The notes beneath the pieces were generated by a model. It was not told where the DNA came from. It saw nothing but the letters and a program-made list of their open reading frames with translations, and searched no databases. Both the position numbers and the translations under genes were made by a program. 64,000 nucleotides of DNA from positions 27,927 to 91,926 of the forward strand of contig CADAKI010000001.1 in NCBI GenBank assembly GCA_902788485.1. The letters are read 5' to 3'. Origin of the DNA: an uncultured Pseudomonadota bacterium. Lineage in GTDB: Bacteria > Pseudomonadota > Alphaproteobacteria > Rs-D84. This document shows, piece by piece, positions 1 to 64,000 of this stretch. Numbering within the stretch: the first letter of the stretch is position 1; the number at the start of each line of letters is the position of its first letter.

Positions 1-680
1 GCACCGATTTTATTCATAACCGCCAAATCATTTACCGGCACCGAATATTTACGCGATAACGAATACAATGTATCACCCGCCACAACGGTAATTTCACGCA
101 CCGGCGCCCGCACAGGTTTTGACTCCGATTTTTCCGACGTTTTTTTCGTCGTTTTTACATCTGACGTTTTTATTGTTTCGGTTTGCTTTGGTTTTACATC
201 TGGTTTTTGAGATGTTTTTTCTTGGACATTTTCGCGTGGCGCAACCACCAAATCATCGGTTTTATAATCAGGTATCATCAAATCATCAATGTTATCATCC
301 GGCGCAAATCCATATTCATCCCGCCCTTGCGCCGGCGCATTTTCCGCCACCGCATTGTCCGTCACATCATCCGCCGGCATACCCACATCACGTGCATCAA
401 CATCGGTATCTTGGGCGGGCATCATATAATCATCGGCGGGCGAATACAAAACATAATCTGCATCGGTAATATCGCCATTTCCATATTCAGATGCCGACGC
501 ATACATGCCATAGTCCGCAACCGCGGTTTTATAAATCTCACTATCTGGTTCCGCCAACAATGTCGGATATCGTGATGAAATAAAATCACCAACATCGTCC
601 GGAATGGACGCAATCCGCGGCTGTAAATCACACGCAGACAAAAAACCAATAAATAAAAATGCACAAAAAATTTTCTTCAC
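1..680 (-). CDS. LysM-domain lipoprotein (partial; C-terminal part runs off the window start)
   Basis: Absent from the ATG-only ORF track. The minus-strand frame is open from 680 to 1 with a GTG start at 680 and an in-frame stop at 702-704 just upstream. N-terminus VKKIFCAFLFIGFLSAC is a signal peptide plus lipobox. ITVVAGDTLYSLSRKYSVPVNDLAVMNKI near position 1 is a LysM motif. It supersedes + strand ORFs 119..469 and 183..575, which are low-complexity H/P-rich antisense translations. Confidence 0.5.
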   Translation of the reverse strand, partial: MKKIFCAFLFIGFLSACDLQPRIASIPDDVGDFISSRYPTLLAEPDSEIYKTAVADYGMYASASEYGNGDITDADYVLYSPADDYMMPAQDTDVDARDVGMPADDVTDNAVAENAPAQGRDEYGFAPDDNIDDLMIPDYKTDDLVVAPRENVQEKTSQKPDVKPKQTETIKTSDVKTTKKTSEKSESKPVRAPVREITVVAGDTLYSLSRKYSVPVNDLAVMNKIG

Positions 681-701
681 AACGGAAATTATACCATATT
701 T

Positions 702-1412
702 TTAATCACGACGCATGAATAAAATACTCAATTCAAACAACCCCCACATTGGCACCGCCAACAAAATTTGCGACACGACATCCGGTGGGGTTAAAACCGC
801 GGCAACAACAACCAAAACAATAATCGCATACCGCCGCATTGCAATCACTTTGCCACGCGATAACACACCGATTCTGTTCAATAAAATCATCAATATTGGT
901 AATTGAAACGCGATACCAAAAACCCGCAACAACCGAATCGCAAAAGACAAATAATCACGCACCGCCGGCAAAAACACCGCCGGCACCGGGGTATTCTGAT
1001 TTAACTCAATAAAAAATCCAAACACAGACGGAAACAAAATATAAAACGCAAACGCCGCACCAATTAAAAATAAAATCGGTGACGCAATCAAAATTGGCCA
1101 AATAAAATTTTTTTCTTTTTGTTTTAATCCCGGGGCGACAAATGCCCATACATGCCACAATATAACCGGCAACGTAATCAATATTGCAATCGTTCCCGCC
1201 AAAGACAACCGTATCATCAAACCGTCGGTAATACCATTATACAATAAATTTCCATGCCAAATTTTCAACAATGGCGCACTTAGAAATTCTAATGCCCATG
1301 GCGCAACATACCATGCACACACAAACGCAATTAAAAAAATAAAAACACACCACAAGAATCGCCGACGCAATTCAGAAAAATGTTCCATCAAAGTCATGCG
1401 TTTATTTTTCAT
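702..1412 (-). CDS. tatC: Sec-independent protein translocase TatC
   Basis: 236-aa polytopic membrane protein with a TatC-like N-terminus (MEHFSELRRRFLWCVFIFLIAF...) and six predicted TM segments. It overlaps the tatB stop by 4 nt. Confidence 0.9.
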   Translation of the reverse strand: MKNKRMTLMEHFSELRRRFLWCVFIFLIAFVCAWYVAPWALEFLSAPLLKIWHGNLLYNGITDGLMIRLSLAGTIAILITLPVILWHVWAFVAPGLKQKEKNFIWPILIASPILFLIGAAFAFYILFPSVFGFFIELNQNTPVPAVFLPAVRDYLSFAIRLLRVFGIAFQLPILMILLNRIGVLSRGKVIAMRRYAIIVLVVVAAVLTPPDVVSQILLAVPMWGLFELSILFMRRD

Positions 1413-1690
1413 TTTTTAATTTTCTGGCGCCCCGCCCGTTTTGGTAATTTCACCGAAAAATCATCCAACATATCGCGCGTTGTTGTGTGAATAATTTCAT
1501 CAATCGGTTTTTCCAAATCAATCTGGGTTGTGATTTGTTCCGACGCATCCGTAATTTTCCATAAAACCCCGCGAATATATTTTACCGCGCGCGCACAAAA
1601 ACGTGCAACATCGGGCCAATATTTAACCGGCACAACCAAAATTGCGACCAAAACGATTACTAAAAATTCAGCCCCACTGATACCAAACAT
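1409..1690 (-). CDS. tatB: Tat translocase subunit TatB (TatA/B family)
   Basis: 93 aa. MFGISGAEFLVIVLVAILVVPVKYWP matches the TatB N-terminal TM plus hinge consensus (MFDIGFSELLLV...LVVLGPxRLP). It sits immediately upstream of tatC. Confidence 0.75.
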   Translation of the reverse strand: MFGISGAEFLVIVLVAILVVPVKYWPDVARFCARAVKYIRGVLWKITDASEQITTQIDLEKPIDEIIHTTTRDMLDDFSVKLPKRAGRQKIKK

Positions 1691-1692
1691 TT

Positions 1693-2307
1693 TTAATCAT
1701 AGAACGCGTCACCGCCAGAATTACTGACCGTTTTATGACGCGAAATTTGAAAATAATTTTTATCAAAATCTGTTTTTGTTTTTAAATTTTTGAACACGAC
1801 ATCCGTACTGGTCCCGGTGGCGTCGGTCACCGTCCAAGATTTTAATTTCACCGGCGATTTATCAAACACAACCGTCATGTGTCCCAACCCGCGATTATCA
1901 CGCATATACATATTTAACGCAAATGTCGATTTACCGTCAAAAGTATCAGATACCACGATATCAGAATTTTGCAAATCAATATTTTTACGCACCAAAATTC
2001 CGGCGGGCGTACTGGTCAATGGGACGGTTGTAATTTGGTCCAACGATTTATCAAAAAAATATAAATCCGTTCCATCAGAAATCAGTTGAACCGGCGAATT
2101 CGTATAATCCAAACGCACGCGTCCCGGACGCAACATCGAAAACACACCACGCGCCACACGACCATTTGATGTTTGTATAAAATCGCCCTGCATCCCCGTC
2201 ACAGAATTTAAATATTTTTCCGCAGACGTAACAAATTTTTTATCAACCGTGGCAAACGCCGGCATCATAAATACAGAACACAAAATAAAAACAAATAATT
2301 TTTTCAT
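1693..2307 (-). CDS. lolA: Outer-membrane lipoprotein carrier protein LolA
   Basis: 204 aa with a signal peptide. FIQTS...RGVFSMLRPGRVRLDYTNSPVQLISDGTDLYFFD aligns with E. coli LolA SFTQ...QGDLWVKRPNLFNWHMT...ILVSDGKTLWFYNP. Confidence 0.8.
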   Translation of the reverse strand: MKKLFVFILCSVFMMPAFATVDKKFVTSAEKYLNSVTGMQGDFIQTSNGRVARGVFSMLRPGRVRLDYTNSPVQLISDGTDLYFFDKSLDQITTVPLTSTPAGILVRKNIDLQNSDIVVSDTFDGKSTFALNMYMRDNRGLGHMTVVFDKSPVKLKSWTVTDATGTSTDVVFKNLKTKTDFDKNYFQISRHKTVSNSGGDAFYD

Positions 2308-2310
2308 CTC

Positions 2311-3261
2311 TCACATCCCTTGGAACATTTTTATAACTTTATTTTTAACATTTTCCAAACTGTCATACACGACGGCGCCCGCCGCACACATGTGACCACC
2401 ACCACCCAACTGTTCCGCGATTTTATTGATTGGCACATGTTTACTGCGCAAAGACACACCGATTTGATTTTCTTTTTGGTGTTTTAACATCGCGATAAAT
2501 TCGACACCCTTAATCTGGCCCAACAAAGACAATGCCGTTTCACCGCGACCATCCAAATGTTTATATGATTCTGCATCCACAACCGCAACCGCCAAACGAT
2601 TTTTGAAATAAAATTCTGCATCGGCAACGACACGTGCCTCGGTCTGGATTGTTTTGCGTGGTTTATTACTCAACAATTCTAATAATCTGTTTATCTCGAT
2701 ACCTTGGTCCACCAAATCACCCATAATACGCAACGAACGTCCATCCTTGGCATATTTGAAATTTCCGGTATCGGTCAAAATTGCCAACGCCAATAAATTT
2801 AAAACCTTGTCATCATATTCCCAATTTGCATCACGCATTATATCATATAACAAACATGCCGTTGCCGCCGCCGTATCATCATCAATACAGAAATTTCCAA
2901 TTCTGGAATCATTTTTATGGTGGTCAATTTCAATTAAATATTTTGCCGCATCCAACATTGGTCGCGTTCCACCGATATTATTTACCGTGCCATAATCCAA
3001 CAAAATTGCCAAATCAAATGGTTGTGATGCATCCACGTGTTCAAAATAATGCGCACGCCCCCGCAATGGCACATAACGCAGTGCCTCGGGCACATTGCCA
3101 TCATAAACACACACACATTCTTTGCCATAATTTAAATAAATCAACTGATACAATGCCAACACAGAACACAACGCATCGCCATCCATATTTTTATGCGCAG
3201 ACAGCAAAATCGTATTTGCCGATTTAATTTTTTCTATTAAAAATTGTGTTTCATTTTTCAT
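2311..3261 (-). CDS. nrnA: DHH/DHHA1-family phosphoesterase (NrnA-like oligoribonuclease / pAp phosphatase)
   Basis: 316 aa. DHH motif region (LLSAHKNMDGDALCS...IEIDHH) and C-terminal DHHA1 GGGH motif (EQLGGGGHMCAAGA). Confidence 0.75.
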   Translation of the reverse strand: MKNETQFLIEKIKSANTILLSAHKNMDGDALCSVLALYQLIYLNYGKECVCVYDGNVPEALRYVPLRGRAHYFEHVDASQPFDLAILLDYGTVNNIGGTRPMLDAAKYLIEIDHHKNDSRIGNFCIDDDTAAATACLLYDIMRDANWEYDDKVLNLLALAILTDTGNFKYAKDGRSLRIMGDLVDQGIEINRLLELLSNKPRKTIQTEARVVADAEFYFKNRLAVAVVDAESYKHLDGRGETALSLLGQIKGVEFIAMLKHQKENQIGVSLRSKHVPINKIAEQLGGGGHMCAAGAVVYDSLENVKNKVIKMFQGM

Positions 3262-5033
3262 TATTTACCAACCGCGATATCTTCCAGCATAAACTGGGCC
3301 GTGTGCCGTCCGTTATATTCGTTATCTTTTAATCGACCCAACATTGACATTGTAGTGTTTATATTTGCATCGTCCAGCAAAAAATCACCCACCGGTGTTC
3401 CAACCAAATTAAACCCGACAAAATTAACCGTTGTTCCCATTGATGTCCGCACCACCCCACGCAGATGTGCCCCATTTCCCATAACCGTTGCATATTGTAA
3501 TTTTGCGCCATTTAACACCAATTCTGGTTCGGGGTTACCCTGGCCAAACGGGGCCAACACAGATAATTTTTGCACCAAACTCATGGTGGCGCCACTGGCA
3601 TCCAACTCGGCATCGACAATAATTTCAGGCACACCGGGATTGTCGCCTAATTGTTGCGCCACAGATTTTTCCAAAAATTCGCAAAATTCTTCTTCTTTAT
3701 CCGCCATCAAAGAAAATCCTGCTGCCGCCGCGTGTCCCCCACCCTCGGTCACGATACCGCGCGCCAACGCGTCATGAATAATGCGTCCCAAATCAACATT
3801 TGCAACCGAACGTCCCGACCCATTTATAACACCATCAATACGCGTCGCAACACAAGACGGTCGATTATATCGGTCTTTCAATCGTCCGGCAATAATCCCC
3901 ATAACACCACCATGCCAATTATCGCCACATACGAACAAACTGCATTTTCCTTTTTTGCAACATTGTTCGGCTTGCTCGGTTGCACCCAACATAATTGCAT
4001 TTTGAATATCAATTCTGTCGCGATTCATTTGGTCTAATTTTTCCGCCAGCGCACGCGCCACCAACGGATTATCGGTCAACAATAATTCCAACGCAGGTCG
4101 CGCCGAATCCAAACGTCCCGCCGCATTTAACCGCGGTCCCAACACAAACCCCGCAACATAAACCGACGCATGTTTCACACCCGCAACATCCATCAACACA
4201 CGCAACCCCAGATTTTTACGCGCATCTAAAACCTTTAATCCGGTGGACACGAACGCGCGATTCAACCCCACCAATGGCATCGTGTCACAAATTGTCCCCA
4301 ACGCGACCAAATCCAAATAATCCATCAAATTTATTTTTGATAATAATTCATGTCGCACATCATTTTGTAATCTGTCGCGCAACTCGCGATTTAATGCAAC
4401 CAATGTTAAAAACGCAACACCAACACCCGCCAAATAATTCAACCCAGATGTATCATCCGCACGTTTTGGATTCACAATCGCCGCCGACGCAGCAGGTAAA
4501 ATTTCATCAGGCGAATGATGGTCGGTCACAACAACCTGTAATCCACGTGCCACCGCATGTTTGATTTCATCGACACAACTGATACCGCAATCAACCGTCA
4601 CCAAAACATCGGCACCATCATTTACAATTTCATCAACCGCCGCAATATTTAAACCATAGCCTTCGCCCTCACGGGTTGGAACATGCCAAATCGTATCAAC
4701 ACCCAACGCACGCAGATATTTTACAAATATCGCCGTTGATGTAATTCCATCGACATCATAATCGCCATAAACCGCAATTTTTTTATTCGCCACAACCGCA
4801 TCGGCAATAACATGCGACGCCACATCCATATCATGCAACACATACGGGTCAGGCATATATTCGCGCACCGTCGGTGCCAAAAAACGTTCTATATCTTCCC
4901 GTACAGACATACCCCGGCCAACCAAGATATTACGAATCAAATCTTCGCCAAAATCTGTTTTTGCCTCAAAATCTATACTATCCATCATCACCCATGATTG
5001 TCCCATCATGGATTTATCAACTAACTTTTTCAA
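3261..5033 (-). CDS. recJ: Single-stranded-DNA-specific exonuclease RecJ
   Basis: 590 aa with RecJ N-terminal DHH core (IAVYGDYDVDGITSTAIF...GEGYGLN), HH motif (VVTDHH) and DHHA1 (GGGHAAAAG). Confidence 0.9.
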   Translation of the reverse strand: MKKLVDKSMMGQSWVMMDSIDFEAKTDFGEDLIRNILVGRGMSVREDIERFLAPTVREYMPDPYVLHDMDVASHVIADAVVANKKIAVYGDYDVDGITSTAIFVKYLRALGVDTIWHVPTREGEGYGLNIAAVDEIVNDGADVLVTVDCGISCVDEIKHAVARGLQVVVTDHHSPDEILPAASAAIVNPKRADDTSGLNYLAGVGVAFLTLVALNRELRDRLQNDVRHELLSKINLMDYLDLVALGTICDTMPLVGLNRAFVSTGLKVLDARKNLGLRVLMDVAGVKHASVYVAGFVLGPRLNAAGRLDSARPALELLLTDNPLVARALAEKLDQMNRDRIDIQNAIMLGATEQAEQCCKKGKCSLFVCGDNWHGGVMGIIAGRLKDRYNRPSCVATRIDGVINGSGRSVANVDLGRIIHDALARGIVTEGGGHAAAAGFSLMADKEEEFCEFLEKSVAQQLGDNPGVPEIIVDAELDASGATMSLVQKLSVLAPFGQGNPEPELVLNGAKLQYATVMGNGAHLRGVVRTSMGTTVNFVGFNLVGTPVGDFLLDDANINTTMSMLGRLKDNEYNGRHTAQFMLEDIAVGK

Positions 5034-5072
5034 TTTATACTCTTTTCTTATCGAGTATATTATAACTGAAAA

Positions 5073-6689
5073 TTATTCAAATAGCAATGGCAGTATTCCA
5101 TCCAATATTTTTCCGGCCGTCGGCACAGAATTTTGTGATGCGGTTCGCCACCCACCGGTTTCCGCCAAACCTTGGGGTTCGTCCAACACAACCATAATAA
5201 TATATTGCGGTGCCTCGGCGGGGAAAATACCTACAAATGTTGTCATATTACGTTTTTTATCAATAACCCCGTTTATGCGTTTTTCCGCCGTTCCTGTCTT
5301 TCCACCAATATTTATCCCACTGATACGGGTTAATTTACCACTGGTTTCTTCGACAACACGCACCATATTATGACGCAACCGCGCCGATATTTCATCACTT
5401 AACACACGTGTCCCACGAACACGACCGACATCACGTTTTTGAATTGTTGGATACATATAAATTCCGCCATTTGTCACCGCATTTACCCCCAACATTAAAT
5501 GCATTGGGGTCACGGCCACCGTATGCCCAAAAGACGCCGTTGCAACATCGGTAATACGCCACTTTTTTGGAAATATCGGATATTCTGTTTTACCAAAATC
5601 TAAATCCAACTTTTCATCCAAATGCAACCGATGGAAAAATTCAGATTGCGCCCCATCTGGAAATTGCAGTGCGATTTGCACACTGCCCACATTACAAGAA
5701 TGAACCATAATTTCATCAACATTCATCCATGGCTGGTCATATTTAGACACATCATGAAATGTTGTCACATACCGACCACTTTTTGTGCGCAACACATATG
5801 GTTTTGCAACATAATATTTGCCACCAATATTATTTTCATACGCAATCGCCGTATTAAATATTTTGAACACAGACCCCATTTCCAACACATCACGCATTGG
5901 TTTAAACTTGCGATTTTCAACCGGATATGCCGACACATGTTCCGGATCAAAATCCGGCAAAGACACCATCGCCAACATTTCGCCCGTGCGCGAATTCATC
6001 AACAATCCCATTGCACCTTTGGCATGATATTTTTGCACGGCCTCGGACAATCTGGTATGGAATTGTTCCTGGATTCGTGCATCCAGCGACAATCGCAACG
6101 AATCATTATTTTCACGCAAATACGAATCGAATAATTTTTCTGCACCTTCTAATCCTTCGCCTTCTTTGCCGACAAAACCAACAACATGCGCAAACAGATT
6201 ATGTTTTGGATAACGGCGCATTTGTTTAACCTCGACCTCTAACCCTTCTAATTTAGCATCTTTGATTTGTTTGCGTTCGGCATCGGTTGCATATTGTTTT
6301 AAATACATAAACTTTTTATTTTTCAAAATATCATATGCCGCCGCGACCGAATATTTATACGGAAAAACCTCGTGAATTTTTTGCGCAACCGCATCCATAT
6401 CGCGAACCGCGCCAGGCCGCACCATAACATGCCCCGACACAACATTTTTCGCCAATTTTACACCGTTTCTATCTTCGATATCGGCACGAGTAATTGTCCA
6501 ATCTGTTCCTAATTTTGCCTTGCCTGATGTCCCCGTTCCCATACATCCGTAATATAATGTCTTGGCAAAAAACACGCAAAACAACACACAAATCCAAAAA
6601 TGCACAGACCGCAACCTGACGCGTTCAACATCGCGCCGTTTTGCGATGCGTCCACCAAATCTGTAAACATCTTTTCCTATTTCGAACAT
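5073..6689 (-). CDS. ftsI: Peptidoglycan D,D-transpeptidase (class B PBP, FtsI-like)
   Basis: 538 aa. N-terminal TM, then transpeptidase motifs SVFK (SxxK), SCN (SxN) and KTGT. Lies directly downstream of an FtsL-like gene. Confidence 0.75.
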   Translation of the reverse strand: MFEIGKDVYRFGGRIAKRRDVERVRLRSVHFWICVLFCVFFAKTLYYGCMGTGTSGKAKLGTDWTITRADIEDRNGVKLAKNVVSGHVMVRPGAVRDMDAVAQKIHEVFPYKYSVAAAYDILKNKKFMYLKQYATDAERKQIKDAKLEGLEVEVKQMRRYPKHNLFAHVVGFVGKEGEGLEGAEKLFDSYLRENNDSLRLSLDARIQEQFHTRLSEAVQKYHAKGAMGLLMNSRTGEMLAMVSLPDFDPEHVSAYPVENRKFKPMRDVLEMGSVFKIFNTAIAYENNIGGKYYVAKPYVLRTKSGRYVTTFHDVSKYDQPWMNVDEIMVHSCNVGSVQIALQFPDGAQSEFFHRLHLDEKLDLDFGKTEYPIFPKKWRITDVATASFGHTVAVTPMHLMLGVNAVTNGGIYMYPTIQKRDVGRVRGTRVLSDEISARLRHNMVRVVEETSGKLTRISGINIGGKTGTAEKRINGVIDKKRNMTTFVGIFPAEAPQYIIMVVLDEPQGLAETGGWRTASQNSVPTAGKILDGILPLLFE

Positions 6690-6692
6690 AAA

Positions 6693-6989
6693 CTACTTCC
6701 TTAATGGCAAATCATCAATTTCGACATATTTTCTAAAACCAATAATTTCGACATGCGGATTGACCGTCGTCAACATACCCAACAAATATTCTGAATTTGT
6801 CATTGATTCAAATTTTGCTTGTTCCACCGCAATTTGTTGTTGGGTTTTGACAATTTCATCATACGTGAATTTCAAAGATTTGTGTTGTGTGCGATAACAC
6901 ACTTGCAACCCAACAATTAAAAATATAACACCAACCAGTGAACAAACACCAATTTTAAACATTTTTTGTTCTTCGTTCATATCCGTCAT
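6693..6989 (-). CDS. ftsL: FtsL-like cell-division protein
   Basis: 98-aa bitopic protein with one TM (IGVCSLVGVIFLIVGLQV) followed by a coiled-coil-like region. Called from its position immediately upstream of ftsI. Confidence 0.45.
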   Translation of the reverse strand: MTDMNEEQKMFKIGVCSLVGVIFLIVGLQVCYRTQHKSLKFTYDEIVKTQQQIAVEQAKFESMTNSEYLLGMLTTVNPHVEIIGFRKYVEIDDLPLRK

Positions 6990-7013
6990 CCATACCTTTA
7001 CGGATATATTCTA

Positions 7014-7388
7014 TCATAAATTTTGTAAAAAACTAATCATAGAATTTAATCCAGAAAGTCTCCCCGCCCCCAAAGATAAATTCAACGAAGAAAATTCACC
7101 CAATAAATCCATTTTTTTTATTTCATCCGGTGTTTTTCCATCAACCATCGCAATCAATATTGCAACAATTCCACGAACCAATCCTGAATCTGCAACACCA
7201 TAAAAATTATTTTCCACCCGACAAATTTCAACATGCGACGAACAACCCATAATCTCGTGACAAGACGCGCCCGCCGGCACATTTTGCAAATGCATACCAA
7301 AATCCATCACGGCATCCAATTTATCCGCCGGATTTTCCAACATTGATAAAATATTTTTCATCTGAACATATGTCATAAAAATCACCAT
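7014..7388 (-). CDS. sufE: Cysteine desulfuration protein SufE
   Basis: 124 aa. HEIMGCSSHVEI matches the SufE active-site region (NSIQGCQSQVWI). GLVRGIVAILIAMVDGKTPDEI matches SufE [22 protein letters not shown]. Confidence 0.8.
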   Translation of the reverse strand: MVIFMTYVQMKNILSMLENPADKLDAVMDFGMHLQNVPAGASCHEIMGCSSHVEICRVENNFYGVADSGLVRGIVAILIAMVDGKTPDEIKKMDLLGEFSSLNLSLGAGRLSGLNSMISFLQNL

Positions 7389-7693
7389 CCATGTGATGTT
7401 AAATCCAACTCTATACGCGCTGCATCACTCATTCGTGACAAATCCCACGCAGGTTCCCACACCAATTTTACATCAACATTTTCCACATCCGCAACATGTG
7501 CCACGGCATCTTTGACCTGCATTACTAATTCATCCATCATGGGACATGTGGGACTGGTTAGCGTCATGGTAATCACAACATTTTTATCATCGATTTTTAT
7601 ATCATAAACCAACCCCATATCCCAAATATTCACAGGAATTTCCGGGTCAAAAACTGTTTTCAATGCATTTATAATATCATCACGATTTATCAT
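7382..7693 (-). CDS. sufT: Fe-S cluster assembly protein SufT (DUF59/MIP18 family)
   Basis: 103 aa. DPEIPVNIWDMGLVYDI...TLTSPTCPM is the DUF59 signature. Confidence 0.75.
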   Translation of the reverse strand: MINRDDIINALKTVFDPEIPVNIWDMGLVYDIKIDDKNVVITMTLTSPTCPMMDELVMQVKDAVAHVADVENVDVKLVWEPAWDLSRMSDAARIELDLTSHGW

Positions 7694-7697
7694 ATTT

Positions 7698-8810
7698 TTA
7701 TTTCACTATCTTATTCATAACCGACAAAAATTTATCTGCATCTTGACGCGTATTCCACGGCCCAACCGACACACGTATTGAACCATCAATACCCAATACC
7801 CGATGAACCCAAGACGCACACATATTTCCGACACGCACACATATGTTATTTGCACCCAACATCGCACCAACATCCAATGGATGCATATTATCCACAACAA
7901 ATGTCATCAATGCCGCATCACGCGACGATAAAATTTTTATACGCGGATTTTTTTTCAATTCATCATACATATACTTAATCAATTTTAAATCAGGGCGATG
8001 CGATTCCAATTCATCAATCGCAACCGACAACCCACAAATCTGGGTCAATGGTAATGTACCGGCCTCGAATCGGTCCGGCGAATTATTCCAAATTGCCATA
8101 TCACCATCAATGCGCAATACCATGCCACCACCCAATTTATCAGGCATATATTTATCCGCATCACGAATATACAAAATCCCAACGCCGGTATCCGCACCAA
8201 TTTTGTGTCCCGACGCCACCAAGAAATCACAATCCCATTTTTTAACATCTATTTTATGATGGACGATATATTGCGTTGCATCAACCACGGTAATCACATT
8301 TGGATTTTTTTTGCGTGCCGCGCGACAAATCGCCGCGACATCTTGGGACACGCCCAACACATTAGACATCGCCGTTATCACCAATACATCTGATTTTGGC
8401 ACAGAATCGATTTTAATATTAAAATTTTCATCCAATTCACATTTTTCAATTTTGCGAATTTTACCCATGTCCAACATTTCCGCCCACGGCAACCGTGCCG
8501 AATGATGATCCAAATCAGACACCGCAACCGAAAATCCCGCAATATCAAATCGACGTGCAATAATATTAACAATTCTGTTCAACCCATCGGTCGCATTTGC
8601 CGTGAAAACAATTTGGCGGCTATCCGCATTTATAAAATCCGCAACCCGACGCCGAACGGCCGCCACCATTTCATCAACGGCACCCGCACGCGCACAAACC
8701 CCCCGCCCAGCATTTGCATAGCGATTTTTTAAAAAATCCACCTCTGTGGTAATCACAGATTCCGGTTTCAAAAAACTGGCGGCGGCATCAAAATATACGA
8801 TATCTTTCAT
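7698..8810 (-). CDS. sufS: Cysteine desulfurase (SufS/CsdA-type, aminotransferase class V)
   Basis: True start re-assigned to ATG at 8810 (MKDIVYFDAAASFLKPE...). The track's 516-aa ORF reaching 9248 overlaps trxA on the other strand. Group-II desulfurase motifs: RGVCARAG, PLP region ASGHKIG and catalytic Cys in RVGNMCAS (compare RTGHHCA). Confidence 0.8.
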   Translation of the reverse strand: MKDIVYFDAAASFLKPESVITTEVDFLKNRYANAGRGVCARAGAVDEMVAAVRRRVADFINADSRQIVFTANATDGLNRIVNIIARRFDIAGFSVAVSDLDHHSARLPWAEMLDMGKIRKIEKCELDENFNIKIDSVPKSDVLVITAMSNVLGVSQDVAAICRAARKKNPNVITVVDATQYIVHHKIDVKKWDCDFLVASGHKIGADTGVGILYIRDADKYMPDKLGGGMVLRIDGDMAIWNNSPDRFEAGTLPLTQICGLSVAIDELESHRPDLKLIKYMYDELKKNPRIKILSSRDAALMTFVVDNMHPLDVGAMLGANNICVRVGNMCASWVHRVLGIDGSIRVSVGPWNTRQDADKFLSVMNKIVK

Positions 8811-8889
8811 ATTACAAAAAACCTTGCATTTCACCAATATTATAATACACTCAATCCGAATATCAACTATTCTATAAAGGAGAAAACTC

Positions 8890-9213
8890 ATGGCATTAAA
8901 ACATGCAACAGATGCAAATTTCAACGATACAATCGCAAATGGCTTGACATTGGTCGATTTTTGGGCAACATGGTGTGGACCATGCCGCATGTTTGGGCCG
9001 ATTTTCGAATCTGTATCGAATACGATTTCAGATGTCAATTTTGTAAAATTTGAAATTGACGAAACAAATCGTACAACCCCAACAAAATTTGGCATACGCA
9101 GCATCCCCAGTGTCCTGGCATTCCGCAACGGCGAATTGATTGAGGCACGCACAGGACTTATGGACGAAGAAACCGTTATTGCGTGGATACACGAATTACA
9201 ATCCGCCCAATAA
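8890..9213 (+). CDS. trxA: Thioredoxin
   Basis: 107 aa with a WCGPC active site and the full thioredoxin fold consensus. Good SD (AAGGAG) upstream. Confidence 0.9.
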   Translation: MALKHATDANFNDTIANGLTLVDFWATWCGPCRMFGPIFESVSNTISDVNFVKFEIDETNRTTPTKFGIRSIPSVLAFRNGELIEARTGLMDEETVIAWIHELQSAQ

Positions 9214-9246
9214 TTATTTACACCACATATCCCAAGGGAGGATAAC

Positions 9247-9675
9247 ATGGCAAAACAAGATTACAAAACACTGGAACTGGCGGCGAAATATGTTCCAAAA
9301 AAATCTGAACCATATATGTGTTTGGAACAACGGGCGTATTTTTATCAGATTTTAATGGCACAAAAACAGGAAATTACTGACGGCAATTCTGATGTATTAA
9401 ACGTTGTTCGCAACGGCGACAATGGCGACGCCGCGGGGGTTGGTGACGATGCCGACAACGCATCCGCATCCCAGGCACTAACAATGAACCTGCGCATGTC
9501 GGAACGCGACAACAATTTGTTAAAAAAGATAGATGCCGCATTGGAACGATTGGAAAACGGCAAATTCGGTTTCAGTGTTATATCCGGCGACCCAATCGGA
9601 ATTCCACGTCTTTTGGCACGTCCATTGGCAACAATGACGGTCGAAGAACAAGAAGAATACGAAGCAAACAAATAA
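9247..9675 (+). CDS. dksA: DksA/TraR-family RNA polymerase-binding regulator, cysteine-free variant
   Basis: 142 aa. C-terminus ERLENGKFGFSVISGDPIGIPRLLARPLATMTVEE aligns with E. coli DksA [29 protein letters not shown]. All four Zn-finger Cys are replaced (S, S, T, E). Confidence 0.7.
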   Translation: MAKQDYKTLELAAKYVPKKSEPYMCLEQRAYFYQILMAQKQEITDGNSDVLNVVRNGDNGDAAGVGDDADNASASQALTMNLRMSERDNNLLKKIDAALERLENGKFGFSVISGDPIGIPRLLARPLATMTVEEQEEYEANK

Positions 9676-9704
9676 TAATTCGCATCGTATGCAAAAAACC
9701 TAAA

Positions 9705-9732
9705 CTCGGGAAATTTATTGCCCGGGTTTTTT
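9705..9732. terminator. Rho-independent terminator between convergent genes, likely bidirectional
   Basis: ctcggg-aaatttattg-cccggg hairpin (one G-U pair) followed by TTTTTT at 9727-9732, with an A-run on the other side. Confidence 0.5.
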
Positions 9733-9772
9733 ATATATAAAAAAAGGAAACAGAACGCCCAAGGACGCGGAT

Positions 9773-10108
9773 TTATTCAATCCACATATCAACCAGTGGC
9801 GCATTTGCGGCCGTTCCTGATTTAACCTTGGATGTTCTGTTTGCATCTGTCCATCCAATAGTAGCCACCTCTTTCGCCCTTGTAGAGCCAGAAGGGATCA
9901 TACTAGTAGATGTTTGGGGATTTTGAGACAGAGTTGCAGGAGAATTAGCAGAGTTCTGAATTTCAACACCGTTACTATTGCGTTGAATTGATGCATCAAT
10001 ATACGCAACAGAAGCCAGCTTCGTATCCGCCGCATTGGCGACACCGCCAACACAACAAAACACGCAAGAAAACAACAAAAATTTGAGAATTGTTGCTCTC
10101 AGTCTCAT
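9773..10108 (-). CDS. Secreted hypothetical protein
   Basis: 111 aa with an N-terminal signal peptide (LKFLLFSCVFCCVGGVANAA). The mature part is low-complexity and S/T/N-rich. No recognisable domain. Confidence 0.4.
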   Translation of the reverse strand: MRLRATILKFLLFSCVFCCVGGVANAADTKLASVAYIDASIQRNSNGVEIQNSANSPATLSQNPQTSTSMIPSGSTRAKEVATIGWTDANRTSKVKSGTAANAPLVDMWIE

Positions 10109-10173
10109 AATCTACTTTTTCCCCTTACCATAAGGGTAGTAAAAATTATGAAACTGAATCAAGCACAAAAATG

Positions 10174-10404
10174 TTATTTTTGTGTTTTATTCTTGACTTT
10201 TCTATAACCTTTTGATTTTACAGGTGTTTTAGAAACCTTTTTCTTGACATCTGCACCATCTTTTTTGTCCGTATTTTTCAATTCTTTTTTAAAGATATTT
10301 ATCCCATCGGCGACATTTTTCATCATGCCCGGAATCGCCCGATGACCGAACAAAATAATCAACAAAATAACAATAACCAGTATTTCCATCCAACCCAATC
10401 TCAT
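10174..10404 (-). CDS. tatA: Tat translocase subunit TatA
   Basis: Start re-assigned to ATG at 10404 (MRLGWMEILVIVILLIILFGHRAIPGMMKNVADGINIFKKE...), preceded by SD AAGGGGG. TM + LFG + amphipathic-helix KxFKK pattern is typical of TatA/E. The ATG at 10440 would overlap the upstream SPOR gene. Confidence 0.7.
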   Translation of the reverse strand: MRLGWMEILVIVILLIILFGHRAIPGMMKNVADGINIFKKELKNTDKKDGADVKKKVSKTPVKSKGYRKVKNKTQK

Positions 10405-10421
10405 TTTATGCCCCCTTTTAA

Positions 10422-11237
10422 TTATTTGGCAACATAGCAATCCAAACCATCCGATTTGGCATTACGACAAAAACCATTTGCATCATTACTGTTATTAAAC
10501 GCAACACGCAACCGATATGTTGTCCGACCATCTTTTAACACTGAGGCCAAAACAACAAATTGTTTTCCGGCGAACAAACTGCTGTGCGCGGCACGAATTT
10601 TTACCCCGGCTGCATTTGCCGCGTCACGCGTTGCATATGAACCAAACTGAACATACCATGCGGCACCACCAGACGACTTTTCAACTTTCTTTGGTGCGGT
10701 TTTTGCCACCGGCTTTTTTGCCGTCTGGGCAGTCGTTTTTTGTACAGGTTTCACAACCGGTTTTGCAACTGGCTCTGATTCAACCTTGTTCGGATTAAAC
10801 ACGACATCGCGTCTATCTTCGATAACACGAACATTTGAATCAACATCCGCCCCAGGTTTAACATCCACTTTTTTCGGTTGTGGTTGTGGTTGAACCTGGA
10901 CCGGTGCAACCGGCGCAACATTTTGCGCAACCGCAACATCCGACGGCACATTTAATGGTTGTGGATTCACATCCGGTGTTGGCATTGGCGCCGGCATATC
11001 ACCACCATCAACAACCACAGACGGTTCGCCATCTAAATCAATCTCAACCGATGAAGACGAAGACCCCCCAACGGTGCGCACAATCACATATGTTGCCAAC
11101 GCAATCACAACCAAACCCACCCCTAACAACAACCACGGCTTTCTGGGACGTGGGGTTGCAAATGCAACCTCGGGTAAAGAATCCGATGTGTCACCATCTA
11201 AATCTAATAAATCCAAATTTGTGTTTTCGTCGTTCAT
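10422..11237 (-). CDS. SPOR-domain protein (FtsN/DedD-like; single TM, Pro-rich linker, C-terminal SPOR)
   Basis: 271 aa. TM LLLGVGLVVIALATYVIV, a P/V/Q/K-rich linker, and C-terminal WYVQFGSYATRDAANAAGVKIRAAH...YRLRVAFNNSNDANGFC...GLDCYV matching the SPOR fold consensus. Confidence 0.75.
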   Translation of the reverse strand: MNDENTNLDLLDLDGDTSDSLPEVAFATPRPRKPWLLLGVGLVVIALATYVIVRTVGGSSSSSVEIDLDGEPSVVVDGGDMPAPMPTPDVNPQPLNVPSDVAVAQNVAPVAPVQVQPQPQPKKVDVKPGADVDSNVRVIEDRRDVVFNPNKVESEPVAKPVVKPVQKTTAQTAKKPVAKTAPKKVEKSSGGAAWYVQFGSYATRDAANAAGVKIRAAHSSLFAGKQFVVLASVLKDGRTTYRLRVAFNNSNDANGFCRNAKSDGLDCYVAK

Positions 11238-11314
11238 AAAAAACTCCCTTGTAAATTGCTTACAAGGGATATTATATCACAAATAAATCATTATTCCAAA
11301 TCGCAACAGCATTT

Positions 11315-11455
11315 TTATTTTGGCATATTTCCAAAATTTGGTGGCACAATCAATTTGTGATTTTGTTCAACGATTGGTTCGACCTCGCAATTACAACACC
11401 CGGCCAGCGCACCAACCGTCACCACACATAATGTCCACAATAAAAATTTTCTCAT
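11315..11455 (-). CDS. Small predicted lipoprotein (46 aa)
   Basis: Below the ORF-track size cut-off. MRKFLLWTLCVVTVGALAGCCNCEVEPIVEQNHKLIVPPNFGNMPK, with a signal peptide and LAGC lipobox. No SD seen. Confidence 0.3.
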   Translation of the reverse strand: MRKFLLWTLCVVTVGALAGCCNCEVEPIVEQNHKLIVPPNFGNMPK

Positions 11456-11520
11456 TTCTTTTCCTTTTAATCTTGATTTAGAAAAAACAACAAGTAGATG
11501 TCCGTTATTTTCCTAAATTA

Positions 11521-11544
11521 TGCCCCAATTGATTGATTGGGGCA
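11521..11544 (-). terminator. Hairpin immediately downstream of thrS (candidate terminator)
   Basis: Perfect 8-bp stem gccccaat / attggggc with a 6-nt loop, 9 nt after the thrS stop. Only a weak U-tract follows on the minus strand. Confidence 0.35.
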
Positions 11545-11552
11545 ATATGTTT

Positions 11553-13280
11553 TTATAAAGGCATTTTGATTGCATCAATCATTTGACGAACAAAATCATT
11601 TAACGCCACAACTTCCTGGGATTCTACCCCCAATTTACGCAAAGTGACCGTTTTATCATTTTGTTCTTTTTCACCAACAACGGCAATGATTGGTGTTTTT
11701 GCCATCGACAATTCGCGAATCTTGTAATTAACCTTTTCGTCGCGCAAATCTGCACGTGCATAAACACCCGCGCCACGCAAATCGGCAACAACCTTTTCTG
11801 CATATTCGCGATATTTTTCCGACACAGGCACAACAACAACCGGTTCCGGCGACAGCCACAACGGCAAATTACCCGCATGGTTTTCCAACAATATGCCCAT
11901 AAACCGTTCAATCGATCCAAACAACGCACGATGCAACATCACCGGACGATGTTTTTCACCATCTTCACCGATATAAGAAATATCGAATCTTTCCGGTAAA
12001 TTCATATCGACCTGGATTGTTCCACATTGCCATTCGCGACCAATTGCATCACGCAAAATAAATTCCAACTTGGGTCCATAAAACGCACCCTCGCCCGGAT
12101 TTATTTCAAACGCGTATCCATGCGCCGTCAACGCATTTGCCAACGATTTTTCGCACAAATCCCAAATTTCATCCGAACCAATACGTTTTTCCGGCCGCGT
12201 GGACAGATAAATTTTAACATCCGTAAATCCAAATGTTTTATAAATATCCAAAATCAGTTTTAATGTATCGATGCATTCTGCCTCCATCTGTTCTGGGGCA
12301 CAGAAAATATGCGCATCATCCTGGGTAAACTCACGCACACGCATCAATCCCATCAACGAACCCGATGCCTCGTAACGATTAACCTTGCCAAATTCAGCCA
12401 TACGCAACGGCAAATCGCGATAAGAACGCAATTCATTACGATAAATCAATACACCACCCGGACAATTCATCGGTTTAATACAGAACATACGTCCATCTTC
12501 GGTTTTGCCCGAATAATTATGTGCACCATATTTTTCCCAATGTCCGGATGTTTCCCACAAAGACCGATCCATAACACCGGGGGTGCAAACCTCGACATAA
12601 CCGGCGCGGTCCTGACGGGCACGCATATATTCAATCAAACGACGATAAATTTTATAACCCTTGTCATGCCAAAACACCGCACCCGGCGCAAATTCCGGTT
12701 CAAAATGGAACAAATCCATTTCGCGCCCCAATTTACGATTATCGCGTTTGGCGGCCTCTTCCTGCATCTTCAAAAACGCATCCAATTCATCTTTGCTGGC
12801 AAATGCATCAACATAAATTCTTTGCAGCATTTTGTTTTTAGAATCCCCCCGCCAATACGCACCGGCAACCGCGCGAATTTTGAACCCATCGCGTGGCAAA
12901 TCCTTACTTGATTCCACATGCGGCCCACGGCACAAATCCGTAAAATCACGGAAAGTATAAATCGACAACTTTTCGCCATTGGCATCATATTCATTCAACC
13001 ATTCCATTTTATACGGCTGGTCCGCAAAGATTTGTTTTGCTTCATCTAAACTGACAATTCTTTGTTCGAATCGACCATTTGATTTAATCAGTTCACGCAT
13101 TTCCCGTTCGATTTTTTCAAAATCTTCTTCGGAAAATCTGTAATCTGTATCGAAATCATAATAAAATCCATTTTCGATTGCCGGTCCACCCGCAAATTTA
13201 ATTTCCGGATGTAATTTTTTAACCGCCGCCGCCATAACGTGAGCCAACGAATGACGAACCGTTTCAATTGGATAAGACAT
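11553..13280 (-). CDS. thrS: Threonine--tRNA ligase lacking the N-terminal TGS domain
   Basis: 575 aa. Starts at RHSLAHVMAAAVKKL...GFYYDFD, equivalent to about residue 70 of E. coli ThrRS. Class-II motifs present (FRDFTDLCRGPHV; CIKPMNCPG; RMAEFG...QDDAHIFC). An in-frame stop lies 6 codons upstream of the ATG, so no TGS domain in this frame. Confidence 0.9.
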   Translation of the reverse strand: MSYPIETVRHSLAHVMAAAVKKLHPEIKFAGGPAIENGFYYDFDTDYRFSEEDFEKIEREMRELIKSNGRFEQRIVSLDEAKQIFADQPYKMEWLNEYDANGEKLSIYTFRDFTDLCRGPHVESSKDLPRDGFKIRAVAGAYWRGDSKNKMLQRIYVDAFASKDELDAFLKMQEEAAKRDNRKLGREMDLFHFEPEFAPGAVFWHDKGYKIYRRLIEYMRARQDRAGYVEVCTPGVMDRSLWETSGHWEKYGAHNYSGKTEDGRMFCIKPMNCPGGVLIYRNELRSYRDLPLRMAEFGKVNRYEASGSLMGLMRVREFTQDDAHIFCAPEQMEAECIDTLKLILDIYKTFGFTDVKIYLSTRPEKRIGSDEIWDLCEKSLANALTAHGYAFEINPGEGAFYGPKLEFILRDAIGREWQCGTIQVDMNLPERFDISYIGEDGEKHRPVMLHRALFGSIERFMGILLENHAGNLPLWLSPEPVVVVPVSEKYREYAEKVVADLRGAGVYARADLRDEKVNYKIRELSMAKTPIIAVVGEKEQNDKTVTLRKLGVESQEVVALNDFVRQMIDAIKMPL

Positions 13281-13538
13281 AATAACTAACCTTTTTTATC
13301 TGTATTTGTTTTTTTAATTTGAAATTGTTTTGAATTATAATACGCACAAAACATATGTGCAAATAAAATTACCGCACCCCCACAGGGGTTGTGGTTGTCA
13401 ATGTCGTAAAGATGAATTTATTTAAAAACATGCAAATATAATAAAACAAAAACCGCCAAAAGTCAACACATCACGCTTTCAATTTTGAAAACACATTAAA
13501 ATATGATAAAATATCTCAGAAAACATTATGGAGAGATT

Positions 13539-14378
13539 ATGAAAAAATTATTATTTATTATTCCAATCATATTTGGCACATTTTGTATTATACCCGCACA
13601 CTGTGCATGCGCCCCCGGCGATACAAATTGTACAACCAAACGCGATGGCACATATTCTGCTGAATGCCAAGAAGATGGTGCCGATTGTTCTAAAACAGGC
13701 GCCAAAATCGCAAAATGCAAACCGATTGACGGCACATTACGATGCACCGCACACGAATGCGATAATGATTATTATCTGTGGTTTTATAACGGAAATTCTA
13801 TGGGTGTATGTTATACAACAACAATGGCTGAAAATTATTGCCGCAATCCAAAATATTGTGTCGAAAAAAATTGCGAACCAAAATTTGAGACAAAAACACA
13901 CTATGGAAAAACAATCAATGCATTTACCGGATGTGTAAAAGAACAAATACAATCAACACCACCGACGGCCCCGGATAACGAATCGTCCACCCCAACAACA
14001 CCACAAGAAACACCCGCGGACGAACAAAAACCGGATGCATCGGCACCAGAAAACAAATCAGACACAACCGTCAATGTCACATGCACAGAAAAACGCAAGT
14101 GCAAAACATTAACTATATTTGAACGAATTGATGATGAAATAAAATACCTGAACGACCAAAAATTATCCGTGTGGCGCGATGCCAACGGCGATTTCAACAC
14201 GGCGCGTTTGGCATCTGATTCAATCGCGGGTGTGGTATTGGGCACCGCCGGTGGCGTCATCACCAGCAAAATTGTCAAAAAGAATCAAATTAAAAACGGA
14301 TTTGAAGATTTGAAATGCACAATCGGTGGCCAGGTTGTCGCAACATACGGCGACGAATTCACCGTCGGTATAAATTAA
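13539..14378 (+). CDS. Secreted cysteine-rich protein (hypothetical)
   Basis: Start taken at MKKLLFIIPIIFGTFCIIPAHC (signal peptide; GGAG 4 nt upstream). The track's ATG at 13503 is also possible. About 16 Cys in the first 130 mature residues, then a P/T/E-rich linker and a C-terminal ~110-aa domain. No recognisable family. Confidence 0.5.
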   Translation: MKKLLFIIPIIFGTFCIIPAHCACAPGDTNCTTKRDGTYSAECQEDGADCSKTGAKIAKCKPIDGTLRCTAHECDNDYYLWFYNGNSMGVCYTTTMAENYCRNPKYCVEKNCEPKFETKTHYGKTINAFTGCVKEQIQSTPPTAPDNESSTPTTPQETPADEQKPDASAPENKSDTTVNVTCTEKRKCKTLTIFERIDDEIKYLNDQKLSVWRDANGDFNTARLASDSIAGVVLGTAGGVITSKIVKKNQIKNGFEDLKCTIGGQVVATYGDEFTVGIN

Positions 14379-14382
14379 AAAA

Positions 14383-14407
14383 ACGGGCAATGCCCGCTTT
14401 TTTTTAA
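14383..14407. terminator. Rho-independent terminator, bidirectional between convergent genes
   Basis: cgggc-aat-gcccg hairpin flanked by AAAAAAA upstream and TTTTTTTT downstream. Confidence 0.55.
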
Positions 14408-15183
14408 ATCAAACAAATTGGCTTTGGAAAATCCAAAATACTGCCAAACAACACGGCAAAGAAAAAACACACCGTTCCACCAATCACAAACAAATGCCAC
14501 AACGCATGTGAAAAACGCATTTTCCGCCACAGGTAAAATATCACACCAAACGAATACGACAAACCACCCGCCAAAATAAACCACATACCACGCGCAGATA
14601 TCGTTTCAATCATGGCGGGCAAAATCCAAACCAATGCCCAACCCATAATCAAATATAACGCAACCATCCATTTGGGTTGTCTTTTTGGGCTTTTTATTTT
14701 CATAATCGCACCAAAAATAACAATCGCCCACAACACACCAAACATAGACCACCCCAACGCCGTGTGACCACATCGATTTAAATTCACCAACAAAAACGGC
14801 GTATATGTTCCGGCAATCAATGCATAAATTGCGATACTATCCCAAACCTCGAAAAACGCCTCGCACCGGTCACCAATCGTTGCATGGCACATTGTTGAGC
14901 CAAAATACAATGTGAACATTGTTGCGCCAAATATCGCACACGACACAATCGCCCACACATTGTGATACAGCACCGCATACGCAACCAACATTGCCAATCC
15001 TGCAATCGCCAAACCCATGCCAATACCGTGCGTCAAAATATTAAAAAATTCTTCCGTTTTGGTTGATGGCCTCTCCCACCGGAACAATCCCGTTGATTGC
15101 AAGAAACGCAGCATTCGCGACGCCTCTTTATTTTTTCTAACGGCTTTTAATTTTGTTCTGACTTCTCGTCTTGATTTTTTCAT
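14404..15183 (-). CDS. Hemolysin-III / PAQR family membrane protein
   Basis: 259 aa. Seven TMs with family motifs FNILTHGIG, IYALIAGTYTPF and SHALWHLFV. An internal start at MLRFLQ (236 aa) is possible. Confidence 0.8.
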   Translation of the reverse strand: MKKSRREVRTKLKAVRKNKEASRMLRFLQSTGLFRWERPSTKTEEFFNILTHGIGMGLAIAGLAMLVAYAVLYHNVWAIVSCAIFGATMFTLYFGSTMCHATIGDRCEAFFEVWDSIAIYALIAGTYTPFLLVNLNRCGHTALGWSMFGVLWAIVIFGAIMKIKSPKRQPKWMVALYLIMGWALVWILPAMIETISARGMWFILAGGLSYSFGVIFYLWRKMRFSHALWHLFVIGGTVCFFFAVLFGSILDFPKPICLI

Positions 15184-15184
15184 A

Positions 15185-16762
15185 TTATTTCAATGCCCCC
15201 TGCACTCTTGATACAACCCTGTTCTCTCCCATAACTTGCATAATCGAATATAAATCTGGTGTATTGGTCCGACCGGTCAGCGCGACACGCAAATTCATCG
15301 CCACATCACCATTTTTGACACCCGCCGCATTTGCAATCGCAACGATTTTATTCCACCAAGTATCTTTATCATCACGAATATCAAATGTTGCCAAAAATTC
15401 ATTTAACAAATCACGATTAAATTCAAATTCTGTATTCGGCGCAAAAAAATCATCCCAGAAATACGCAACCTCGGAAAGTGTTTGCCGCCATGTAATAAAA
15501 TCTTTTCTGATTCGTTTTGGATTATCGCGTTCAATCGATAAAACCGAACGCAAATAATCAACATCGCGAATCTGCGCTATATGCATGGAATCCGCGTATT
15601 TTTCCGCCCACGCGACAACATTTTGCACCAATTCATCAACCGACATTTGTGCAATATTTTCCTTGGCCCACCACTCTAACTTTTTCATATCGAACAACGC
15701 ACCAGACATCGGTATCTTTTTTGGACGAAATTCGTATTCCCAAACAGATTTCACCGCACCCTTTAATTTTGCTTCTTCATATCCAGACGCGATAATATTA
15801 AACAAATATTCCAACACCGCATTGGTTGGCCAACCCGCCGCCAATAAATTTGCAACATTAGATTCCGGGTCATGCCGTTTGGACAACTTGCGTTGCTTAC
15901 CGGTGTCCGCATCGATTGTATCCAATGTCGATGTGTGAATATACAACGGCGGTGTCCACCCCATCATACGAAATAATTGATAATGCAACGGCAATGACGA
16001 CAACCATTCGGCACCACGAACGACATGTGTTGTCCGCATAAAATGGTCATCACATAAATGCGCAAAATGATACGTTGGCAAACCGTCATTTGATTTAATC
16101 AATACTAAATCTTCATTATTTTCTGGGAAAGATATTGAACCACGCACCGCATCTTTACAGAAAATGCGCTGTTCCGGATTACCGGTTGAATACAAACGAA
16201 TCGACGGAACCTCGCCTTTATCCAAATGCGCAACAATCTCGGATTCTGTTAAATCACGGTCACGTGCAAATTCACCATAAATACCGGTTGGAAAACCCGC
16301 CGCCGATTGTTTTGCGCGTATTTCTTCCATATCAGAGGCCGTTAAAAAACAAGGATACGCCAAACCGCGCGCCAATAAATCCGCCGCCACCGAATGGTAA
16401 ATATCTTTGCGTTGTGATTGATAATACGGCCCATATTTTTCATCGTTATTATATTGCAAACCAAATGCCGCCAAAGAATCGACAATAATTTGCACCGCGT
16501 CTTTAACCTCGCGCTTGGTATCTGTATCTTCGATACGCAACATGAAAACACCATGCGATTGTTGTGCCAATTTAGAATTAATTAAAACCTGGTACAAACC
16601 ACCAATATGCATAAAACCGGTCGGACTGGGTGCGAATCGGGTGACAAATGCCCCATCGGGTAAATCGCGTTCCGGGAATTTTTCCTCTAACTCTGCAACA
16701 GTATATTTTGGTTTTACGCCCAAAACTCGTTCAATTAAATCAGGTTTCAATCCATTTCGCAT
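15185..16762 (-). CDS. gltX: Glutamate--tRNA ligase
   Basis: 525 aa. RFAPSPTGFMHIGG (HIGH), KLSKR (KMSKS) and a GluRS-type (not GlnRS) HIGH context. About 40-aa N-terminal extension. Confidence 0.85.
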   Translation of the reverse strand: MRNGLKPDLIERVLGVKPKYTVAELEEKFPERDLPDGAFVTRFAPSPTGFMHIGGLYQVLINSKLAQQSHGVFMLRIEDTDTKREVKDAVQIIVDSLAAFGLQYNNDEKYGPYYQSQRKDIYHSVAADLLARGLAYPCFLTASDMEEIRAKQSAAGFPTGIYGEFARDRDLTESEIVAHLDKGEVPSIRLYSTGNPEQRIFCKDAVRGSISFPENNEDLVLIKSNDGLPTYHFAHLCDDHFMRTTHVVRGAEWLSSLPLHYQLFRMMGWTPPLYIHTSTLDTIDADTGKQRKLSKRHDPESNVANLLAAGWPTNAVLEYLFNIIASGYEEAKLKGAVKSVWEYEFRPKKIPMSGALFDMKKLEWWAKENIAQMSVDELVQNVVAWAEKYADSMHIAQIRDVDYLRSVLSIERDNPKRIRKDFITWRQTLSEVAYFWDDFFAPNTEFEFNRDLLNEFLATFDIRDDKDTWWNKIVAIANAAGVKNGDVAMNLRVALTGRTNTPDLYSIMQVMGENRVVSRVQGALK

Positions 16763-16808
16763 TTTCGTTTTCCTTGTGTTTAGAACAAACCGATTCTATA
16801 CTAATTAT

Positions 16809-17465
16809 ATGGAAAAACAAGAAATAAGAACATTTGGTCGCCGACACGGTAAAAAATTATCGCCACGAAAACAATCGTTATTGGCGAATATTTTGCCGGC
16901 CATTTTGCCAAAAAACATCAAAAACACCGGGAATTTAATTCTGGAAATTGGTTTTGGCAATGGCGAACATGTTCGCGATTTGGCGATTCGCAATCCACAA
17001 TCAATTATTATTGGCGCCGAACCATTTATGAACGGTGTTGCGGCATTATTATCCGCCATCACACACGAATCGAATAATCAAATTATGGACGAATTTAAAA
17101 ACATCTATATTTGGCCGGACGATGTTCGAAAACTTTTACATGAAACAAATCTAGAATTTAACGAAATTTGGGTTTTGCACCCAGACCCCTGGCCCAAGGC
17201 AAAACATGAAAAACGCAGGTTATTAAATTCTGAATTTTTAAATCTAATTGGCGAACATTTAACCGCGGATGGCCAAATCATCATCGGCACCGACCATTGG
17301 GAATATTTCGATTGGATATCACAACAGGTTAAAAAAACCGCGCTATGTGCATCATTTCCGCCAAAATCTAAAATTCATACACGATACGCTGAAAAAAATA
17401 TGGCGGGAACAACCGAACCAAAATATATGATTTTAACAAAATCAATAATTGACCCAAAAATGTAA
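16809..17465 (+). CDS. trmB: tRNA (guanine46-N7)-methyltransferase
   Basis: Start re-assigned to ATG at 16809 (MEKQEIRTFGRRHGKKLSPRKQ...). The 316-aa track ORF overlaps gltX. TrmB motifs LEIGFGNGEH, IGAEPF and HPDPWPKAKHEKRRL. Confidence 0.85.
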   Translation: MEKQEIRTFGRRHGKKLSPRKQSLLANILPAILPKNIKNTGNLILEIGFGNGEHVRDLAIRNPQSIIIGAEPFMNGVAALLSAITHESNNQIMDEFKNIYIWPDDVRKLLHETNLEFNEIWVLHPDPWPKAKHEKRRLLNSEFLNLIGEHLTADGQIIIGTDHWEYFDWISQQVKKTALCASFPPKSKIHTRYAEKNMAGTTEPKYMILTKSIIDPKM

Positions 17466-18116
17466 TTTATCTAATAACTCTGGACGCATTTTCGCAACCA
17501 AACGATATACTTGCTCGGCACGGTCAAAACTGTTGCCTAACATGATATGCAATTCCATATTTTGGTCTGCATCCCATGCATCCAACGCGGCATAGATGCG
17601 CCCAGTAAAATCCGATTTATCCCCCGCATCATTTGTTAACATCAATAACATCGATGTCGCACGCAATTTTTTTAAATTTGTAAAAACATTTTCCCAATCC
17701 AACGGCCAAATTTCAGATATATCAAACCCAACCGAAAAATCTTTATTAAAAAACAAATCATCACGCACCGGCAACATCAAATCTGCGAATCGGTCCAAAT
17801 CATTTAATTTAACAATTACATGCGCACCATCCGCACCATGTTTAAACCCAGATTTTATATCCACCGACATTTTTGCAACCACATCCACCCCGATTGTCGC
17901 CAGATAAAATCGCGGCATGATTTTAACATGAAATTTTTCCACCCACGGCCACAAAATCGGCACATTTTTTGGCACAACCGATAACGCCAAAACATGCGCA
18001 CTCAATGCATTTTCCGCCGCCCCCGCCAATTCAGTCGTATCAACATTATCATCCAACCACCACGACACTTTATCGGCGACATCTTTATTTTCAAAAATAT
18101 CTGTTATATTTATCAT
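17442..18116 (-). CDS. Hypothetical protein (224 aa)
   Basis: Clean ORF convergent with trmB. No motif I can assign with confidence. Confidence 0.35.
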   Translation of the reverse strand: MINITDIFENKDVADKVSWWLDDNVDTTELAGAAENALSAHVLALSVVPKNVPILWPWVEKFHVKIMPRFYLATIGVDVVAKMSVDIKSGFKHGADGAHVIVKLNDLDRFADLMLPVRDDLFFNKDFSVGFDISEIWPLDWENVFTNLKKLRATSMLLMLTNDAGDKSDFTGRIYAALDAWDADQNMELHIMLGNSFDRAEQVYRLVAKMRPELLDKLHFWVNY

Positions 18117-18158
18117 TGTCCTTTTTACTTTATCACAAATATGATATAATTAAAACAA

Positions 18159-19049
18159 ATGAAATTACACGAACGCATAAATTATATTTTATTAGGAACA
18201 CTGTGGTGCATGGCCATGGTGCTGGGGTTGGATTTTTGCCTGAACACGGTATATAACTTTAACATGTTTTCATCCGCGCATTGGGCATATATCGCCAATG
18301 CCCAGGCACAAAACCAACAAATTGCAACCGGATTCTATATTGCGATTACATTGGCAATTACATTGGGCATATTTGGACTGTATATGTTATTCCGCCCGCG
18401 TTTCAGAAAAATAATTTTAACAAAATCGGAACCGACCCCCATGCCCGCGCCCGATATTACACCACCCGCACAAGACGCCGTTTCACAAACACCAACAACA
18501 CCACAAACAATAAACGACCCGGTAATTCAACGCCCACCGCGACTGCACATACAATTACAAAACAACACACATACCACACCGCAAAAAACACCACAACAAA
18601 ACACAAACCAAACAAAAAACACCGAACAACAAAAACCGCGCTATATGCATGAAATCCGGGACATTTTTGAAAAAAACAATTATATCGTTTTGAATCCTAA
18701 AAAAATATCAAACACCGAAATTTCATTGATTGCATTGGGGTCAAACGAAACATTATGGTTGGGCGCATGCGACATATCGCACGAACAAATGGCCGATATA
18801 ATCTTGGCATTCAAATCTGTATTTGGCGAAACATTACAAGATATTGAAATTGATATAAATGCATTTATAATAAACCCGACCGACAACGAACACGTCGATG
18901 CCATTTTAGATTTCACATCTTTGGATGAATTATCAGATGCAATAAATGAAACCCCAAACGATGAACCCGACAATGACAATGAATCTGAAAACATGGACGC
19001 ATTTCGTGGATACATTGAAACGGTTATAACATACCTGGGAAATAAATAA
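18159..19049 (+). CDS. Membrane protein: two N-terminal TMs, Pro/Thr/Gln-rich linker, acidic C-terminal domain (hypothetical)
   Basis: 296 aa. TMs at about 10-30 and 57-79. Linker EPTPMPAPDITPPAQ...TPQKTPQQNTNQTKNTEQQ. C-terminal ~130-aa domain of unknown family. First gene of a four-gene cassette. Confidence 0.45.
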   Translation: MKLHERINYILLGTLWCMAMVLGLDFCLNTVYNFNMFSSAHWAYIANAQAQNQQIATGFYIAITLAITLGIFGLYMLFRPRFRKIILTKSEPTPMPAPDITPPAQDAVSQTPTTPQTINDPVIQRPPRLHIQLQNNTHTTPQKTPQQNTNQTKNTEQQKPRYMHEIRDIFEKNNYIVLNPKKISNTEISLIALGSNETLWLGACDISHEQMADIILAFKSVFGETLQDIEIDINAFIINPTDNEHVDAILDFTSLDELSDAINETPNDEPDNDNESENMDAFRGYIETVITYLGNK

Positions 19050-19555
19050 TGAAAATATCTGAAACGGCGGCAATTGCAAGAATATCAGAACTGGGGATGG
19101 ACGACATGCCACTGGTTGAATATACGCCACACGCAACAAAATTACCACCCGATTGGTTTCATAAATATCATGAATTGGTACACAAATTTATGGAAACATT
19201 GACCGATTGCGCCACAGAATTGGCATTTATGAATTTATCACAAAACGAATTTATGGCATTGGTGACTGGACGCGCATTGCCGCGCAACACTTCAATTCGG
19301 TGGCGCATACCAATCACAATGGGCGGCGAACTATCCATAGATAATATGTTTTTATGCCGAACATTTCCACACTCACACAGATTGGACAGATTTTTAATCG
19401 AACAATCTGGGAACGAAACAATATGGTTACCAAACCCGGCACACGCCATATACATCACCACACACACCGCGGGTGGTGGTGCGGGCGGAAACGCAACATC
19501 GGACCGATTGGCCCAAATGGCCAGTCAGATTGCCAACGATAACTCTTTGGGATAA
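19049..19555 (+). CDS. Hypothetical protein with a colicin-DNase/HNH-like motif
   Basis: 168 aa. Start overlaps the upstream stop (TAATG). RIPITMGGELSIDNMFLCRTFPHSHRLD resembles the colicin E9 DNase HNH core [27 protein letters not shown]. The HH doublet that precedes the motif is W-R here. Confidence 0.4.
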   Translation: MKISETAAIARISELGMDDMPLVEYTPHATKLPPDWFHKYHELVHKFMETLTDCATELAFMNLSQNEFMALVTGRALPRNTSIRWRIPITMGGELSIDNMFLCRTFPHSHRLDRFLIEQSGNETIWLPNPAHAIYITTHTAGGGAGGNATSDRLAQMASQIANDNSLG

Positions 19556-19557
19556 AC

Positions 19558-19992
19558 ATGAACATAGACGAATTTTTATCAAACATAAAAACAAAAGGCG
19601 CACTTGTATGGGGGCCATCAAACGCCCGCGCCATTGAATTTGCAAATTCAAATCTGCAACAAAAAAAATGCGCAATGTTGCCAAATCAGATTATCAGTTT
19701 ATACATGAAAACCGCCGGAATAAACCTGGGTACCGGATACATGTTTGGCCCAAGCGAATTACAAAACGGCGCCAACTTTCCGATACCATCTATTGTACAA
19801 ATCAATGAAGAATTACGCAATATACCGGCATTAAAAAACAAGACATTATTTGCAAGAAATGATTTATTTTGGTTTGCATTTGATGCATTTGGCACATATT
19901 ACATGCTAAATAATTTGAACGGCAATATTTTACGACAATACGACGACGCATACCGCGCATTATACGATTGCATGATGGGAGGAAAATTATAA
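19558..19992 (+). CDS. SUKH (SMI1/KNR4)-like protein, tentative immunity-type protein
   Basis: 144 aa, 2 nt after the previous stop. AIEFANSNLQQKKCAMLPNQIISLYMKTAGINLG fits the SMI1_KNR4 N-terminal signature (ieele..lg..LP..Y..fl...nGg). LFWFAFDAFGTYYMLNNLNGNI fits the central a.d..G..y.ld segment. Confidence 0.4.
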   Translation: MNIDEFLSNIKTKGALVWGPSNARAIEFANSNLQQKKCAMLPNQIISLYMKTAGINLGTGYMFGPSELQNGANFPIPSIVQINEELRNIPALKNKTLFARNDLFWFAFDAFGTYYMLNNLNGNILRQYDDAYRALYDCMMGGKL

Positions 19993-20196
19993 ATGAAAAA
20001 GTTATCTGTATCTTTATCCGGTCACCAAACCAGTATATCACTAGAACCAGAATTTATCGCAGAATTACAGCACATAGCGCGATTTCAAAACAAATCTATT
20101 GCTTCCATAATATCTGATATAGACCAAGCACGCGCACCCAACACAAACCTGTCATCGGCAATACGCGTTTGGATATTAAAAACCGTTCATAAATAA
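19993..20196 (+). CDS. Ribbon-helix-helix (RHH_4 family) protein
   Basis: 67 aa. KKLSVSLSGHQTSISLEPEFIAELQHIARFQNKSIASIISDID matches the RHH_4 consensus (SLSGHxTSxSLEPxFW..L..IA...g.S...LI..ID). Starts immediately after the previous stop. Confidence 0.55.
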   Translation: MKKLSVSLSGHQTSISLEPEFIAELQHIARFQNKSIASIISDIDQARAPNTNLSSAIRVWILKTVHK

Positions 20197-20204
20197 TTTT
20201 TTGA

Positions 20205-22136
20205 TTATTCTTTATCCGCCCTATATGCAATAAATCCGGCAAAAAACGCAATCAAGAAAATTATAAACATCCACGCATCACGTCCCAACATACGATACAG
20301 TGTCATATGCGCACCACGAACCGTTCCATCCAGCACACCAATTTCACCCACCGGTAATTGCGATATAATCGCACCATCGGCGCCGACAAACGCACTGATA
20401 CCGGAATAATTCGCGCGTATAACCGGCACACCCGATTCTATGGCGGCACGACGCACCATATCCAGGTGTTGATATGTCCCCGGCGTTTTTCCAAACCAAG
20501 TATCATTTGTAATATTAATAATCGCGTCAACACCCGACTGTTTTACAACAGCATCAGAAAAAATAATTTCATAACATACCGCCGGCGCAAAAACAAAATC
20601 ACGCCCTGCCTTGCCATCTATGGACAACAATCGTGCACCATCGCCAGCCGTTAAATTTGCCGGTGCAGGCACAAATTTAATCGGTCCATATTCACCAAAT
20701 GGAACCAAATGCGATTTATGATACACATCCGATATCGCACCATCCGCACCCGCCACAACCAAAGAATTAAACACATTACCCGCATCATAAAATGTCGCAC
20801 CAACCGCCACATTTTTATTTAATTCCAACGCCATTGGCAAAACATCATCGCGCAACAACACAAACGGATACGATGTTTCCGGATACACAACAAAATCAAT
20901 ATTTGATACATCACCCGCCAATTCCGTTAAATATTGAACTCTATTTTTTGCCTGATTCAATGCATCCACACGCGATAAAGAAATCTTTTTTTGTTGCGTT
21001 GTTGCGGGCTGAACAATTCGCACATTGATATTACCATCACCCAAACCAGACAATTTTATATTATTATATCCACCAATAATTCCACCCAAACCCAACAACA
21101 CAAAAAACAATATTACCCAACGCAGAACACGATTTTGTCGATTACAAAAATACTGTGCCACAGAGGCAGTTAAACCAATAATAACAAAAGTCAACCCCAA
21201 CGCACCAAACACCGACATAGAATTTGCGATAACCGGATACGGCAACATAATATTCGCGATTGGATTCCACGGAAACCCGGTAAACAACCATTCACGCAAC
21301 CACAAAACAGATGTCCAGGCACCTGCAAACAAAATCGGTTTTGCCCCAGATTTTATGTATATACACGATGTCAATACAAACGGAATTGTAAATATGACTG
21401 CACCGACAATACCGATACCAATCAACCCCGGCACCGTCCATATTGCAAATTGACGCGCCAATTCTGGCACAACATAAATAGAATGCAACGTCCACCAAAA
21501 CATCGATATTGCATACATCGCCCCAAATGGCACCGCACGCCACCACGCACGCCAAAAACCAATTCGTTCCACCCCGGAACACAACAACCAATACGCGGCA
21601 CCGATTGATAATATCGCCAACCACCACAAATTAAACGGTGCAAAACCAAACGCCGCAACACCACCAAACAATGCCCCCAGCGCATATTTCCACCACGGAA
21701 AAGCAACCTCGTCTGCATATGGATTTTTTATCCCCAGTTTTTTTAAAACCTTAATCTCTTTACCTTCCATTACGCGCGCATCTTTATCGGTCAAATGGTC
21801 ATACCCCAACAAATGAAACATACCATGCACAACCATATGTGTGGTATGTTCCGCCACAGAAATATTTGCATCTGCCGCCTGGGCCGCGACCGTATCCAAC
21901 GATATATAAATATCACCCAACAAAATATCGTCATCCAATTCGAACGATAAAACATTTGTCGGTTTATCAATATTGCGATACATCTTGTTCAACGCATGAA
22001 TTTCGTCATCATTGGTCAAGATAATTGAAACCTCGGCATCAGACAATTTTTTACCAACGACCATATTTGCGATTTTTTCAAAATCGATATTATATTTTTT
22101 CCACCGTTTATCGTTATAATTCACACACACTTTCAT
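20205..22136 (-). CDS. YbeY endoribonuclease fused in-frame to apolipoprotein N-acyltransferase Lnt
   Basis: 643-aa single ORF. Residues 1-143 are YbeY (HTTHMVVHGMFHLLGYDH...LKKLGIKNPYADE). About 144 onward is Lnt: 6-7 TMs, then a CN-hydrolase domain with E (YPETSYPF), K (HKSHLVPFGEY) and C (VCYEIIF). The junction codons AAT CCA TAT GCA GAC GAG GTT GCT TTT CCG TGG TGG have no stop. Confidence 0.8.
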   Translation of the reverse strand: MKVCVNYNDKRWKKYNIDFEKIANMVVGKKLSDAEVSIILTNDDEIHALNKMYRNIDKPTNVLSFELDDDILLGDIYISLDTVAAQAADANISVAEHTTHMVVHGMFHLLGYDHLTDKDARVMEGKEIKVLKKLGIKNPYADEVAFPWWKYALGALFGGVAAFGFAPFNLWWLAILSIGAAYWLLCSGVERIGFWRAWWRAVPFGAMYAISMFWWTLHSIYVVPELARQFAIWTVPGLIGIGIVGAVIFTIPFVLTSCIYIKSGAKPILFAGAWTSVLWLREWLFTGFPWNPIANIMLPYPVIANSMSVFGALGLTFVIIGLTASVAQYFCNRQNRVLRWVILFFVLLGLGGIIGGYNNIKLSGLGDGNINVRIVQPATTQQKKISLSRVDALNQAKNRVQYLTELAGDVSNIDFVVYPETSYPFVLLRDDVLPMALELNKNVAVGATFYDAGNVFNSLVVAGADGAISDVYHKSHLVPFGEYGPIKFVPAPANLTAGDGARLLSIDGKAGRDFVFAPAVCYEIIFSDAVVKQSGVDAIINITNDTWFGKTPGTYQHLDMVRRAAIESGVPVIRANYSGISAFVGADGAIISQLPVGEIGVLDGTVRGAHMTLYRMLGRDAWMFIIFLIAFFAGFIAYRADKE

Positions 22137-22154
22137 GTTTACATACCCTAAAAT

Positions 22155-23963
22155 TTAATCTTTATTTCGTCCAAACAAACTTTTAGCAAACCTAGATGTT
22201 TTTGTATTTTTTTGTTGAACCATTTTTGTTGCGTTTTGTAATATTTCGCGCCCACGATTATTCAATTTATTCAATCTTGATTGTGCCACAGCATTTCCTA
22301 ATTGGACTGCTTTTTTATAACTCTTTTTTGCCTTGGCAAATTTACCCATATTTTCATACGCCAACCCCATATTAAAATAAGATGCAGACATCGTTTCATT
22401 ATCACCAATTTCCACCGCCCGTTCAGACATCTCAACAGATTTTTCATAATCACCATAATGGATATACGTAATTGCCAAATCATTAAACAAACTAGGACTG
22501 ACACCTTCTAATTCTATAACCTTGTTAAATCCAGCCAATGCAGAATCCCATTTTTCTTGCTTATAATCCACCAATGCGGCCTCGTAAATTTTTTGACGAC
22601 GATTGGCACCATACAAAAACAAATCCACATCCGCACAATACGCAAATACATCATCGCGATATTTATCAGATTTTTGAACAACCTGGCACACGGTCATACC
22701 ATTTGCCACAACACCATTACAAATAACACTTTTCGCACGTTTCAAAGTAGATTTAGAAAAATCATGTTTCAACTTATCAAAATAGTTATTTGCATACGAC
22801 ACCGCCCCAGATCGCTTGCAATCAATTTGAACACCAAACATGTCATTACAATAATTATCAATATCCAACAACAGCAATATTTCATGCACACGGCGCGCTT
22901 TCAACCCTGGAAAATTTTTCAACCGTTTTACATCGACATCGTCATCAACATTTAATAAATATTTTGCCCACGCCGTTCTGCTATTTGGGTGCGCAACAAT
23001 ATATTCACAAAATTTCTTGCAACACTGTGGTGAATTAAATAATACAGACGCAATCACCGTTAAATCACGCGGGGTCAATTCGATATTTGTTTCCGCCAAA
23101 ACATCACACATATATTTATTAAACGCGCGCCCACCATCCATATAAAAAAACCAACCTGCGATTCCATCATAAACCTCGTTATCGGTTAACGGACGCGGCA
23201 CACCCGATTTCGTTTTGGGATATTTTTTATACATAACGGACGCCTTGGCCCACGATGTTGATGTAAAATCGTACGGATGTTTGGCATCTGGCACATAATA
23301 TAAACCAACAGCCAATGTATTTTTATCGCCATTTATATAATCACAAAACCAATCCGTTCTGTAATTTTCGGTTGAAAACAAAACCGCCTGGGTGTATGCA
23401 AAATTATCCATCACCGCCTGCTTTACAGATTTCCTGTCGGTCATTTTTATTTTTTTACCCAGATTATTTTTGATTTGTTTTCTTTTATCCACAACATCAA
23501 AAGACACTGTATTACCATCTGCAACTGGGCGTGATTTTATATTCACCTGTTGTTGCCGACCGGTTGATATAATATCCTTATCAGATTTTTTATTACCAAC
23601 AATCGCCGACCCGCCACCAATCAGCATTCCCAACATCGCCCACCAAATTGCAACCGCCGACATATTTGGATTTCGTTTTACAAAAGATTGAAATTTTTTT
23701 TCATTACCGTCTTTGTCACGACCAACCTGGATTTCAGATAATTTTTTTTCTAACCGTCGCATCAGTTTATTATCCAATGCCACAACACGCCCAATTTGCA
23801 TCATAAACTCTGTCAGTCCCATACCGACCAACGCCGAACCCTTTAAAATCTTTTTTGTTTTCGTTGGCGCATCCATATCGGCAACATGTTTTATTTTTTC
23901 GTGTACAAATTTAATTGGCTTTTTAACCGCATTACGATATTTTTCTGCCATAATTTCCCCCAT
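22155..23963 (-). CDS. Large membrane-anchored protein with C-terminal TPR repeats (hypothetical)
   Basis: 602 aa. One TM (MSAVAIWWAMLGMLIGGGSAIV), a central ~350-aa Cys-rich domain of unknown family, and at least two C-terminal TPR-like repeats (WDSALAGFNKVIELEG...; YFNMGLAYENMGKFAKAKKSYKKAVQLGN). Confidence 0.5.
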   Translation of the reverse strand: MGEIMAEKYRNAVKKPIKFVHEKIKHVADMDAPTKTKKILKGSALVGMGLTEFMMQIGRVVALDNKLMRRLEKKLSEIQVGRDKDGNEKKFQSFVKRNPNMSAVAIWWAMLGMLIGGGSAIVGNKKSDKDIISTGRQQQVNIKSRPVADGNTVSFDVVDKRKQIKNNLGKKIKMTDRKSVKQAVMDNFAYTQAVLFSTENYRTDWFCDYINGDKNTLAVGLYYVPDAKHPYDFTSTSWAKASVMYKKYPKTKSGVPRPLTDNEVYDGIAGWFFYMDGGRAFNKYMCDVLAETNIELTPRDLTVIASVLFNSPQCCKKFCEYIVAHPNSRTAWAKYLLNVDDDVDVKRLKNFPGLKARRVHEILLLLDIDNYCNDMFGVQIDCKRSGAVSYANNYFDKLKHDFSKSTLKRAKSVICNGVVANGMTVCQVVQKSDKYRDDVFAYCADVDLFLYGANRRQKIYEAALVDYKQEKWDSALAGFNKVIELEGVSPSLFNDLAITYIHYGDYEKSVEMSERAVEIGDNETMSASYFNMGLAYENMGKFAKAKKSYKKAVQLGNAVAQSRLNKLNNRGREILQNATKMVQQKNTKTSRFAKSLFGRNKD

Positions 23964-23966
23964 AAA

Positions 23967-24332
23967 TTATTTATGTCCCAACCCAGATTTTTTTGCGATT
24001 TTCGACCGCACACGTGCATAGTTCGGCGCAACAAACGGATAATCATCCGGCAAGCCCCATTTTGCACAATATTGTGCCGGCGTCATATTAAAACGCCGTT
24101 TTATATACCGTCGCAACATCACATGCCATGTACCATCTTCTAAACATTGAATTTTATCTGGCCGCACAGAATCCGCGATTTGTTGGGGCGACACAGATGT
24201 TCCACGCAAAGTTGCCCGCGCGGCATTTACCGCATCCGTCATTGATAAATTCGGATTATTCGCCATTGCCGCCGCCGCTAGATTCGCAACCGCCAATGTC
24301 CACTCACTATCATTTTTTATACTATTTACCAT
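23967..24332 (-). CDS. mucR: MucR/Ros-family transcriptional regulator, zinc-ligand-deficient variant
   Basis: 121 aa. KIQCLEDGTWHVMLRRYIKRRFNMTPAQYCAKWGLPDDYPFVAPNYARVRSKIAKKSGLG aligns with Ros/MucR [50 protein letters not shown]. Only the first of the C2H2 ligands is kept (C, then D, Y, R). Confidence 0.8.
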   Translation of the reverse strand: MVNSIKNDSEWTLAVANLAAAAMANNPNLSMTDAVNAARATLRGTSVSPQQIADSVRPDKIQCLEDGTWHVMLRRYIKRRFNMTPAQYCAKWGLPDDYPFVAPNYARVRSKIAKKSGLGHK

Positions 24333-24406
24333 TTGCCAAAAAACCTTTTATTTACTACAATTATACCACAAATAAATAACAAGTAAAATTAAAGTAAAAT
24401 AAAACA

Positions 24407-25684
24407 ATGAAAAACGAAACACGCCCTTTGGCCGACCAAATGCGCCCTGAAACGATTGATGAAATCGTTGGGCAATCAAATTTATTGGGCGAAAATGGAA
24501 TTATTCGTCGCATGGTTGATAATCAAAAACTATCAAACATAATCCTGTGGGGGCCACCGGGGTGCGGCAAAACAACAATCGCCCGCGCATTGGCACATAC
24601 CGTTGACATGGACTTTGTTCCGATGTCCGCCGTATTTTCCGGCTCATCCGACATAAAAAAAGCAATGGATGCCGCCCGCATGAATCGCGACATTGGCCGT
24701 GGGACACTGTTATTCATCGACGAAATTCACCGGTTTAACAAAACCCAACAGGATACATTATTACCATACTTGGAAGACGGTACGGTTGTATTCATCGGCG
24801 CAACCACCGAAAACCCCAGTTTTAATTTAAATAACGCGTTGCTGTCCCGTTGCCACATTGGCGTTTTGTCGGCATTGGGCACGGACGATTTAATGGTTTT
24901 AATCGAACGCGCTGAAAAATTTTTAGGCAAAAAATTACCATTGACCCGCGACGCAAAAATCCATCTGGCACAAATGGCGGACGGCGATGCACGATTTTTA
25001 TTAAACACCATTGAATATATCAGTAACGCAAATTTCAAAGTCGACCTGGACAACGACGCATTGGACAATGCAATACAAAAGCGTCCACCATTGTCGGACA
25101 AAACCGGTGACGAACATTATAATTTGATATCTGCGGTGCATAAATCATTACGCGCATCCGACACCGACGCGGCATTATATTGGGTTGCCCGCATGATGAC
25201 ATCGGGCCAGGACGCAAAATACATTTTCCGCCGCCTTACCCGATTTGCAATGGAGGATATTGGCCTGGCGGACCCGAATGCATTATCTGTCGCAATCGCC
25301 GCATGGAACGCATACGAACGGTTGGGCAGTCCCGAAGGCGACATCGCCCTGACCGAATTAGTTGTGTATTTGGGTACCGCCCCAAAAAGTAATGCATGCG
25401 ACCGCGCAATTCACGCATCATATAAATCTGCGCGTGACACGGGCAGTTTGCCCCCACCAAAAAACATTTTGAACGCCCCAACAAAAATGATGAAAAACAT
25501 GGGATACGGCGCCGGATATATTTATGAACCCGACACCGCATTGGGTTTTTCGGGTCAAAATTGTTTTCCTGAAAAAATGTCGCGCACACGTTTTTATACC
25601 CCTGTCGAACGCGGATTTGAACGCGAAATAAAAAAGCGCATCGAATATTGGGACGGATTACGTGAAAAATTAAACAAAAAATAA
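24407..25684 (+). CDS. rarA: Replication-associated recombination protein A (AAA+ ATPase RarA/MgsA)
   Basis: 425 aa. Walker A GPPGCGKTT, Walker B LFIDEIHRFNK, sensor region, and the RarA C-terminal MgsA domain. Confidence 0.9.
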   Translation: MKNETRPLADQMRPETIDEIVGQSNLLGENGIIRRMVDNQKLSNIILWGPPGCGKTTIARALAHTVDMDFVPMSAVFSGSSDIKKAMDAARMNRDIGRGTLLFIDEIHRFNKTQQDTLLPYLEDGTVVFIGATTENPSFNLNNALLSRCHIGVLSALGTDDLMVLIERAEKFLGKKLPLTRDAKIHLAQMADGDARFLLNTIEYISNANFKVDLDNDALDNAIQKRPPLSDKTGDEHYNLISAVHKSLRASDTDAALYWVARMMTSGQDAKYIFRRLTRFAMEDIGLADPNALSVAIAAWNAYERLGSPEGDIALTELVVYLGTAPKSNACDRAIHASYKSARDTGSLPPPKNILNAPTKMMKNMGYGAGYIYEPDTALGFSGQNCFPEKMSRTRFYTPVERGFEREIKKRIEYWDGLREKLNKK

Positions 25685-25685
25685 A

Positions 25686-25710
25686 AAGTGCCAAATGGCA
25701 CTTTTTTTTA
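25686..25710. terminator. Bidirectional rho-independent terminator
   Basis: agtgcca-aa-tggcact hairpin flanked by AAAAA and TTTTTTTT, between convergent rarA and an OMP gene. Confidence 0.55.
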
Positions 25711-26433
25711 AAACAAAATGTTCAAATACAATCCAACGGTTGATTCTGACTTTTCCCACTCGTACGCGTATGTTGCGCCATATTGCGTGCGACCAAATTG
25801 TTTAATCAATTTCAATTTCAACCATTCGCGGTCAAAATCATCATTTGTTGCAACACGTGCGGTAAATTCCGCCCCGGCGCGCCAACCTTCAATCATGCGG
25901 AAATAAACTTCCGGAGTAAAATCGATATACGACATACCACGCGCGTCATCAAACACCCATGTTGATTTAACCGTTCCGGCCAAAGTCACACCCGCCCATT
26001 GGCGTCCCACACGCAGTCCGGCAAAATAACTGGATTTTGCAAAGTCAGGTTCACGCACATGACGATTTCCGGCAAATCGCGCACCAAACAAAACATCCGT
26101 TGACACATGCGCCGAATTATCATCCGCCAGTCCCGCGCGATATATACCCCCCAATTCAATACTGGAAAAACCGCGTTCTTTGCGTGCACGCACAAAATCA
26201 AATTGATAATGCACATTTGCATTTGCCATCAACCGATTATTCAGACCATACGAAAACGATTGTCCCAAACGCAATAAATCATTTCCATATGTCACGTCCG
26301 TCGTTGACAACAAATGTTCAATTTCCGGCATATACAACGGGTCCGATGTATCAACCGATATCATTTCGCCCGCATCTGCATACGCGGCATTGCACATCAA
26401 CACCGCGCCAAACGCACCATATAACCATTTCAT
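25708..26433 (-). CDS. Outer-membrane beta-barrel protein (hypothetical)
   Basis: 241 aa. Signal peptide, alternating amphipathic beta-strand pattern, aromatic-rich, C-terminal ...YLNILF ending in Phe. Confidence 0.5.
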   Translation of the reverse strand: MKWLYGAFGAVLMCNAAYADAGEMISVDTSDPLYMPEIEHLLSTTDVTYGNDLLRLGQSFSYGLNNRLMANANVHYQFDFVRARKERGFSSIELGGIYRAGLADDNSAHVSTDVLFGARFAGNRHVREPDFAKSSYFAGLRVGRQWAGVTLAGTVKSTWVFDDARGMSYIDFTPEVYFRMIEGWRAGAEFTARVATNDDFDREWLKLKLIKQFGRTQYGATYAYEWEKSESTVGLYLNILF

Positions 26434-26452
26434 ACTTTATTACCCCAATGCA

Positions 26453-27610
26453 TTAAAATTGAAATATAACCTGGGCACCCACAGACCACTCGTGCGGACT
26501 TGCAATTTCAACCACAGACGTTGATGCCGCATTCCAATTATCCGCCGTCAGTGGCAAATTACCCCAATACAAATCTAAATTTTTACCTTTGGCACTGTCG
26601 TAAATTGATGTTTTCGCATACAGGTTCAACGCAAACCAATCATTTGGTTGCCAACCGAACGCACCCTTGATTGATGCCTGGTTATGCCAATCATAAAAAC
26701 CATACATACCCTCGACATTTAATGTCCAATCTTCGGCGAGTACGGTCCACACGCCCATGCCCAATTCGCCCATGAACAATGTTTTATCTGCATCACCGTA
26801 TTTCAACATGCCCCACTGCATTAATTCTGGAACTTCCATATAATCGCCATAGATGTCACCTTCCATATCGACAATCCATGCGCGTCCCAAACCATAAATT
26901 GTGGATGTTGCAACCTTGTACCCGACCTTTAAATCACCGATAAAGTAATCAACACCATGTTTTTGATGTTCGTAATATCCGGACAAAGTAGAAATCCAAT
27001 CATTTGTATCAACGATACGACCCTGGATACCCAGGCCATACAAATTCAAATCATCGTTTTTGTATTTATCTTGGTCACCGGTTGAATTTGTCCATGTCAA
27101 TTTATCCCAGTTATATTTTGCCATACCCTGGATTGCGATACGGTCGGTCAGACCAAAACTGATATCTTCTTTGACAGACCATTCAGACAATTTTCTGTTC
27201 ACATCGGCAAATTTATATTTACCCTGCATATATTCAACGGTTGTGACCGAACCAAATTGACCCTGTAATGGTTGATAAAACGGATTTGCCAAGAAATATT
27301 TGCGTTTCGCCGATTTATATGTTTCACCCGGTACATATGTGCGTTTAGATGTCATCACCGGTGCCGGTTTGACATAACCCGATTCCATATTATCATACAT
27401 ACCCGCACGCGACACACCGTGATGCGCCACCGCACGACCATTACCATCAGAATAAGAATCATACGCACTGCGATTTATTTTGATTGTATCACCATCTGCA
27501 TTACGCATATCAATACTGGAATACATTGAACTGCGTGATGATGCCGCCGACGCATCCAACGCCGCAACACATCCCAAAACTGCGCAAATACCAAACAAAT
27601 TTTTTTTCAT
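26453..27610 (-). CDS. Outer-membrane beta-barrel protein (hypothetical)
   Basis: 385 aa. Signal peptide (AVLGCVAALDASA), many Y/W/G-rich amphipathic strands, C-terminal ...GAQVIFQF. Confidence 0.5.
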   Translation of the reverse strand: MKKNLFGICAVLGCVAALDASAASSRSSMYSSIDMRNADGDTIKINRSAYDSYSDGNGRAVAHHGVSRAGMYDNMESGYVKPAPVMTSKRTYVPGETYKSAKRKYFLANPFYQPLQGQFGSVTTVEYMQGKYKFADVNRKLSEWSVKEDISFGLTDRIAIQGMAKYNWDKLTWTNSTGDQDKYKNDDLNLYGLGIQGRIVDTNDWISTLSGYYEHQKHGVDYFIGDLKVGYKVATSTIYGLGRAWIVDMEGDIYGDYMEVPELMQWGMLKYGDADKTLFMGELGMGVWTVLAEDWTLNVEGMYGFYDWHNQASIKGAFGWQPNDWFALNLYAKTSIYDSAKGKNLDLYWGNLPLTADNWNAASTSVVEIASPHEWSVGAQVIFQF

Positions 27611-27780
27611 TTAAAACTCCTTTTCTATCCGGATTATAACACAATTTAATAATCTATAAAAGCCCAAAATTACAATTTTACAAAATGATTAAAATACGCA
27701 AAACCGCACAAATTCTGTTCCGAAGATTATAACGACGAGAAATAAAATAATATTTCCACAACTGAACTCTGTAAACTGTA

Positions 27781-27924
27781 AAAATAGTTATATGTAAAAT
27801 AGTTATAATGGTATAGATGCGCCGTTGTTTGCGAGTGCAGTGTACAAAACGTACATAAACGAGCAAACAACAAGCAGATATGCCATTATAACTATTTTAC
27901 AATATTTGCCGTTTGTTATTTGCG
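27781..27924. repeat. Nested inverted-repeat (MITE-like) element abutting the ftsK stop
   Basis: aaaatagttata at 27781-27792 is repeated directly in aaaatagttataatgg at 27797-27812, which forms a 16-bp inverted repeat with ccattataactatttt at 27883-27898. The 70-nt loop contains inner palindromes (gttgtttgc...gcaaacaac; tgtac-aaaac-gtaca). gccgttgtttgcg at 27820-27832 duplicates the ftsK 3'-terminal gccgtttgttatttgcg at 27908-27924. Confidence 0.5.
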
Positions 27925-30104
27925 TCAGGGGCACTCACCACACCTTCTTGTTCCATGCGTTCCATAAAACCGGCGGCCTTGTTATAACCAATACCCAAAC
28001 GCCGTTGAATGTATGAAATCGTTGGCTTTTTATCACGAATAACAATCTCTTTGGCCTGGGTATATAAATCGCCATCTTTGGTGGCCTTTAATTCTGCGGG
28101 CGACGACGCCGCGGACATTGCCCCGCCCTCTTCATCCGCCATATCGGTGACGCCGGACGCATATTCGGGTTCCGCCATATTACGCAAGAAATCACCAATC
28201 CGCGTCAATTCTTCATCGGAAATAAACGCCGCATGAATTCGCACGGGGACCCTGCCCGCCTCACTAAATAACATATCACCCATTGCCAACAACTGTTCTG
28301 CGCCCTTTTCACCCAATGTGGTCATTGAATCAATCACACTGCGCGCCTGGAAAGAAACACGCGTCGGGAAATTCGCCTTGATAACGCCGGTAATTGTTGT
28401 GGCATCCGGCCGCTGTGTCGCCATAACCAGGTGTATTCCCGCCGCACGCGCCTTTTGCGCAATGCGTTGAACACACGCCTCGACTTCTTTGCGTGCCAAA
28501 GACATCAGGTCTGCAACCTCGTCAATAATTATCACGATATACGGCATATCAGACAAATCGACCTCTTGCGTTTCAAACAACAATTCACCGGTCTCTTCGT
28601 CCGTTCCAACCGCAACCTGTTGAGTAATTTTTTCACCCGCCTCGCGCTTGGCGGCAACAATTTCATTATAACTTTCGATATTGCGTGCATTCACAATTTG
28701 TAATTGTTTATAACGTTCCTCCATTTCGCGCACCGCCCATTTCAATGCATTTACAGCCGCCGCCGGGTCTAATTTAACAATCGGCGTAATCAAATGTGGT
28801 ATGTCGTCCCAGAATCCAAAATCAACACCTTTTGGGTCAATAATAATCAGTTTGCATTTATCCGGCGTAAAATGATAAACGATGGATGTAATAATCGTTT
28901 GCACGAACACAGATTTACCAGACCCCGTGCGTCCGGCAATCAACATATGTGGCATTTTTGCCAAATCAAAATACATTGGATTTCCACCAATATCCACACC
29001 CAACGCCAATGGAATTTTATACCGCGAATTTACAAATATATCGTTTTCAATCAGACCCCGAAACCGCACCGTTTGCCGTTTCAAATTTACCATTTCCACA
29101 CCAATCAGTTGTGTTGATGGAATATGCGCAATACGAATATTTTCCGTCGCCATGGCACGCGTCATATCTTTCACTGTTTTTGTCACATCGGCGATTTTCG
29201 TTCCATCATCCGGCATAAATTCATACAGTGTCACAATCGGACCGGGACGAATACCGGTGACGGTTCCATGCACATTATATTGTGCAAAATGCACCTCCAT
29301 TGCTTCGGCATTGCGTTTCAATTCCGGCGTCACAATATTTTTACCAAACACAGATTTTTCCAAAAATGCCGGATCCGGCAATTCATATTCAACAACCGCA
29401 TCGGCACGTGCCACACGACGCACAGTGCGTTTTTTCTTGGGCTTTTCTGCTTCGACGGGTTCTTCTTCTGCCTCTTCTGTTTCTTCTTCGGGTTCTTCTT
29501 CTATATCTTCACGCATTGGCAAAATATGAAATGCCGACAATACCCATCGAATTGTTCCCCACGCGATTTTTGCCACACGCACAACATAAGACAATTTAAT
29601 ATTTAACAATACACCCGCCATCCATAAAAAACCAACCAATGACAAAACCCCAAACACAATTTGCCAATTACCAACCAACGCACCAACATCCGCCGACACA
29701 ATCGCACCCAACATACCACCGAACGACGAATTTGGTACCAACATACCAAACCCCATACACCCCAACCCCAGTGCAATAAAACCACGCAAAATATTATATT
29801 CAGGGGTGGCATCGTCACTTCGTCCACCGATAAAATACACACCACCACGCATTAAACATAAAAACAAAAACATCATTGGAATAAAACCAAAAACATATCG
29901 CATAAATGCGATAAAATTACCCATTATTCCATGATGACCAAATGTACTGGCGGTCGCCCACCCATCCAAATATGGGTTATGAAACAACGCCGCCAAAACA
30001 GCAACCGCCCCAAACAAAAACATCAACCCGCCCAACAAACGCCAGGCCAAGTCCTTTAATGCCCCAGATAATTTTTCCGGTAAAAATCTTGATTTTTCAC
30101 TCAT
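27897..30104 (-). CDS. ftsK: DNA translocase FtsK
   Basis: 735 aa. N-terminal 4-5 TMs, a Glu-rich linker (EEEPEEETEEAEEEPVEAEKPKKKR), the motor domain with Walker A GRTGSGKSV and DEVADLM, and a C-terminal gamma winged-helix domain. Confidence 0.9.
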   Translation of the reverse strand: MSEKSRFLPEKLSGALKDLAWRLLGGLMFLFGAVAVLAALFHNPYLDGWATASTFGHHGIMGNFIAFMRYVFGFIPMMFLFLCLMRGGVYFIGGRSDDATPEYNILRGFIALGLGCMGFGMLVPNSSFGGMLGAIVSADVGALVGNWQIVFGVLSLVGFLWMAGVLLNIKLSYVVRVAKIAWGTIRWVLSAFHILPMREDIEEEPEEETEEAEEEPVEAEKPKKKRTVRRVARADAVVEYELPDPAFLEKSVFGKNIVTPELKRNAEAMEVHFAQYNVHGTVTGIRPGPIVTLYEFMPDDGTKIADVTKTVKDMTRAMATENIRIAHIPSTQLIGVEMVNLKRQTVRFRGLIENDIFVNSRYKIPLALGVDIGGNPMYFDLAKMPHMLIAGRTGSGKSVFVQTIITSIVYHFTPDKCKLIIIDPKGVDFGFWDDIPHLITPIVKLDPAAAVNALKWAVREMEERYKQLQIVNARNIESYNEIVAAKREAGEKITQQVAVGTDEETGELLFETQEVDLSDMPYIVIIIDEVADLMSLARKEVEACVQRIAQKARAAGIHLVMATQRPDATTITGVIKANFPTRVSFQARSVIDSMTTLGEKGAEQLLAMGDMLFSEAGRVPVRIHAAFISDEELTRIGDFLRNMAEPEYASGVTDMADEEGGAMSAASSPAELKATKDGDLYTQAKEIVIRDKKPTISYIQRRLGIGYNKAAGFMERMEQEGVVSAPDANNKRQIL

Positions 30105-30158
30105 ACCCCGATTATACCATAAAAAATCCTAAAATAAAAGACAGGTTTCAAAATAAAA

Positions 30159-30185
30159 ACCGACGGTTTTCCGTCGGTTTTTTAT
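30159..30185 (-). terminator. Rho-independent terminator downstream of the PAP2 gene
   Basis: accgacgg-tttt-ccgtcggt hairpin with T-runs on both sides. Confidence 0.5.
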
Positions 30186-30869
30186 TTATTTAATCCGTCG
30201 CACAACCGCCAAAACAACATCGGCGGCAACCATACCAATAAATGCGCCCAACAACACATCTGTTGGCCAATGGGCACCAATCGCCACACGCGACACCGCA
30301 ATCGCAATCGCCAAAGACCAAGTTAAAATTTTGAACCGCGGCATCAACATCCCCAACATAACCAAACCGGCAAACGACAACGCCGTATGTCCCGATGGCA
30401 TGGAATTAAATGCCCACTCAAACGTTCCCGGGAAAAATCCAACAATCCCAAATTCATCAAAAAATATCGGACGCGCACGACCAATTATAACCTTTAATAT
30501 TTCAACAACGATGCCCGACAAAATCAACGAACAAAACACCAAAAACGCATTACTGTTTTTTAATTTTGCATACGCATCCCGTGTCAGAAATTTTATATTA
30601 AACCAATGCATATGTGTCGTCGGGTCGTTTCGTAAATCATATGTTTTTTTCAAATACATCACGATTGTTGCCAAACCAAACACAATAATCCAAACCTTGG
30701 CATCGAAAATATTTGCAAACCAACGCCACGCAACATAATTATATTGCCCCATAAATAAATACAGTGGAATATCATACCACATAACCCCCAACACGACCGC
30801 CACAACAACAACCAATGTTGCCGCAATCAAAAGTTTCCATCTGATATTATTTTGTTTTGAAATAAACAT
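30186..30869 (-). CDS. PAP2-family membrane phosphatase (PgpB/LpxE-like)
   Basis: 227 aa. Acid-phosphatase signature KVIIGRARP ... PSGH ... SRVAIGAHWPTD (KxxxxxxRP / PSGH / SRxxxxxHxxxD). Confidence 0.8.
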   Translation of the reverse strand: MFISKQNNIRWKLLIAATLVVVVAVVLGVMWYDIPLYLFMGQYNYVAWRWFANIFDAKVWIIVFGLATIVMYLKKTYDLRNDPTTHMHWFNIKFLTRDAYAKLKNSNAFLVFCSLILSGIVVEILKVIIGRARPIFFDEFGIVGFFPGTFEWAFNSMPSGHTALSFAGLVMLGMLMPRFKILTWSLAIAIAVSRVAIGAHWPTDVLLGAFIGMVAADVVLAVVRRIK

Positions 30870-30878
30870 GAAAAATCC

Positions 30879-32366
30879 TTATTCTGCAATCAATCTATTA
30901 TATATAACTTTATCTGTTAAAATTTTTGTTGCAACCGCAGACGCCATCATATCTTCATCATCACCACTGGAAAACATTGGGCAACCGCGACGCACGGCGG
31001 CAACATCAACATTTTTATTTTTATTAAAATCTTGAATATTAAAATCATTGTTTATCACATTTACAAAGAACGCATTTTGCTGGCGATTTGAACGAATATT
31101 CGACAAACACACAATCGGGAAAACACCACGTGCATCCAAATCAATACCCGCCCCAGATTTAATAGATTTATTCAATAATTCCAATGCGCCACCATTTGAT
31201 AAATCAATCCGTGTTGCGATACGCGCCGAACCCGCCGTCGGTGTTCCAACCAACACACCACGATTATTTTCATAAATCGATGATGCGATTGCCTCGGGCG
31301 TGCCACGTGTTGTATTCGACATCAATACAACCAACATCGCATCCGTCGCGGCATTGCCACCCGGAACATATTCAACATCTTCGCCGGCGGTCTGACTGAC
31401 CCGCATTACGGGTTTTGCACCCAAAAACAACCCCGCCAATTTTGTCGCAGATTTCGCATCCACACCCGATGCCGCACGCAAATCTAAAATTATACCCGTT
31501 GCATTTTGATATTTTGATAACGCCTCGTTCACGATATTTACGGCATTATCAGACACATTATTTACGATAATTTCCAAAATACCACCTTTATCAATCGGTC
31601 TGAAAATAATATCCGCATCCGTCAAAACAATCGTCGCACGACGCAAAACAACACTGCGATTACCAGACGGCGTCAATAAATGTAATTTTGCCGTCCCACT
31701 GTTTAACCCTTGGAATACTGCATTTAATTCTGCATCCGTCATATCACGCACATTTTTTCCATTTATCATATCAATCAAATCATGTTGATTGATTCCGGCC
31801 GCATCCGCCGGCGAACCACCGATAACCGACCCAACACGAAAATTTCCCCGTTCATCGCGCCAACCTGATATACCGACACTGGTTAAAATACGATTATCAT
31901 AATTTGTCAGTAAATTTTTTTTCGGAATATATTTACCACTTTCATCAATACCCTGCATTAATGCATCAAACGCGCGTTCGTAAATTTCATCCATACTCAT
32001 CGCCGCCAAAGAATCATCCCTATCGCGCATTTTATCAATCAACGCAGTTGTGATTTTTCCATACCCCATCCAATCACCATCACGTGGTTGGGCAAAATTA
32101 CCAACAATAGAATCGCGCCAAACCAAAATAATACGGTCATCTGTCGCCGCCAGGTGCGCATGCGGACTCAAATTTTCTAAACTTTCAATCGCAACAGCAA
32201 TATTTTTTCCACCCCATTGCACAGAATCTAATTTTTCATAAATTTCCGCAAAAGTATTAACCGCCGCGTCACCCACATCGGCACGCGCGACACATACGGT
32301 CAATGCAATTAGCCCTGAACAAATTATTGTTGATATTTTCATCATGCCCTCCTTTGCATCGACCAA
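30879..32366 (-). CDS. ctpA: C-terminal processing peptidase (S41 family, PDZ-containing)
   Basis: 495 aa. Signal peptide, PDZ (GSVIGGSPADAAGINQHDLIDMINGKNV) and S41 catalytic region (GIILDLRAASG...LMSNTTRGTPEAIASSIYENNRGVLVGTPTAGSA). Confidence 0.75.
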   Translation of the reverse strand: MVDAKEGMMKISTIICSGLIALTVCVARADVGDAAVNTFAEIYEKLDSVQWGGKNIAVAIESLENLSPHAHLAATDDRIILVWRDSIVGNFAQPRDGDWMGYGKITTALIDKMRDRDDSLAAMSMDEIYERAFDALMQGIDESGKYIPKKNLLTNYDNRILTSVGISGWRDERGNFRVGSVIGGSPADAAGINQHDLIDMINGKNVRDMTDAELNAVFQGLNSGTAKLHLLTPSGNRSVVLRRATIVLTDADIIFRPIDKGGILEIIVNNVSDNAVNIVNEALSKYQNATGIILDLRAASGVDAKSATKLAGLFLGAKPVMRVSQTAGEDVEYVPGGNAATDAMLVVLMSNTTRGTPEAIASSIYENNRGVLVGTPTAGSARIATRIDLSNGGALELLNKSIKSGAGIDLDARGVFPIVCLSNIRSNRQQNAFFVNVINNDFNIQDFNKNKNVDVAAVRRGCPMFSSGDDEDMMASAVATKILTDKVIYNRLIAE

Positions 32367-32372
32367 TGCTGT

Positions 32373-33245
32373 TTAATATTTTGTTTCGCGTAAATTAAAG
32401 TGATACAAAATAACATTAGAAATATAAATCGATGTCAATGTTCCCATCACAACCGAAAAAGTCATTGCGATTGCAAAATCACGCAACATCAATCCACCAA
32501 ACGCATATAACCCGACCATTGCCAAAATCGTAGAAATACTGGTCATCAATGTTCTGCGCATCATTTCGTTCACCGACAAATCAATCAAATCGTCCATTGG
32601 CATTTTGTGATATTTGTTTATATTTTCATCAATCCGGTCATAGTTTACAACCTTGTCATTGATAGAATAACCAATACCCATCAAAATAACCGCAATCGCC
32701 GTTTGATTAAATTCCAATCCGGTAATCGAAAAGAAACCGAACATTAAAATAAAATCCAATACCAATGACACAAAAGATCCAACCGCATAACCACCACGAT
32801 AACGAATCCAAATATAAACACTCATCAACACAAACGAAACCAACACTGCCAAAATACCGCCGCGAATCAATTCACCGCCAATTTTTGGACCAACAATTTG
32901 CACCTGGGAATATGAAACATTATCGCCCAAAATGTTTTTTATTTGCGCCACGCGTTGATTTTGTTGTATGTCCGTTGAACCTTTTGGCAAACCGACACGC
33001 ACCAAAATTGCCCCACCATCCACAGATTGCAATTCGGGTTTAAATTCCGCCAACGCCACACGCATTTTATCAATGGTGTAATCTGCGGCAACGGGTTTAA
33101 CCTCCATCGATATACCACCAGAAAAGTCAATTCCATAATTCAACCCACGAAATATTAAACACAAAACCGACAATACAACCAATGCACCCGATATCCAATA
33201 CGATAACTTGCGATATTTCATAAAGTGTAAATTCATCAGTCCCAC
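32373..33245 (-). CDS. secF: Protein translocase subunit SecF
   Basis: 290 aa. SecF N-terminus (GLNYGIDFSGGISMEV) and six TMs. Downstream of secD. Confidence 0.9.
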   Translation of the reverse strand: MGLMNLHFMKYRKLSYWISGALVVLSVLCLIFRGLNYGIDFSGGISMEVKPVAADYTIDKMRVALAEFKPELQSVDGGAILVRVGLPKGSTDIQQNQRVAQIKNILGDNVSYSQVQIVGPKIGGELIRGGILAVLVSFVLMSVYIWIRYRGGYAVGSFVSLVLDFILMFGFFSITGLEFNQTAIAVILMGIGYSINDKVVNYDRIDENINKYHKMPMDDLIDLSVNEMMRRTLMTSISTILAMVGLYAFGGLMLRDFAIAMTFSVVMGTLTSIYISNVILYHFNLRETKY

Positions 33246-33248
33246 CTT

Positions 33249-34838
33249 TTACTTATTTTTAATAAAACCAATTTTTTTATTTTTGCCATGCATGTACCAA
33301 TCAATCAACACACGTGACAACACCAGGCACGTAAACAATGTTGTCATCACACCAATTGATAAAGTGACCGCAAAACCACGAATCGGACCCGCACCAAATT
33401 CAAACAAAATCAGTGAACAAATCAAATTCGTCAAATTACCATCCATAACCGTTTTAACCGAACGATTGAATCCCATATCAACCGCACGCAAAGTCGGAAC
33501 ACCGGCGCGTACCTCGTCCCGGATGCGTTCATATGGTAAAATATTTGCGTCCACCGCCATACCCAATGTCAAAACGATACCCGCAATCCCCGGCAACGTC
33601 AGTGTCGCACCAAACAATGCCGACACACCAATAATCATTGCCAAATTTACCAACAACACCACATCGGCAATAACCCCGAACATACCGTATGTCAGTATCA
33701 TAAACAACACAATAAACAACACACCAACCGCCGAACCAATTTTACCAGATACGATTGTATCCGCACCCAATCCGGCCCCAACCGTGCGTTCTTCTATCAC
33801 CGTCAACGGCGCCGGCAATGCGCCACTGCGTAACAACACCGCCAAATCTTTGGCACCCTGTAATGTGAATCCACCAGAAATTTGACCACGCCCCCCGGGA
33901 ATCGGTTCACGAATATTTGGCGCAGACAAAACCCGTCCATCCAAAACAATCGCAAATCGTTCGTTCACATGTTCTGTCGTTAATTTTGCAAACCGACGCG
34001 CCCCCGACGCATCAAAAACCGTCGTCACAACCGGCATATTATTTTGGTCAAAATCCGCCTGGGAATCCGTCAAAGATTCACCCGACACTTCGACGCGTGA
34101 ATACACCGGCACCATTTGTGTCGGATTTTCCATATACGGCAAAAACATTGTGCCGGCCGGTGCACGTCCCGACGCCATTTGTTCCGGACCAACATTTTCA
34201 TTTACCAAATGAAAAGTCATTTTTGCAGTTTGCCCAATCAACTCTTTGATACGTTCAGGATTATCAACACCCGGTAATTGCACCAATATATATTTACCAC
34301 CCTGGGATTGAATAGACGGCTCTTTGGTTCCCAACGCATCAATACGACGACGCACAATTTCAATACTACGCGCCAATGCATCATTTATCATTTCTTGTTT
34401 TTGTTTATCCGTGTACGCAATGCGAACAACACTGCCCGATGAAGAAATATCCACCGCACCCCCCAGGACACTTTTCAACCGTCCCTTGGCACGGGAAATT
34501 TCATCTGTATCACGAACATTTAATGTAATAACACCATCCGCATTACGCAAATTAGAAAACCGAATAATACCACGCGACCGGTCAACCAATGCGGCACGAA
34601 CCTCGTCATACAACTGAACCGATTTATCATGGAACATTTGGTCGGTATCGACCTCTAATAATAATTGCGCACCACCCTTTAAATCCAAACCCAAATTTAT
34701 CGGATGCACCCACGACGGGAAATAACGCGTCGTATTTGGAAACATTGTTGGCACCGCCAACAAAACACCGAACACTGCAACAAAAACAATTGCCAGTTTT
34801 TTTAACATAACAACCCCACCTTTACTTTGATTCAACAC
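33249..34838 (-). CDS. secD: Protein translocase subunit SecD
   Basis: 529 aa. INLGLDLKGGAQLLLEVD, a large periplasmic domain, and a C-terminal six-TM SecD/F core. Confidence 0.9.
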   Translation of the reverse strand: MLNQSKGGVVMLKKLAIVFVAVFGVLLAVPTMFPNTTRYFPSWVHPINLGLDLKGGAQLLLEVDTDQMFHDKSVQLYDEVRAALVDRSRGIIRFSNLRNADGVITLNVRDTDEISRAKGRLKSVLGGAVDISSSGSVVRIAYTDKQKQEMINDALARSIEIVRRRIDALGTKEPSIQSQGGKYILVQLPGVDNPERIKELIGQTAKMTFHLVNENVGPEQMASGRAPAGTMFLPYMENPTQMVPVYSRVEVSGESLTDSQADFDQNNMPVVTTVFDASGARRFAKLTTEHVNERFAIVLDGRVLSAPNIREPIPGGRGQISGGFTLQGAKDLAVLLRSGALPAPLTVIEERTVGAGLGADTIVSGKIGSAVGVLFIVLFMILTYGMFGVIADVVLLVNLAMIIGVSALFGATLTLPGIAGIVLTLGMAVDANILPYERIRDEVRAGVPTLRAVDMGFNRSVKTVMDGNLTNLICSLILFEFGAGPIRGFAVTLSIGVMTTLFTCLVLSRVLIDWYMHGKNKKIGFIKNK

Positions 34839-35139
34839 CCGCCACAGCGTTTTTGTTCACCGTCACAACAACACCATGCGCAATTTCCAATTCAACAGTT
34901 TTTTCATTTATAGATTTAATTGTTCCATAAATACCACCCGCCAAAACGCGATTACCAACCTTTAATGAATCAATCATTTTTTGATATTCCGCCATACGTT
35001 TTTTTGCCGGACGCACCATAACAAAATAAATAATGCCGAACACAACCGCACAGTACAACAACATACCAAACCAGCCACCCGATTGCGCCGCCGCCACATC
35101 ATTTACCACAACATTTGCCGTATCAACTGTATTTTCCAT
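34822..35139 (-). CDS. yajC: Preprotein translocase subunit YajC
   Basis: 105 aa. One TM then MVRPAKKRMAEYQKMIDSLKVGNRVLAGGIYGTIKSINEKTVELEIAHGVVV, the YajC consensus. Confidence 0.85.
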   Translation of the reverse strand: MENTVDTANVVVNDVAAAQSGGWFGMLLYCAVVFGIIYFVMVRPAKKRMAEYQKMIDSLKVGNRVLAGGIYGTIKSINEKTVELEIAHGVVVTVNKNAVAGVESK

Positions 35140-35221
35140 TAATTTCTCCTTTTAATCATGTGTGAAACATAGACAAAAAACCCAAAAAAGTAAAGAAAAA
35201 ATTGCCAAAACCCCATAAAAC

Positions 35222-35257
35222 ATAAAATAAAAAATTCGGCACAAAATTCGTGCCGAA
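35222..35257 (-). terminator. Rho-independent terminator for the gene at 35282-35800
   Basis: Perfect 8-bp stem ttcggcac / gtgccgaa (35235-35257), followed on the minus strand by a U-rich tract (rc of ataaaataaaaaa). Confidence 0.55.
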
Positions 35258-35281
35258 CAAATCCAATAATTTATCACCAGA

Positions 35282-35800
35282 TTAATTGCCCGATGGTAAA
35301 TTTCCATAATACGTGTTACCATTAACCGTTGCACCCTCAATCTTTAACCACACATGATTTGTTGTATCGTTCGTATGTGCCCCCGTTGATACATAACCAC
35401 ATGGCACACCCGACGTACAATTACCCGTCCCCGGCGTCACCAATTTATCACGTTTTAACACCGCAATATTTGCCGTGTTCGCCGTAATTGTTTCCGTTGG
35501 CGTCCCCGAATATCCCGTCGACCCAGTTGGTGCCGCCGTTGCCGCCGCGGCCAAATACCCAACCGTCACAGAATCCACATTCGAACCTGTATTTCCACGC
35601 GCAGTATTTAATTCATTTGTTTGCGGAATAACACCCTTGCGGTAATTGCGTCCATCCAAATCATTTGTTGCGCCATAATTAATATTAAAAACCTTGTTAC
35701 GCACCGTGTTTGTTGTTGCCGCACGAATTGCGGTCTCGTCCGCGTTTGCACCGGCAATTACCAACAACGCACAAAACAATCCGCCAAGAATTTTTTTCAT
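35282..35800 (-). CDS. Secreted hypothetical protein (T/G/N-rich)
   Basis: 172 aa. Signal peptide (LFCALLVIAGANA). The mature part is threonine/glycine-rich and low-complexity. Possibly a surface protein. Confidence 0.45.
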   Translation of the reverse strand: MKKILGGLFCALLVIAGANADETAIRAATTNTVRNKVFNINYGATNDLDGRNYRKGVIPQTNELNTARGNTGSNVDSVTVGYLAAAATAAPTGSTGYSGTPTETITANTANIAVLKRDKLVTPGTGNCTSGVPCGYVSTGAHTNDTTNHVWLKIEGATVNGNTYYGNLPSGN

Positions 35801-35870
35801 AATCCCTTCCTTTTTTTATAATCTTACACAAAATGATAACACATTTTTATATTTACCACAATTAAAAAAT

Positions 35871-37646
35871 TTAACTGCGTTCAAAAATTATATCCAAATC
35901 AGAAATTGGAATAATTTTATACACCGGTCGTCCATGATTACATTGACCACCACGCGTAGTATTTTCAATATCACGCAATAACGCGTTCATTTGGGATACA
36001 TCTAATTTTTGTCCCGCGCGTACCGAATGATGACACGCCCAATTTGCCAATTTCAAATGCAACCGTTCATTTAATTGCACCGAATGCCCATTGGCACGAA
36101 CCTCGTCCGCGATATCATGTAATAAATTTGCCCAATTCAAATCCCAATCGGCGGGCTTTTCAAATATCGCAATCGCATCATCACCAAACGCATCCACGAC
36201 CAATCCCGATGATTTTAATTCATCCGAAACATCCAACACCGCCGCAACATCCTCTGCCCTCAGATTTATAACAATCGGTGTCAATAAAGGTTGTCTTTTA
36301 ATTTCATGTTGCCGCACGCGTTCGTATGTAATGCGTTCATGCGCCGCATGTTGGTCAACAATAATCAAATTATTTTCCCGCGTCGCCAATATATATTTAT
36401 CACCAATCTGACCAATCGCACGCCCCAATGGCATTTCCGAAAACGCATCATCAACCGTTGTTTGCGCAACATCATGCGACGCCAATTTATTCACCACAAA
36501 ATCAGATGTCCCACGCGGTGCAAAAAATCGTGTGTTATCCACATGGGGTGCCGATACATGAAACACACCCGCCGATGACGCACCACCCACACAATCACGA
36601 ACAATATTATTTGCCGGTATGTTCATCTGTTTTGGCACCACATCATCATGCGCCACAATATTATGCGCAACATTTGCCAAGGTTTCAGACAATTTTTCAC
36701 GCAAAGTTTTTATTATAAACGCACGAACATGCGCGGGTTCCAGAAAATGTACCTCGGTCTTGGCGGGTGATACATTTACATCCACATGCGACGGATTTAA
36801 TTCTAAAAACAATGCACACAATGGGAATTCCCGGGCATGCATAACATCCATATATGCCGCACGCAACGCACCAACGACAACTTTATCCTTAATCGGACGA
36901 CCGTTTACAAATAAATATTGGTCAACAGATGACGCCCGCCGCAATGTCGGCACCGATATAAAACCCGTCAATTTCATATCACTCGATTCGGATTTTGCAT
37001 TAACTTCCAACATACGCCCCATAATGTCATCGCCCATCACCGATGCCATGCGTTCCATTAAATCTTGACCTTTTGGGAAAAACCATTTGTTATTCAAAAC
37101 AAAACCAACATCCCGACGCGCCATCGCCAACCGTTTAATAACATCCAACACAGACATTGTTTCCGCCCGGTCACCACGCAAAAACTTTAACCGTGCCGGT
37201 GTGCGTGAAAATAAATTTTTCACACGAATACGCGTACCACTGTCCCATGCCGCGGGTCGTATTTCGCCCGTTGTTGCATCCAAAGACCAACCATTTGGCG
37301 CACCCGCCGCAAATGTATCAATCGTCATATCGGAAACCGACGCGATTGATGGTAATGCCTCGCCCCGGAAACCCATGTATGTAATATTTGTTAAATCGTC
37401 ATCTGGTAATTTTGATGTTGCATGCCGTAAAATCGCGCGCGACAAATCATCCCTGTCCATGCCACGACCATTATCAACAACCGAAATCGATGTCCGCCCA
37501 CCATCAACAATATCAACAACAATTTGGTCTGCCCCCGCATCCAGCGCATTTTCCACCAATTCTTTAACCACACTGGCGGGATTTTCAACAACCTCGCCGG
37601 CGGCAATTTGGTTCACCAAAAAATCGGGCAACACACGCACAGACAT
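35871..37646 (-). CDS. mutL: DNA mismatch repair protein MutL
   Basis: 591 aa. GHKL ATPase motifs (IAAGEVVENPASVVKELVENALDAG; DNGRGM; GFRGEAL) and a C-terminal dimerisation domain. Confidence 0.9.
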   Translation of the reverse strand: MSVRVLPDFLVNQIAAGEVVENPASVVKELVENALDAGADQIVVDIVDGGRTSISVVDNGRGMDRDDLSRAILRHATSKLPDDDLTNITYMGFRGEALPSIASVSDMTIDTFAAGAPNGWSLDATTGEIRPAAWDSGTRIRVKNLFSRTPARLKFLRGDRAETMSVLDVIKRLAMARRDVGFVLNNKWFFPKGQDLMERMASVMGDDIMGRMLEVNAKSESSDMKLTGFISVPTLRRASSVDQYLFVNGRPIKDKVVVGALRAAYMDVMHAREFPLCALFLELNPSHVDVNVSPAKTEVHFLEPAHVRAFIIKTLREKLSETLANVAHNIVAHDDVVPKQMNIPANNIVRDCVGGASSAGVFHVSAPHVDNTRFFAPRGTSDFVVNKLASHDVAQTTVDDAFSEMPLGRAIGQIGDKYILATRENNLIIVDQHAAHERITYERVRQHEIKRQPLLTPIVINLRAEDVAAVLDVSDELKSSGLVVDAFGDDAIAIFEKPADWDLNWANLLHDIADEVRANGHSVQLNERLHLKLANWACHHSVRAGQKLDVSQMNALLRDIENTTRGGQCNHGRPVYKIIPISDLDIIFERS

Positions 37647-37680
37647 CGAACATCCTTACCTTTCTTTTATAAATTTGAAA

Positions 37681-38151
37681 TCAATCTTTGAATTTAACCT
37701 CGATAATTTCAAATTCTTTTTCACCCGACGGCAATTTCACCGTGCAGCAATCCCCCACACATTTTCCAATCATCGCACGCCCCACCGGCGAAGTACATGA
37801 AATTATTTGCCGACCATCCGATTCCACATCAGACAAAATCCGGCATTGCATACGATTACCATCTTCATCTTCGGCAATAACACGTGCACCAAACACAACA
37901 CGATTTCCCGACAAAGAATCCACATCAATCACATTGGCATTTGACACAATACTTTCAATATATTGAATCCGTTTATCAATCTGGCGCTGTTTTTCACGCG
38001 CCGCACTGTAATCGGCATTTTCCGACAAATCACCCAATGACCGCGCCCATTGAACAACACGCAAAATTTCGGGGCGCTGGACCTCTTTTAAATCTTTCAA
38101 TTCTTTTAACAATGCCTCGAACCCGGCACGCGAAATTGGTTTCTTTTCCAT
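37681..38151 (-). CDS. greA: Transcription elongation factor GreA
   Basis: 156 aa. N-terminal coiled-coil with acidic DLSENADY, and a C-terminal FKBP-like domain. Confidence 0.9.
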   Translation of the reverse strand: MEKKPISRAGFEALLKELKDLKEVQRPEILRVVQWARSLGDLSENADYSAAREKQRQIDKRIQYIESIVSNANVIDVDSLSGNRVVFGARVIAEDEDGNRMQCRILSDVESDGRQIISCTSPVGRAMIGKCVGDCCTVKLPSGEKEFEIIEVKFKD

Positions 38152-38244
38152 TTATTTCATCCCATTTTATAAATATAATGCGGAATTATACAACTTCATT
38201 TTAATTTTGCAATTATCAAATATTCGGGTTATAATTCGGAAATA

Positions 38245-39306
38245 ATGCATATTAAATCAAATATTTTATTCAGATTTTTATTACGCCGATTTTTCGGTGG
38301 CACGGGTTTAATATTACTGATTGTATGTGGTATAATTTATGCCATCACATTTGTTGAACGATTGCCATCCAACCCGGACACAATTACCGCAATCATGGAC
38401 GCATGGATACGATTGTTGGAATACATCCCGATGTTTTTACCGTTGGCGGTATTTATGGGAACATTATTGGCGATGTATAATATGACCAAATCATCTGAAT
38501 TAATTATTATATCCAGTTCGGGCATGTCACCATATCAAATTGCACGACCGTTTTTGGTTGGCGCGGCAATAATTGGTATATTTGCAACCACGGTTATAAA
38601 CCCATACTTTGTGAACATCAGTGCGAAAAACCTGAACAATCATGATTTACAATTGGTTGATAACACCATCTGGTTACGCGAAGATGCAACCGACCATTTT
38701 TTAACCATGGCGGCACGCGACATGAAAAAACAAAATTCAGATTTAGTATTTATCGACGCAAAAATATTTGTCCAAGATAAAAATTTCAAATTACAAAATC
38801 GTATTGAATCACAACACGCCACATTATCAAAAAACGGCATATCATGCACAGACGCCACAATTTGGGATGCGCGCGGAAATACAACACATGGTAAATGGGA
38901 AATCAAAACAAAGACAACACCACAAACCGTTCTGGACCGATATTTGCAACCGAATCAAATTTCTTTTTGGGAATTGCCGCGGTTTATACAAAAAATGTCA
39001 TCAATCGGCGCACCGGTTCGCGGACACCTGGTTCAATTTTGGACATTGTTATTTTTACCATTAACGATGATTGCCATGACAACAATGGGCATCGCATTTT
39101 CCCAAACCCGTCAGCGTCGAAATTTTAATTTCGGATTGAAATTCAGTGCCGCAATCGTCACATGCTTTTTAATGTATTTTTTAATCAATACATTTAACGC
39201 CCTGGGGGCGACGGGTGCCCTGCCCCCAATATTGGCAATTATTGCACCACCAATTATAATTATCGCGATATCTGGCGCATTTATTGAACATTTTGATACG
39301 ATATAA
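38245..39306 (+). CDS. LPS export ABC transporter permease (LptF/LptG family, YjgP/YjgQ)
   Basis: 353 aa. ILFRFLLRRFFGGTGLILLIVCGIIYAITFVE N-terminus, a periplasmic beta-jellyroll region, and six TMs. Confidence 0.75.
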   Translation: MHIKSNILFRFLLRRFFGGTGLILLIVCGIIYAITFVERLPSNPDTITAIMDAWIRLLEYIPMFLPLAVFMGTLLAMYNMTKSSELIIISSSGMSPYQIARPFLVGAAIIGIFATTVINPYFVNISAKNLNNHDLQLVDNTIWLREDATDHFLTMAARDMKKQNSDLVFIDAKIFVQDKNFKLQNRIESQHATLSKNGISCTDATIWDARGNTTHGKWEIKTKTTPQTVLDRYLQPNQISFWELPRFIQKMSSIGAPVRGHLVQFWTLLFLPLTMIAMTTMGIAFSQTRQRRNFNFGLKFSAAIVTCFLMYFLINTFNALGATGALPPILAIIAPPIIIIAISGAFIEHFDTI

Positions 39307-39323
39307 ATTATGGGGAAAATACA

Positions 39324-39452
39324 ATGCCATTAAAAAAGAAAACAAATACGAAAAAGATTTTAATTTGGATGCTTATCATCATATTGATTGCATTTATGAT
39401 TATGTATTTTGCGCCCACACAAACAACAATTGAATTGGAATTGTATCCATGA
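39324..39452 (+). CDS. Possible small membrane protein (42 aa)
   Basis: MPLKKKTNTKKILIWMLIIILIAFMIMYFAPTQTTIELELYP. Its stop overlaps the xerD start (ATGA). Below the ORF-track cut-off. No SD. Confidence 0.25.
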   Translation: MPLKKKTNTKKILIWMLIIILIAFMIMYFAPTQTTIELELYP

Positions 39453-40321
39453 ATTATATCGACATATTTCTTGAATCATTGGTTGCAGAACGTGGTCGCA
39501 GTGAAAAAACAATTCAAAGTTATGCGTCTGACCTGAACGCGGCAAACGATGCATTACCACACGGATTGATTGGCGCGACACCGGACGAAATACAAAATTA
39601 TTTATCCGGGCTTTCCGAACGCGCATCATCTATTGCCCGCAAGGCAAGTTCCCTGCGCGGATTTTACAAATTTTTAATGTTGGAAAAAATAATAACAACC
39701 AACCCAACAAAAAACATCGAATTACCAAAGCGCGCACGTCCATTACCAAAATTATTATCGGTTGATGAAATAGAATTATTAATATCATCGGCGGGCGACA
39801 CAAAAAATTCCACCCGACTGCGTGCGATGTTGGAATTGGTATACGCATCCGGACTGCGCGTATCTGAATTATGCGAATTACCCATGACATCAATCTTGGG
39901 GGACCATTTATTAATTCATGGCAAGGGCGCCAAAGAACGCATGGTTCCAATGCACGCGGGCGCAATTGATGCATTAAACAAATGGTTGGCACAACGCGAC
40001 GACACCGATTCGAAATATGTATTTCCCGGTTCTGGCAAAACCGGCCACATAACGCGCGACGGATTTTTCAAAATATTAAAAAAATGCGCGATACTGGCGG
40101 GCATCGCCCCCGAACATGTATCACCACATGTTTTGCGTCACTCATTCGCATCACATTTATTATCACACGGTGCAAACTTGCGCGCGATACAAACAATGTT
40201 GGGACACGAAGACATTTCAACAACACAAATTTACACCCATGTTTTGCCTGAACAATTACGCGAAACAATGGAAAATTACCATCCATTATCAAATAACAAG
40301 CATAAGGCAACACAACAATGA
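39449..40321 (+). CDS. xerD: Site-specific tyrosine recombinase XerD/XerC
   Basis: 290 aa. SAM-like N-domain (ERGRSEKTIQSYASDL), catalytic R...HVLRHSFASHLL...LGHEDISTTQIYTHV with Tyr. Confidence 0.85.
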   Translation: MNYIDIFLESLVAERGRSEKTIQSYASDLNAANDALPHGLIGATPDEIQNYLSGLSERASSIARKASSLRGFYKFLMLEKIITTNPTKNIELPKRARPLPKLLSVDEIELLISSAGDTKNSTRLRAMLELVYASGLRVSELCELPMTSILGDHLLIHGKGAKERMVPMHAGAIDALNKWLAQRDDTDSKYVFPGSGKTGHITRDGFFKILKKCAILAGIAPEHVSPHVLRHSFASHLLSHGANLRAIQTMLGHEDISTTQIYTHVLPEQLRETMENYHPLSNNKHKATQQ

Positions 40322-40818
40322 TAACAAAATGTGACCATCCCGGATGCACCAAGGCCGGCACATGCCGTGCACCAAAAAATCGTAATCTGAACGATTATTG
40401 GCACTTTTGTACCACGCACGCGGCCGAATACAATAAAAATTGGAATTATTACGCCGACATGACCCCCGAAGAGATAGAGGCCGATTGGGAACGCGAAACA
40501 TTTGGCGCCCCATTACAGGAAAAGGCGCGTGCCAATGCCGACACGGCAGATTACATAAAATTTCTGAACGATTTTTTATCAGGCCGCGGCACATTTGACC
40601 ACACACCACCAAAAAGCAAATTACCCACCGGGGTCAGTGGCGCATTAAAAACATTGGGATTACCGCCCACCGCAACATGGCGTGATGTTGGTACAAAATA
40701 CCGACAACTGGCAAAAAAATACCACCCCGATACCGCGGCCGACAAATCGTCCGCCACGGCCGAATTTACCAAGATAACCACCGCATACAACACATTAAAA
40801 AAACATTTTAACAAATAA
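40318..40818 (+). CDS. J-domain protein with N-terminal Cys-rich (zinc-ribbon-like) segment
   Basis: 166 aa. C-terminal J domain (WRDVGTKYRQLAKKYHPD with HPD). N-terminus CDHPGCTKAGTCRAP...HFCTTH. Overlaps the xerD stop by 4 nt. Confidence 0.7.
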   Translation: MITKCDHPGCTKAGTCRAPKNRNLNDYWHFCTTHAAEYNKNWNYYADMTPEEIEADWERETFGAPLQEKARANADTADYIKFLNDFLSGRGTFDHTPPKSKLPTGVSGALKTLGLPPTATWRDVGTKYRQLAKKYHPDTAADKSSATAEFTKITTAYNTLKKHFNK

Positions 40819-40822
40819 AAAC

Positions 40823-41737
40823 CTATTGGTATTTACTAACACACCGATCATAAGAACCTGATAATCTCCCCGGCACACGTAATGCACGTTCTTTTGCCGA
40901 ACCAGTACGTTTTTTTGCGCGTTTATTTGATATTTCACGATAAAATTCATCCACAGTATGCGTTTCTAAATATTTATTCGTCGCATCCACAACACAATCC
41001 GTCACAACCGATGTCACGCTACAATTTGCGCCAACCGTTTCACGCAACTCGACAGCAACGGTACCAATACCACCCACAGAAAATTGCATAACCGCCGCCA
41101 AAACTTGGGGTGGCAACTTATAATATTTATATTTGTAATAATGCCGTGTCCAATACGCCAACTTTGCATCTGCAACACTCATTTTTCTGATACATTCGAC
41201 CGACAATCCCGATGCACATGTGGTAATACCATATTTTGTTGCGCCCAATAAATATTTACCATCTGTACCCTTTATCGGTTTACCGTCTGGTCCGCATATA
41301 CGATTTCCCGGGTCAGATGGTGTTTGTTGAAAACCTTTTTCATAACTTAATGCAAAATCTATGGCATCATCAAAAATACATTTTTGAATTTTTTGTTCAA
41401 CCGTTTGTGGGTTAGTATATAAATGCTTTCCGGCACTGTATGCATACACGCATTTTGACACCACATTATTCACAAAATTTGAACATTTTTCGGCACCATC
41501 TGCGGTTGCAACATTATACCCACCAACATAGCAAACATTATTCATCCCGACTTCGTCTATTTCACCATTTGTCGGATTCATTTGTGCCATATATTCATTT
41601 GCAACATCCGCCCAAATATTTTGTGGAAATTCTTGTTGTATTGCCTCGGTCAATGCATCGGCATAAAAATATGCCGCCCATGCATTTGATGCATTTGCAA
41701 AAAACATTACACAAAAAATCAACAACAACTTTTTCAT
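40823..41737 (-). CDS. Secreted protein with GH108-like (putative muramidase) domain
   Basis: 304 aa. Signal peptide. LSYEKGFQQTPSDPGN...ATKYGIT...YW...LPPQVLAAVMQFSVGGIGTVAVEL follows the GH108 consensus EGGyvndpkDPGGaTkyGIt...YW...LP..la..vFD.aVN.G. The assignment is weak. Confidence 0.4.
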   Translation of the reverse strand: MKKLLLIFCVMFFANASNAWAAYFYADALTEAIQQEFPQNIWADVANEYMAQMNPTNGEIDEVGMNNVCYVGGYNVATADGAEKCSNFVNNVVSKCVYAYSAGKHLYTNPQTVEQKIQKCIFDDAIDFALSYEKGFQQTPSDPGNRICGPDGKPIKGTDGKYLLGATKYGITTCASGLSVECIRKMSVADAKLAYWTRHYYKYKYYKLPPQVLAAVMQFSVGGIGTVAVELRETVGANCSVTSVVTDCVVDATNKYLETHTVDEFYREISNKRAKKRTGSAKERALRVPGRLSGSYDRCVSKYQ

Positions 41738-42585
41738 TTCAAAACTTTCTCACAATTTTGCGCCACATCGGCAACTTTTTTAATTGCCGATATTTGTGTT
41801 GCATTAAACACCGTTGCCGCCCCCGATAACGCCGTTGCGCCACCCGCCAATACATTTGCCGCCGTATCTATTTTTTCGGCATTATTTTGGTCAGAATTAT
41901 TGGCAATATGGCTGGAAACAATGCCCGCGCCACCAACGACACCGCCTGCAACCGACGAAATTTGGGCGCCACGACCACGTTTTTTAATTTTAGATAAATC
42001 GACATATTTATATTCAGAACATGCATCATAAATTTTTTGTGCCTCGGTCACATCAACACCATTTGCGCGCGCCTGGATTATAATATTTTGCAAATCGTTC
42101 ACCGCCGATATACACGCCCCAACCCGCGTATTTAATTCATCATCAGACGATGTATTTTTCGTTGCCAAAATTGCACCTGCAACATTTGCCGCGGTGTTTG
42201 CCGCCAATAATCCCGTGCGCCAATTTCCCAAATTCTTAGATTTTTTTGATTTTATGTTTGGTTTAAAATCCGGCTGTTGTTTGATATCCAACAACACATT
42301 ACCCGAACCAGAAAAATTTTCCTTTGCTTCTAAATCACGCAAATCGCCAAACAATTCATCATGATTTTTAATTCCAACAACAACCGCACCCGCGCCCGCC
42401 GCCGTTCCGACACCAGTGACACCTGTATTTATCCCGGCAATTTTTTTCATATTCCCCAACAAATCATCAATACCCATACACGACATGTATGTCTTTTGTA
42501 ATCCAGAATTTAACATCGCCACCCCATCTGCATGTGCAACAATGGGTAAAAACAACGCAACAAACATCAAAAGCCGGTAAATCAT
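41734..42585 (-). CDS. Secreted Gly/Ala-rich hypothetical protein
   Basis: Start taken at internal ATG 42585 (MIYRLLMFVALFLPIVAHA signal peptide). The track's longer ORF to 42705 overlaps the trxB start. G/A/V-rich repeats (GVTGVGTAAGAGAVVVGI; VAGGVVGGAGIVSS). 4-nt overlap with the downstream GH108-like gene. Confidence 0.4.
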   Translation of the reverse strand: MIYRLLMFVALFLPIVAHADGVAMLNSGLQKTYMSCMGIDDLLGNMKKIAGINTGVTGVGTAAGAGAVVVGIKNHDELFGDLRDLEAKENFSGSGNVLLDIKQQPDFKPNIKSKKSKNLGNWRTGLLAANTAANVAGAILATKNTSSDDELNTRVGACISAVNDLQNIIIQARANGVDVTEAQKIYDACSEYKYVDLSKIKKRGRGAQISSVAGGVVGGAGIVSSHIANNSDQNNAEKIDTAANVLAGGATALSGAATVFNATQISAIKKVADVAQNCEKVLK

Positions 42586-42694
42586 ACATAAAATTATATC
42601 ACAAAAACCTGCACCAACCAAACCAAAATAAATAAATTGACCCCGTGGGGACGCTATGCTATGCTGAACACGCGAATAAATATAGGAATAAAAA

Positions 42695-43594
42695 ATGTAT
42701 GACATAATAATTTTGGGTTCGGGTCCGGCCGGCCTGACCGCCGCGATATATGCGGCACGCGCAAATAAAAAAACATTGATAATCGCGGGCGATACATTGG
42801 GCGGTCAAACATCGGAAATCGCAAATTTGGAAAATTTTCCGGGATACACCGGGTCCGGGATGGATTGGATTCAAAATACTTTGAAACAGGCCACCGGTTT
42901 CGGTGCCGAAATCACATACGCATCGGCAACCGACATCAAATGGGACGGAAATTTCACATACACGGTTAAATGCGACAACGGTAAAACATTTACTGCACCG
43001 GCGGTAATCATGGCAACGGGCGCACGCGCACGTCGATTGGAAATCGATGGCGCACGCGAATTGTTGGGTCACGGCGTTTCATATTGTGCAACATGCGATG
43101 GTTTTTTCTATTCTGGGAAACGCGTTTTGGTTATCGGTGGCGGAAACAGTGCATTAAACGATGCCCTGTATTTGGCGGATTTGGCGTCCGAGGTTCAAAT
43201 TATTTATCGCAAACCATCGTTCACCCGGGCCGAGGCGATTGTTCGTGACCGTGTTGCGGCACGCGAAAACATCAAACCTGTATTCAATACAGAATTGAAA
43301 TCTATTCGCAAACAGAACGATTCGGATGAATTGATTGCAACAACCACAGACGGTCGCGAAATTATATGCGACGGAATTTTTGTTGCCATCGGACACGAGG
43401 CCAACACGGATTATTTAAGCGAAGAAATTAAACGCGACAACATGGGACGCGTAATGGCGGACAACCTGCCCCGCGGCATGTTTGTTGCAGGCGACGAAAA
43501 AAGCGGTATAAAAATGCAGGTTGCAACCGCCGTCGGCACCGGATGCGGTGCCGCCATGGATGCGATTGCATACCTAAACACAAAGGATAATTAA
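42695..43594 (+). CDS. trxB: Thioredoxin-disulfide reductase
   Basis: 299 aa. FAD motif GSGPAGLTAAIYAARA, redox CATC, NADPH motif GGGNSALNDALYLA. Confidence 0.85.
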   Translation: MYDIIILGSGPAGLTAAIYAARANKKTLIIAGDTLGGQTSEIANLENFPGYTGSGMDWIQNTLKQATGFGAEITYASATDIKWDGNFTYTVKCDNGKTFTAPAVIMATGARARRLEIDGARELLGHGVSYCATCDGFFYSGKRVLVIGGGNSALNDALYLADLASEVQIIYRKPSFTRAEAIVRDRVAARENIKPVFNTELKSIRKQNDSDELIATTTDGREIICDGIFVAIGHEANTDYLSEEIKRDNMGRVMADNLPRGMFVAGDEKSGIKMQVATAVGTGCGAAMDAIAYLNTKDN

Positions 43595-43595
43595 A

Positions 43596-44876
43596 ATGTT
43601 GGATATAAAATTTATTCGTGAAAATCCAGACATCGTTCGCAACGCATGCCGTGTTAAAAATTTTCCCGATGTCGTTGATGAATTATTAATGACGGACGCG
43701 CGCGTACGCGAATTAAAAACAATTACACAAACCATGACGGCGGAAAAAAATAAAATTTCACGCGAAATTCCAACCGCATCTGACAAGGCATCATTGATTC
43801 AACGCAGCAAGGAAATTTCCGACGAAATCGCCAATGATGCATATGAATTAGCAACCGAAGAACAAAAATTAAACGATTTAATGCACCGCATTCCACAAAT
43901 CCCAGATGCATCTGCACCGATTGGTATGGATGACACGGCAAACACGGTTGTCAAAACCGTTGGCACCCCGCGCAAATTTGATTTCACACCGCGCGCCCAA
44001 TGGGACTTGTTGGATATGAATAATTGGTGGATGCCGGAAAAAATTGCAAACACATGCGGCACGCGCGTATATGCATTATGTGGCGAATTGGCGGAACTGG
44101 AATTGGCGGTTCAAACATATGTTATTCAAAAATTGATTGGCAAAGGTTTTAAATACATTGATTGCCCATCAATCACAAAGCCCCAGACAATATTCAACGC
44201 CGGACATTTTATCGGTTCCGACATGTCGGTTATGAATAACGATGTATTTATGCTGACAGACACCGACCGTTGCCTGGCGGGAACATCTGAAATTGTGATG
44301 AATTCATTATTTGCGGGTGAAATTTTACCGGAATCCGAATTACCATTAAAATTCGCCGGATTTTCACCATGCTTTCGACGCGAGGCCGGCGCCGCCGGTC
44401 GCGACACACGGGGTCTGGTTCGCGTTCATCAATTCAAAAAGGTTGAACAATTTATATTCTGTAAACCAGAAGACAGCGACGAAATGCACGAATTATTGTT
44501 AAATAATTTATGCGATATCATGGCGGACTTTGAATTACCATACAGAGTCATTGCAAACTCAACCGGCGACATGGGATTTAACAAGGTCAAAATGAACGAT
44601 GTCGAGGCATGGATTCCATCAGAGGGAACATACCGCGAATTGGGTTCTTGTTCGTCAATCGGCACTTTCCAGGCGCGCCGCACGAATACACGCTATCGCG
44701 AAAATGGCACGAACGATGTTAAATTTGTTGCAACATTAAATAATACCGGAATTGCCCTGCCCCGCGCATTGGTGCCAATTATCGAAAACCACCAAAACGC
44801 GGATGGCTCGGTGAACATACCAAAATGCTTGCAACCATTAATGGGCGGCCGCACCAAAATTGGTGGCAAACACTAA
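43596..44876 (+). CDS. serS: Serine--tRNA ligase
   Basis: 426 aa. N-terminal coiled-coil arm and class-II motifs (FRREAG; GSCSSIGTFQARR). Confidence 0.9.
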   Translation: MLDIKFIRENPDIVRNACRVKNFPDVVDELLMTDARVRELKTITQTMTAEKNKISREIPTASDKASLIQRSKEISDEIANDAYELATEEQKLNDLMHRIPQIPDASAPIGMDDTANTVVKTVGTPRKFDFTPRAQWDLLDMNNWWMPEKIANTCGTRVYALCGELAELELAVQTYVIQKLIGKGFKYIDCPSITKPQTIFNAGHFIGSDMSVMNNDVFMLTDTDRCLAGTSEIVMNSLFAGEILPESELPLKFAGFSPCFRREAGAAGRDTRGLVRVHQFKKVEQFIFCKPEDSDEMHELLLNNLCDIMADFELPYRVIANSTGDMGFNKVKMNDVEAWIPSEGTYRELGSCSSIGTFQARRTNTRYRENGTNDVKFVATLNNTGIALPRALVPIIENHQNADGSVNIPKCLQPLMGGRTKIGGKH

Positions 44877-45015
44877 AACACACCGCCCAATCGCGCCATA
44901 GCATTGTTCGTAATTACAAAACAAACTTTACAATTATCGGCGAAGGCGGATGGGTGGCAGAACCAAAATTGGCGGAAAACACTAAACTTTATCCACCCAA
45001 TCGCACCATAATAAA
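44851..45015. repeat. Degenerate direct repeat duplicating the serS 3' end
   Basis: Copy A at 44851-44905 is accaaaattggtggcaaacactaaaacacaccgcccaatcgcgccata and includes the serS stop. Copy B at 44958-45012 is accaaaattggcggaaaacactaaactttatccacccaatcgcaccata. About 80% identity over roughly 50 bp, period 107 bp. Confidence 0.55.
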
Positions 45016-45018
45016 AAA

Positions 45019-45045
45019 ATGCCCAAACGGGCATTTCTTTTGTTT
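45019..45045 (+). terminator. Rho-independent terminator downstream of serS
   Basis: atgccc-aaac-gggcat hairpin followed by ttcttttgttt. Confidence 0.5.
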
Positions 45046-45046
45046 A

Positions 45047-45075
45047 TTGTTGATTTTACAAAAATATAGTATAAT
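45047..45075 (+). promoter_or_regulatory. Candidate sigma70-type promoter for typA
   Basis: TTGTTG-N17-TATAAT (the -10 at 45070-45075), 37 nt upstream of the typA ATG. AGGA SD lies in between. Confidence 0.35.
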
Positions 45076-45111
45076 CTATACACTTATTACGAAAAAAATA
45101 GGAATAATGTT

Positions 45112-46959
45112 ATGAAAATTCGCAACATTGCAATTATTGCACACGTGGACCATGGGAAAACAACCTTGGTCGATAATATGTTAAAACAGGCGGGAACTTT
45201 CCGCGAAAATGAACGCGTCGAAGACCGCGTCATGGACAGCGGCGACATCGAACGCGAACGCGGAATCACCATTTCTGCAAAGCCGACATCTATCCAATGG
45301 GGCGAATATAAAATTAATATCGTGGACACACCGGGCCACGCCGATTTCGGGGGCGAGGTTGAACGTATTTTATCCATGGTTGACGGCGTTGTGTTGTTGG
45401 TCGACAGTGCCGAAGGCCCACTGCCCCAAACAAAATTCGTGTTATCCAAGGCATTAAAACTGGGGCTGCGCCCGATTGTATGTATCAACAAAATTGACCG
45501 TGGCGATGCCCGTCCCGAAGAAGTTTTAACCGAAACATTTGATTTGTTCGACAAACTGGGTGCCACCGATGCACAACTGGATTTCCCATACCTGTACGCG
45601 GTTGGTCGTGACGGTTGGGCGGTTCGTGACCTGGCGGACATCAATAACCCAAACAAAGATTTAAAACCATTATTCCAACTGATTGTGGACCATGTACCGG
45701 CACCTGATTGCAACGGCACACGTTGCCAATTGGACGCACCATTTAAAATGTTGGCCACAACATTAGAGGCCGACCCATATGTCGGACGTATTTTAACCGG
45801 TAAAATCGAATCCGGCACTGTCCGCGTTGGCCAAACGGTCAAGGCAATCAACATGGCGGGGGATTTGGTTGAAACCGCCAAAATCACAAAAATTATTGAA
45901 CACGCCGGCGTGCAAAAAGTATCACGCGATTCTGCATCGGCGGGCGACATTGTGGTTGTGGCTGGATTTACACGTGCAACCGTGGCGGACACATTGTGTG
46001 ATCCATCTGTCACCGAACCGATTCCGGCAATTCCAATTGACCCACCAACCCTGACGATGACATTTTTCGTGAACACATCCCCGTTGGCGGGCAAATCCGG
46101 CAAAAAATTGACATCGCGTATGATTGGCGAACGGTTGTTTCGCGAGGCCGAAACAAACATCGCCCTGCGCGTCACACAAAGTGCCAACAACGAATCTTTC
46201 GAGGTTTCCGGTCGTGGCGAATTACAACTGGGGATTTTGATTGAAACAATGCGCCGCGAAGGATTCGAATTATCGGTGTCGCGTCCACGCGTTATCATGC
46301 ACCAAAACGAAAACGGCGAAAAAATGGAACCAATCGAAGAAGTCGTTATCGATGTGGACGATGAATTCAGCGGTGTCGTCATCGAAAAAATGACAAAGCG
46401 CAAGGCAACCATTGTTGACATGAAACCATCCGGCATTGGCAAAACCCGCATCGTGTTTTCGGCACCATCACGCGGATTGATTGGATATCTGTCTGAATTC
46501 CGCACCGACACACGTGGCACCGGAATTATGAACCGTGTATTTGATAAATACGATTTATATCGCGGTCCAATCACACAATACCGCCCCGGCGTTTTGGTAT
46601 CAATGGAGGCAGGACAAACAACAACATACGCCCTGCACAATTTGGAACCACGTGGCGTTCTGTTCGTTGGCCCACAGACCGAGGTTTATTCCGGTATGAT
46701 TGTCGGCGAACACAGCAAAGAAAACGATATCGAGGTCAACCCGGTTCGTGGCAAACAATTAACAAACGTTCGTTCGGTGACCGCCGATGAAAAATTGTTC
46801 TTGGCGCCACCGCGCAAGATTTCATTAGAAGAAGCCCTGTCATATATCCAAGACGATGAATTGGTAGAGGTCACACCCGCAACAATCCGTCTGCGTAAAA
46901 AAGAACTGGACAGTGGCAAACGCAAAAAAGCATATCGTTTCGCGGAATCCGCAGATTAA
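45112..46959 (+). CDS. typA: Ribosome-associated translational GTPase TypA/BipA
   Basis: 615 aa. NIAIIAHVDHGKTTLVD, DTPGHADF, NKID, and the BipA C-terminal domain. The 517-aa antisense ORF 45087..46640 is a shadow. Confidence 0.9.
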   Translation: MKIRNIAIIAHVDHGKTTLVDNMLKQAGTFRENERVEDRVMDSGDIERERGITISAKPTSIQWGEYKINIVDTPGHADFGGEVERILSMVDGVVLLVDSAEGPLPQTKFVLSKALKLGLRPIVCINKIDRGDARPEEVLTETFDLFDKLGATDAQLDFPYLYAVGRDGWAVRDLADINNPNKDLKPLFQLIVDHVPAPDCNGTRCQLDAPFKMLATTLEADPYVGRILTGKIESGTVRVGQTVKAINMAGDLVETAKITKIIEHAGVQKVSRDSASAGDIVVVAGFTRATVADTLCDPSVTEPIPAIPIDPPTLTMTFFVNTSPLAGKSGKKLTSRMIGERLFREAETNIALRVTQSANNESFEVSGRGELQLGILIETMRREGFELSVSRPRVIMHQNENGEKMEPIEEVVIDVDDEFSGVVIEKMTKRKATIVDMKPSGIGKTRIVFSAPSRGLIGYLSEFRTDTRGTGIMNRVFDKYDLYRGPITQYRPGVLVSMEAGQTTTYALHNLEPRGVLFVGPQTEVYSGMIVGEHSKENDIEVNPVRGKQLTNVRSVTADEKLFLAPPRKISLEEALSYIQDDELVEVTPATIRLRKKELDSGKRKKAYRFAESAD

Positions 46960-46992
46960 AATTTTCCCGGAAACAATGCACTTAGCACAAAA

Positions 46993-47022
46993 AACGCCAG
47001 ATAAAAATCCGGCGTTTTTTTT
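46993..47022. terminator. Terminator between convergent typA and a glycosyltransferase gene
   Basis: aacgcc-N12-ggcgtt hairpin followed by TTTTTTTT. Confidence 0.45.
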
Positions 47023-47024
47023 AA

Positions 47025-48227
47025 CTAGCCCTCGTAATTTAATTTTCGTTTTAACCATCGACGGAAATTCCCGCGTCTTTCGCGCCCCGGCACAAAACAT
47101 GATGACCAATGAATAATAAAATGTTTAACATTGTTTAAACCAACACCGCCATATTTTTTATTGTATTCCGCCAATGCCGCATCATATTCCGCCAAATCTT
47201 TTTTATTCGGCACCACATCACGCGCCGTATATTTAAAACCAAACGCGTCAAAGAAATCACGCATATGCTGATTTACACCAATAATTTGTGGCACACTTGA
47301 ACAATGGTCTGTGGGCTTATTCTCGACCGATCCCGATATAAACACACCATTTAACCCCTTGGTATCATTGATTAAATTTTGAATATCCGCATTACACTTC
47401 GCCTGTCTGTTGCGTTTAATTTGCACAACCGTGCCACCCGATTTCATAAACAATGCCAAATGCAACGCCGTCCCCGCACAGCCCGCCAAAACACGCGCAT
47501 TTTTCACCAATCCTATTTGCTGGGTCAAAGGCAATTTTTCCGGCCAAATAATTTTATATCCATTTTTTTCAAATATTTTTTGCACCACCCCTTCGCCATA
47601 TGTGCGCCGTGTTTGCATTGCGGTTCGTGACACATAAATTTTTTCATATTTTTCGCGTGGCGTTTTTACATTTTTCGCAATCGCATCATACATTTTTCCA
47701 AACGCCGTGGATGAATACACCGGAATATTAAACCCTTGGTCCGGGACATACACACGACGAAACCGTGTTGTTTCGTTCAATATCAAAATATTTTCGCGTT
47801 TCACCCCCACCAGTTCCAACAATTCAAACATATAATTTGGTACCGGATTGATATCTTTGTTATTTACCAAAACAAATTTAGCATTTTTGTATTTTTTATC
47901 CAATGCCGCATACGCCCTGTTCATGTGTTCCAATAAAAAATGTCCAAATTGCGGAAACACATTTCCCACGAACACCGCATCCACATCCATATACGGAATA
48001 TTTTTATGATTAAATTTTGGTATAAATTGCCCATTGTTTTTTCGCATCTGGCGTGAAGATTTCACAAAACGGAATTTATCATCAAACACACCAAAACCAT
48101 GCCGATGTTCATTTACAATAATGCCATTTTCATATTCTTGGACATGCACATCACGCATATATTGGCGCGAAATTGATTTTTCAAAATATTTTTCAAAGTC
48201 GCTATCTGCAAACAACTTATACCACAT
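47025..48227 (-). CDS. Glycosyltransferase, GT61/DUF563-like
   Basis: 400 aa. VFPQFGHFLLEHMNRAY matches the DUF563/GT61 GHFLxE signature. Confidence 0.5.
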   Translation of the reverse strand: MWYKLFADSDFEKYFEKSISRQYMRDVHVQEYENGIIVNEHRHGFGVFDDKFRFVKSSRQMRKNNGQFIPKFNHKNIPYMDVDAVFVGNVFPQFGHFLLEHMNRAYAALDKKYKNAKFVLVNNKDINPVPNYMFELLELVGVKRENILILNETTRFRRVYVPDQGFNIPVYSSTAFGKMYDAIAKNVKTPREKYEKIYVSRTAMQTRRTYGEGVVQKIFEKNGYKIIWPEKLPLTQQIGLVKNARVLAGCAGTALHLALFMKSGGTVVQIKRNRQAKCNADIQNLINDTKGLNGVFISGSVENKPTDHCSSVPQIIGVNQHMRDFFDAFGFKYTARDVVPNKKDLAEYDAALAEYNKKYGGVGLNNVKHFIIHWSSCFVPGRERRGNFRRWLKRKLNYEG

Positions 48228-48290
48228 AAAAAATCCTTATGGTTGCAAAAATCTGATAAAACATGTATATTATAACCATATGGTAGAAAT

Positions 48291-49136
48291 ATGTCCAATA
48301 ATAAACGACTTTTTTTATTTGCCGCATATGATGCAAATGGCATAATTGATGACGCATTGATGTTTTATATACAAAAACTGTCTGAATGCGGCGACATCAT
48401 TTTTTGCATGGATGCCGATTGCAAGGGCACTGAATTAAACCGCATAAAAAAATACACAATTGCGCGTATGGGTCGTCGTCACGGCGAATACGATTTTGGG
48501 TCATATAAACGCGCATACGAATATGCCAAGAAAAATAAATTATTAAAAAAATACGATTTTGTGTACATGGTCAACGATTCTGTGTTTGGACCATTGCATG
48601 ATTTGGAACCTGTATTAAAACAAATGGAATCAAAAAACACCGACGCATTCGGCATGGTGGAAAGTCGCCACACCCATTACCGTCATATTCAATCATGGTT
48701 TATCGGTATGCGCAAAAGTGTTTTTTTGTCCACCTGGTTTGATAAATTTATAATGGATGTAAAACAACAACCACATAAATTTTTAATTACCGTTTTATAC
48801 GAAAATAAATTTACCGATATTTTGGAAGAACATAACGGCACATGGTATTGCCCATTTGTTTGCCGCGGACGCAGTGTTTATAACAATCCAACCCGATTGT
48901 TCAAATTGGGATGTCCGTTTATTAAAAAAATGTCGTTCACGCGCCATAATGGTGCCATCGGCCACAGGTTATATTATGTATTATCACATTGTGATAAAAA
49001 TGCACGCGATGCGGTGCTATCTGGCGCAAATCATGCATATACACAAAAATATATATCTTGGCTGTTGACCCCAAATCCATTTACATACATTGTTCGCGGG
49101 GCAAAATACGCAATTAAAAAACTAAGGGAAAAGTAA
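48291..49136 (+). CDS. RgpF-like (rhamnan-synthesis-protein-F family) polysaccharide glycosyltransferase
   Basis: 281 aa. LFLFAAYDANGIIDDALMFYIQKLSECGDIIFCMDAD resembles the RgpF-family N-terminal signature FAHYDKDGIIDDYVIYYL. Confidence 0.45.
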   Translation: MSNNKRLFLFAAYDANGIIDDALMFYIQKLSECGDIIFCMDADCKGTELNRIKKYTIARMGRRHGEYDFGSYKRAYEYAKKNKLLKKYDFVYMVNDSVFGPLHDLEPVLKQMESKNTDAFGMVESRHTHYRHIQSWFIGMRKSVFLSTWFDKFIMDVKQQPHKFLITVLYENKFTDILEEHNGTWYCPFVCRGRSVYNNPTRLFKLGCPFIKKMSFTRHNGAIGHRLYYVLSHCDKNARDAVLSGANHAYTQKYISWLLTPNPFTYIVRGAKYAIKKLREK

Positions 49137-49138
49137 AC

Positions 49139-49975
49139 ATGAAAAAGACAAAAAAGATTGCCGCAATAACAATGGCACGTGACGATGAATTTTTCTTGTC
49201 CCGTTGGATTGCGTATTACGGCAAACAATTTGGCACGGAAAATTTATATATTATATTGGACGGCATCGACCAAAAAACACCAAAAAACGCCGGCAACGCA
49301 CATATAACAAAATTAGAACATGAAACCATGTCACGCGCCGCGGGCGATAAATACCGAATCGGAAAATTATCAGAATTGGCAACCAAATTATTAAAAACAT
49401 ACGACATTGTTATCGGTTGTGATACGGATGAATTTTTAATTGTTGACCCAAACACGAACCTGAATTTATCTGAATATTTATCCAACAAGAAAATTAAAAC
49501 CACGCTTTCCGGATTGGGATTGGATGTCGGTCAAAATTTAAATTGCGAATCCGAATTGGATGCACATGCCCCATTTTTGGAACAGCGCGAATACGCCCTG
49601 CTGTCCACGCGTTATACCAAACCCGTGGTCAAAACCATCGCCGCCCCCTGGGGCAGTGGTTTCCACAGTATCCGTCATCACAATTTCCATATTGATAAAA
49701 ATTTATACTTACTGCACTTTGGCGCGATTGATTTAAAAATGTTGGAACGCAAAGCTGCCGCCCGTGGCGCCGATTGGTTAAACCACCTGCGCCGGCGCGG
49801 AAACGGCACAATAAATGCGGTCACAAATTCAAAAATAAAATCATCCAAATGGTTGCGTATCGCACGCATTTTACAAACATACATGCGCCCAATTTACGCA
49901 TTACGCAAACCCGCAATGTTGGGATTAAAACCGGTTATAGAAATACCAACGCGTTTTAAAAAATCAGGGATTTAA
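49139..49975 (+). CDS. GT-A fold glycosyltransferase (Glyco_tranf_2_4-like)
   Basis: 278 aa. AAITMARDDEFFLSRWIAYYGKQFGTENLYIILDG plus DTDEF (DxD) fits the family consensus vkNEadyl.ewl.hh..lGvdhfyiyDn ... DaDEf. Confidence 0.45.
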   Translation: MKKTKKIAAITMARDDEFFLSRWIAYYGKQFGTENLYIILDGIDQKTPKNAGNAHITKLEHETMSRAAGDKYRIGKLSELATKLLKTYDIVIGCDTDEFLIVDPNTNLNLSEYLSNKKIKTTLSGLGLDVGQNLNCESELDAHAPFLEQREYALLSTRYTKPVVKTIAAPWGSGFHSIRHHNFHIDKNLYLLHFGAIDLKMLERKAAARGADWLNHLRRRGNGTINAVTNSKIKSSKWLRIARILQTYMRPIYALRKPAMLGLKPVIEIPTRFKKSGI

Positions 49976-51083
49976 TTTGTTTTATAACCACGTCTGGCGC
50001 GAATCGTTTTAATTCGCGCGTTGATACATTTATCATCTTACGCACATCCACCGTGTTTTCATATACATCACTCATTAATTTTGCCAACGCATTTACATCA
50101 CCCGGCACAAACAACAACCCACCCGCACCATCTAATAAAATTTCACGCGGCCCATATTTACAGTTCGATGCAATATTTAACACACCCAATGCCGCCGCCT
50201 CTATCAATACCGTGGGCAAACCTTCGCCACGACTGGACAATATATGTGCAACGGCACCCGCAACATATGGATATGGATTTTTCTGGCTGCCAGTAAAGAT
50301 AATATTTTTGTGCGACATCAAACCGTCAGCATGCTTTTCAAACACATCGCGTTTATCACCACCACCAACCAAAACCAATTTAACATTTTTATGATTTTTC
50401 CAAAACAAATCAAACGCATCCAACAGTGTCCAAATATCTTTATCATAACTCATCCGCGCCACAGAACAAAAATATTTGCCACGCACATCACATTTTTCAC
50501 TAGCCCGCGCCCGCACAGATTCAATATCAATCGGATTATAAATTCTGATAAATTTATTTGCATATGCCGGACACAAATTTTTCATATCGTTTACACAATC
50601 ATCCGTCAAAACAACAACATTGTCGTATATGCACAGTTTCCGGGAAAATTTGCGTTTTTGAAACACAGAAATCGAACTGTGAAACCATGCAATTTTTTTT
50701 GCATTTTTTATATCTTTAAACTCATGCGAAAAACCAAAATCGTGATAATCAATAAATACATCAAAACCCGATAATAATTTTTTTACAACATGCACCCGGC
50801 GACAAAAACGATACACATCGCGCGCAAAATGTTTCACAACCCGCCACAGAAAAAATCGCGGCATACGTGTTCCCAACACGCGCGACGGATATAACACAAC
50901 ACGTTTAACATTTTTATGTTTACGAAACCAATCAACCCACACCGGCTCGGTCACATCAACAAATGTCACAACCGTTATATCCAGTTTTTTATCCGTGCTT
51001 AAAAGTTCCAATGTGCGAATCAATACAGATTCCACACCACCCAACTGCATATCACGCAAACAAAATGCAACACGCACAGACAT
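49956..51083 (-). CDS. Glycosyltransferase family 4 (GT-B)
   Basis: 375 aa. MQLGGVESVLIRT N-terminal region and C-terminal SRGEGLPTVLIEAAALGVLNIASN (the GT4 EGFGxxxLEAMAxG motif). Confidence 0.8.
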   Translation of the reverse strand: MSVRVAFCLRDMQLGGVESVLIRTLELLSTDKKLDITVVTFVDVTEPVWVDWFRKHKNVKRVVLYPSRVLGTRMPRFFLWRVVKHFARDVYRFCRRVHVVKKLLSGFDVFIDYHDFGFSHEFKDIKNAKKIAWFHSSISVFQKRKFSRKLCIYDNVVVLTDDCVNDMKNLCPAYANKFIRIYNPIDIESVRARASEKCDVRGKYFCSVARMSYDKDIWTLLDAFDLFWKNHKNVKLVLVGGGDKRDVFEKHADGLMSHKNIIFTGSQKNPYPYVAGAVAHILSSRGEGLPTVLIEAAALGVLNIASNCKYGPREILLDGAGGLLFVPGDVNALAKLMSDVYENTVDVRKMINVSTRELKRFAPDVVIKQIKSLIF

Positions 51084-51086
51084 CGA

Positions 51087-52112
51087 TTATTTCCCAATAA
51101 AATTCAAAATTTTTAACGCCAATTTCCGACGATTTTTCGGCACACGTTCAAACACCCCCAAATTATATAAATCGGTAAATTCTTGGCGGGCAATTGCCAA
51201 CTCTTCATCGGTTTTCAAATATTTAATTTTGCGAAACGCCCAATTAACAAAGAACCATAAAAAGTTTTCGCCCCATAATTGCATTTGATGCGCAGATGCC
51301 TGGTCACGATACAAAACGAACGCATCTTTGATACCCGCAATCAAACTTTGCATAATGCGCAACTGTTTCGCACTCAATACAATTCCGCCAAAATTTGGAA
51401 TATAATAATACAACGGCAATGGCGCAATCGTGACACGCGGATTTCGCAGCATAACACGCGACCACCACGGAAAATCTTCGAACAAAATACCCTTGATAAA
51501 TGGGATATCCGCAATTAAATCACGACGATACATATTTTTCCAAACCTGGCAATGTTTAATCAACCACTTGCGATTTTTGCGGAACGCATTATGCGCACTG
51601 TCGGTTGCATATTCATAAACATCCGACACGGTTTTAGATTTTATTTTATTGATATCATACCGTTTTTTTATACCCCGTGGGACAACATTATCCGTCCCCA
51701 TACCCAATTTATAATACACCATCAGTTGCGGCCGATAAAACCGGTCATATGTGAACGACACAATATCAGAATTATTTTCTTGCGCCAACGAATACGCGAT
51801 TTCCATCGTTTGCGGATGAATAAAATCATCACTGTCCAAAAACATAATGTATTCACCATTTGCGTATGGCATACCCGCATTTCGCGCATCAGACAACCCA
51901 CCATTTTCTTTATGCACAACAACGAATCGTTTATCACGCGCGGCGTAACTTTCGGCAATTTCGCCCGATTTATCAGGCGACCCGTCATCAACCAAAATTG
52001 CCTGCCAATCGGTAAAAGTTTGCGACAACACCGAATCCAGGCATCGCGGCAAATATTTTTCCACACCATACATTGGAATAATAATAGAAATTTTTGGTTT
52101 TTTATTTGGCAT
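51087..52112 (-). CDS. Glycosyltransferase family 2
   Basis: 341 aa. ISIIIPMYGVEKYLPRCLDSVLSQTFTDWQAILVDDGSPD ... LSDARNAG ... FLDSDDF (DxD). Confidence 0.85.
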   Translation of the reverse strand: MPNKKPKISIIIPMYGVEKYLPRCLDSVLSQTFTDWQAILVDDGSPDKSGEIAESYAARDKRFVVVHKENGGLSDARNAGMPYANGEYIMFLDSDDFIHPQTMEIAYSLAQENNSDIVSFTYDRFYRPQLMVYYKLGMGTDNVVPRGIKKRYDINKIKSKTVSDVYEYATDSAHNAFRKNRKWLIKHCQVWKNMYRRDLIADIPFIKGILFEDFPWWSRVMLRNPRVTIAPLPLYYYIPNFGGIVLSAKQLRIMQSLIAGIKDAFVLYRDQASAHQMQLWGENFLWFFVNWAFRKIKYLKTDEELAIARQEFTDLYNLGVFERVPKNRRKLALKILNFIGK

Positions 52113-52121
52113 AAAAATCTC

Positions 52122-53069
52122 CTACATTTTATTTATCATTTCATCCGCAAAAGACCCCGGTATCGGATTTTCCGACCCACGATATGTTGTTTTTTGGAAA
52201 AACGCACCCGATGTCAATTTATCAAACAACTTTTTATCAAACGGTTTATCATTATATGCCCACCACAAAACATGGGTTGGGTCTTGGGCGACATGCGGCA
52301 TTTTTGCGAAATACTTTTTCGCCCTTTCGTCATTTTCAACCAAAGTTTTGAATAATAATTGATGCATAAAATAATCAAAGGTGTGATTTTCATGCATCCA
52401 ATAATCCAAAATCATCGCCCGCCATGCCGCCAGCAAAAACGCCCCCCGACGCGCGCGAATAAAACAGTTTTGGCAAAAACTATACGGACTGCCCCCGATA
52501 TTGTAATTGTCACCCGTTAAATACATAAAATAATCTTGTTTTTCAATCCAATCTGGGATTGGTGCGGTCACAAATCCGGTTGAATCCAACCAATACCCAC
52601 CATACCGATACAACAATTCCACACGGCAAATATCCGCAAAATGCGCATGCCCAATTTTACCGTCCCGATATTTTTGAACTATTTCATCTGGCAAAGATAT
52701 ATAATCAAAAACCGTTTTTGCATCCAATACGACCAATTCTTGTTTGCAATGCCGACGCACACTGCGGAAACATGCGCGCACTAACGCGGGTGCGTTTTCT
52801 TCGCCCTGCAACCACAATGTCCAAATTTTATCGTGTGCATCATCAACAACGACATCCTCCTCGGGCACAGAATTCACCGCCGGCAAATACCGTTTGAAAT
52901 AATTTGATACGATTTTCGCCGTTGCATCCGTCCGCACCCGACGACGCGCGACACGGTCAAAAAAATGCCAATTCAAAATATGCCCAACCAAAACCAATTT
53001 AGATGTTGCGATAAACCTTGCGAAATTCATCCAATCACTCCTTTTAATTATAAACATCAGGCGACACAA
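52122..53069 (-). CDS. Capsular-polysaccharide-synthesis-type glycosyltransferase (Caps_synth/GT32-like, DxD sugar-binding region)
   Basis: 315 aa. IWTLWLQGEENAPALVRACFRSVRRHC resembles the Caps_synth N-terminal signature IWqfWdqGednaP. The real start is probably internal, at MNFARF. Confidence 0.45.
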   Translation of the reverse strand: MCRLMFIIKRSDWMNFARFIATSKLVLVGHILNWHFFDRVARRRVRTDATAKIVSNYFKRYLPAVNSVPEEDVVVDDAHDKIWTLWLQGEENAPALVRACFRSVRRHCKQELVVLDAKTVFDYISLPDEIVQKYRDGKIGHAHFADICRVELLYRYGGYWLDSTGFVTAPIPDWIEKQDYFMYLTGDNYNIGGSPYSFCQNCFIRARRGAFLLAAWRAMILDYWMHENHTFDYFMHQLLFKTLVENDERAKKYFAKMPHVAQDPTHVLWWAYNDKPFDKKLFDKLTSGAFFQKTTYRGSENPIPGSFADEMINKM

Positions 53070-53089
53070 ATTTGCGCCGCCCGAAATTT

Positions 53090-54169
53090 TTATTCACCCA
53101 TATCACCTGACGCATTGTCGTCATCATCCACAGGCCCCGTTGTCATCTCTTCTGCGATACCATTGGCCTGGGCCATGATTTTATCCAACAATTCTTGCTG
53201 GACATCCGGATGGTCTTTTATCCATTGGCGCGCATTCGCCTCGCCCTGACCCATGCGTTCATTATTGTATGAATAAAAAGAACCCGCCTTTTCGATGATA
53301 TTGTATTTCACACCCATATCCAAAATTTCAGATATGCGGGAAATACCTTCGCCATACATGATTTTGAAATCGACCGTCCGGAACGGTGGCGCAACCTTGT
53401 TTTTAACAATTTTGACACGCGTTTCATTACCGATAACATTTTCTTTATCTTTGATTGCACCGGTCCGACGAATATCCAAACGAACCGAGGCATAGAATTT
53501 CAATGCATTACCACCCGATGTTGTTTCCGGATTACCAAACATAACACCGATTTTCATACGGATTTGATTGATGAAAATCAATAATGTATTACTGCGCGAT
53601 ACAGACCCCGCCAATTTTTTCAGCGATTGCGACATCAAACGCGCGGTCGTTCCAACAAAAGAATCACCGATATTACCCTCTAATTCTGCGCGAGGTACCA
53701 ATGCCGCAACCGAATCGATAACCACAACATCAACCGCACCCGATTTAATCAAAGTATCGGCAATTTCCAACGCCTGTTCCCCAGAATCCGGTTGTGAAAT
53801 AATCAATTCTGAAACATTACAACCCAATTTTTTTGCATAACTCGGGTCCAGCGCATTTTCCGCATCAATATATGCACATGTGCCACCTTTCTTTTGTGCC
53901 TCGGCCACGGCATGCAGTGCCAATGTTGTTTTACCCGAACTTTCCGGTCCGTAAATTTCAACAATACGACCACGCGGATACCCACCGATACCCAACGCAA
54001 TATCCAACCCCAAAGACCCAGATGATATCGCCTCGATATTTTGTTGCGAACCATCACCCATTTTCATAATGGCTTCTTTGCCGAATTGTTTTTGGATTTG
54101 TGCCAACGCAGATTCCAACGCCGGATTTTTGGCCGGTGTGGCGGATGCATCTTTTTCTTTCTTTGCCAT
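53090..54169 (-). CDS. recA: Recombinase RecA
   Basis: Start re-assigned to ATG at 54169 ([39 protein letters not shown]...). Walker [14 protein letters not shown] and the full RecA core follow. Confidence 0.9.
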
Positions 54170-54238
54170 AAATATTCCCCTTTGTTTTTCTATCCAGATG
54201 ATACTAGGAAAAACCCCTATTTGCAAGCCCGATAATAA

Positions 54239-55462
54239 TTATTTTTTAGACCACAAAACAAACAAAGTTATCACACTCACCGCAATCGAAACCGCCCACA
54301 CGGCCGATGTCATCCCGGTCAATGCGATACACAACGCGCCCAAAATCGGGGCAATAACCTTGGGCAAATATACCGTTGTCCGAAACACCCCATAAAACCG
54401 GGATTGTTCACTTTTATGGGTATTGTCAAAGAAAAACAAATCATGCACCGGTTCCATAAACGCCCCCGATATCTGCCACAGGACAAATACCGCCAACAAT
54501 GGAAAACCATGCAAAAACATTGCCAATGTTGCGAACACTGCGAACGATGCCATACCAATAATCATCAAAACACGCGCGCCAACCCGTCGCACCAGATTTC
54601 CAATAAACAAATCAAAAACAATGTATGGCAAAATTCCCATTGTCAAAACCCACCCCAATACATTTGCAGAAAACCCCTGCTCTATCACAATAATTGGGAC
54701 ATACAAAACACGCATCGCCGACAATGCATAAAAACCAAAATTCACGGCATACGCGCGCGGCATACCACTGCGTCTGAAAAAGACCAAAGTATTTATCCAC
54801 AAAGATTTTAATGTGCGACGCGGATTTACATTTTTAATTTCTTTATCCATTTGCACAATACCAAACCGTTTAAAAAACAGCAATCCACCCGCATAAATCA
54901 TCGCCGATGCCAAAAACGGGATACGATAATTACTGAACCACGCCGCCATATTTAACGCAAACAACGGCGCCACCAACGCACCAATATTCACCCACAAATA
55001 ATACCGCGCATTTAATTTTGCCATCCCGATATTTTTAGAAAAATCCGCCATAAATAACGGAATTAAAATTCCAATAATTGTGGACCCAATACCCGACACC
55101 CAATCCAATGTCACAAAAGTCATGGGCTTAATTGAAAAACTCATCATTGCATAGCAAACAATAACAAATAAAAACGCGGCATATAATAAACGAGCCTTGG
55201 AAAACCATCGCAACAATTCTTTGGAAAACACACCAACAATCATACAAAATACAGAATACATCGCGACATAAACACCAACCACCGACGACGCCAGATTTTC
55301 ATTTCCCAAAATACCGGTAAAAATTCCCAATATAACCAAAGAATAAACCGCATTATAAACACCCGACGCAAACCCTGTAAACAGCCCCAGGTTTGCAAAT
55401 GAATACCCATCAACATTTTCATTTATCGCGATGTATTTGTCTTTGGCCAAAACTCTCTCCAC
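54239..55462 (-). CDS. MFS-type transporter
   Basis: 407 aa, about 12 TMs in a 6+6 arrangement with a central loop. Confidence 0.65.
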   Translation of the reverse strand: MERVLAKDKYIAINENVDGYSFANLGLFTGFASGVYNAVYSLVILGIFTGILGNENLASSVVGVYVAMYSVFCMIVGVFSKELLRWFSKARLLYAAFLFVIVCYAMMSFSIKPMTFVTLDWVSGIGSTIIGILIPLFMADFSKNIGMAKLNARYYLWVNIGALVAPLFALNMAAWFSNYRIPFLASAMIYAGGLLFFKRFGIVQMDKEIKNVNPRRTLKSLWINTLVFFRRSGMPRAYAVNFGFYALSAMRVLYVPIIVIEQGFSANVLGWVLTMGILPYIVFDLFIGNLVRRVGARVLMIIGMASFAVFATLAMFLHGFPLLAVFVLWQISGAFMEPVHDLFFFDNTHKSEQSRFYGVFRTTVYLPKVIAPILGALCIALTGMTSAVWAVSIAVSVITLFVLWSKK

Positions 55463-55509
55463 TATTTGCCAAAATATTATATCACAGTTTTACCGATAAC
55501 ACAAACCGC

Positions 55510-55542
55510 ACAAAAAAATTTATCCCCCATAAAATGGGGGAT
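55510..55542 (-). terminator. Rho-independent terminator of secB
   Basis: Perfect 9-bp stem atcccccat / atgggggat with a 3-nt loop (55522-55542), followed on the minus strand by aaaTTTTTTTg. Confidence 0.7.
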
Positions 55543-55587
55543 GGGACTTCTAACCATTAACAAAAAACATCCAACCAAAAAAATTTT

Positions 55588-56040
55588 TTATTGATTGGCG
55601 GGCTTATTTTGTTGTGCCGCATTTTTTCTCTGTTCGTATAACGCTTCGAAATCAACGGGTTGCATCACAAATGCCGGGAATCCAGATTCCGCCGTCAAAC
55701 GCGTCACCAATGCGCGAACCGATGGGAACAACAAATGTGGCACATCAATCAGCAAAGTGCGGCGTTTGGCTTCTTCATCTTTTTCTTCTTCCATTTGAAC
55801 CAAACCAGAATATGTTGTTTCAATCAAGAATATGGATTTATTATCTTTATCCAATTTAGAATGCACCTTGGTCAACAAATCAACCATAAACACATTATTT
55901 TCGGCGCCCTTGATTTGAATATCGATATTTATTTCGATTTTTGCCTGACCATTATCCTGGTTAAAGAACAATTCCGGGACATTTGGGCTTTCAAAAGAAA
56001 TGTCTTTCAAGAACTGCGAAATAATTTTGAACTGTGACAT
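55588..56040 (-). CDS. secB: Protein-export chaperone SecB
   Basis: 150 aa. Acidic SecB consensus. N-terminal FKIISQFLKDISFESPNVPE matches the SecB start. Confidence 0.85.
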   Translation of the reverse strand: MSQFKIISQFLKDISFESPNVPELFFNQDNGQAKIEINIDIQIKGAENNVFMVDLLTKVHSKLDKDNKSIFLIETTYSGLVQMEEEKDEEAKRRTLLIDVPHLLFPSVRALVTRLTAESGFPAFVMQPVDFEALYEQRKNAAQQNKPANQ

Positions 56041-56122
56041 GCGATTGCTCCTTTTTTTTTAGTCGCTTTTATGATAATATAACAAATGAAAAATATTTTA
56101 CAAGTGTCGGGGGGATAAAAAA

Positions 56123-57220
56123 ATGATTATTTTCAAAACAACAAAAATTATCGGTATTTTCAGTGCGATATTCATATGTTTTGCATTAACATCGTGCGAC
56201 ATGTCAACACCAACACGCACCGATAATGATGCGGTTGTGCCAACATCCAACCTGCACGCGGTACCGTTTTCATCACTGCCGGGGTGGGAAAATGACGATG
56301 TCAGATATGCACTCCAAGCATTTCGTAACACATGCAATGCAAAATTACAATACACCGGCCGTGTAATCCCGGACGCGGCATTGGTTCGTGAAAAATGCAA
56401 TATGTTGCCGTCTGCAAACGCCGATACAAAAACCGTCCGCAAATGGTTTGAATCACATTTTCAACCCTACCGCATATATGACGATGCGGGACGCAAGACC
56501 GGCACATACACCGGATATTATTCACCAACAATTCCGGCGTGTCGCAAAAAGACATCCCAATGCAACGAACCATTGATGGCGGTCCCCACCGATGGTAAAC
56601 AATATAAAAATGTTCCCAAAAAGAAAATCGTTGAAAATCGCATTGGTCGCGTTTTGTATTGGGCAAACATCGTCGATGTCCAAAACATACAAATCCAAGG
56701 CAGTGGTCTGTTAAAACTGGAAGATGGCGAATTGGTAAAATTAAATTTTGGCGCAACGAACGACATGCAATTTAAATCTATCGGCGAACAATTACGCACC
56801 CGTGGCATAAAACCTGATGGCGGATACAGTGCCGACGCCGTATGGAAATATTTGAAAAAACACCCCACCCTTGCACGCGAGGTAATTTACAACAACCCAC
56901 GCTATGTTTATTTCCGCGAGGCCGATTCCAAAAAAGTTATCGGCAAATTGGGAACACCATTATCAAAAATACGCAGTATCGCCGTCGATGATTCCATTTA
57001 CACCGTCGGCATGCCGGTATATATAAACACAAATTTATCAGACGGTCGCAAATTCCAACGATTGATGATTGCCCAAGACACCGGCAGTGCCATTCGTGGT
57101 TGGATACGCGCAGACATATTCTTTGGTTCGGGGGACGCGGCATATAAATATGCACACGGCCAACACAGCACCGGTGAAATGTACATATTACTGCCACGGG
57201 TTTACACAAATGCAAAATAA
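56123..57220 (+). CDS. mltA: Membrane-bound lytic murein transglycosylase A (lipoprotein)
   Basis: 365 aa. Lipobox LTSC, MltA domain (TGYYSPT..., LYWANIVDVQNIQIQGSG), and C-terminal 3D domain (IAVDDSIY...AQDTGSAIRG...ADIFFG). Confidence 0.85.
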   Translation: MIIFKTTKIIGIFSAIFICFALTSCDMSTPTRTDNDAVVPTSNLHAVPFSSLPGWENDDVRYALQAFRNTCNAKLQYTGRVIPDAALVREKCNMLPSANADTKTVRKWFESHFQPYRIYDDAGRKTGTYTGYYSPTIPACRKKTSQCNEPLMAVPTDGKQYKNVPKKKIVENRIGRVLYWANIVDVQNIQIQGSGLLKLEDGELVKLNFGATNDMQFKSIGEQLRTRGIKPDGGYSADAVWKYLKKHPTLAREVIYNNPRYVYFREADSKKVIGKLGTPLSKIRSIAVDDSIYTVGMPVYINTNLSDGRKFQRLMIAQDTGSAIRGWIRADIFFGSGDAAYKYAHGQHSTGEMYILLPRVYTNAK

Positions 57221-57545
57221 TAAATATGACAAAAAATTAGATGTCCGTATCACGCGCCCAACATTTATATCGGGCGTGTTTGGTAATTTATTTCAAACAT
57301 TTCATCGACCTGCATCCGTTGATGATTTAACCACACGATGGGACGAAATCATGGGCCCCGACATTGCACCAATTGCGAAATTAGTTGCAATAAAAAAAAC
57401 ACGCGATAACAAATTCAGTGTTGTAATAAAACCCGCCAACACCGCATTGGCATTACAATTATCATATGCAAACGACGAAATATTGCGCCGCATAAATAAA
57501 TATTTCGGATATCCTGCCATTTCCAAAATCACATATCGAAAATAA
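57209..57545 (+). CDS. DUF721 (DciA-like) protein
   Basis: 112 aa, from ATG 57209 overlapping the mltA 3' end. RWDEIMGPDIAPIAKLVAIKKTRDNKFSVVIKPANTALALQLSYANDEILRRINKYFGYPAISKITY follows the DUF721 pattern W..i.G..ia.h..p..l..g.L.v.v.s.a.a.eL.....il.rlN..lG. Confidence 0.5.
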
Positions 57546-57563
57546 CACACGAACTCGGACATT

Positions 57564-57660
57564 CCCCTTCTTTATGAAAGAAGGGGTGGATGACGAGCAA
57601 TGCGAGTCAGACGGGGCAGTTGTGAAACAGATAAAATTTATTTCTTTTATTTAATCATAA
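57564..57660 (+). repeat. Hairpin-containing ~100-bp repeat, copy A (upstream of the 748-aa gene)
   Basis: Perfect 10-bp stem ccccttcttt-ATG-aaagaagggg at 57564-57586, followed by tggatgacgagcaatgcgagtcagacggggcagttgtgaaacag and an AT-rich tail. About 85% identical to copy B. Confidence 0.6.
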
Positions 57661-57676
57661 AATATGATAAAATTAT

Positions 57677-59923
57677 ATGACGAAAGAGATTGAATTGAGA
57701 ACGTTCTTTAAAATTTTATCGGCTTTATTTTTGTGCACACCGGCGGCGGTGGCGGCACCCATTTCGCAACCCGCGGGCAGTAATCTGACCCAATACAACG
57801 GTTCAATGGGATCCATCGTTGGCAATCAATGGAACAACGCAATCAACCCGCGCAATAATACCGGAACCACAAAGGCCACGGCCGATTTTGGAAATTGTAA
57901 TTCGTTAATTTTGCGTTGTGCATCACCCAAATGTTCGGGTGGCGGTTGTGCAAATATGGATATTGCGAAACCGATTGTTGCGGGCTGTGTAAATTCTAAT
58001 TCTGCATGTAAAAAGCATGGTGACGATTTAATAAACGCAATCGCGGCACAATTAGTATCCGATTCAATCGCGGCACAAAACAAACAATCGGCAAACGCCG
58101 CCGCTGCGGCTGCCGCGGCGCAACAAAACAATACGGCATTGCAACAACAATTACAATCGATGCAGCAACAAATGGCATCTATGCAACAACAAAATAGTGA
58201 ACAAATAAATTCATTACAACAACAGTTGGCGGAATCACAGCGCGAAACACAAAACGCGGTCGCGTCGGTCGCGGAAAATGCATCGCGTGCGGCAACGGCG
58301 ACAAATAGCGACACGGGCCTGACCCCGGTGCAAGAGGCGGCGGCAAAATCGGGTGTATCGGATGATGTAATTGCACGCGCCACAATTACCGGACAAATTT
58401 TAACCAGTATGGAAGGCGTCGACCAAAGTTTGAATAATTTAAAAACAACAATGCGTGACGCGTTCCGCTATGCCAAATGTAACGAGGTCAATGGAAATAA
58501 TTGCAGTGCCCCAAAACGCGTTGCAAAATTCCGCGAATTGGCAAACAAATTTATGGAACCATACGACGCATTGGCGGACAACCTGGACGATGCATTATTC
58601 ACCGCGCAATCGGTCGGTGTTGATTTGGGTAATATTTATATGTTTTTCAGTGGCTCTTGCAACCGTTGGGCGGAATACGTTTGCCGTGGTGATTATGCTG
58701 AAAAATGCACTGGCGAAGGAGAAAGCAGAAAATGTGAATCCGGTTTACCAACATATAAATATGGAGATAATTGCATAAAAGATACACATAAATCCAGCAA
58801 AAATAACGGCATCACTCGTGGAGGACACGATTGTTATGAAGGAAATGTTATTCCACCCGAAGATTTAATTGCATGCACGCCGAATAAATACCTGGACCCA
58901 AGCGATGGCCCAATCCAAGAAAAAATCTTAAATCCCGACGCAACATCCACGGGTTCGGTGCGTATCGGTTGCGCCAGTGACAGTATAAACAACAGCATTA
59001 TCCGCCGTCGCCGCAGCAGCAGTAAAAACAAATCCGGCATCGATATTGATTTATTGGAAATATTACTGAATCAAAATGAAGCAAGTAGTAAATTTAGCAA
59101 AACATTTGATAAATGTGATTCCGATACGAAATCTGCATGTTATTGCGGTTTGGGAAAAAACAATAACGACAGCGAGCTATCTGTTAGCATAAACAAAGCA
59201 ATAACTCAATTAAAGACCGCAACCGTATCAAAAACTTTGGGCAAAAACGCATGTATAGAATCATTTAGTTCCGCGGCAGCGACAACCAAAATGGTTGACT
59301 GTTATGATTTAGACCAAGATGTCTCTTATGTTGACCCGATATTTGCGCTGTGTGATACACATGCATGGAACGCGGGAATTGAATCAAATGACGACATTAA
59401 CGGTTCTGGCAAATCTGAAAACCGCGAAAAAATGAACGAAATTATCGCACTGAAAACAACCGTGATTGCACAACAAATGTATAAACAATACGCGACATTG
59501 GAACAAATGATTAAACAATTAAAAGTTATGTTGGAAAAAGAAGTGTTAAAGGCATCTGTCCAGGTTGCCGGCGGCACATCGTCCGACGACGATACATCCA
59601 CAGACAAGGTAGAGTTTTCATCTTGTTCCGCATTTGACGATGAAGAAGCATTAAGTTGCTTGCGCGACAATTACGCAAAATTACAACCGATTGTTGAAAA
59701 AGGCAGATTAAATAACAATTACAGAGACCAACTGAGCAAAGATTGCGCAGTAACCAAGGCATTACAGGTTGTAACAAGTTGTGATAAATGTTCTTCTATA
59801 AATAGCAAACAAAAAATGAAAGATTGTTTAGAAGTTATTGCCGGCGGTATGAATGCATTAAACAGGCGAATCAAAGACGACAAAGCAAAAAATAATAGTG
59901 TATCATATCGATTGATTCAATAA
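57677..59923 (+). CDS. Large secreted cysteine-rich protein with Ala/Gln coiled-coil segment (hypothetical)
   Basis: 748 aa. Signal peptide LSALFLCTPAAVAAP, about 40 Cys, a poly-Ala/Gln coiled-coil (AAAAAAAAQQNNTALQQQLQSMQQQMASMQQQ), and RRRRSSS. No recognisable catalytic domain. Flanked by repeat copies A and B. Confidence 0.5.
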   Translation: MTKEIELRTFFKILSALFLCTPAAVAAPISQPAGSNLTQYNGSMGSIVGNQWNNAINPRNNTGTTKATADFGNCNSLILRCASPKCSGGGCANMDIAKPIVAGCVNSNSACKKHGDDLINAIAAQLVSDSIAAQNKQSANAAAAAAAAQQNNTALQQQLQSMQQQMASMQQQNSEQINSLQQQLAESQRETQNAVASVAENASRAATATNSDTGLTPVQEAAAKSGVSDDVIARATITGQILTSMEGVDQSLNNLKTTMRDAFRYAKCNEVNGNNCSAPKRVAKFRELANKFMEPYDALADNLDDALFTAQSVGVDLGNIYMFFSGSCNRWAEYVCRGDYAEKCTGEGESRKCESGLPTYKYGDNCIKDTHKSSKNNGITRGGHDCYEGNVIPPEDLIACTPNKYLDPSDGPIQEKILNPDATSTGSVRIGCASDSINNSIIRRRRSSSKNKSGIDIDLLEILLNQNEASSKFSKTFDKCDSDTKSACYCGLGKNNNDSELSVSINKAITQLKTATVSKTLGKNACIESFSSAAATTKMVDCYDLDQDVSYVDPIFALCDTHAWNAGIESNDDINGSGKSENREKMNEIIALKTTVIAQQMYKQYATLEQMIKQLKVMLEKEVLKASVQVAGGTSSDDDTSTDKVEFSSCSAFDDEEALSCLRDNYAKLQPIVEKGRLNNNYRDQLSKDCAVTKALQVVTSCDKCSSINSKQKMKDCLEVIAGGMNALNRRIKDDKAKNNSVSYRLIQ

Positions 59924-59928
59924 TTTTC

Positions 59929-59954
59929 ATCTGGGTTTTCACCCAGATTTTTTT
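59929..59954 (+). terminator. Rho-independent terminator of the 748-aa gene
   Basis: atctgggt-tttc-acccagat hairpin followed by TTTTTTT, 6 nt after the stop. Confidence 0.65.
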
Positions 59955-59971
59955 ACCCGCCACGTCACCGT

Positions 59972-60090
59972 CCCCTTCTTTATGAAAGAAGGGGTGGATT
60001 GCAAGCGAAGCGAGCAAGACGGGGTAATTGTGCACGGCGACGACAGTCGCCATAAAAAATTTTATTATTCTTTCATTTATAATTATTATT
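59972..60090 (+). repeat. Hairpin-containing ~100-bp repeat, copy B (downstream of the 748-aa gene)
   Basis: ccccttctttatgaaagaaggggtggattgcaagcgaagcgagcaagacggggtaattgtg... with an extra ggcgacgacagtcgcc palindrome. Confidence 0.6.
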
Positions 60091-60099
60091 TTACACCAG

Positions 60100-60170
60100 T
60101 TAAAACAAACATTTCACAATTACCTCCCCCGCTAATGCGGGTACTCCTTCTTTCATAAAGAAAGAGACAG
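60100..60170 (-). repeat. Inverted, partial copy C of the same repeat
   Basis: ctccttcttt-cat-aaagaaagag at 60145-60167 is the reverse-oriented hairpin with one mismatch. The adjacent cacaattacctcccccgc is the reverse complement of the gacgggg..ttgtgaaa segment in copies A and B. Confidence 0.5.
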
Positions 60171-60200
60171 TGCGCAAACACACTGAAAACAATAATTCAT

Positions 60201-60680
60201 CTATTGCACATTAAATCGTGCCATATTCGCGTGTGTCATGGCGATTGCGATTGCGTCACTTTCATCCGCCGTTTTAGGTTTTGCCGCCGGCAATAATATT
60301 TTCAGCATTTTATAAATCTGTTCTTTGTCCGCATGCCCTGCCCCGGTCAACGCCTTTTTGATAATATTTGGTTCATATTCAAAAACCGGGATATTATTAT
60401 GCGCAACACTAACAATCGCCGCCGCACGCGCATGCCCCAATAACAAAGTTGTCTTTGGATTTTTATTAGAAAATATAATCTCGATACTACACACATCAGG
60501 TTTGAATTTTTCACATAACTCTGACACACCACGAAAAATAAAATCCAACCGTTCCGGCAACGGCAATTTTGTTGGTGGCAAAATCACACCACTGGCAACA
60601 TATGTACGCGACGACCCGGCAACATCAATTATCGCCCAACCTGTATGCAATAAACCCGGATCAATTCCAATAATTCTCAT
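60201..60680 (-). CDS. ruvC: Holliday-junction resolvase RuvC
   Basis: 159 aa. MRIIGIDPGLLHTGWAII; the catalytic D, E, D, D are positioned as in RuvC. Confidence 0.9.
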   Translation of the reverse strand: MRIIGIDPGLLHTGWAIIDVAGSSRTYVASGVILPPTKLPLPERLDFIFRGVSELCEKFKPDVCSIEIIFSNKNPKTTLLLGHARAAAIVSVAHNNIPVFEYEPNIIKKALTGAGHADKEQIYKMLKILLPAAKPKTADESDAIAIAMTHANMARFNVQ

Positions 60681-60785
60681 GATTTGATTATAACATCTGT
60701 TTCACAAAAAAAATAATAAAAAAGTTGTCGGCTTTGCCGACACATTAACTGAACTTTGAACTTTGCACTCTGAACACTAAAAAAA

Positions 60786-60808
60786 AGCCCATCAGGGCTT
60801 TTTTTTAA
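60786..60808 (-). terminator. Rho-independent terminator downstream of yebC
   Basis: agccc-atca-gggct hairpin flanked by A8 and T8. Confidence 0.5.
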
Positions 60809-61521
60809 AGTGCAGCAGTGAATACCTTCTGCACATCATCATTGTCATCCAGCGCATCAACCAATTTTTCTAATTTTGCATACGCCTCGTCATCTAAATC
60901 AACCGGCATATTCGGGACCCAAGTCAATTCCGCACTTTCCGGTTCACCCAATTTATCAGACAAAAATTTCTGCACAGTGATAAAATCATCAGGTTTGGTT
61001 GTGATGATAAACCCTTCCTCTGACGATTCCATATTTTCAACCGCAGTTTCCATAATGATTTCCATCATTTCATCTTCGGTTTTGCCGATGGACGCCGGAT
61101 ACATAATTTGACCCGCGTGTGTGAACATAAACACGACCGAGCCCTCTTCCCCCATATTACCGCCATTTTTGGCAAAAATATTACGGATTTCCGGCACAGT
61201 CCGACGCGGATTATCGGTCAATGCCTCGACAATAACGGGGACCGCATTTGGGCCATACCCTTCGTACCGGACGGCAACAAAATTTTCCGTATTTGCACCG
61301 GACGCCTTGTCAATCGCGCGTTTGATATTATCGTTCGGCATAGAATTTTTGCGTGCCTGCAAAATTGCCAGGCGCAACCGCGGGTTATTATCCGGGTTTT
61401 TATCGCCCATTTTGGCCGCCATTGTTATTTCACGCGCCAACTTGGTAAACAGTCCGCTGCGTGCCGCATCAACCAAACCTTTTTTATGTTGGATGTTGTG
61501 CCATTTACTGTGTCCACTCAT
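60805..61521 (-). CDS. yebC: YebC/PmpR-family transcriptional regulator
   Basis: 238 aa. MSGHSKWHNIQHKKG...AKNGGNMGE consensus. Confidence 0.9.
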   Translation of the reverse strand: MSGHSKWHNIQHKKGLVDAARSGLFTKLAREITMAAKMGDKNPDNNPRLRLAILQARKNSMPNDNIKRAIDKASGANTENFVAVRYEGYGPNAVPVIVEALTDNPRRTVPEIRNIFAKNGGNMGEEGSVVFMFTHAGQIMYPASIGKTEDEMMEIIMETAVENMESSEEGFIITTKPDDFITVQKFLSDKLGEPESAELTWVPNMPVDLDDEAYAKLEKLVDALDDNDDVQKVFTAAL

Positions 61522-61571
61522 ATTTGACCTTTTGATTTAATTGGTTTAAAATACTTTCCAAAGGATAACAA

Positions 61572-62150
61572 ATGATTGGCAAATTGCAAGGAATTGTTGA
61601 TTATATCGGTGACGGGTTTGTCATTTTAATGGCGGGTCCCGTCGGATATAAAGTTTACACACCAAATTACCTGACATTAAAATCAACGGTGGCACTATGG
61701 ATTGAAACCATCGTCCGCGAAGATTCAATCCGCCTATTTGGGTTTTTATCATTAAATGAACAGAACCTGTTTAACAATTTAACATCTGTATCGGGCGTCG
61801 GGCCCAAGGTTGCATTGGGCATAATGTCATCAATCAAAACCGATACATTAATGTCGGCAATTGCCACAGGCGACGCAAAAACAATCGCGACCGCCCCGGG
61901 GGTTGGCAAAAAAGTTGCCGAAAAAATCATTGTCGAATTAAAAAATAAAATGGGCGGCGCATCATTTGATTTGGGCAACACCGGTGGAAACGCATCTGCA
62001 TTACCTGATTTGTTATCTGCATTGGAAAGTTTGGGTTATCGTCGTATTGATATTGTTGATATGGCACAAAAATTGGTATCCGAAAACCCGGAAATCGATG
62101 TTGCCAAATTGGTTCCAATGGCATTAAAAATTATAAGCAATGGTAAATAA
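61572..62150 (+). CDS. ruvA: Holliday-junction branch-migration protein RuvA
   Basis: 192 aa. MIGKLQG N-terminal OB domain and two HhH motifs (LTSVSGVGPKVALGI; IATAPGVGKKVAEKI). Confidence 0.9.
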   Translation: MIGKLQGIVDYIGDGFVILMAGPVGYKVYTPNYLTLKSTVALWIETIVREDSIRLFGFLSLNEQNLFNNLTSVSGVGPKVALGIMSSIKTDTLMSAIATGDAKTIATAPGVGKKVAEKIIVELKNKMGGASFDLGNTGGNASALPDLLSALESLGYRRIDIVDMAQKLVSENPEIDVAKLVPMALKIISNGK

Positions 62151-62151
62151 A

Positions 62152-63453
62152 ATGAATAACGATACTATATTTGCTTTATCGTCCGGGTTTGGAAAATCCG
62201 GTATTGCGGTAATTCGCATATCCGGCGATAATTTACAAGAATTTGCAACACACATTATTGGCAAAAAAAATCAAGAACTGAAATCTCGCCACGCTTATTT
62301 TTGCAATCTGCGCGATGACGCGGGTGATTTAATCGACCAATGCGTTGTGATTTATTTTGCGGCACCGGCGTCCTTTACCGGCACAGATGTCATTGAAATC
62401 CACACACACGGCGCAACGGCGGTAATCAACAAAATATTTGAATTTTTATCCCGCCACAACATGCGCATGGCCATACCCGGCGAATTTTCCCGTCGTGCAT
62501 TTATGAACAACAAAATGGATTTAACCGATGTCGATGGATTGGCGGCGTTATTGGACGCACAAACAGACCGCCAACGCCAATTTGCATTAAAATCTATGCT
62601 GGGGGGGGATGGCGAAATTTACAACGCATGGCGCGAACAAATGGTTGAAATCGCCGCGTATGCCGCCGCAATTTTGGATTATGACGCGGACGATTTACCA
62701 CAAAACATCGATGAAAAAATTTTGGCTAAAACCCGCGCATTACACCAAGAAATCAAAACAACACTTTCACATTATAATATATCGCGCGCAATCACACATG
62801 GATTTAATATCGCGTTATGCGGCGAAACCAATGTTGGCAAGTCGTCATTGTTTAATAAATTGGTTGGCACAAACCGCGCGATTGTATCCGATATCGCCGG
62901 CACAACACGGGACGTTATATCTGCACAAATTGATATCGACGGGTATTTGGTAAATTTATCTGATACGGCGGGCATGCGCGAAACCGGTGACGAAATTGAA
63001 AAAATGGGAATCGATAAAACAAAATCAGAAATCAATTCCGCCGATTTGGTCTTGCATGTATTCGCCGACGACAATGTCGTCACACCAACGGACAAAGAAA
63101 TCATTGTTATAAACAAATGCGACAAAATCAAAACCCATAATAACAAAAATGCGATTTATACATCTGTAAAAAATGATTCAGGCATTGACGAATTGGTATC
63201 CGCAATTCGCAAAAAAATGCACAACATATTGGACGGCGCCGAAAACAATTTGATAATAAATGCCCGCACACATAAATTATTGTCGGATACAGAACACGAA
63301 TTAAATTCTGCCCTGACAAAATTTGACGGCAATTATGATATATTCGCCGAACATGTGCGTCGTGCCGCCGACAACATCGGAAAAATATTGGGAACAATCA
63401 CGGCAACGGACGTTATGGACGCAACATTTTCACAATTATGCCTGGGAAAATAA
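62152..63453 (+). CDS. mnmE: tRNA modification GTPase MnmE
   Basis: Start taken at MNNDTIFALSSGFGKSGIAVIRISG (aligns to E. coli MSDNDTIVAQAT...). The ATG at 62140 is also possible. G-domain GETNVGKSSLFN, DTAG, and C-terminal CLGK. Confidence 0.9.
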   Translation: MNNDTIFALSSGFGKSGIAVIRISGDNLQEFATHIIGKKNQELKSRHAYFCNLRDDAGDLIDQCVVIYFAAPASFTGTDVIEIHTHGATAVINKIFEFLSRHNMRMAIPGEFSRRAFMNNKMDLTDVDGLAALLDAQTDRQRQFALKSMLGGDGEIYNAWREQMVEIAAYAAAILDYDADDLPQNIDEKILAKTRALHQEIKTTLSHYNISRAITHGFNIALCGETNVGKSSLFNKLVGTNRAIVSDIAGTTRDVISAQIDIDGYLVNLSDTAGMRETGDEIEKMGIDKTKSEINSADLVLHVFADDNVVTPTDKEIIVINKCDKIKTHNNKNAIYTSVKNDSGIDELVSAIRKKMHNILDGAENNLIINARTHKLLSDTEHELNSALTKFDGNYDIFAEHVRRAADNIGKILGTITATDVMDATFSQLCLGK

Positions 63454-63490
63454 ATGTATTTATTATGCCCGCAAAGACGGGTAAAAAAAC

Positions 63491-63513
63491 CGCCCAACCG
63501 GGCGATTTTTTTT
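63491..63513. terminator. Bidirectional terminator between convergent mnmE and an acyl-CoA ligase gene
   Basis: cgccc-aacc-gggcg hairpin flanked by A7 and T8. Confidence 0.5.
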
Positions 63514-64000
63514 ATTCTTTTCTGTCCGGATATTTACCATCTAACAAATTTTTACGAACCTCATGATGTTTAATTTTTTGTGTAGATGTCATTGGCAAAT
63601 CATCCGTTGTCATTGCAAAATGTGTCACCCATTTATACGATGCCACCTTTTTATTTGCCGCCACCACCGCCGCAGACAGTTTTTCCATCGTCATACCGGG
63701 TTCAACCTGGAACACACCATAGGCAACGGTTTTACCACCAACAACATGTTCAAACACCGCGACATTTTTAACACCAGGAATATCTGAAAACAACGCCTCT
63801 AATTCATCCGGATAAACATTTTTACCAGAATCCAAAACAATTACTTGCTTTTTACGACCGGCAAAATGCAATTCGCCATTTTTATCCATAAACACCAAAT
63901 CCCCGGTTTTGAAAAATCCACGTTCGTCAAAAGATTCCGCATTGGCCTCATCGTTATTCATGTATCCACCAAAAACCTGATGTCCACGCACCCACAGCAT
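63512..64000 (-). CDS. AMP-dependent synthetase/ligase (acyl-CoA synthetase), C-terminal part; gene continues beyond the window end
   Basis: MLWVRGHQVFGGYMNNDEANAESFDERGFFKTGDLVFMDKNGELHFAGRKKQVIVLDSGKNVYPDELE is the AMP-binding enzyme C-terminal region (GDL hinge, VYP). Confidence 0.7.
   Translation of the reverse strand: MLWVRGHQVFGGYMNNDEANAESFDERGFFKTGDLVFMDKNGELHFAGRKKQVIVLDSGKNVYPDELEALFSDIPGVKNVAVFEHVVGGKTVAYGVFQVEPGMTMEKLSAAVVAANKKVASYKWVTHFAMTTDDLPMTSTQKIKHHEVRKNLLDGKYPDRKE

Follow-up and report, generated by a model that had tools for sequence, protein, structure and literature searches.

Lineage-wide avoidance of the AG/CT dinucleotide in Candidatus Enterousia (Alphaproteobacteria, Rs-D84): substitution patterns lean to a fixation bias on double-stranded DNA

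Why is one dinucleotide, AG with its complement CT, so scarce in a bacterial genome, within genes and between them? The question is raised by a 64,000-nt stretch of DNA, hereafter the window, which belongs to Candidatus Enterousia (Alphaproteobacteria, order Rs-D84). Its TypA (typA/bipA, 45112..46959, + strand) has 98% amino acid identity to that of MAG UBA3635 and 88-98% to those of Candidatus Enterousia relatives, and 35112..56959 is 100% identical to ENA ERZ28613628 scaffold_12 (382 kb). The codon list had at first suggested Pasteurellaceae-like usage, an idea given up once TypA had placed the window. The source organism is an uncultured gut bacterium with a small genome of roughly 0.9 Mb, about 7% of which lies in the window. 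Our reading, to which we assign a probability of about one half, is that AG/CT is avoided throughout the lineage as a feature of double-stranded DNA, via a weak and pervasive fixation bias whose agent would be an AG-specific activity.

The deficit is large and uniform. At a base composition of A 0.316, C 0.251, G 0.168 and T 0.266, the single-strand odds ratio ρ is 0.274 for AG and 0.314 for CT, and the symmetrised ρ*(AG/CT) is 0.291; the window holds 2267 AG+CT against 7654±69 in mononucleotide shuffles (z = -78.6). A first-pass annotation, made from the letters of the window, had described a depletion of about three-fold in either gene orientation, with 1-4 AG+CT per line of 60 nt where at least 7 are expected. 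Exact figures (2.13 found, 7.18 expected) bear this out, as do the spot counts, with 10 at 30001-30300 and, for typA, 9.2 per 240 nt where 10 had been given. Over positions 1..64000 ρ* is 0.29 on both strands, far outside 0.8-1.2, next to CG 1.49, AA/TT 1.33, TA 0.65 and GA/TC 0.79. The last value corrects the annotation, which had placed GA/TC at or above expectation with about 9 per line; these steps occur 5.75 times per line and are mildly depleted. All 32 windows of 2 kb are affected (ρ* 0.20-0.48), the median per ORF is 0.27, and coding-strand values of ρ are 0.26 (AG) and 0.28 (CT) in + genes and 0.31 and 0.27 in - genes. Nor is the depletion confined to third positions: for AG/CT, ρ is 0.31/0.26 at codon positions 1-2, 0.29/0.30 at 2-3 and 0.29/0.18 at 3-1. 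Non-coding DNA outside Shine-Dalgarno zones is depleted too, with 96 AG+CT against 234±12 in shuffles (~0.41). Such equal loss of AG and CT, in both orientations and in non-coding DNA, upholds the earlier view of a strong strand-symmetric pressure on DNA rather than on codons. Every one of the 16 NAGN contexts falls below expectation (range 0.06-0.83), TAG and GAG being the rarest 5' contexts, in an order (CAG>AAG>GAG~TAG) found likewise in E. coli.

Karlin's genomic signature rests on the same dinucleotide statistic, with conventional limits of 0.78 and 1.23. Values of 0.25-0.35 are thus far outside the usual bacterial range, as the annotation had supposed, with E. coli at 0.83, and no AG/CT deficit as large as this figures among the extremes reported for bacteria, which according to surveys are TpA and CpG. 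Among more than 15,000 genomes TpA was the most depleted and CpG the most dispersed dinucleotide (Forni et al. 2024; PMC11282364), and a word search of the text of that study finds no mention of ApG/CpT. In the open-access literature, nothing came to light on AG/CT depletion, or on any compositional oddity, in Enterousia or Rs-D84.

The comparison with related taxa places the deficit in the whole Rs-D84 lineage, in graded form. AG/CT is depleted in all of ~165 related loci, drawn from many studies and independent assemblies, with ρ* from 0.25 to 0.80; the control, at 0.83, was E. coli in place of an outgroup from outside Rs-D84, and two protein searches matched only the clade. Depletion is similar within close pairs of relatives and is not patchy across the loci. 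Since close relatives that were assembled independently have the same bias, it is not an assembly artefact. Indeed, that an assembly or sequencing error, or ordinary codon usage and tRNA-pool adaptation, could explain the deficit is a negligible prospect: so many independently assembled relatives agree, and the reading frames are unbroken. The AG/CT rule is indeed visible in codon preferences. The annotation had noted as much, and its rule broadly holds, although it missed the tolerated TCT (267 of 1097 Ser codons), CTG (183 of 1641 Leu codons) and AGT (161). Adaptation to translation, however, should act in coding DNA alone and irrespective of neighbours, whereas here the base that follows influences which codon is used. 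The share of GCG in GCA+GCG is 85% before G and 29% before A, and that of GAC in GAC+GAT is 3% before T and 29% before A. A synonymous-codon shuffle predicts 1415±21 AG at codon junctions where 529 are observed (z = -42), and 603±18 CT where 125 are observed (z = -27). This failure, together with the non-coding depletion, refutes ordinary codon usage as the explanation.

The bias is also strong enough to have altered protein sequences. Dipeptides that force an AG ([KEQ][GAVDE]) occur at 0.54 of expectation and those in the reverse order at 1.01; across 112 loci, which are not phylogenetically independent, this ratio tracks ρ*(AG) (Spearman 0.75), and in E. coli it is 0.99. At orthologous positions Lys, Glu or Gln is replaced in 22% of cases before a residue with a G-starting codon and in 11.5% otherwise (p = 0.007), a difference that the reverse comparison does not show, and Lys to Arg and Glu to Asp replacements are enriched.

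Could the pressure act on RNA instead? Messages might avoid AG-rich, Shine-Dalgarno-like or CU-rich, anti-Shine-Dalgarno-like stretches, or a ribonuclease site. Genuine Shine-Dalgarno motifs are in use, and of the few AGs in intergenic DNA a large part lies inside AAGGA/AGGAG, as ahead of serS (43571..43595, + strand, ..CAAAGGATAATTAAA); in the 20 nt that precede a start ρ* is 0.63, as opposed to 0.40 in the remaining intergenic DNA. The rarity of GGAG (0.09 of expectation) and AGGA (0.18) would fit as well. Other contexts, however, reach equal or deeper depletion (TAGC 0.09, GAGC 0.06, TAGT 0.10, AGCT 0.01), GAGG/CCTC is over-represented given its trinucleotides (1.88), and non-coding DNA clear of Shine-Dalgarno zones is depleted all the same, which already goes most of the way to showing equal depletion in untranscribed DNA. 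Sense AG and sense CT are, moreover, equally affected and vary together across species, the log-odds of A|G and C|T junctions being correlated over 97 loci that are not phylogenetically independent (r = 0.64; near 0 in E. coli). We therefore rejected avoidance of Shine-Dalgarno and anti-Shine-Dalgarno sequences on the grounds of context and non-coding depletion, and regard RNA-level selection at large as very unlikely. RNA viruses avoid CpG and UpA under pressure from host sensors such as ZAP, and there too the dinucleotide itself is selected against through synonymous sites and codon boundaries; that case, however, is RNA-level, single-stranded and driven by host immunity, whereas the present one is double-stranded, symmetric and bacterial.

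A short restriction target had been another suggestion. For 4-bp words it does not stand: with correction for trinucleotides by a Markov model, the counts of AGCT (3, with 4.9 expected) and CTAG (9, with 5.9 expected) show that neither is depleted beyond its trinucleotides, and avoidance of AluI-type (AGCT) or CTAG sites is ruled out. Restriction-palindrome avoidance and the CTAG depletion attributed to very-short-patch repair resemble the AG/CT case in that a short word is avoided on both strands, under selection or biased repair. Yet in known restriction-type cases the words are of 4-6 bp and rarer than their sub-words predict, whereas here the unit is the dinucleotide, in all of its 16 flanking contexts. 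Restriction-modification avoidance is expected to be depleted after sub-word correction and patchy in distribution; AG/CT shows neither property, unlike ACGT, TCGA, GGCC and CATG, whose avoidance is patchy across loci. GATC does show restriction-type avoidance (13 observed, 242 expected in the window), a signal separate from AG/CT, although its strength co-varies with AG depletion among loci that are not phylogenetically independent (Spearman 0.51), a point in favour of our reading.

What, then, keeps AG/CT rare? The annotation had spoken of mutational or selective pressure, and the data tend to favour selection or a fixation bias over a hypermutable context. At 4-fold sites compared in 11 close genome pairs, on the assumption that these sites are neutral and near equilibrium, A before G is lost at 1.42 times (1.28-1.55) and gained at 0.31 times (0.28-0.35) the rate elsewhere, and C before T at 1.76 and 0.29 times. 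All three bases are affected in both cases: the six paths that create AG/CT run at ~0.3x the same changes elsewhere, and the six that destroy it at ~1.4-1.8x. A selection model predicts loss/gain factors of 1.9/0.43 for A before G and 2.2/0.36 for C before T. Young substitutions were polarised in two strain trios at 0.7-3% divergence (n = 421; exact-protein look-ups merge near-identical strains), as in the alignment of 29308..46136 with the 97%-identical strain L162. They include 60 gains and 40 losses of AG/CT, where 122 and 22.6 are expected without context (0.49x and 1.77x), and the total flux through AG/CT is 0.69 (0.56-0.83) of the context-free expectation. Selection would give a flux ratio of 0.65, a mutational hot spot one of 1.69, and suppressed creation by itself one of 0.31. 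The marks that a fixation bias should leave on the paths, namely creating paths down, destroying paths up and the equilibrium ratio, are present. Selection also predicts more gains than losses among young changes; their gain:loss ratio here (60:40, or 1.5) is of marginal significance (p = 0.057), and parsimony errors push the same way. Terminal-branch parsimony at 5-16% divergence gives 354 gains and 172 losses, a count on which we do not rely, since fast sites that lose AG/CT in parallel make gains look more numerous than they are.

The best-known deficit of this kind is that of CpG in vertebrates and some bacteria, which follows from cytosine methylation and deamination and is genome-wide, strand-symmetric and of ~0.2-0.3. 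AG/CT resembles it as a genome-wide, symmetric deficit of a single dinucleotide of similar magnitude. CpG, however, is lost by one path (CG to TG/CA) with an excess of the products, whereas here all 12 paths are shifted, the flux is below the context-free level rather than elevated, and loss rates are raised only 1.4-1.8x; the window, unlike CpG-depleted genomes, has CpG in excess (1.49). The commonest loss path, AG to AA or CT to TT (~50%), is mirrored in the same proportion by AA to AG, the commonest gain path. With that symmetry, and a flux of 0.69 against the 1.69 of a hot spot, the context-specific deamination once proposed is not sustained. The CG excess had also prompted us to consider a MutT-type A:T to C:G (8-oxo-dGTP) mutator, which we rejected: AG to CG makes up 20 of 156 losses in one set and 3 of 40 in the other, and A changes to C no faster before G (0.068) than in other contexts. 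Effects of primase (CTG) or of the replication strand were likewise discarded, as the window, for all its strong G/C skew, has AG and CT depleted to the same degree on a single strand.

Composition might still be a neutral mutational equilibrium, set by a context-dependent bias of the replisome or of repair. Genomes of this lineage are reduced (<1 Mb; PMC12306168), which makes loss of repair plausible; gains are suppressed even among the youngest substitutions, and the gain:loss ratio of these is not significantly above 1. The negative correlations of ρ*(AG) across loci that are not phylogenetically independent, -0.59 for GC content and -0.77 for CG excess, would suit a conversion of AG/CT to GC-richer steps. 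The substitution data do not distinguish selection from a context-dependent mutation spectrum that halves all creating and doubles all destroying changes. Against a mutational origin, no path dominates, a coordinated shift of all 12 would be required, and amino acid constraint is overridden in a directional way. MutL with an endonuclease C-terminal domain (35871..37646, - strand) is encoded in the window, so at least part of the mismatch repair system is in place, evidence against a mutator due simply to lost repair; RecA, RecJ and RuvABC are present as well. On balance we hold a mutational origin to be possible, if somewhat unlikely.

Fixation could also be biased with no effect on fitness, were the strand carrying AG/CT to lose in gene conversion or heteroduplex repair. 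Substitutions do follow a fixation-bias pattern, and the window encodes recombination machinery, with RecA (53090..54226, - strand), RecJ (3261-5033), RuvC (60201-60680) and RuvA (61572-62150), besides RarA and MutL, which leaves biased gene conversion feasible. Against it, we know of no repair system that would act on every kind of mismatch within a given dinucleotide; the closest case, very-short-patch repair, deals with T:G mismatches in a single pentanucleotide, and no Vsr-like gene was seen among the genes examined. We thus consider gene conversion quite unlikely.

Returning to avoidance of AG/CT as a DNA feature, we suggest that each site would bear a weak, selection-like fixation bias, with a scaled coefficient S of ~1.5-1.8. 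Changes that create AG/CT are fixed ~3x less often and those that remove it somewhat more often, whatever the base; synonymous codons are picked by the first base of the next codon, and where Lys, Glu or Gln before a G-starting codon has no synonymous escape, the amino acid tends to be replaced (Lys to Arg, Glu to Asp). The agent may be a DNA-acting activity that recognises the dinucleotide at a small cost per site. By analogy, the first candidate would be an AG-specific, frequent-cutting nickase, methyltransferase or modification system, whether carried by the lineage itself or by phages that infect it. The chlorovirus NY-2A has a nickase, Nt.CviQII, that cuts R^AG and a methyltransferase, M.CviQII, that methylates AG (PMC3017599). 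These enzymes prove that AG-level DNA enzymes exist, and offer a precedent for a target of 2-3 bp as the possible source of avoidance; a per-site cost from an activity of this sort would give weak, context-independent avoidance. They are viral, however, from a eukaryotic algal host, and the R^AG preference is not mirrored here, TAG being as rare as GAG. Few known defence systems are reported in Enterousia (PMC11834463), which counts against an enzyme, and the thousands of AG sites that remain per genome after a three-fold cut mean that the genome would at most be partly shielded from a cutter. No nuclease, DNA methyltransferase, defence or restriction-modification gene was found in the window or in two syntenic neighbourhoods. 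A PADLOC scan of the conserved hypothetical proteins found nothing, an NCBIfam scan of them gave one sub-threshold YrhA-family match (19558-19992; 21.2 bits, cutoff 55), and the window gave no hits in tRNA and Rfam scans. No Enterousia phages came up when the two variable ORFs were used as queries, and a metagenome scan yielded almost no same-species contigs. That Rs-D84/Enterousia, or elements preying on it, carry such a system and that the lineage purged AG/CT in response is, by this analogy, a speculation that we rate as unlikely.

Dinucleotide deficits have revealed mechanisms before, among them CpG methylation, the host sensors behind viral UpA and CpG avoidance, and restriction behind palindromes. 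Selection-like behaviour, dipeptide bias and the Lys to Arg and Glu to Asp replacements therefore point to an unrecognised DNA-level constraint, which would concern a widespread, uncultured group of gut bacteria. An AG-specific system, if real, would be the first dinucleotide-level discrimination of DNA in bacteria, a DNA analogue of CpG sensing by which foreign DNA would be recognisable through its normal AG/CT content. In any case, assumptions of standard codon and substitution models are violated in the Rs-D84 clade, and its graded species series (0.25 to 0.8) is a natural experiment in which phylogenetic profiling could lead to the responsible gene. The signature is also a sharp marker, with which Enterousia can be binned and foreign DNA spotted within it. 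A single ORF of the window has near-normal AG/CT (ρ* 0.90): it encodes 111 amino acids (9773..10108, - strand) without a Pfam match, begins with a hydrophobic, signal-peptide-like stretch, and is rich in TCT, ACT, GCT, CCT and CTG codons.

The strand-symmetrised odds ratio of AG/CT (rho*, observed over expected) is 0.291 in the window, with given-strand ratios of 0.274 for AG and 0.314 for CT, at a base composition of A 0.316, C 0.251, G 0.168, and T 0.266. The two dinucleotides occur 2267 times against 7654±69 in mononucleotide shuffles (z = -78.6), or 2.1 per 60-nt line where 7.2 are expected; rho* ranges from 0.20 to 0.48 across all 2-kb windows, with an ORF median of 0.27. The spot counts offered by the first-pass annotation for a roughly three-fold depletion were exact (10 at 30001-30300; 9.2 per 240 nt in typA); GA/TC, described there as being at expected or higher frequency, is in fact mildly depleted (0.79; 5.75 per line). 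Further extremes are CG 1.49, AA/TT 1.33, and TA 0.65; the CpG value exceeds the conventional limit of 1.23, and CGCG, CGCC, and GCGG stand at 2.8-3.4 times zero-order expectation. The + strand is strongly skewed throughout (G 16.8% vs. C 25.1%; A 31.6% vs. T 26.6%), and the - strand holds 40 of the 59 larger genes; all of it seems to belong to a single replichore, though AG and CT are depleted equally. The deficit falls within the known class of genome-wide dinucleotide under-representation. Across the more than 15,000 bacterial genomes of one survey, TpA was the most depleted and CpG the most dispersed dinucleotide, with normality limits of 0.78 and 1.23 (PMC11282364); a word search of that paper returned no mention of ApG or CpT, and full-text searches of the open-access literature found no reports of AG/CT depletion, nor of compositional peculiarity in Enterousia or Rs-D84.

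The AG/CT deficit is not codon usage. A greedy set of 70 ORFs, the gene calls being ORF heuristics, covers 95.7% of the window; most are ordinary housekeeping genes (Pfam), and codon statistics were drawn from the 59 that reach 100 aa. In the window ORFs, depletion is found at codon junctions 1-2 (AG 0.31, CT 0.26), 2-3 (AG 0.29, CT 0.30), and 3-1 (AG 0.29, CT 0.18), and is equal whichever strand carries the gene; avoidance acting at the RNA level strikes us as very improbable. Codon choice varies with the base that opens the following codon: of GCA+GCG, 85% are GCG when G follows and 29% when A follows, GAC accounts for 3% of GAC+GAT before T versus 29% before A, and the same dependence is common to all A/G-ending and C/T-ending codon pairs. 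When synonymous codons were shuffled within genes, preserving protein sequence and codon usage, 1415±21 junction AGs were expected and 529 seen, and 603±18 junction CTs were expected and 125 seen. Non-coding DNA beyond 20 nt upstream of starts holds 96 AG+CT versus 234±12 shuffled (ratio 0.41); in the 20-nt zones themselves depletion is milder (0.63), because AAGGA/AGGAG Shine-Dalgarno motifs lie there. Being present at all junctions and in non-coding DNA, dependent on the next base, and not reproduced by synonymous shuffling, the bias therefore withstands the objections that the first-pass annotation had itself raised, confinement to third codon positions and codon adaptation among them, and we give codon usage or an artefact next to no credence.

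What is avoided is the dinucleotide itself. None of the 16 NAGN contexts reaches expectation (0.06-0.83), and once dinucleotide biases are factored out by a first-order Markov model, the 5' context of the residual AGs matches E. coli (CAG > AAG > GAG ~ TAG), with a modest residual 3' effect in which AGA/TCT is tolerated and AGC/GCT further avoided. AGCT (3 vs. 4.9 expected from trinucleotides) and CTAG (9 vs. 5.9) were rejected as specially avoided words. GATC is a separate phenomenon, a genuine word-level avoidance of restriction type: the window has 13 sites versus 242 expected from trinucleotides (0.05) and not one CGATCG or TGATCA, and nearly the whole clade shares the avoidance (median 0.19 over 98 loci, 78% of them under 0.3), which is weaker where AG/CT depletion is weak. 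Dam/MutH use is not expected in Alphaproteobacteria, and the rarity of GATC looks like the mark of a GATC-specific restriction activity encountered over a long time. Relatives sporadically avoid ACGT, TCGA, GGCC, or CATG, with species-specific near-absence of 4-bp palindromes in the related loci L006, L149, L059, L067, L014, L078, and others: ACGT in L149 (0.00) and L006 (0.18), TCGA in L059 (0.11), GGCC in L067 and L014 (0.15-0.16). Such patchy loss is the pattern that restriction-modification turnover would be expected to leave. The AG/CT trait is uniform by contrast, and differs from restriction-site avoidance in its dinucleotide unit and in its clade-wide, graded spread.

Is the deficit produced by mutation or by selection? 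On the branches that end in the window and in its relatives L001 and L002, AGs are lost to AA (76), GG (29), CG (20), TG (17), AC (9), and AT (5), and gains come from the same neighbour dinucleotides in equal proportions, with no dominant pathway of loss or gain; a MutT-type AG to CG path was rejected as minor (20 losses vs. 76 to AA). Rates were estimated at 4-fold third positions, with the next codon's first base conserved, in 11 independent close genome pairs, and compared with a selection model whose scaled coefficient S per site follows from the frequency odds (1.5 for A before G, 1.8 for C before T). A before G has a frequency of 0.126 versus 0.35-0.41 in other contexts, with gains at 0.31x [0.28-0.35] (model 0.43) and losses at 1.42x [1.28-1.55] (model 1.9); C before T has a frequency of 0.046 versus 0.18-0.25, with gains at 0.29x (model 0.36) and losses at 1.76x (model 2.2). 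In both contexts the effect extends to every one of the three gain paths. A mutational hot spot predicts losses at about 5x and gains at 1x. Younger changes come from two strain trios, the window and L162 (97% identity; outgroup L001 or L091) and L168/L169, from an abundant species present in 439 blocks of the assembly collection (99.3%; outgroup L144, 98.3%), which together gave 421 polarised substitutions. These include 60 gains and 40 losses, versus 122 and 22.6 with the same base changes placed randomly within these sequences, so that total AG/CT flux is 0.69x expectation [0.56-0.83], where selection predicts 0.65, a hot spot 1.69, and suppressed creation alone 0.31; gains exceed losses in young variants, as selection predicts, but marginally (p = 0.057). 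With its low flux and lack of a dominant path, AG/CT is unlike CpG-type decay. These tests assume parsimony, near-equilibrium, and neutral 4-fold sites, and given the latter two we read the substitution process as a fixation bias against the AG/CT dinucleotide. A context-dependent mutation or repair bias is possible but doubtful, since it needs coordinated, roughly two-fold shifts in all twelve paths, in opposite directions; that the fixation bias stems from biased gene conversion we consider improbable.

As to the source of selection, the per-site cost would be S ~1.5-2, context-independent and equal on both strands, and since it has these properties the agent may be an activity directed at the AG/CT step as such. 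Enzymes specific for AG exist, namely the nickase Nt.CviQII (R^AG) and the methyltransferase M.CviQII (AG) (PMC3017599), and by analogy an activity of this kind is a candidate source of the cost. The window, about 7% of the genome, encodes MutL, RecA, RecJ, RuvA, RuvC, RarA, an XerC/D-like recombinase, and FtsK; no restriction, methylation, or defence genes were found in it with Pfam, and its lineage-conserved hypothetical proteins had no PADLOC match and a single, sub-threshold NCBIfam match. Few known defence systems have been reported for Enterousia (PMC11834463).

The bias extends into protein sequence. Among coding-strand AGs, 501 of 1244 have no synonymous escape, arising where Lys, Glu, or Gln precedes a G-starting codon (AG is present in AAA|G as well as in AAG|G). 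The corresponding [KEQ][GAVDE] dipeptides number 501 versus 924 expected by composition (0.54), the reverse order being at 1.01; in the E. coli control region the ratio is 0.99. Across 112 related loci, each 12 kb or longer, the dipeptide ratio follows rho*(AG) (Spearman 0.75; reverse order -0.05). Orthologous positions occupied by K/E/Q in weakly depleted relatives were then compared with the window and its three closest relatives. Where a conserved G-starting residue follows, the amino acid differs in 24/108 cases, versus 39/339 where the next residue is not G-starting (odds ratio 2.2, p = 0.007), the changes being chiefly K to R and E to D; the asymmetry is absent from the reverse comparison (7.7% vs. 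7.7%).

The window's TypA shares 98% identity with its counterpart in MAG UBA3635, and eighty species-level relatives, many bearing the name Candidatus Enterousia, lie at 88-98%; a 382-kb ENA scaffold is 100% identical to part of the window. Enterousia, of the uncultured alphaproteobacterial order Rs-D84, inhabits gut and rumen; its members have genomes of less than ~1 Mb and a reduced metabolism, and have been proposed to live in dependence on partners (PMC12306168). In loci drawn from two syntenic neighbourhoods, with E. coli (rho* 0.83) as sole outgroup beyond the order, depletion is found at 80/80 typA loci (0.28-0.73, median 0.52) and at 80/80 metagenomic ftsK loci from rumen, human gut, sludge, and other sources (0.28-0.80; 61-98% protein identity). 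A more distant sister lineage, including a complete 716-kb genome, shows 0.53-0.69, and an abundant species of 53.5% GC shows 0.35. Close pairs have similar values, and the trait is therefore slow-evolving and graded. With kinship ignored, depletion is stronger at higher GC (-0.59 to -0.65 for rho*), higher CG (Spearman -0.77), lower GA/TC (0.73), and stronger GATC avoidance (0.51; 0.40 with GC removed). Over 97 loci, the junction log-odds of sense A|G rise and fall with those of sense C|T (r = 0.64; both ~0 in E. coli), which argues for one strand-symmetric cause.

Several loci of the window deserve separate mention. The ORF at 9773-10108 (-) is the only one with normal AG/CT (rho* 0.90 vs. 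the median of 0.27); rich in TCT/ACT/GCT/CCT/CTG codons, it encodes 111 aa with an N-terminal signal-peptide-like hydrophobic stretch and no Pfam match, and may be recently acquired or differently constrained. In the adjoining tatA (10174-10440), too, AG is relatively frequent (0.55). The gene at 57677-59923 (+), among the least AG-depleted (0.44), encodes a 748-aa product whose N terminus is hydrophobic and signal-peptide-like; the protein has long Gln/Ala/Asn/Ser-rich low-complexity stretches, many Cys, and no real Pfam match. At 40823-42705 (-), two ORFs (304 and 323 aa; in one of them a weak lysozyme-like match, GH108) adjoin a XerC/D-type recombinase gene; orthologues occur in only 2-3/80 relatives, which makes this a variable spot, and the viral contig collection yielded no relatives, the ORFs nonetheless being as AG/CT-poor as the remaining window. 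Conserved gene blocks at 17442-19992 and 25708-27610 (12282-14215 and 18116-20693 in L164) encode products of 224, 296, 168, 144, 241, and 385 aa without Pfam or PADLOC match, the 144-aa ORF (19558-19992) giving the sub-threshold NCBIfam match, to the YrhA family; their synteny extends as far as the distant sister lineage, and the blocks are therefore lineage-specific core genes. A SufS-like cysteine desulfurase ORF at 7698-9248 (-; 516 aa), whose aminotransferase domain begins at residue 151, has either a long N-terminal extension or a mis-called start. Finally, 20205-22136 (-) encodes a single 643-aa protein joining an N-terminal YbeY endoribonuclease domain to apolipoprotein N-acyltransferase (Lnt) domains, and since the same architecture is called in distant relatives (L164 15977-17968, L166 19116-21128, L167 18938-21028), it is a lineage-conserved gene fusion.

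Follow-up and report, generated by a model that had tools for sequence, protein, structure and literature searches.

YobK of Bacillus subtilis is encoded together with YobL in an LXG toxin–antitoxin operon, and toxins of this LXG group show DNase activity in vivo, their antitoxins neutralising them (PMC8321402). Enterobacterial plasmids, most of them conjugative, carry pairs in which a gene annotated 'HNH endonuclease' is followed by one for a 'YrhA family protein' (two loci were read, one of them, the typed one, on an IncHI2 plasmid; a pair is also found on a Kosakonia plasmid). The active IncHI2 pair is located in the conjugative transfer region, beside TraG-N and TrhH, and the plasmid proteins retain the motifs VHHKIP and PYH, which hold the canonical HNH histidines. 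SPbeta-like Bacillus phages encode a putative T7SS LXG-type toxin of 628 aa: the toxin domain forms its C-terminus, behind an N-terminal delivery region, and a gene for a 152-aa immunity protein comes next. The phage N-terminus is taken here to be LXG from a reading of its sequence, and the corresponding prophage of B. subtilis is the one with yokI–yokJ, so named YokI may be the same protein. Only seven phage records carry the toxin gene, which is therefore regarded as polymorphic. A different fate is illustrated by animal teneurins, which carry an inactive Tox-GHH (HNH-fold) domain, the only precedent for toxin domestication that was found (PMC3482391). That domain is eukaryotic, extracellular and devoid of an immunity partner, whereas the pair described below is bacterial and its immunity-derived partner has been conserved along with it.

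The host clade of this pair is the gut alphaproteobacterial order Rs-D84, which comprises 'Candidatus Enterousia' and its relatives. The pair occupies the second and third positions of a four-gene operon in the window, by which we mean the whole 64-kb stretch of DNA analysed (Table 1). A preliminary description had reported four plus-strand genes, the first two overlapping in TAATG, the second and third 2 nt apart and the last two directly abutting; this arrangement is confirmed by the open reading frames and the sequence, and all the peptide strings quoted there recur in the translations. Genes 1–4 are real genes, each with hundreds of homologues and all under purifying selection (dN/dS 0.03–0.28). 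The flanks had been given as trmB and a ybeY–lnt fusion, both on the opposite strand. The fusion is indeed downstream of gene 4 on the minus strand, whereas trmB is on the plus strand and is not the immediate neighbour, as orf224 intervenes. An Rfam scan of the entire window returned no RNA genes.

Table 1. Coordinates of the operon and of the features upstream of it, numbered from the first letter of the window
Feature	Position	Strand	Description
trmB	about 16809-17465	+	upstream of orf224
orf224	17442-18116	-	224-aa ORF, acidic, conserved; divergent from gene 1
candidate bidirectional promoter	18117-18158	.	42 nt between orf224 and gene 1
gene 1	18159-19049	+	ORF, 296 aa; predicted inner-membrane protein
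gene 2	19049-19555	+	ORF, 168 aa; predicted catalytically degenerate HNH (His-Me finger) toxin-domain homologue
gene 3	19558-19992	+	ORF, 144 aa; SUKH (SMI1/KNR4)-fold protein, putative partner of gene 2
gene 4	19993-20196	+	ORF, 67 aa; RHH_4 ribbon-helix-helix DNA-binding protein

Residues ∼15–136 of gene 2 correspond to the toxin domain of the plasmid and phage proteins, and the beta-beta-alpha element at residues 81–118 conforms to the beta-beta-alpha-metal fold of HNH, or His-Me finger, nucleases. A mixed gene 2 alignment was matched by hhalign to the IncHI2 'HNH endonuclease' (Prob 98.4, E 1e-14, 126 columns) and to the C-terminus of the phage toxin (E 2.4e-10), and the gene 2 sequence of the window reaches the same plasmid genes on its own (tblastn, E 0.02). 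When a longer form of gene 2 served as tblastn query, 458 plasmids were retrieved, 433 of which are typed as conjugative and those listed are enterobacterial, together with SPbeta-like phages. Gene order is shared with the plasmid pairs, in which the small partner gene is likewise immediately downstream. Pfam HNH models matched none of 25 gene 2 members, direct scans of gene 2 against Pfam, NCBIfam, PADLOC and PHROG gave nothing useful, and a Foldseek search against the PDB produced no significant match. Gene 2 had originally been likened by eye to the colicin E9 DNase. The homology to HNH toxins has stood, with the E-value of 1e-14 quoted above; no similarity to ColE9 itself was detected when its DNase sequence was compared by hhalign with the gene 2 profile. 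The plasmid and phage matches trace gene 2 back to an HNH DNase toxin domain.

The histidines that the plasmid proteins keep have been lost from gene 2. Colicin residues H102, H103 and H127 are taken here as the counterparts of R84, W85 and S109. Across 200 clade sequences, position 85, the site of the general-base His three residues before a conserved Pro, is occupied by F (107), W (49), L (33), M (10) or C (1), and never by the His that active relatives have there; position 84, the first His of the doublet and a metal ligand, is R in 197; and position 109, the metal-ligand His of the alpha-helix, is S or A in 192. These counts uphold the earlier remark that the HH doublet is replaced. The structural residues, namely the Asn and the P-x3-GG loop (P88, G92, G93 and N99), are present in all 200. 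Distant relatives retrieved by a search of 1.8 billion proteins follow the same trend: the second His is missing in all the sequenced ones, and the residue is hydrophobic in those examined. H108, which adjoins the lost helix His, is retained in 162 of the 200, so that some residual metal binding by gene 2 would be possible.

The electrostatics of the pair have changed as well. The toxin domain of gene 2 carries a charge of −3.6 (−5 for the whole protein) as against +13 in the phage toxin and +3 in the plasmid one, and the gene 3 product is at +1.5, compared with −19 and −11 for the phage and plasmid partners, respectively. Whereas the phage protein is a large multidomain toxin, gene 2 has a stable length of 166–170 aa across the clade, and its residues 137–168 constitute an extra tail, with an invariant GGNATxDR followed by a helix, that is missing from the active toxins, those of the plasmids included. 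On the evidence of these alignments, gene 2 is an HNH toxin domain that lacks the general-base and metal-ligand histidines and the basic charge and has gained a GGNATxDR tail. It is very probably not an HNH nuclease.

Gene 3 adjoins gene 2 in every locus with enough sequence. Its predicted alpha/beta fold is that of SUKH proteins, with YobK as the closest solved structure, and hhalign aligned it over its full length with the 152-aa phage immunity protein (E 2.7e-4); a comparison of the gene 3 profile with the single IncHI2 YrhA sequence was not significant. Family models scored below their cutoffs: SUKH_6 at E 0.059 (14 bits, cutoff 27), the YrhA family, which was the best NCBIfam match, at E 2e-4 (21 bits, cutoff 55), and SMI1_KNR4 in five of 33 gene 3 members (best E 0.022). 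These below-cutoff matches all point the same way. The SUKH assignment made in the preliminary description is thus supported at the level of fold, with family scores under threshold, and sets the pair apart from colicins E7 and E9, whose immunity proteins Im7 and Im9 are four-helix. These comparisons mark gene 3 as the SUKH-fold descendant of the cognate immunity protein. The toxin/immunity ancestry is the one reason for expecting the products of genes 2 and 3 to interact, and their complex probably forms. It would be a tight heterodimer inherited from the toxin–immunity interaction, and it would be non-enzymatic.

The two outer genes of the operon have no counterpart in the plasmid pairs, which also differ in being mobile whereas the pair of the window is chromosomal and core. 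Gene 4 had been called a small RHH_4 protein, and Pfam PF13467 recognises it well above the gathering score (E 2.9e-20, 72.5 bits, cutoff 25; positions 2–66 of 67). Both Rs-D84 and the deep outgroup loci L007, L008 and L117 have it next after gene 3; at L091, in a lineage discussed below, a protein with 2xHTH_3 takes its place. Gene 4 is presumed to be an autoregulator. In type II toxin–antitoxin systems with an RHH antitoxin, the RHH protein neutralises the toxin directly and its gene adjoins the toxin gene in a small, mobile two-gene unit; here the RHH gene comes last of four in a syntenic core operon, with gene 3 between it and gene 2. Literature searches on RHH_4/PF13467 and on YrhA/YhhZ yielded nothing usable. 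As far as the literature could be searched, the statement that a membrane component and an RHH regulator accompanying such a pair are an undescribed arrangement appears to hold.

Gene 1 is that membrane component, and its features are as first reported: two transmembrane helices at the N-terminus, then a linker rich in P, T and Q, and a C-domain that is acidic (pI 4.06, charge −20). The topology is predicted to be N-in, C-in, in the inner membrane, and the loop between the helices, predicted to be periplasmic, bears a conserved FNxFSxxHWxY. After the helices come RPRFRKI, the linker, which is variable, an RPPRLH motif and the cytoplasmic C-domain. A chain of homology leads from gene 1 of the window to L007_333 (E 2e-14) and on to L091_352 (E 2e-8), and another relative, L098:6430-7491, falls just short of the Pfam NERD model (E 0.001, 20 bits, cutoff 22.1; positions 12–110 of 111). 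Among 29 gene 1 members, no families recur more often than NERD and REase_MTES_1575, each in three of the 29; the window protein itself has no match to NERD. Gene 1 of the window clade lacks an insert of ∼28 aa and has Ser/Ala where relatives carry Asp. These sub-threshold matches suggest that the C-domain may be a trimmed, degenerate NERD/restriction-endonuclease-like domain, by which gene 1 would anchor the gene 2–gene 3 complex to the inner membrane on its cytoplasmic side. Sequence searches of the PDB, with orf224 and with a profile for each of genes 1–3, returned chance matches only.

The evolutionary behaviour of the operon is that of a housekeeping unit. A gene 2 relative was found in 258 species genomes of Rs-D84/'Ca. 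Enterousia', all under 1 Mb, and 80 species-level loci were read. The order trmB, orf224, genes 1–4, ybeY–lnt is retained in essentially all 80, and the operon is single-copy, at one syntenic site per locus read; the same four genes lie within different flanks in L008 and L117. Genes 2 and 3 evolve with a dN/dS of 0.03–0.19, like the tRNA synthetase gene gltX. The operon is highly likely to be core and non-mobile. A mobile island was considered and rejected, as composition is unremarkable and synteny universal in the loci read; a phage origin was also set aside, since a scan of viral contigs with long gene 2 forms gave no relatives. The preliminary description had opposed to its own reading the case of a syntenic housekeeping operon with an assigned function: the synteny of the four genes is borne out, the assigned function is not.

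Polymorphic toxin systems are recognised by a C-terminal toxin domain on a secreted multidomain protein that has a trafficking domain, by variable tips, cassettes and a patchy distribution, and by an immunity gene immediately downstream (PMC3482391). In the window gene 2 is a stand-alone protein without a trafficking domain; variable tips, cassettes and patchiness are absent from the loci read, and the gene immediately downstream is present. The loss of the toxin histidines and the strict conservation of the core operon argue for a re-purposed complex and not for a weapon or a defence island. That a polymorphic toxin/immunity pair has been domesticated and now resides in a vertically inherited core operon of Rs-D84 is a reading to which we give an even chance. 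Toxin–immunity pairs are normally fast-evolving and mobile; this one no longer has its chemistry but persists under housekeeping-level constraint, and it has gained an invariant motif and two new operon partners. It would be a clear example from nature of a domesticated bacterial toxin, in an order that has some of the smallest animal-gut genomes.

Clues to what such a complex might do come from a sister lineage. In 19 of 32 loci checked (L091–L110), a gene for a coupling protein is directly upstream of a long gene 2, and the 11 loci that extend far enough have the order gene 1-like, gene 1-like, coupling protein, long gene 2, gene 3. These coupling proteins, at 50–83% identity, are VirD4/TraG-type ATPases (T4SS-DNA_transf, E 5.5e-57); TrbL/VirB6-like genes lie upstream. 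The long gene 2 starts 10 nt downstream of the VirD4-like gene. These long or 'MWDWS' forms, found only in the sister lineage, have a variable, low-complexity N-terminal extension and keep both metal-ligand histidines (H at P-4, and HxxxH), the general base being gone. The 454-aa protein upstream at L117 and proteins p412/p414 of L091 were considered as shared members of the module and discarded, as they have no mutual similarity. Two PHROGs without assigned function match the long form of gene 2.

As the triad of genes 1, 2 and 3 shares one operon with a VirD4/TraG-type ATPase in the sister lineage, the complex would most plausibly assist a type IV coupling protein, as an accessory factor or an adaptor, its part being in transfer to partner cells or in interaction with them; this is the most speculative step of the scheme, and the window, which holds no gene for type IV secretion or a coupling protein, speaks against it. 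That the complex works with a type IV coupling protein is put forward tentatively, below an even chance, and it is somewhat more doubtful that genes 1–3 encode an unrecognised coupling-protein accessory complex of gut Alphaproteobacteria, built from dead NERD-like and HNH folds and a former immunity protein. The coupling complex of Legionella consists of DotL with DotM, DotN and IcmS/W. It offers an analogy in working only: there too the gene of a VirD4-family ATPase neighbours those of a membrane protein that has a cytoplasmic domain and of soluble partners of small size. The Rs-D84 clade, with its genomes under 1 Mb, has been described as likely partner-dependent (PMC12306168); a literature search on Rs-D84 and type IV secretion yielded nothing usable. 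If the accessory role were true, the operon would be near-essential partner-cell machinery in genomes of 0.7–1 Mb, and a toxin–immunity pair would have been exapted into core machinery. Four uncharacterised core proteins and a highly conserved compact promoter thereby acquire a testable hypothesis that involves type IV coupling and dealings with partner cells.

The link with secretion could also be read in another sense, gene 2 (like the long 'MWDWS' forms) being a type IV substrate exported into a partner or host cell, gene 3 its cytoplasmic chaperone or immunity protein, and gene 1 a membrane receptor that passes it to the coupling protein. VirE1 acts in this manner as a chaperone of VirE2, and substrates of type IV secretion usually bear their signal at the C-terminus, where gene 2 has its gained and conserved tail. 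The position of the long gene 2 just past the VirD4-like gene, its variable N-terminal extension and the presumed reliance of the clade on partner cells are all compatible with export. Effectors and their partners, however, seldom evolve at the pace of a tRNA synthetase, with a dN/dS of 0.07–0.12, it is not obvious what a dead nuclease without a basic DNA-binding surface would do inside a target cell, and no type IV secretion or coupling-protein genes were found within the window; such an effector thus seems unlikely.

At a similarly low level of probability stands a membrane-tethered regulatory or DNA-associated switch that operates apart from secretion, in which gene 3 would sequester gene 2, RHH_4 would set transcription and the VirD4 adjacency would be secondary. 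All four proteins go back to folds associated with nucleic acids (restriction-endonuclease-like, HNH and RHH), and Rs-D84 as well as lineages L007, L008, L117 and L113–L120 have the module but no coupling protein beside it; a coupling-protein gene was found at none of the other Rs-D84 loci read. The C-domain of gene 1 and the gene 2 protein are nevertheless acidic, unlike DNA binders, and the coupling-protein gene directly precedes the long gene 2 in 19 loci and separates it from gene 1 in the 11 with enough sequence, over 50–83% identity of the coupling protein, which argues for a functional link.

A live toxin/immunity pair, addiction module, or abortive-infection or defence system, with gene 2 killing by DNA damage or another activity and gene 3 protecting, broadly as the preliminary description proposed, is very unlikely: it has in its favour descent from real toxins and immunity proteins, the tight translational coupling and constant adjacency of gene 3 and an RHH regulator reminiscent of type II toxin–antitoxin systems, but the position-85 His is missing throughout, the basic-toxin/acidic-immunity electrostatics are gone, dN/dS is at housekeeping level, the loci read show no polymorphism, orphan cassettes or trafficking domains and have one syntenic copy of the operon each, PADLOC models are unmatched, and genomes under 1 Mb would presumably have shed accessory systems. 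The lone match in the PADLOC-DB scan was at chance level (E 0.019) and fell in the low-complexity linker of gene 1; a defence system was rejected on this account.

The divergent orf224 is possibly a gene associated with the operon. It is next to gene 1 in all Rs-D84 loci read (35–81% identity) and in outgroup L007 (28%), relatives occur nearby in L008 and L121, and its dN/dS is 0.20–0.38; it has no match in Pfam, NCBIfam, PDB, PADLOC or PHROG. The short region that separates it from gene 1 contains an inverted repeat, TATCA-N6-TGATA, at 18131–18146. An extended −10 element on the plus strand, TGATATAAT at 18142–18150, ends 8 nt ahead of the gene 1 ATG, so that the mRNA of gene 1 is predicted to be leaderless or nearly so; on the minus strand TGATAAAGT and an AAGGA Shine-Dalgarno serve orf224. 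A consensus promoter scan did not place the region as a whole above chance. It is nearly invariant among eight close relatives, and almost all of 78 loci read have a recognisable CTTTTTACTTTATCAyAAATATGATAyAAT motif; in 57 of the 78 the inverted repeat is exact. The region is a candidate RHH_4 operator, through which gene 4 would repress the compact promoter by binding the repeat. The conserved inverted repeat may instead represent two back-to-back extended −10 elements.

The four-gene operon is best explained as an exapted toxin-immunity pair, in which a SUKH partner accompanies a dead HNH domain that bears a new motif at its C-terminus. ORF calls bear out the positions and strand assigned to the four genes in the preliminary description. 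The junctions given there (TAATG overlap, then gaps of 2 nt and 0 nt) and its quoted peptides were likewise confirmed. Within the run no + strand terminator was found, and a check of the window composition disclosed no base-composition anomaly at the cassette. The ybeY-lnt fusion indeed lies downstream on the - strand, whereas trmB, named as the upstream neighbour, is not the immediate one: orf224 (-) occupies that place and trmB is located further upstream on the + strand. The mechanical trmB ORF (16515-17465, +) opens at a TTG inside gltX; its likely true start is the ATG near 16809 (MEKQEIR...), giving about 218 aa, and relatives measure 211-223 aa. The divergent orf224 stays adjacent to gene 1 in Rs-D84 and in the homologous locus L007, is nearby in loci L008 and L121, and may be part of the module.

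Features of the four-gene operon and its surroundings, in window positions
Feature	Position	Strand	Description
orf224	17442-18116	-	acidic ORF, 224 aa, family not recognised, 42 nt from gene 1
Extended -10, perfect, TGATATAAT	18142-18159 region	+	ends 8 nt before gene 1 ATG; conserved clade-wide
Gene 1	18159-19049	+	296 aa
Gene 2	19049-19555	+	168 aa
Gene 3	19558-19992	+	144 aa
Gene 4	19993-20196	+	67 aa
ybeY-lnt fusion	20205-22136	-	YbeY, LNT_N and CN_hydrolase in one ORF
TPR protein	22155-23963	-	conserved, 600-650 aa, adjoins ybeY-lnt

Family searches identify gene 4 as a clear RHH_4 protein (E 2.9e-20). The SUKH-type matches of gene 3 are sub-threshold yet consistent: SUKH_6 (E 0.059), the NCBIfam YrhA family (E 2e-4) and, in 5 of 33 homologues, SMI1_KNR4. 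Gene 1, gene 2 and orf224 have no match in Pfam, NCBIfam, PADLOC, PHROGs or PDB sequences, and none of the PADLOC models matched the operon. Foldseek with gene 2 returned nothing significant and structure scores for this protein were low; the top of the non-significant list comprises the same kinds of protein as the low-scoring structure comparison.

Homologies on annotated replicons are decisive as to ancestry. A tblastn search of such replicons with P0384, a distant 'long' gene 2 relative with an N-terminal extension, matched 458 plasmids, 433 of them typed conjugative, whose hosts are mostly Enterobacter, Salmonella, Klebsiella, Escherichia and Citrobacter. The match sits in a gene annotated 'HNH endonuclease', directly followed by a 'YrhA family protein' gene in both loci read (2/2: a Kosakonia plasmid and an IncHI2 Enterobacter plasmid). 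Seven SPbeta-like Bacillus phages were also matched, in which the domain forms the C-terminus of a 628-aa protein and a 152-aa gene comes next. The gene 2 family profile hits the plasmid protein (Prob 98.4, E 1e-14) and the phage protein (Prob 96.8, E 2.4e-10), and the gene 3 profile matches the 152-aa phage protein over the entire length (E 2.7e-4). In B. subtilis prophages, LXG toxins break down DNA in vivo, and antitoxins encoded downstream neutralise them (PMC8321402); among immunity superfamilies, SUKH is the one most often paired with HNH-fold toxins (PMC3482391). Given these homologies and this background, the by-eye reading, a nuclease toxin with a SUKH immunity protein behind it, is correct where descent is concerned, and the fold assignments proposed with it were judged good. 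On the IncHI2 plasmid CP109752.1 (locus L125, 5845-6936) the HNH endonuclease and YrhA-family pair is apparently active and has TraG-N and TrhH as neighbours within the conjugative transfer region; no publication on its role was found.

Gene 2, to judge from its residues, is no longer the ancestral HNH enzyme. The core of active relatives is VHHK[IL]PLDDGGTN..DNL.LI.N.PYH; that of window gene 2 is IRWRIPITMGGELSIDNMFLCRTFPHS. Among 200 clade sequences, position 84, the first His and metal ligand of active HNH toxins, is R in 197 (H 2, K 1); position 85, the second His and general base, is F in 107, W in 49, L in 33, M in 10 and C in 1; and position 109, the helix His, is S in 174 and A in 18 (others 8). 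The structural P, G, G and N at positions 88, 92, 93 and 99 are each unchanged in 200/200. Profile searching of 1.84 billion representative proteins yielded 79 gene 2 relatives: the general-base His is absent from every one of those read, and one 'long' subfamily retains the other two histidines. The toxin-domain region carries a charge of -3.6 in window gene 2 versus +13 (phage) and +3 (Kosakonia), and the partner +1.5 in gene 3 versus -19 and -11, respectively; as gene 2 is acidic and gene 3 slightly basic, the customary pairing of basic nuclease with acidic immunity protein is gone. The family has also acquired a tail at the C-terminus (137-168), missing from the active toxins, in which an essentially invariant GGNATxDR motif precedes a helix.

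The operon is core and not mobile. The host clade is the order Rs-D84, whose genomes are below 1 Mb and without most biosynthesis, and which is described as probably dependent on partners (PMC12306168). Scanning one genome per GTDB species revealed gene 2 relatives in 258 species, named as 'Candidatus Enterousia', Alphaproteobacteria or 'Rickettsiales' MAGs, from rumen, faeces and termite gut. The order gltX(-), trmB(+), orf224(-), genes 1-4(+), ybeY-lnt(-), mucR(-) is near-universal in the 80 loci read. With the closest relatives left out, the window proteins share 53-64% (gene 2), 41-68% (gene 3), 52-79% (gene 4) and 29-43% (gene 1) identity with their counterparts; trmB stands at 53-72%, ybeY-lnt at about 48-59% and gltX at 63-81%. 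Against five close relatives, dN/dS is 0.07-0.12 for gene 2, 0.03-0.19 for gene 3, 0.08-0.16 for gene 4 and 0.17-0.28 for gene 1; gltX gives 0.07-0.14, and trmB and ybeY-lnt 0.12-0.21. Polymorphic toxins, toxin-antitoxin modules and defence islands are patchy and fast-evolving, whereas the window operon behaves in the opposite way. A complete chromosome of 716,531 bp titled 'uncultured Muribaculaceae bacterium' (OZ246409.1, locus L056) bears the full Rs-D84 synteny (gltX, trmB, orf224, genes 1-4, ybeY-lnt, mucR), and its label looks wrong.

Gene 1-like, gene 2, gene 3 and RHH_4 genes also occur together in lineages further removed, in quite different flanks (loci L007, L008 and the AT-rich L117); the linkage is therefore functional, beyond inherited synteny. 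The gene 1 family displays two TM helices, an inter-helix loop with the conserved motif FNxFSxxHWxY, a low-complexity linker and a C-domain. In less degenerate members this domain matches Pfam NERD just under threshold (E 0.001), and the matches that recur most often across the family are to NERD and to a family of restriction endonucleases. Since a ~28-aa segment and the relatives' Asp are gone from the window clade, the C-domain of gene 1 also looks, tentatively, like a dead nuclease-type domain. In locus L009, two large paralogous proteins (582 and 704 aa; 3945-7818, -) are encoded divergently from a gene 2/gene 3 pair, with N-termini that by eye resemble prepilin-type cleavage/methylation signals (..GYTMMEMIAVLGIF..).

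The 42-nt gap between orf224 and gene 1, a bidirectional promoter common to both, shows stronger conservation than the proteins do. Of the 78 loci read, nearly all have a recognisable CTTTTTACTTTATCAyAAATATGATAyAAT motif with the ATG 7-8 nt further on, and its inverted repeat TATCA-N6-TGATA is exact in 57. The gene 1 start has no Shine-Dalgarno, which, with the extended -10 so close to the ATG, points to an mRNA with little or no leader. The - strand bears the other half of the repeat, TGATAAAGT, then AAGGA and the start of orf224. This repeat is an evident candidate operator for the RHH_4 protein; equally, it could be just two back-to-back promoters.

The only functional lead for the operon is guilt by association with a coupling protein. 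In loci L091-L110, from another alphaproteobacterial lineage, the order is TrbL/VirB6-like(-), two gene 1-like genes, a VirD4/TraG-type coupling protein, long gene 2 and gene 3; L091 has a small lipoprotein before the coupling protein and an HTH protein after gene 3, and L098 also bears FliI/FliJ-type flagellar genes. The coupling protein (about 760-780 aa; T4SS-DNA_transf, E 5.5e-57; 50-83% identity across these loci) is encoded immediately upstream of long gene 2 in 19 of the 32 metagenome loci; where the sequence reaches far enough, in 11 loci, its gene has gene 1 on one side and gene 2 on the other. Genes 2 and 3 would work together with a degenerate NERD-like protein anchored in the membrane and an RHH regulator, as a complex that has no enzymatic activity and that ultra-reduced gut Alphaproteobacteria keep as core machinery. 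Service of this complex to a type IV coupling protein is the preferred mechanism, albeit a somewhat improbable one in absolute terms. The 64-kb window itself holds no type IV secretion genes. One rival explanation makes gene 2 an exported effector with a chaperone, a second is a secretion-independent regulatory complex, and a third is a residual toxin-immunity function. The live conflict system initially envisaged is not supported, in view of the lost catalytic residues, core synteny, low dN/dS and lack of a PADLOC match.

Downstream, ybeY (endoribonuclease) and lnt (apolipoprotein N-acyltransferase) are fused in the window and in loci L001, L003 and L007 (596-703 aa), and the fusion is kept across the clade and in an outgroup. 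The TPR protein is fast-evolving, with 22-36% identity in most of the clade, and its homologue in L001 (9323-11212) has a weak Phage_lysozyme match. Over the whole window no Rfam family, tRNA included, reached gathering score. GC skew is negative across 12-26 kb of the window.

What the first reader, a model, noticed from the sequence alone, without database searches (positions are those of the whole stretch)
20205..22136. In-frame fusion of YbeY (rRNA-maturation endoribonuclease) with Lnt (apolipoprotein N-acyltransferase)
A single 643-aa ORF reads from the YbeY metalloprotease-like domain (HGMFHLLGYDH zinc site; ...LKKLGIKNPYADE) straight into the Lnt N-terminal TM helices (VAFPWWKYALGALFGGVAAFGFAPFNLWWLAIL...) and the CN-hydrolase domain carrying the E/K/C triad. 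I checked the junction codons and found no stop or obvious frameshift. In alphaproteobacteria ybeY and lnt are normally separate genes of one operon, with corC/tlyC between them; here corC is absent and the two are fused. Topology is compatible, because the Lnt N-terminus is cytoplasmic. The fusion could couple 16S maturation and quality control to envelope lipoprotein maturation. It could also be a sequencing or assembly error that removed a stop.
Basis: partly seen in the sequence, partly recalled or inferred. Interest (0 to 1): 0.55.

Follow-up and report, generated by a model that had tools for sequence, protein, structure and literature searches.

The report
Conserved YbeY–Lnt fusion protein
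One gene in this uncultured gut alphaproteobacterium really does join the ribosome-maturation nuclease YbeY to the membrane enzyme Lnt; the fusion is inherited across a whole clade rather than being an assembly error, but whether joining the two changes what either does is unknown.

Summary
Window 20205..22136 (-) is one uninterrupted 643-aa ORF. A complete YbeY domain (aa 1-143) runs with almost no linker into a complete Lnt, made of seven TM helices, a periplasmic CN-hydrolase domain and an eighth TM helix.

It is not an error. The identical protein is encoded on at least five independently assembled contigs. All 120 best database clusters (55-98% identity) have the same three-domain architecture, and more distant fusions reach 33% identity. 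The YbeY zinc histidines (H104/H108/H114), R54 and the Lnt triad (E420/K474/C521) are invariant in 72 aligned fusion proteins. AlphaFold gives both folds with good confidence.

Comparative loci show a likely route:
- 54 alphaproteobacterial loci have miaB-phoH-ybeY-corC-lnt.
- Four gut or rumen alphaproteobacterial loci have lost corC, so ybeY abuts lnt. In one, the spacing is TAA-AGA-ATG, in frame.
- Fused lineages have also lost phoH from the locus.

The best reading is a bifunctional protein produced by operon erosion, which fixes an intact YbeY to the cytoplasmic face of the inner membrane. Functional coupling of rRNA maturation to lipoprotein acylation is untested. I found no paper on this fusion. 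It is a new variant of a known kind, of moderate interest.

The parts
20205..22136 (-). Whole ybeY::lnt fusion ORF, 643 aa including the stop codon
   Evidence: The identical protein is found on independent contigs.
21708..22136 (-). YbeY endoribonuclease domain (aa 1-143)
   Evidence: Pfam PF02130 E 7.8e-35. TIGR00043 130 bits. Aligns to 1xm5 residues 23-153 of 155. Foldseek against 1xm5 gives target TM-score 0.83, rmsd about 2.5 A.
21795..21827 (-). YbeY zinc site H104-x3-H108-x5-H114 (HGMFHLLGYDH)
   Evidence: All three histidines are invariant in the 15- and 72-sequence alignments of fusion proteins.
21687..21722 (-). Junction: the natural YbeY C-terminus (NPYADE), then about 4-6 residues, then the start of Lnt TM1 (FPWWKY...). 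No stop and no credible internal start.
   Evidence: AlphaFold predicts coil at aa 134-147 with pLDDT about 74.
21048..21695 (-). Lnt membrane domain, seven predicted TM helices (aa 148-363)
   Evidence: Pfam LNT_N. AlphaFold helices 148-164, 171-186, 194-220, 224-248, 263-285, 307-331 and 336-363. Foldseek against Lnt 8b0l/5n6h gives target TM-score 0.76.
20283..21041 (-). Lnt periplasmic CN-hydrolase (nitrilase-fold) domain (aa 366-618)
   Evidence: Pfam PF00795 E 1.1e-21. TIGR00546. Foldseek.
20877..20879 (-). Lnt catalytic Glu (E420, equivalent to E. coli E267)
   Evidence: Alignment to 5n6m. Invariant.
20715..20717 (-). Lnt catalytic Lys (K474, equivalent to E. coli K335)
20574..20576 (-). 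Lnt catalytic Cys (C521, equivalent to E. coli C387)
20211..20282 (-). Lnt C-terminal TM helix 8 (aa 619-642)
   Evidence: AlphaFold helix 619-642.
22155..23963 (-). Upstream co-directional gene (602 aa, C-terminal TPR repeats), 18 nt from the fusion start. It is an insertion specific to this lineage.
   Evidence: Pfam TPR hits. No homologue in the syntenic loci L001-L005.
23967..24332 (-). MucR/Ros regulator gene, co-directional. It is the conserved upstream neighbour of the fusion in relatives. A promoter-like site lies at 24360-24387 on the minus strand.
   Evidence: The promoter call is a consensus match only.

Best explanation
This is a genuine, vertically inherited gene for a bifunctional protein. 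A complete, catalytically intact YbeY (the zinc-dependent endoribonuclease and 30S assembly factor) is joined through its natural C-terminus, with only about 4-6 linker residues, to TM helix 1 of a complete, catalytically intact Lnt (apolipoprotein N-acyltransferase). The Lnt N-terminus is cytoplasmic, so the YbeY domain sits on the cytoplasmic face of the inner membrane and the CN-hydrolase domain faces the periplasm. Each domain most likely does its usual job: YbeY acts on 16S rRNA 3'-end and small-subunit maturation, and Lnt carries out the third acylation of lipoproteins. The fusion most likely arose by erosion of the ancestral miaB-phoH-ybeY-corC-lnt operon. corC was lost first, which brought ybeY and lnt together. 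Loss of the ybeY stop codon then fused them, and phoH was lost from the locus as well. Shown here: the ORF, both domains, the invariant catalytic residues, both folds, conservation across a clade, and the intermediate gene orders. Inferred: that a single polypeptide is made, that both activities are retained, the order of evolutionary steps, and that the main consequences are membrane tethering of YbeY and equal production of the two domains, not a new chemistry.
For: The ORF is uninterrupted. Both family models score far above their curated cut-offs. YbeY aligns to its very C-terminus and Lnt follows at once. H104/H108/H114, R54 and E420/K474/C521 are invariant in 72 fusion homologues of 55-89% identity. 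The AlphaFold model has pLDDT 84 and pTM 0.75, and matches solved Lnt (target TM-score 0.76) and YbeY (0.83). The exact protein is on at least five independent contigs. All 120 best clusters are three-domain fusions. An exhaustive search of 1.84 billion representatives lists eight full-length fusion clusters down to 33% identity among its 150 best hits. Seven GTDB species representatives carry the fusion in one ORF. Intermediate states exist: L008, L022, L027 and L031 have miaB-phoH-ybeY-lnt without corC, and L008 reads ...NPYQE TAA AGA ATG..., in frame. L006, L007 and P0139 have miaB directly upstream of the fusion. In 54 of 54 canonical loci corC lies between ybeY and lnt. The surrounding gene order is syntenic across L001-L005.
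Against: No expression or protein data exist. Production of one 72-kDa polypeptide is inferred from the ORF alone. Only 64 kb of the genome was seen, so a second, stand-alone ybeY, lnt, corC or phoH elsewhere cannot be excluded. A rough NJ tree places a group of unfused Lnt proteins inside the fused clade. This suggests the link can be undone and may be selectively near-neutral. One fusion (P0136) falls outside the main clade, so the origin may not be single. A YbeY held within a few residues of the membrane might have restricted access to 30S particles, which questions whether it functions unchanged.
Confidence: 0.75

Rival explanations
1. The fusion records a real physical or functional partnership between YbeY and Lnt or the membrane, in the way gene fusions sometimes reveal interacting partners (a 'Rosetta stone' link). 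Late 30S maturation or ribosome quality control would take place at the membrane, or YbeY would have a membrane- or envelope-linked role. That would also explain why ybeY, corC and lnt stay in one operon across Proteobacteria.
For: The fusion is retained down to 33% identity. Many relatives carry a conserved linker: a Cys motif (C-x4-5-CCPG) followed by a basic amphipathic-looking helix (for example KKLKIRENGFWQY), which looks built for the membrane surface rather than being random spacer. ybeY-corC-lnt linkage is very widely conserved (E. coli ybeZYX-lnt operon, bioRxiv 10.1101/2023.03.20.533420). Titles cited in the Era review (PMC10582724) report that YbeY's partner Era binds the cytoplasmic membrane in streptococci. 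YbeY-Era fusions are read the same way in that review.
Against: Fusions of neighbouring operon genes often arise without any functional coupling. Unfused Lnt proteins are nested inside the fused clade. The linker is variable and is nearly deleted in the window's own subclade. There is no experimental link between YbeY and Lnt, and in the YbeX study an lnt plasmid did not complement the ybeX phenotype.
Confidence: 0.12
2. There is one ORF but two proteins. Lnt would be translated separately from an internal start, or the fusion would be cleaved after synthesis, so the cell in effect has free YbeY and ordinary Lnt.
For: An in-frame TTG at codon 156 follows a GGGGG run. The junction is predicted to be coil with lower confidence.
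Against: The G-run lies only 3 nt before TTG156, which is poor spacing. The residue at that position is not conserved among homologues. No other in-frame start lies between codons 124 and 169. No promoter-like site on the minus strand lies near the junction. The reading frame is preserved through junctions of very different length and sequence in over 100 clusters, which would not be needed if the halves were made separately. Even with internal initiation, the N-terminal product would still carry YbeY attached to the membrane domain.
Confidence: 0.1
3. The fusion is a sequencing or assembly artefact, such as a lost stop codon, a frameshift or a chimeric join.
For: None was found.
Against: Two independently assembled contigs from different samples differ by 0 and 1 nt over the 1,932-nt gene, and at least five contigs carry the exact protein. 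The fusion is conserved in all 120 listed clusters from NCBI, ENA, JGI and Logan and in seven GTDB representatives.
Confidence: 0.01
4. The YbeY part is a decaying relic domain on a working Lnt, and the real YbeY function is supplied by another gene.
For: Public annotation names these proteins only as apolipoprotein N-acyltransferase. The rest of the genome was not seen.
Against: The YbeY domain is among the most conserved parts of the protein. R54, TNVLSFEL and H104/H108/H114 are all invariant in 72 sequences, and it scores 130 bits against the equivalog model. Among the 150 best hits of the exhaustive search, the six that cover little more than the YbeY part were read; four end in or next to the fusion's own sequence and two run on into unrelated sequence, so none is a convincing stand-alone YbeY.
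Confidence: 0.03

Closest known systems
Canonical proteobacterial (miaB-)ybeZ/phoH-ybeY-ybeX/corC-lnt operon (E. coli ybeZYX-lnt)
   Same: It has the same two enzymes in the same order (ybeY upstream of lnt) and the same catalytic residues. In the more basal fused lineages miaB still lies directly upstream.
   Different: Here corC and phoH are absent from the locus, and from the whole 64-kb window, and ybeY and lnt form one ORF. In 54 of 54 canonical loci corC separates them.
ybeY-lnt adjacent but unfused loci of other gut and rumen alphaproteobacterial MAGs (L008, L022, L027, L031)
   Same: corC is already lost and ybeY ends with ...NPY(Q/L/E)E just before the lnt start. L008 needs a single change in its TAA stop to give an in-frame fusion.
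   Different: They still have two ORFs, phoH is still present upstream, and their Lnt carries its own variable N-terminal extension.
YbeY-Era fusion proteins (some Clostridia, Selenomonadales, Thermoleophilum; review PMC10582724)
   Same: YbeY is the N-terminal module of a two-enzyme polypeptide, fused to the product of a frequent neighbouring gene.
   Different: In that case the partner is a soluble ribosome-assembly GTPase that binds YbeY. Here the partner is a polytopic membrane acyltransferase with no known role in ribosome biogenesis.
Membrane-anchored ribonucleases (RNase E membrane-targeting helix in E. coli, RNase Y N-terminal TM helix in Bacillus subtilis). This comparison rests on my own knowledge and was not tested here.
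   Same: An RNA-processing nuclease is confined to the cytoplasmic face of the membrane.
   Different: Those enzymes use a dedicated anchor. Here the anchor is a whole, active, unrelated enzyme, and the nuclease family is different.

Membership tests
YbeY (PF02130 / TIGR00043, rRNA maturation RNase) | Family model score above the curated cut-off | tested here: met
   PF02130 scores 120 bits (cut-off 25). TIGR00043 scores 130 bits (cut-off 45).
YbeY (PF02130 / TIGR00043, rRNA maturation RNase) | Zinc-binding H-x3-H-x5-H motif, and the conserved Arg equivalent to E. coli R59 | tested here: met
   H104, H108, H114 and R54 are present and invariant in 72 homologues.
YbeY (PF02130 / TIGR00043, rRNA maturation RNase) | YbeY fold | tested here: met
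   Foldseek against 1xm5 gives target TM-score 0.80-0.83 and rmsd 2.4-2.6 A.
YbeY (PF02130 / TIGR00043, rRNA maturation RNase) | Endoribonuclease activity and a role in 16S rRNA 3'-end maturation | not testable with these tools
   This needs complementation of a ybeY mutant or an in vitro assay.
Lnt (TIGR00546, apolipoprotein N-acyltransferase) | Equivalog model score above the cut-off | tested here: met
   222 bits against a cut-off of 132.9.
Lnt (TIGR00546, apolipoprotein N-acyltransferase) | Glu-Lys-Cys catalytic triad of the nitrilase domain | tested here: met
   E420, K474 and C521 align to the triad of solved Lnt and are invariant.
Lnt (TIGR00546, apolipoprotein N-acyltransferase) | Eight TM helices, with the periplasmic nitrilase-fold domain between TM7 and TM8 | tested here: met
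   The AlphaFold model has seven long helices before aa 363 and one at 619-642. Target TM-score is 0.73-0.78 against the 24 listed Lnt chains.
Lnt (TIGR00546, apolipoprotein N-acyltransferase) | N-acylation of apolipoproteins | not testable with these tools
   This needs Lnt-depletion rescue or mass spectrometry of lipoproteins.
Canonical ybeZYX-lnt operon | phoH/ybeZ immediately upstream of ybeY | tested here: not met
   There is no PhoH hit in the 64-kb window or in L001-L007.
Canonical ybeZYX-lnt operon | corC/ybeX between ybeY and lnt | tested here: not met
   There is no CorC hit in the window or within 10 kb of any fused or adjacent locus.
Conserved YbeY::Lnt fusion clade (defined in this work) | One ORF with YbeY, LNT_N and CN_hydrolase in that order, shared with relatives | tested here: met
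   All 120 best clusters, L001-L007, and P0121-P0125, P0128, P0136 and P0139.

The most novel reading that the evidence does not exclude
The fusion may be a functional clue rather than a by-product of genome compaction. YbeY would normally work at, or with, the inner membrane and the Lnt/CorC module, for instance in late 30S maturation or quality control of membrane-proximal ribosomes, or through an envelope-related hydrolase role of its metalloprotease-like fold. This clade would have hard-wired that association, with the Cys-rich, amphipathic-looking linker of relatives acting as a membrane-surface or metal-binding element. That would finally explain the long-conserved but unexplained ybeY-corC-lnt linkage.
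Probability: 0.12. Interest if true: 0.75.

Novelty: new variant of a known kind. Interest (0 to 1): 0.4.

Why it matters
YbeY is one of the most widely conserved bacterial proteins, and its exact mode of action is still debated. Why it is so often encoded next to corC and lnt is unexplained.

This fusion is a natural, long-lived construct in which an apparently intact YbeY is fixed within a few residues of the inner membrane. It shows that the clade can retain such a YbeY. If no second ybeY exists, it would show that the clade can live with only a membrane-tethered YbeY. Either way it gives a ready-made test case: compare full-length and split constructs in E. coli ybeY and lnt mutants.

There is also a practical point. 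Public annotation calls these proteins only 'apolipoprotein N-acyltransferase', so gene-name-based surveys would wrongly score ybeY, a near-universal core gene, as missing from these gut alphaproteobacterial MAGs.

If the fusion is only operon compaction in a streamlined genome, it is a tidy example, with intermediates, of how neighbouring genes fuse, and little more than that.

Tried and rejected
- **Assembly or sequencing error.** Rejected: independent contigs carry the same gene and the fusion is conserved across the clade.
- **Internal start for Lnt.** The only in-frame candidate near the junction is TTG156, with a G-run 3 nt upstream. It is not conserved and the spacing is poor. The promoter scan found nothing on the minus strand at the junction.
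- **Stand-alone YbeY in close relatives.** Six hits of the exhaustive search cover little more than the YbeY part. P0146, P0194 and P0140 simply stop inside the fusion's own sequence, P0239 turns into unrelated sequence just after the YbeY C-terminus, and P0149 and P0127 continue into unrelated sequence further on. None is evidence for a second gene.
- **corC, phoH or miaB elsewhere in the window.** None found.
- **Is the unfused P0135 Lnt just a split fusion with ybeY upstream?** No. Its upstream gene is an unrelated Cys-rich protein with an N-terminal hydrophobic stretch.
- **Literature.** Five searches found no report of a YbeY-Lnt fusion. The library lacks most subscription journals and InterPro architecture tables, so prior listing in a database cannot be excluded.
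- **Rfam scan of the window.** No hits at gathering threshold.
- **AlphaFold output.** It gives confidence and secondary structure only, so I could not measure whether the YbeY domain docks on the Lnt cytoplasmic loops.
Full report
**1. The observation**

Window 20205..22136 on the minus strand is a single 643-aa ORF that starts with ATG and has no internal stop.
- Pfam places YbeY at aa 16-134, LNT_N at 158-321 and CN_hydrolase at 442-612.
- The NCBIfam equivalog models for YbeY (130 bits, cut-off 45) and Lnt (222 bits, cut-off 133) are both passed by a wide margin.
- Against solved structures, aa 18-143 align to E. coli YbeY (1xm5) residues 23-153 of 155. The YbeY module is therefore complete to its natural C-terminus (NPYADE against DPYIAE).
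- Aa 145 onward align to P. aeruginosa Lnt (5n6m) from residue 25.
- Only about 4-6 residues separate the end of YbeY from the first Lnt membrane helix.

**2. Not an artefact**

The exact 643-aa protein is recorded on at least five contigs from different assemblies. The two I inspected (ENA ERZ1029115 and Logan ERR3275110) differ from the window by 1 and 0 nucleotides over the 1,932-nt gene.

A search of the 5.8-billion-protein collection returned 120 best clusters of 640-686 aa at 55-98% identity, from NCBI, ENA, JGI and Logan. Every one carries YbeY, LNT_N and CN_hydrolase.

An exhaustive HMMER pass over 1.84 billion 50%-identity representatives listed, among its 150 best hits, eight full-length fusion clusters reaching 33% identity (P0121-P0125, P0128, P0136, P0139), ahead of ordinary unfused Lnt proteins.

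In the GTDB species representatives, seven loci (L001-L007) have both domains in one ORF. They come from rumen and gut alphaproteobacterial MAGs, a Candidatus Enterousia MAG and a MAG labelled Rickettsiales.

**3. Both halves look functional**

In alignments of 15 and 72 fusion proteins, these residues are invariant (mapped through):
- the YbeY zinc ligands H104, H108 and H114;
- R54 and the TNVLSFEL block;
- the Lnt triad E420, K474 and C521.

AlphaFold2 with the 72-sequence alignment gives mean pLDDT 84 and pTM 0.75. It predicts seven long helices between aa 148 and 363, a mixed alpha/beta domain at 372-617 and a final helix at 619-642. The junction at 134-147 is coil with pLDDT about 74. 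Foldseek matches the model to solved Lnt structures (target TM-score 0.73-0.78) and to E. coli YbeY (0.80-0.83, rmsd about 2.5 A).

From the published Lnt structures and topology (established knowledge), the Lnt N-terminus is cytoplasmic. The YbeY domain is therefore placed on the cytoplasmic face and the nitrilase domain in the periplasm. Seven helices before the periplasmic domain fit that topology.

**4. How it arose**

I classified the 80 related loci.

| Class | Loci | Detail |
|---|---|---|
| ybeY and lnt separated | 54 | Gap 0.85-3.1 kb, median 1.2 kb; corC lies between them in all 54 |
| ybeY and lnt adjacent, separate ORFs, no corC | 5 | L008, L022, L027, L031 (gut or rumen Alphaproteobacteria) and L072 (labelled Deltaproteobacteria) |
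| Fused in one ORF | 7 | L001-L007 |
| No ybeY upstream on the same strand in the locus | 14 | Not informative |

- The canonical locus L030 (Rhizomicrobium) reads miaB-phoH-ybeY-corC-lnt.
- In L008 the sequence is ...NPYQE TAA AGA ATG..., in frame, so one substitution in the stop codon would create a fusion. L022 is also in frame.
- The four alphaproteobacterial adjacent loci still have miaB-phoH upstream.
- The fused loci L006 and L007, and the distant fusion P0139, have miaB directly upstream with phoH gone.
- The window and L001-L005 have none of miaB, phoH or corC nearby, and the whole 64-kb window is negative for all three.

This series supports stepwise operon erosion: corC was lost, ybeY and lnt became adjacent, and the stop codon was then lost. 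The order of steps is an inference.

Around the window's gene the neighbourhood is syntenic in L001-L005: FtsK, two unknown genes, RarA, MucR, the fusion, an RHH_4 gene, four unknown genes, TrmB, GltX, HlyIII and ProS. That indicates long vertical inheritance. The TPR gene directly upstream in the window has no counterpart in those loci and looks like a lineage-specific insertion.

**5. Variation at the junction**

The window's subclade (P0001-P0036, at least 68% identity) has the minimal junction NPYADE-x2-4-F-x-WWKY. Many other members carry a 20-35-residue linker. It has a Cys motif (C-x4-5-CCPG, sometimes a longer CxCxC run) followed by a basic helix that looks amphipathic, such as ISFFKKLKIRENGFWQY. 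The reading frame is kept through all these variants.

A rough neighbour-joining tree of Lnt domains puts most fusions in one broad clade. It also nests a group of unfused Lnt proteins next to the P0125/L006 fusions, and it places P0136 outside the main clade. The locus of the unfused P0135 has an unrelated Cys-rich gene upstream, not ybeY. Secondary fission, and possibly more than one fusion event, are therefore likely. The tree is not rigorous.

**6. One product or two**

Between codons 124 and 169 the only in-frame start codon is TTG156, which sits 3 nt after a G-run. The spacing is poor and the position is not conserved. No promoter-like site on the minus strand lies near the junction. The best one lies upstream of mucR at 24360-24387 (consensus match only). 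A single polypeptide is the simplest reading, but it is not demonstrated.

**7. Mechanism**

The best-supported account is a bifunctional protein whose two modules keep their usual chemistry. The consequences of fusion would be co-expression in equal amounts and confinement of YbeY to the inner-membrane surface. I put this at about 0.75.

The more interesting alternative is that the fusion reflects a real functional association of YbeY with the membrane or with Lnt. I put this at about 0.12.
- For it: the fusion is old, the linker in relatives is structured-looking, and the ybeY-corC-lnt linkage is widespread.
- Against it: neighbouring operon genes fuse often, the clade shows apparent fission, and the linker has nearly been lost in this very lineage.

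**8. Comparison with what is known**

[quoted passage not shown] YbeY-Era fusions are known and are taken as evidence for partnership (PMC10582724). Five full-text searches found no report of a YbeY-Lnt fusion. Public records name these proteins only 'apolipoprotein N-acyltransferase'. The protein passes every sequence and fold test for both the YbeY and Lnt families, and the locus fails both defining features of the canonical operon (phoH upstream, corC between).

**9. Verdict**

This is a real, conserved domain fusion, a new variant of a known kind and apparently undescribed. It is moderately interesting as a natural experiment on membrane-tethered YbeY and as an annotation pitfall. There is no evidence so far of new chemistry or of functional coupling.

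Noticed in passing
window 1-64000: GC skew is very strong and almost uniformly negative on the plus strand: -0.2 to -0.33 over most 2-kb windows, near 0 only around 38-46 kb and 56-60 kb. Most long ORFs lie on the minus strand, whose coding sequence is markedly G- and T-rich.
   Followed up: no
window 22155-23963 (-): A 602-aa protein with C-terminal TPR repeats sits between mucR and the fusion gene. This is the lowest-GC 2-kb bin of the window (0.366). It has no homologue in the otherwise syntenic loci L001-L005, so it looks like a lineage-specific insertion.
   Followed up: partly
window 17442-20196: A block made of an RHH_4 gene plus four genes without Pfam hits (144, 168, 296 and 224 aa) lies next to the fusion on its downstream side. 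All five are conserved in order in L001-L005, and the first four also occur in L006, elsewhere in that locus. Function is unknown.
   Followed up: partly
relatives P0037-P0121 (junction region): Many fusion homologues carry a Cys-rich linker (C-x4-5-CCPG, or CxCxC...CPGDKTISFF) followed by a basic helix that looks amphipathic. The window's subclade has lost it. It may be a metal-binding or membrane-surface element.
   Followed up: partly
L008 (CAVBCV010000004.1): The record is titled Lachnospiraceae bacterium, but the locus carries miaB-phoH-ybeY-lnt. Its MiaB and PhoH are 47-57% identical to those of Rhizomicrobium (Alphaproteobacteria), and Lnt is unexpected in a Firmicute. The contig is probably mis-binned.
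   Followed up: no
L083 5195-8080 and 1102-1626: In the relative with unfused lnt, a Cas9-like gene (HNH_4, Cas9_RuvC) lies about 2 kb downstream of lnt. A small Cys-rich protein with an N-terminal hydrophobic stretch lies directly upstream.
   Followed up: no
window 1-64000: No Rfam family reaches its gathering score anywhere in the 64 kb, so no tRNA, rRNA or riboswitch was detected.
   Followed up: no
window 45087-46959: Two long ORFs overlap on opposite strands: 45087..46640 (-) of 517 aa and 45112..46959 (+) of 615 aa. At most one is likely to be real. I did not examine them.
   Followed up: no
database records for P0004, P0008, P0069, P0084, P0115: NCBI names these three-domain proteins only 'apolipoprotein N-acyltransferase', so the YbeY module is invisible to name-based gene surveys.
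   Followed up: no
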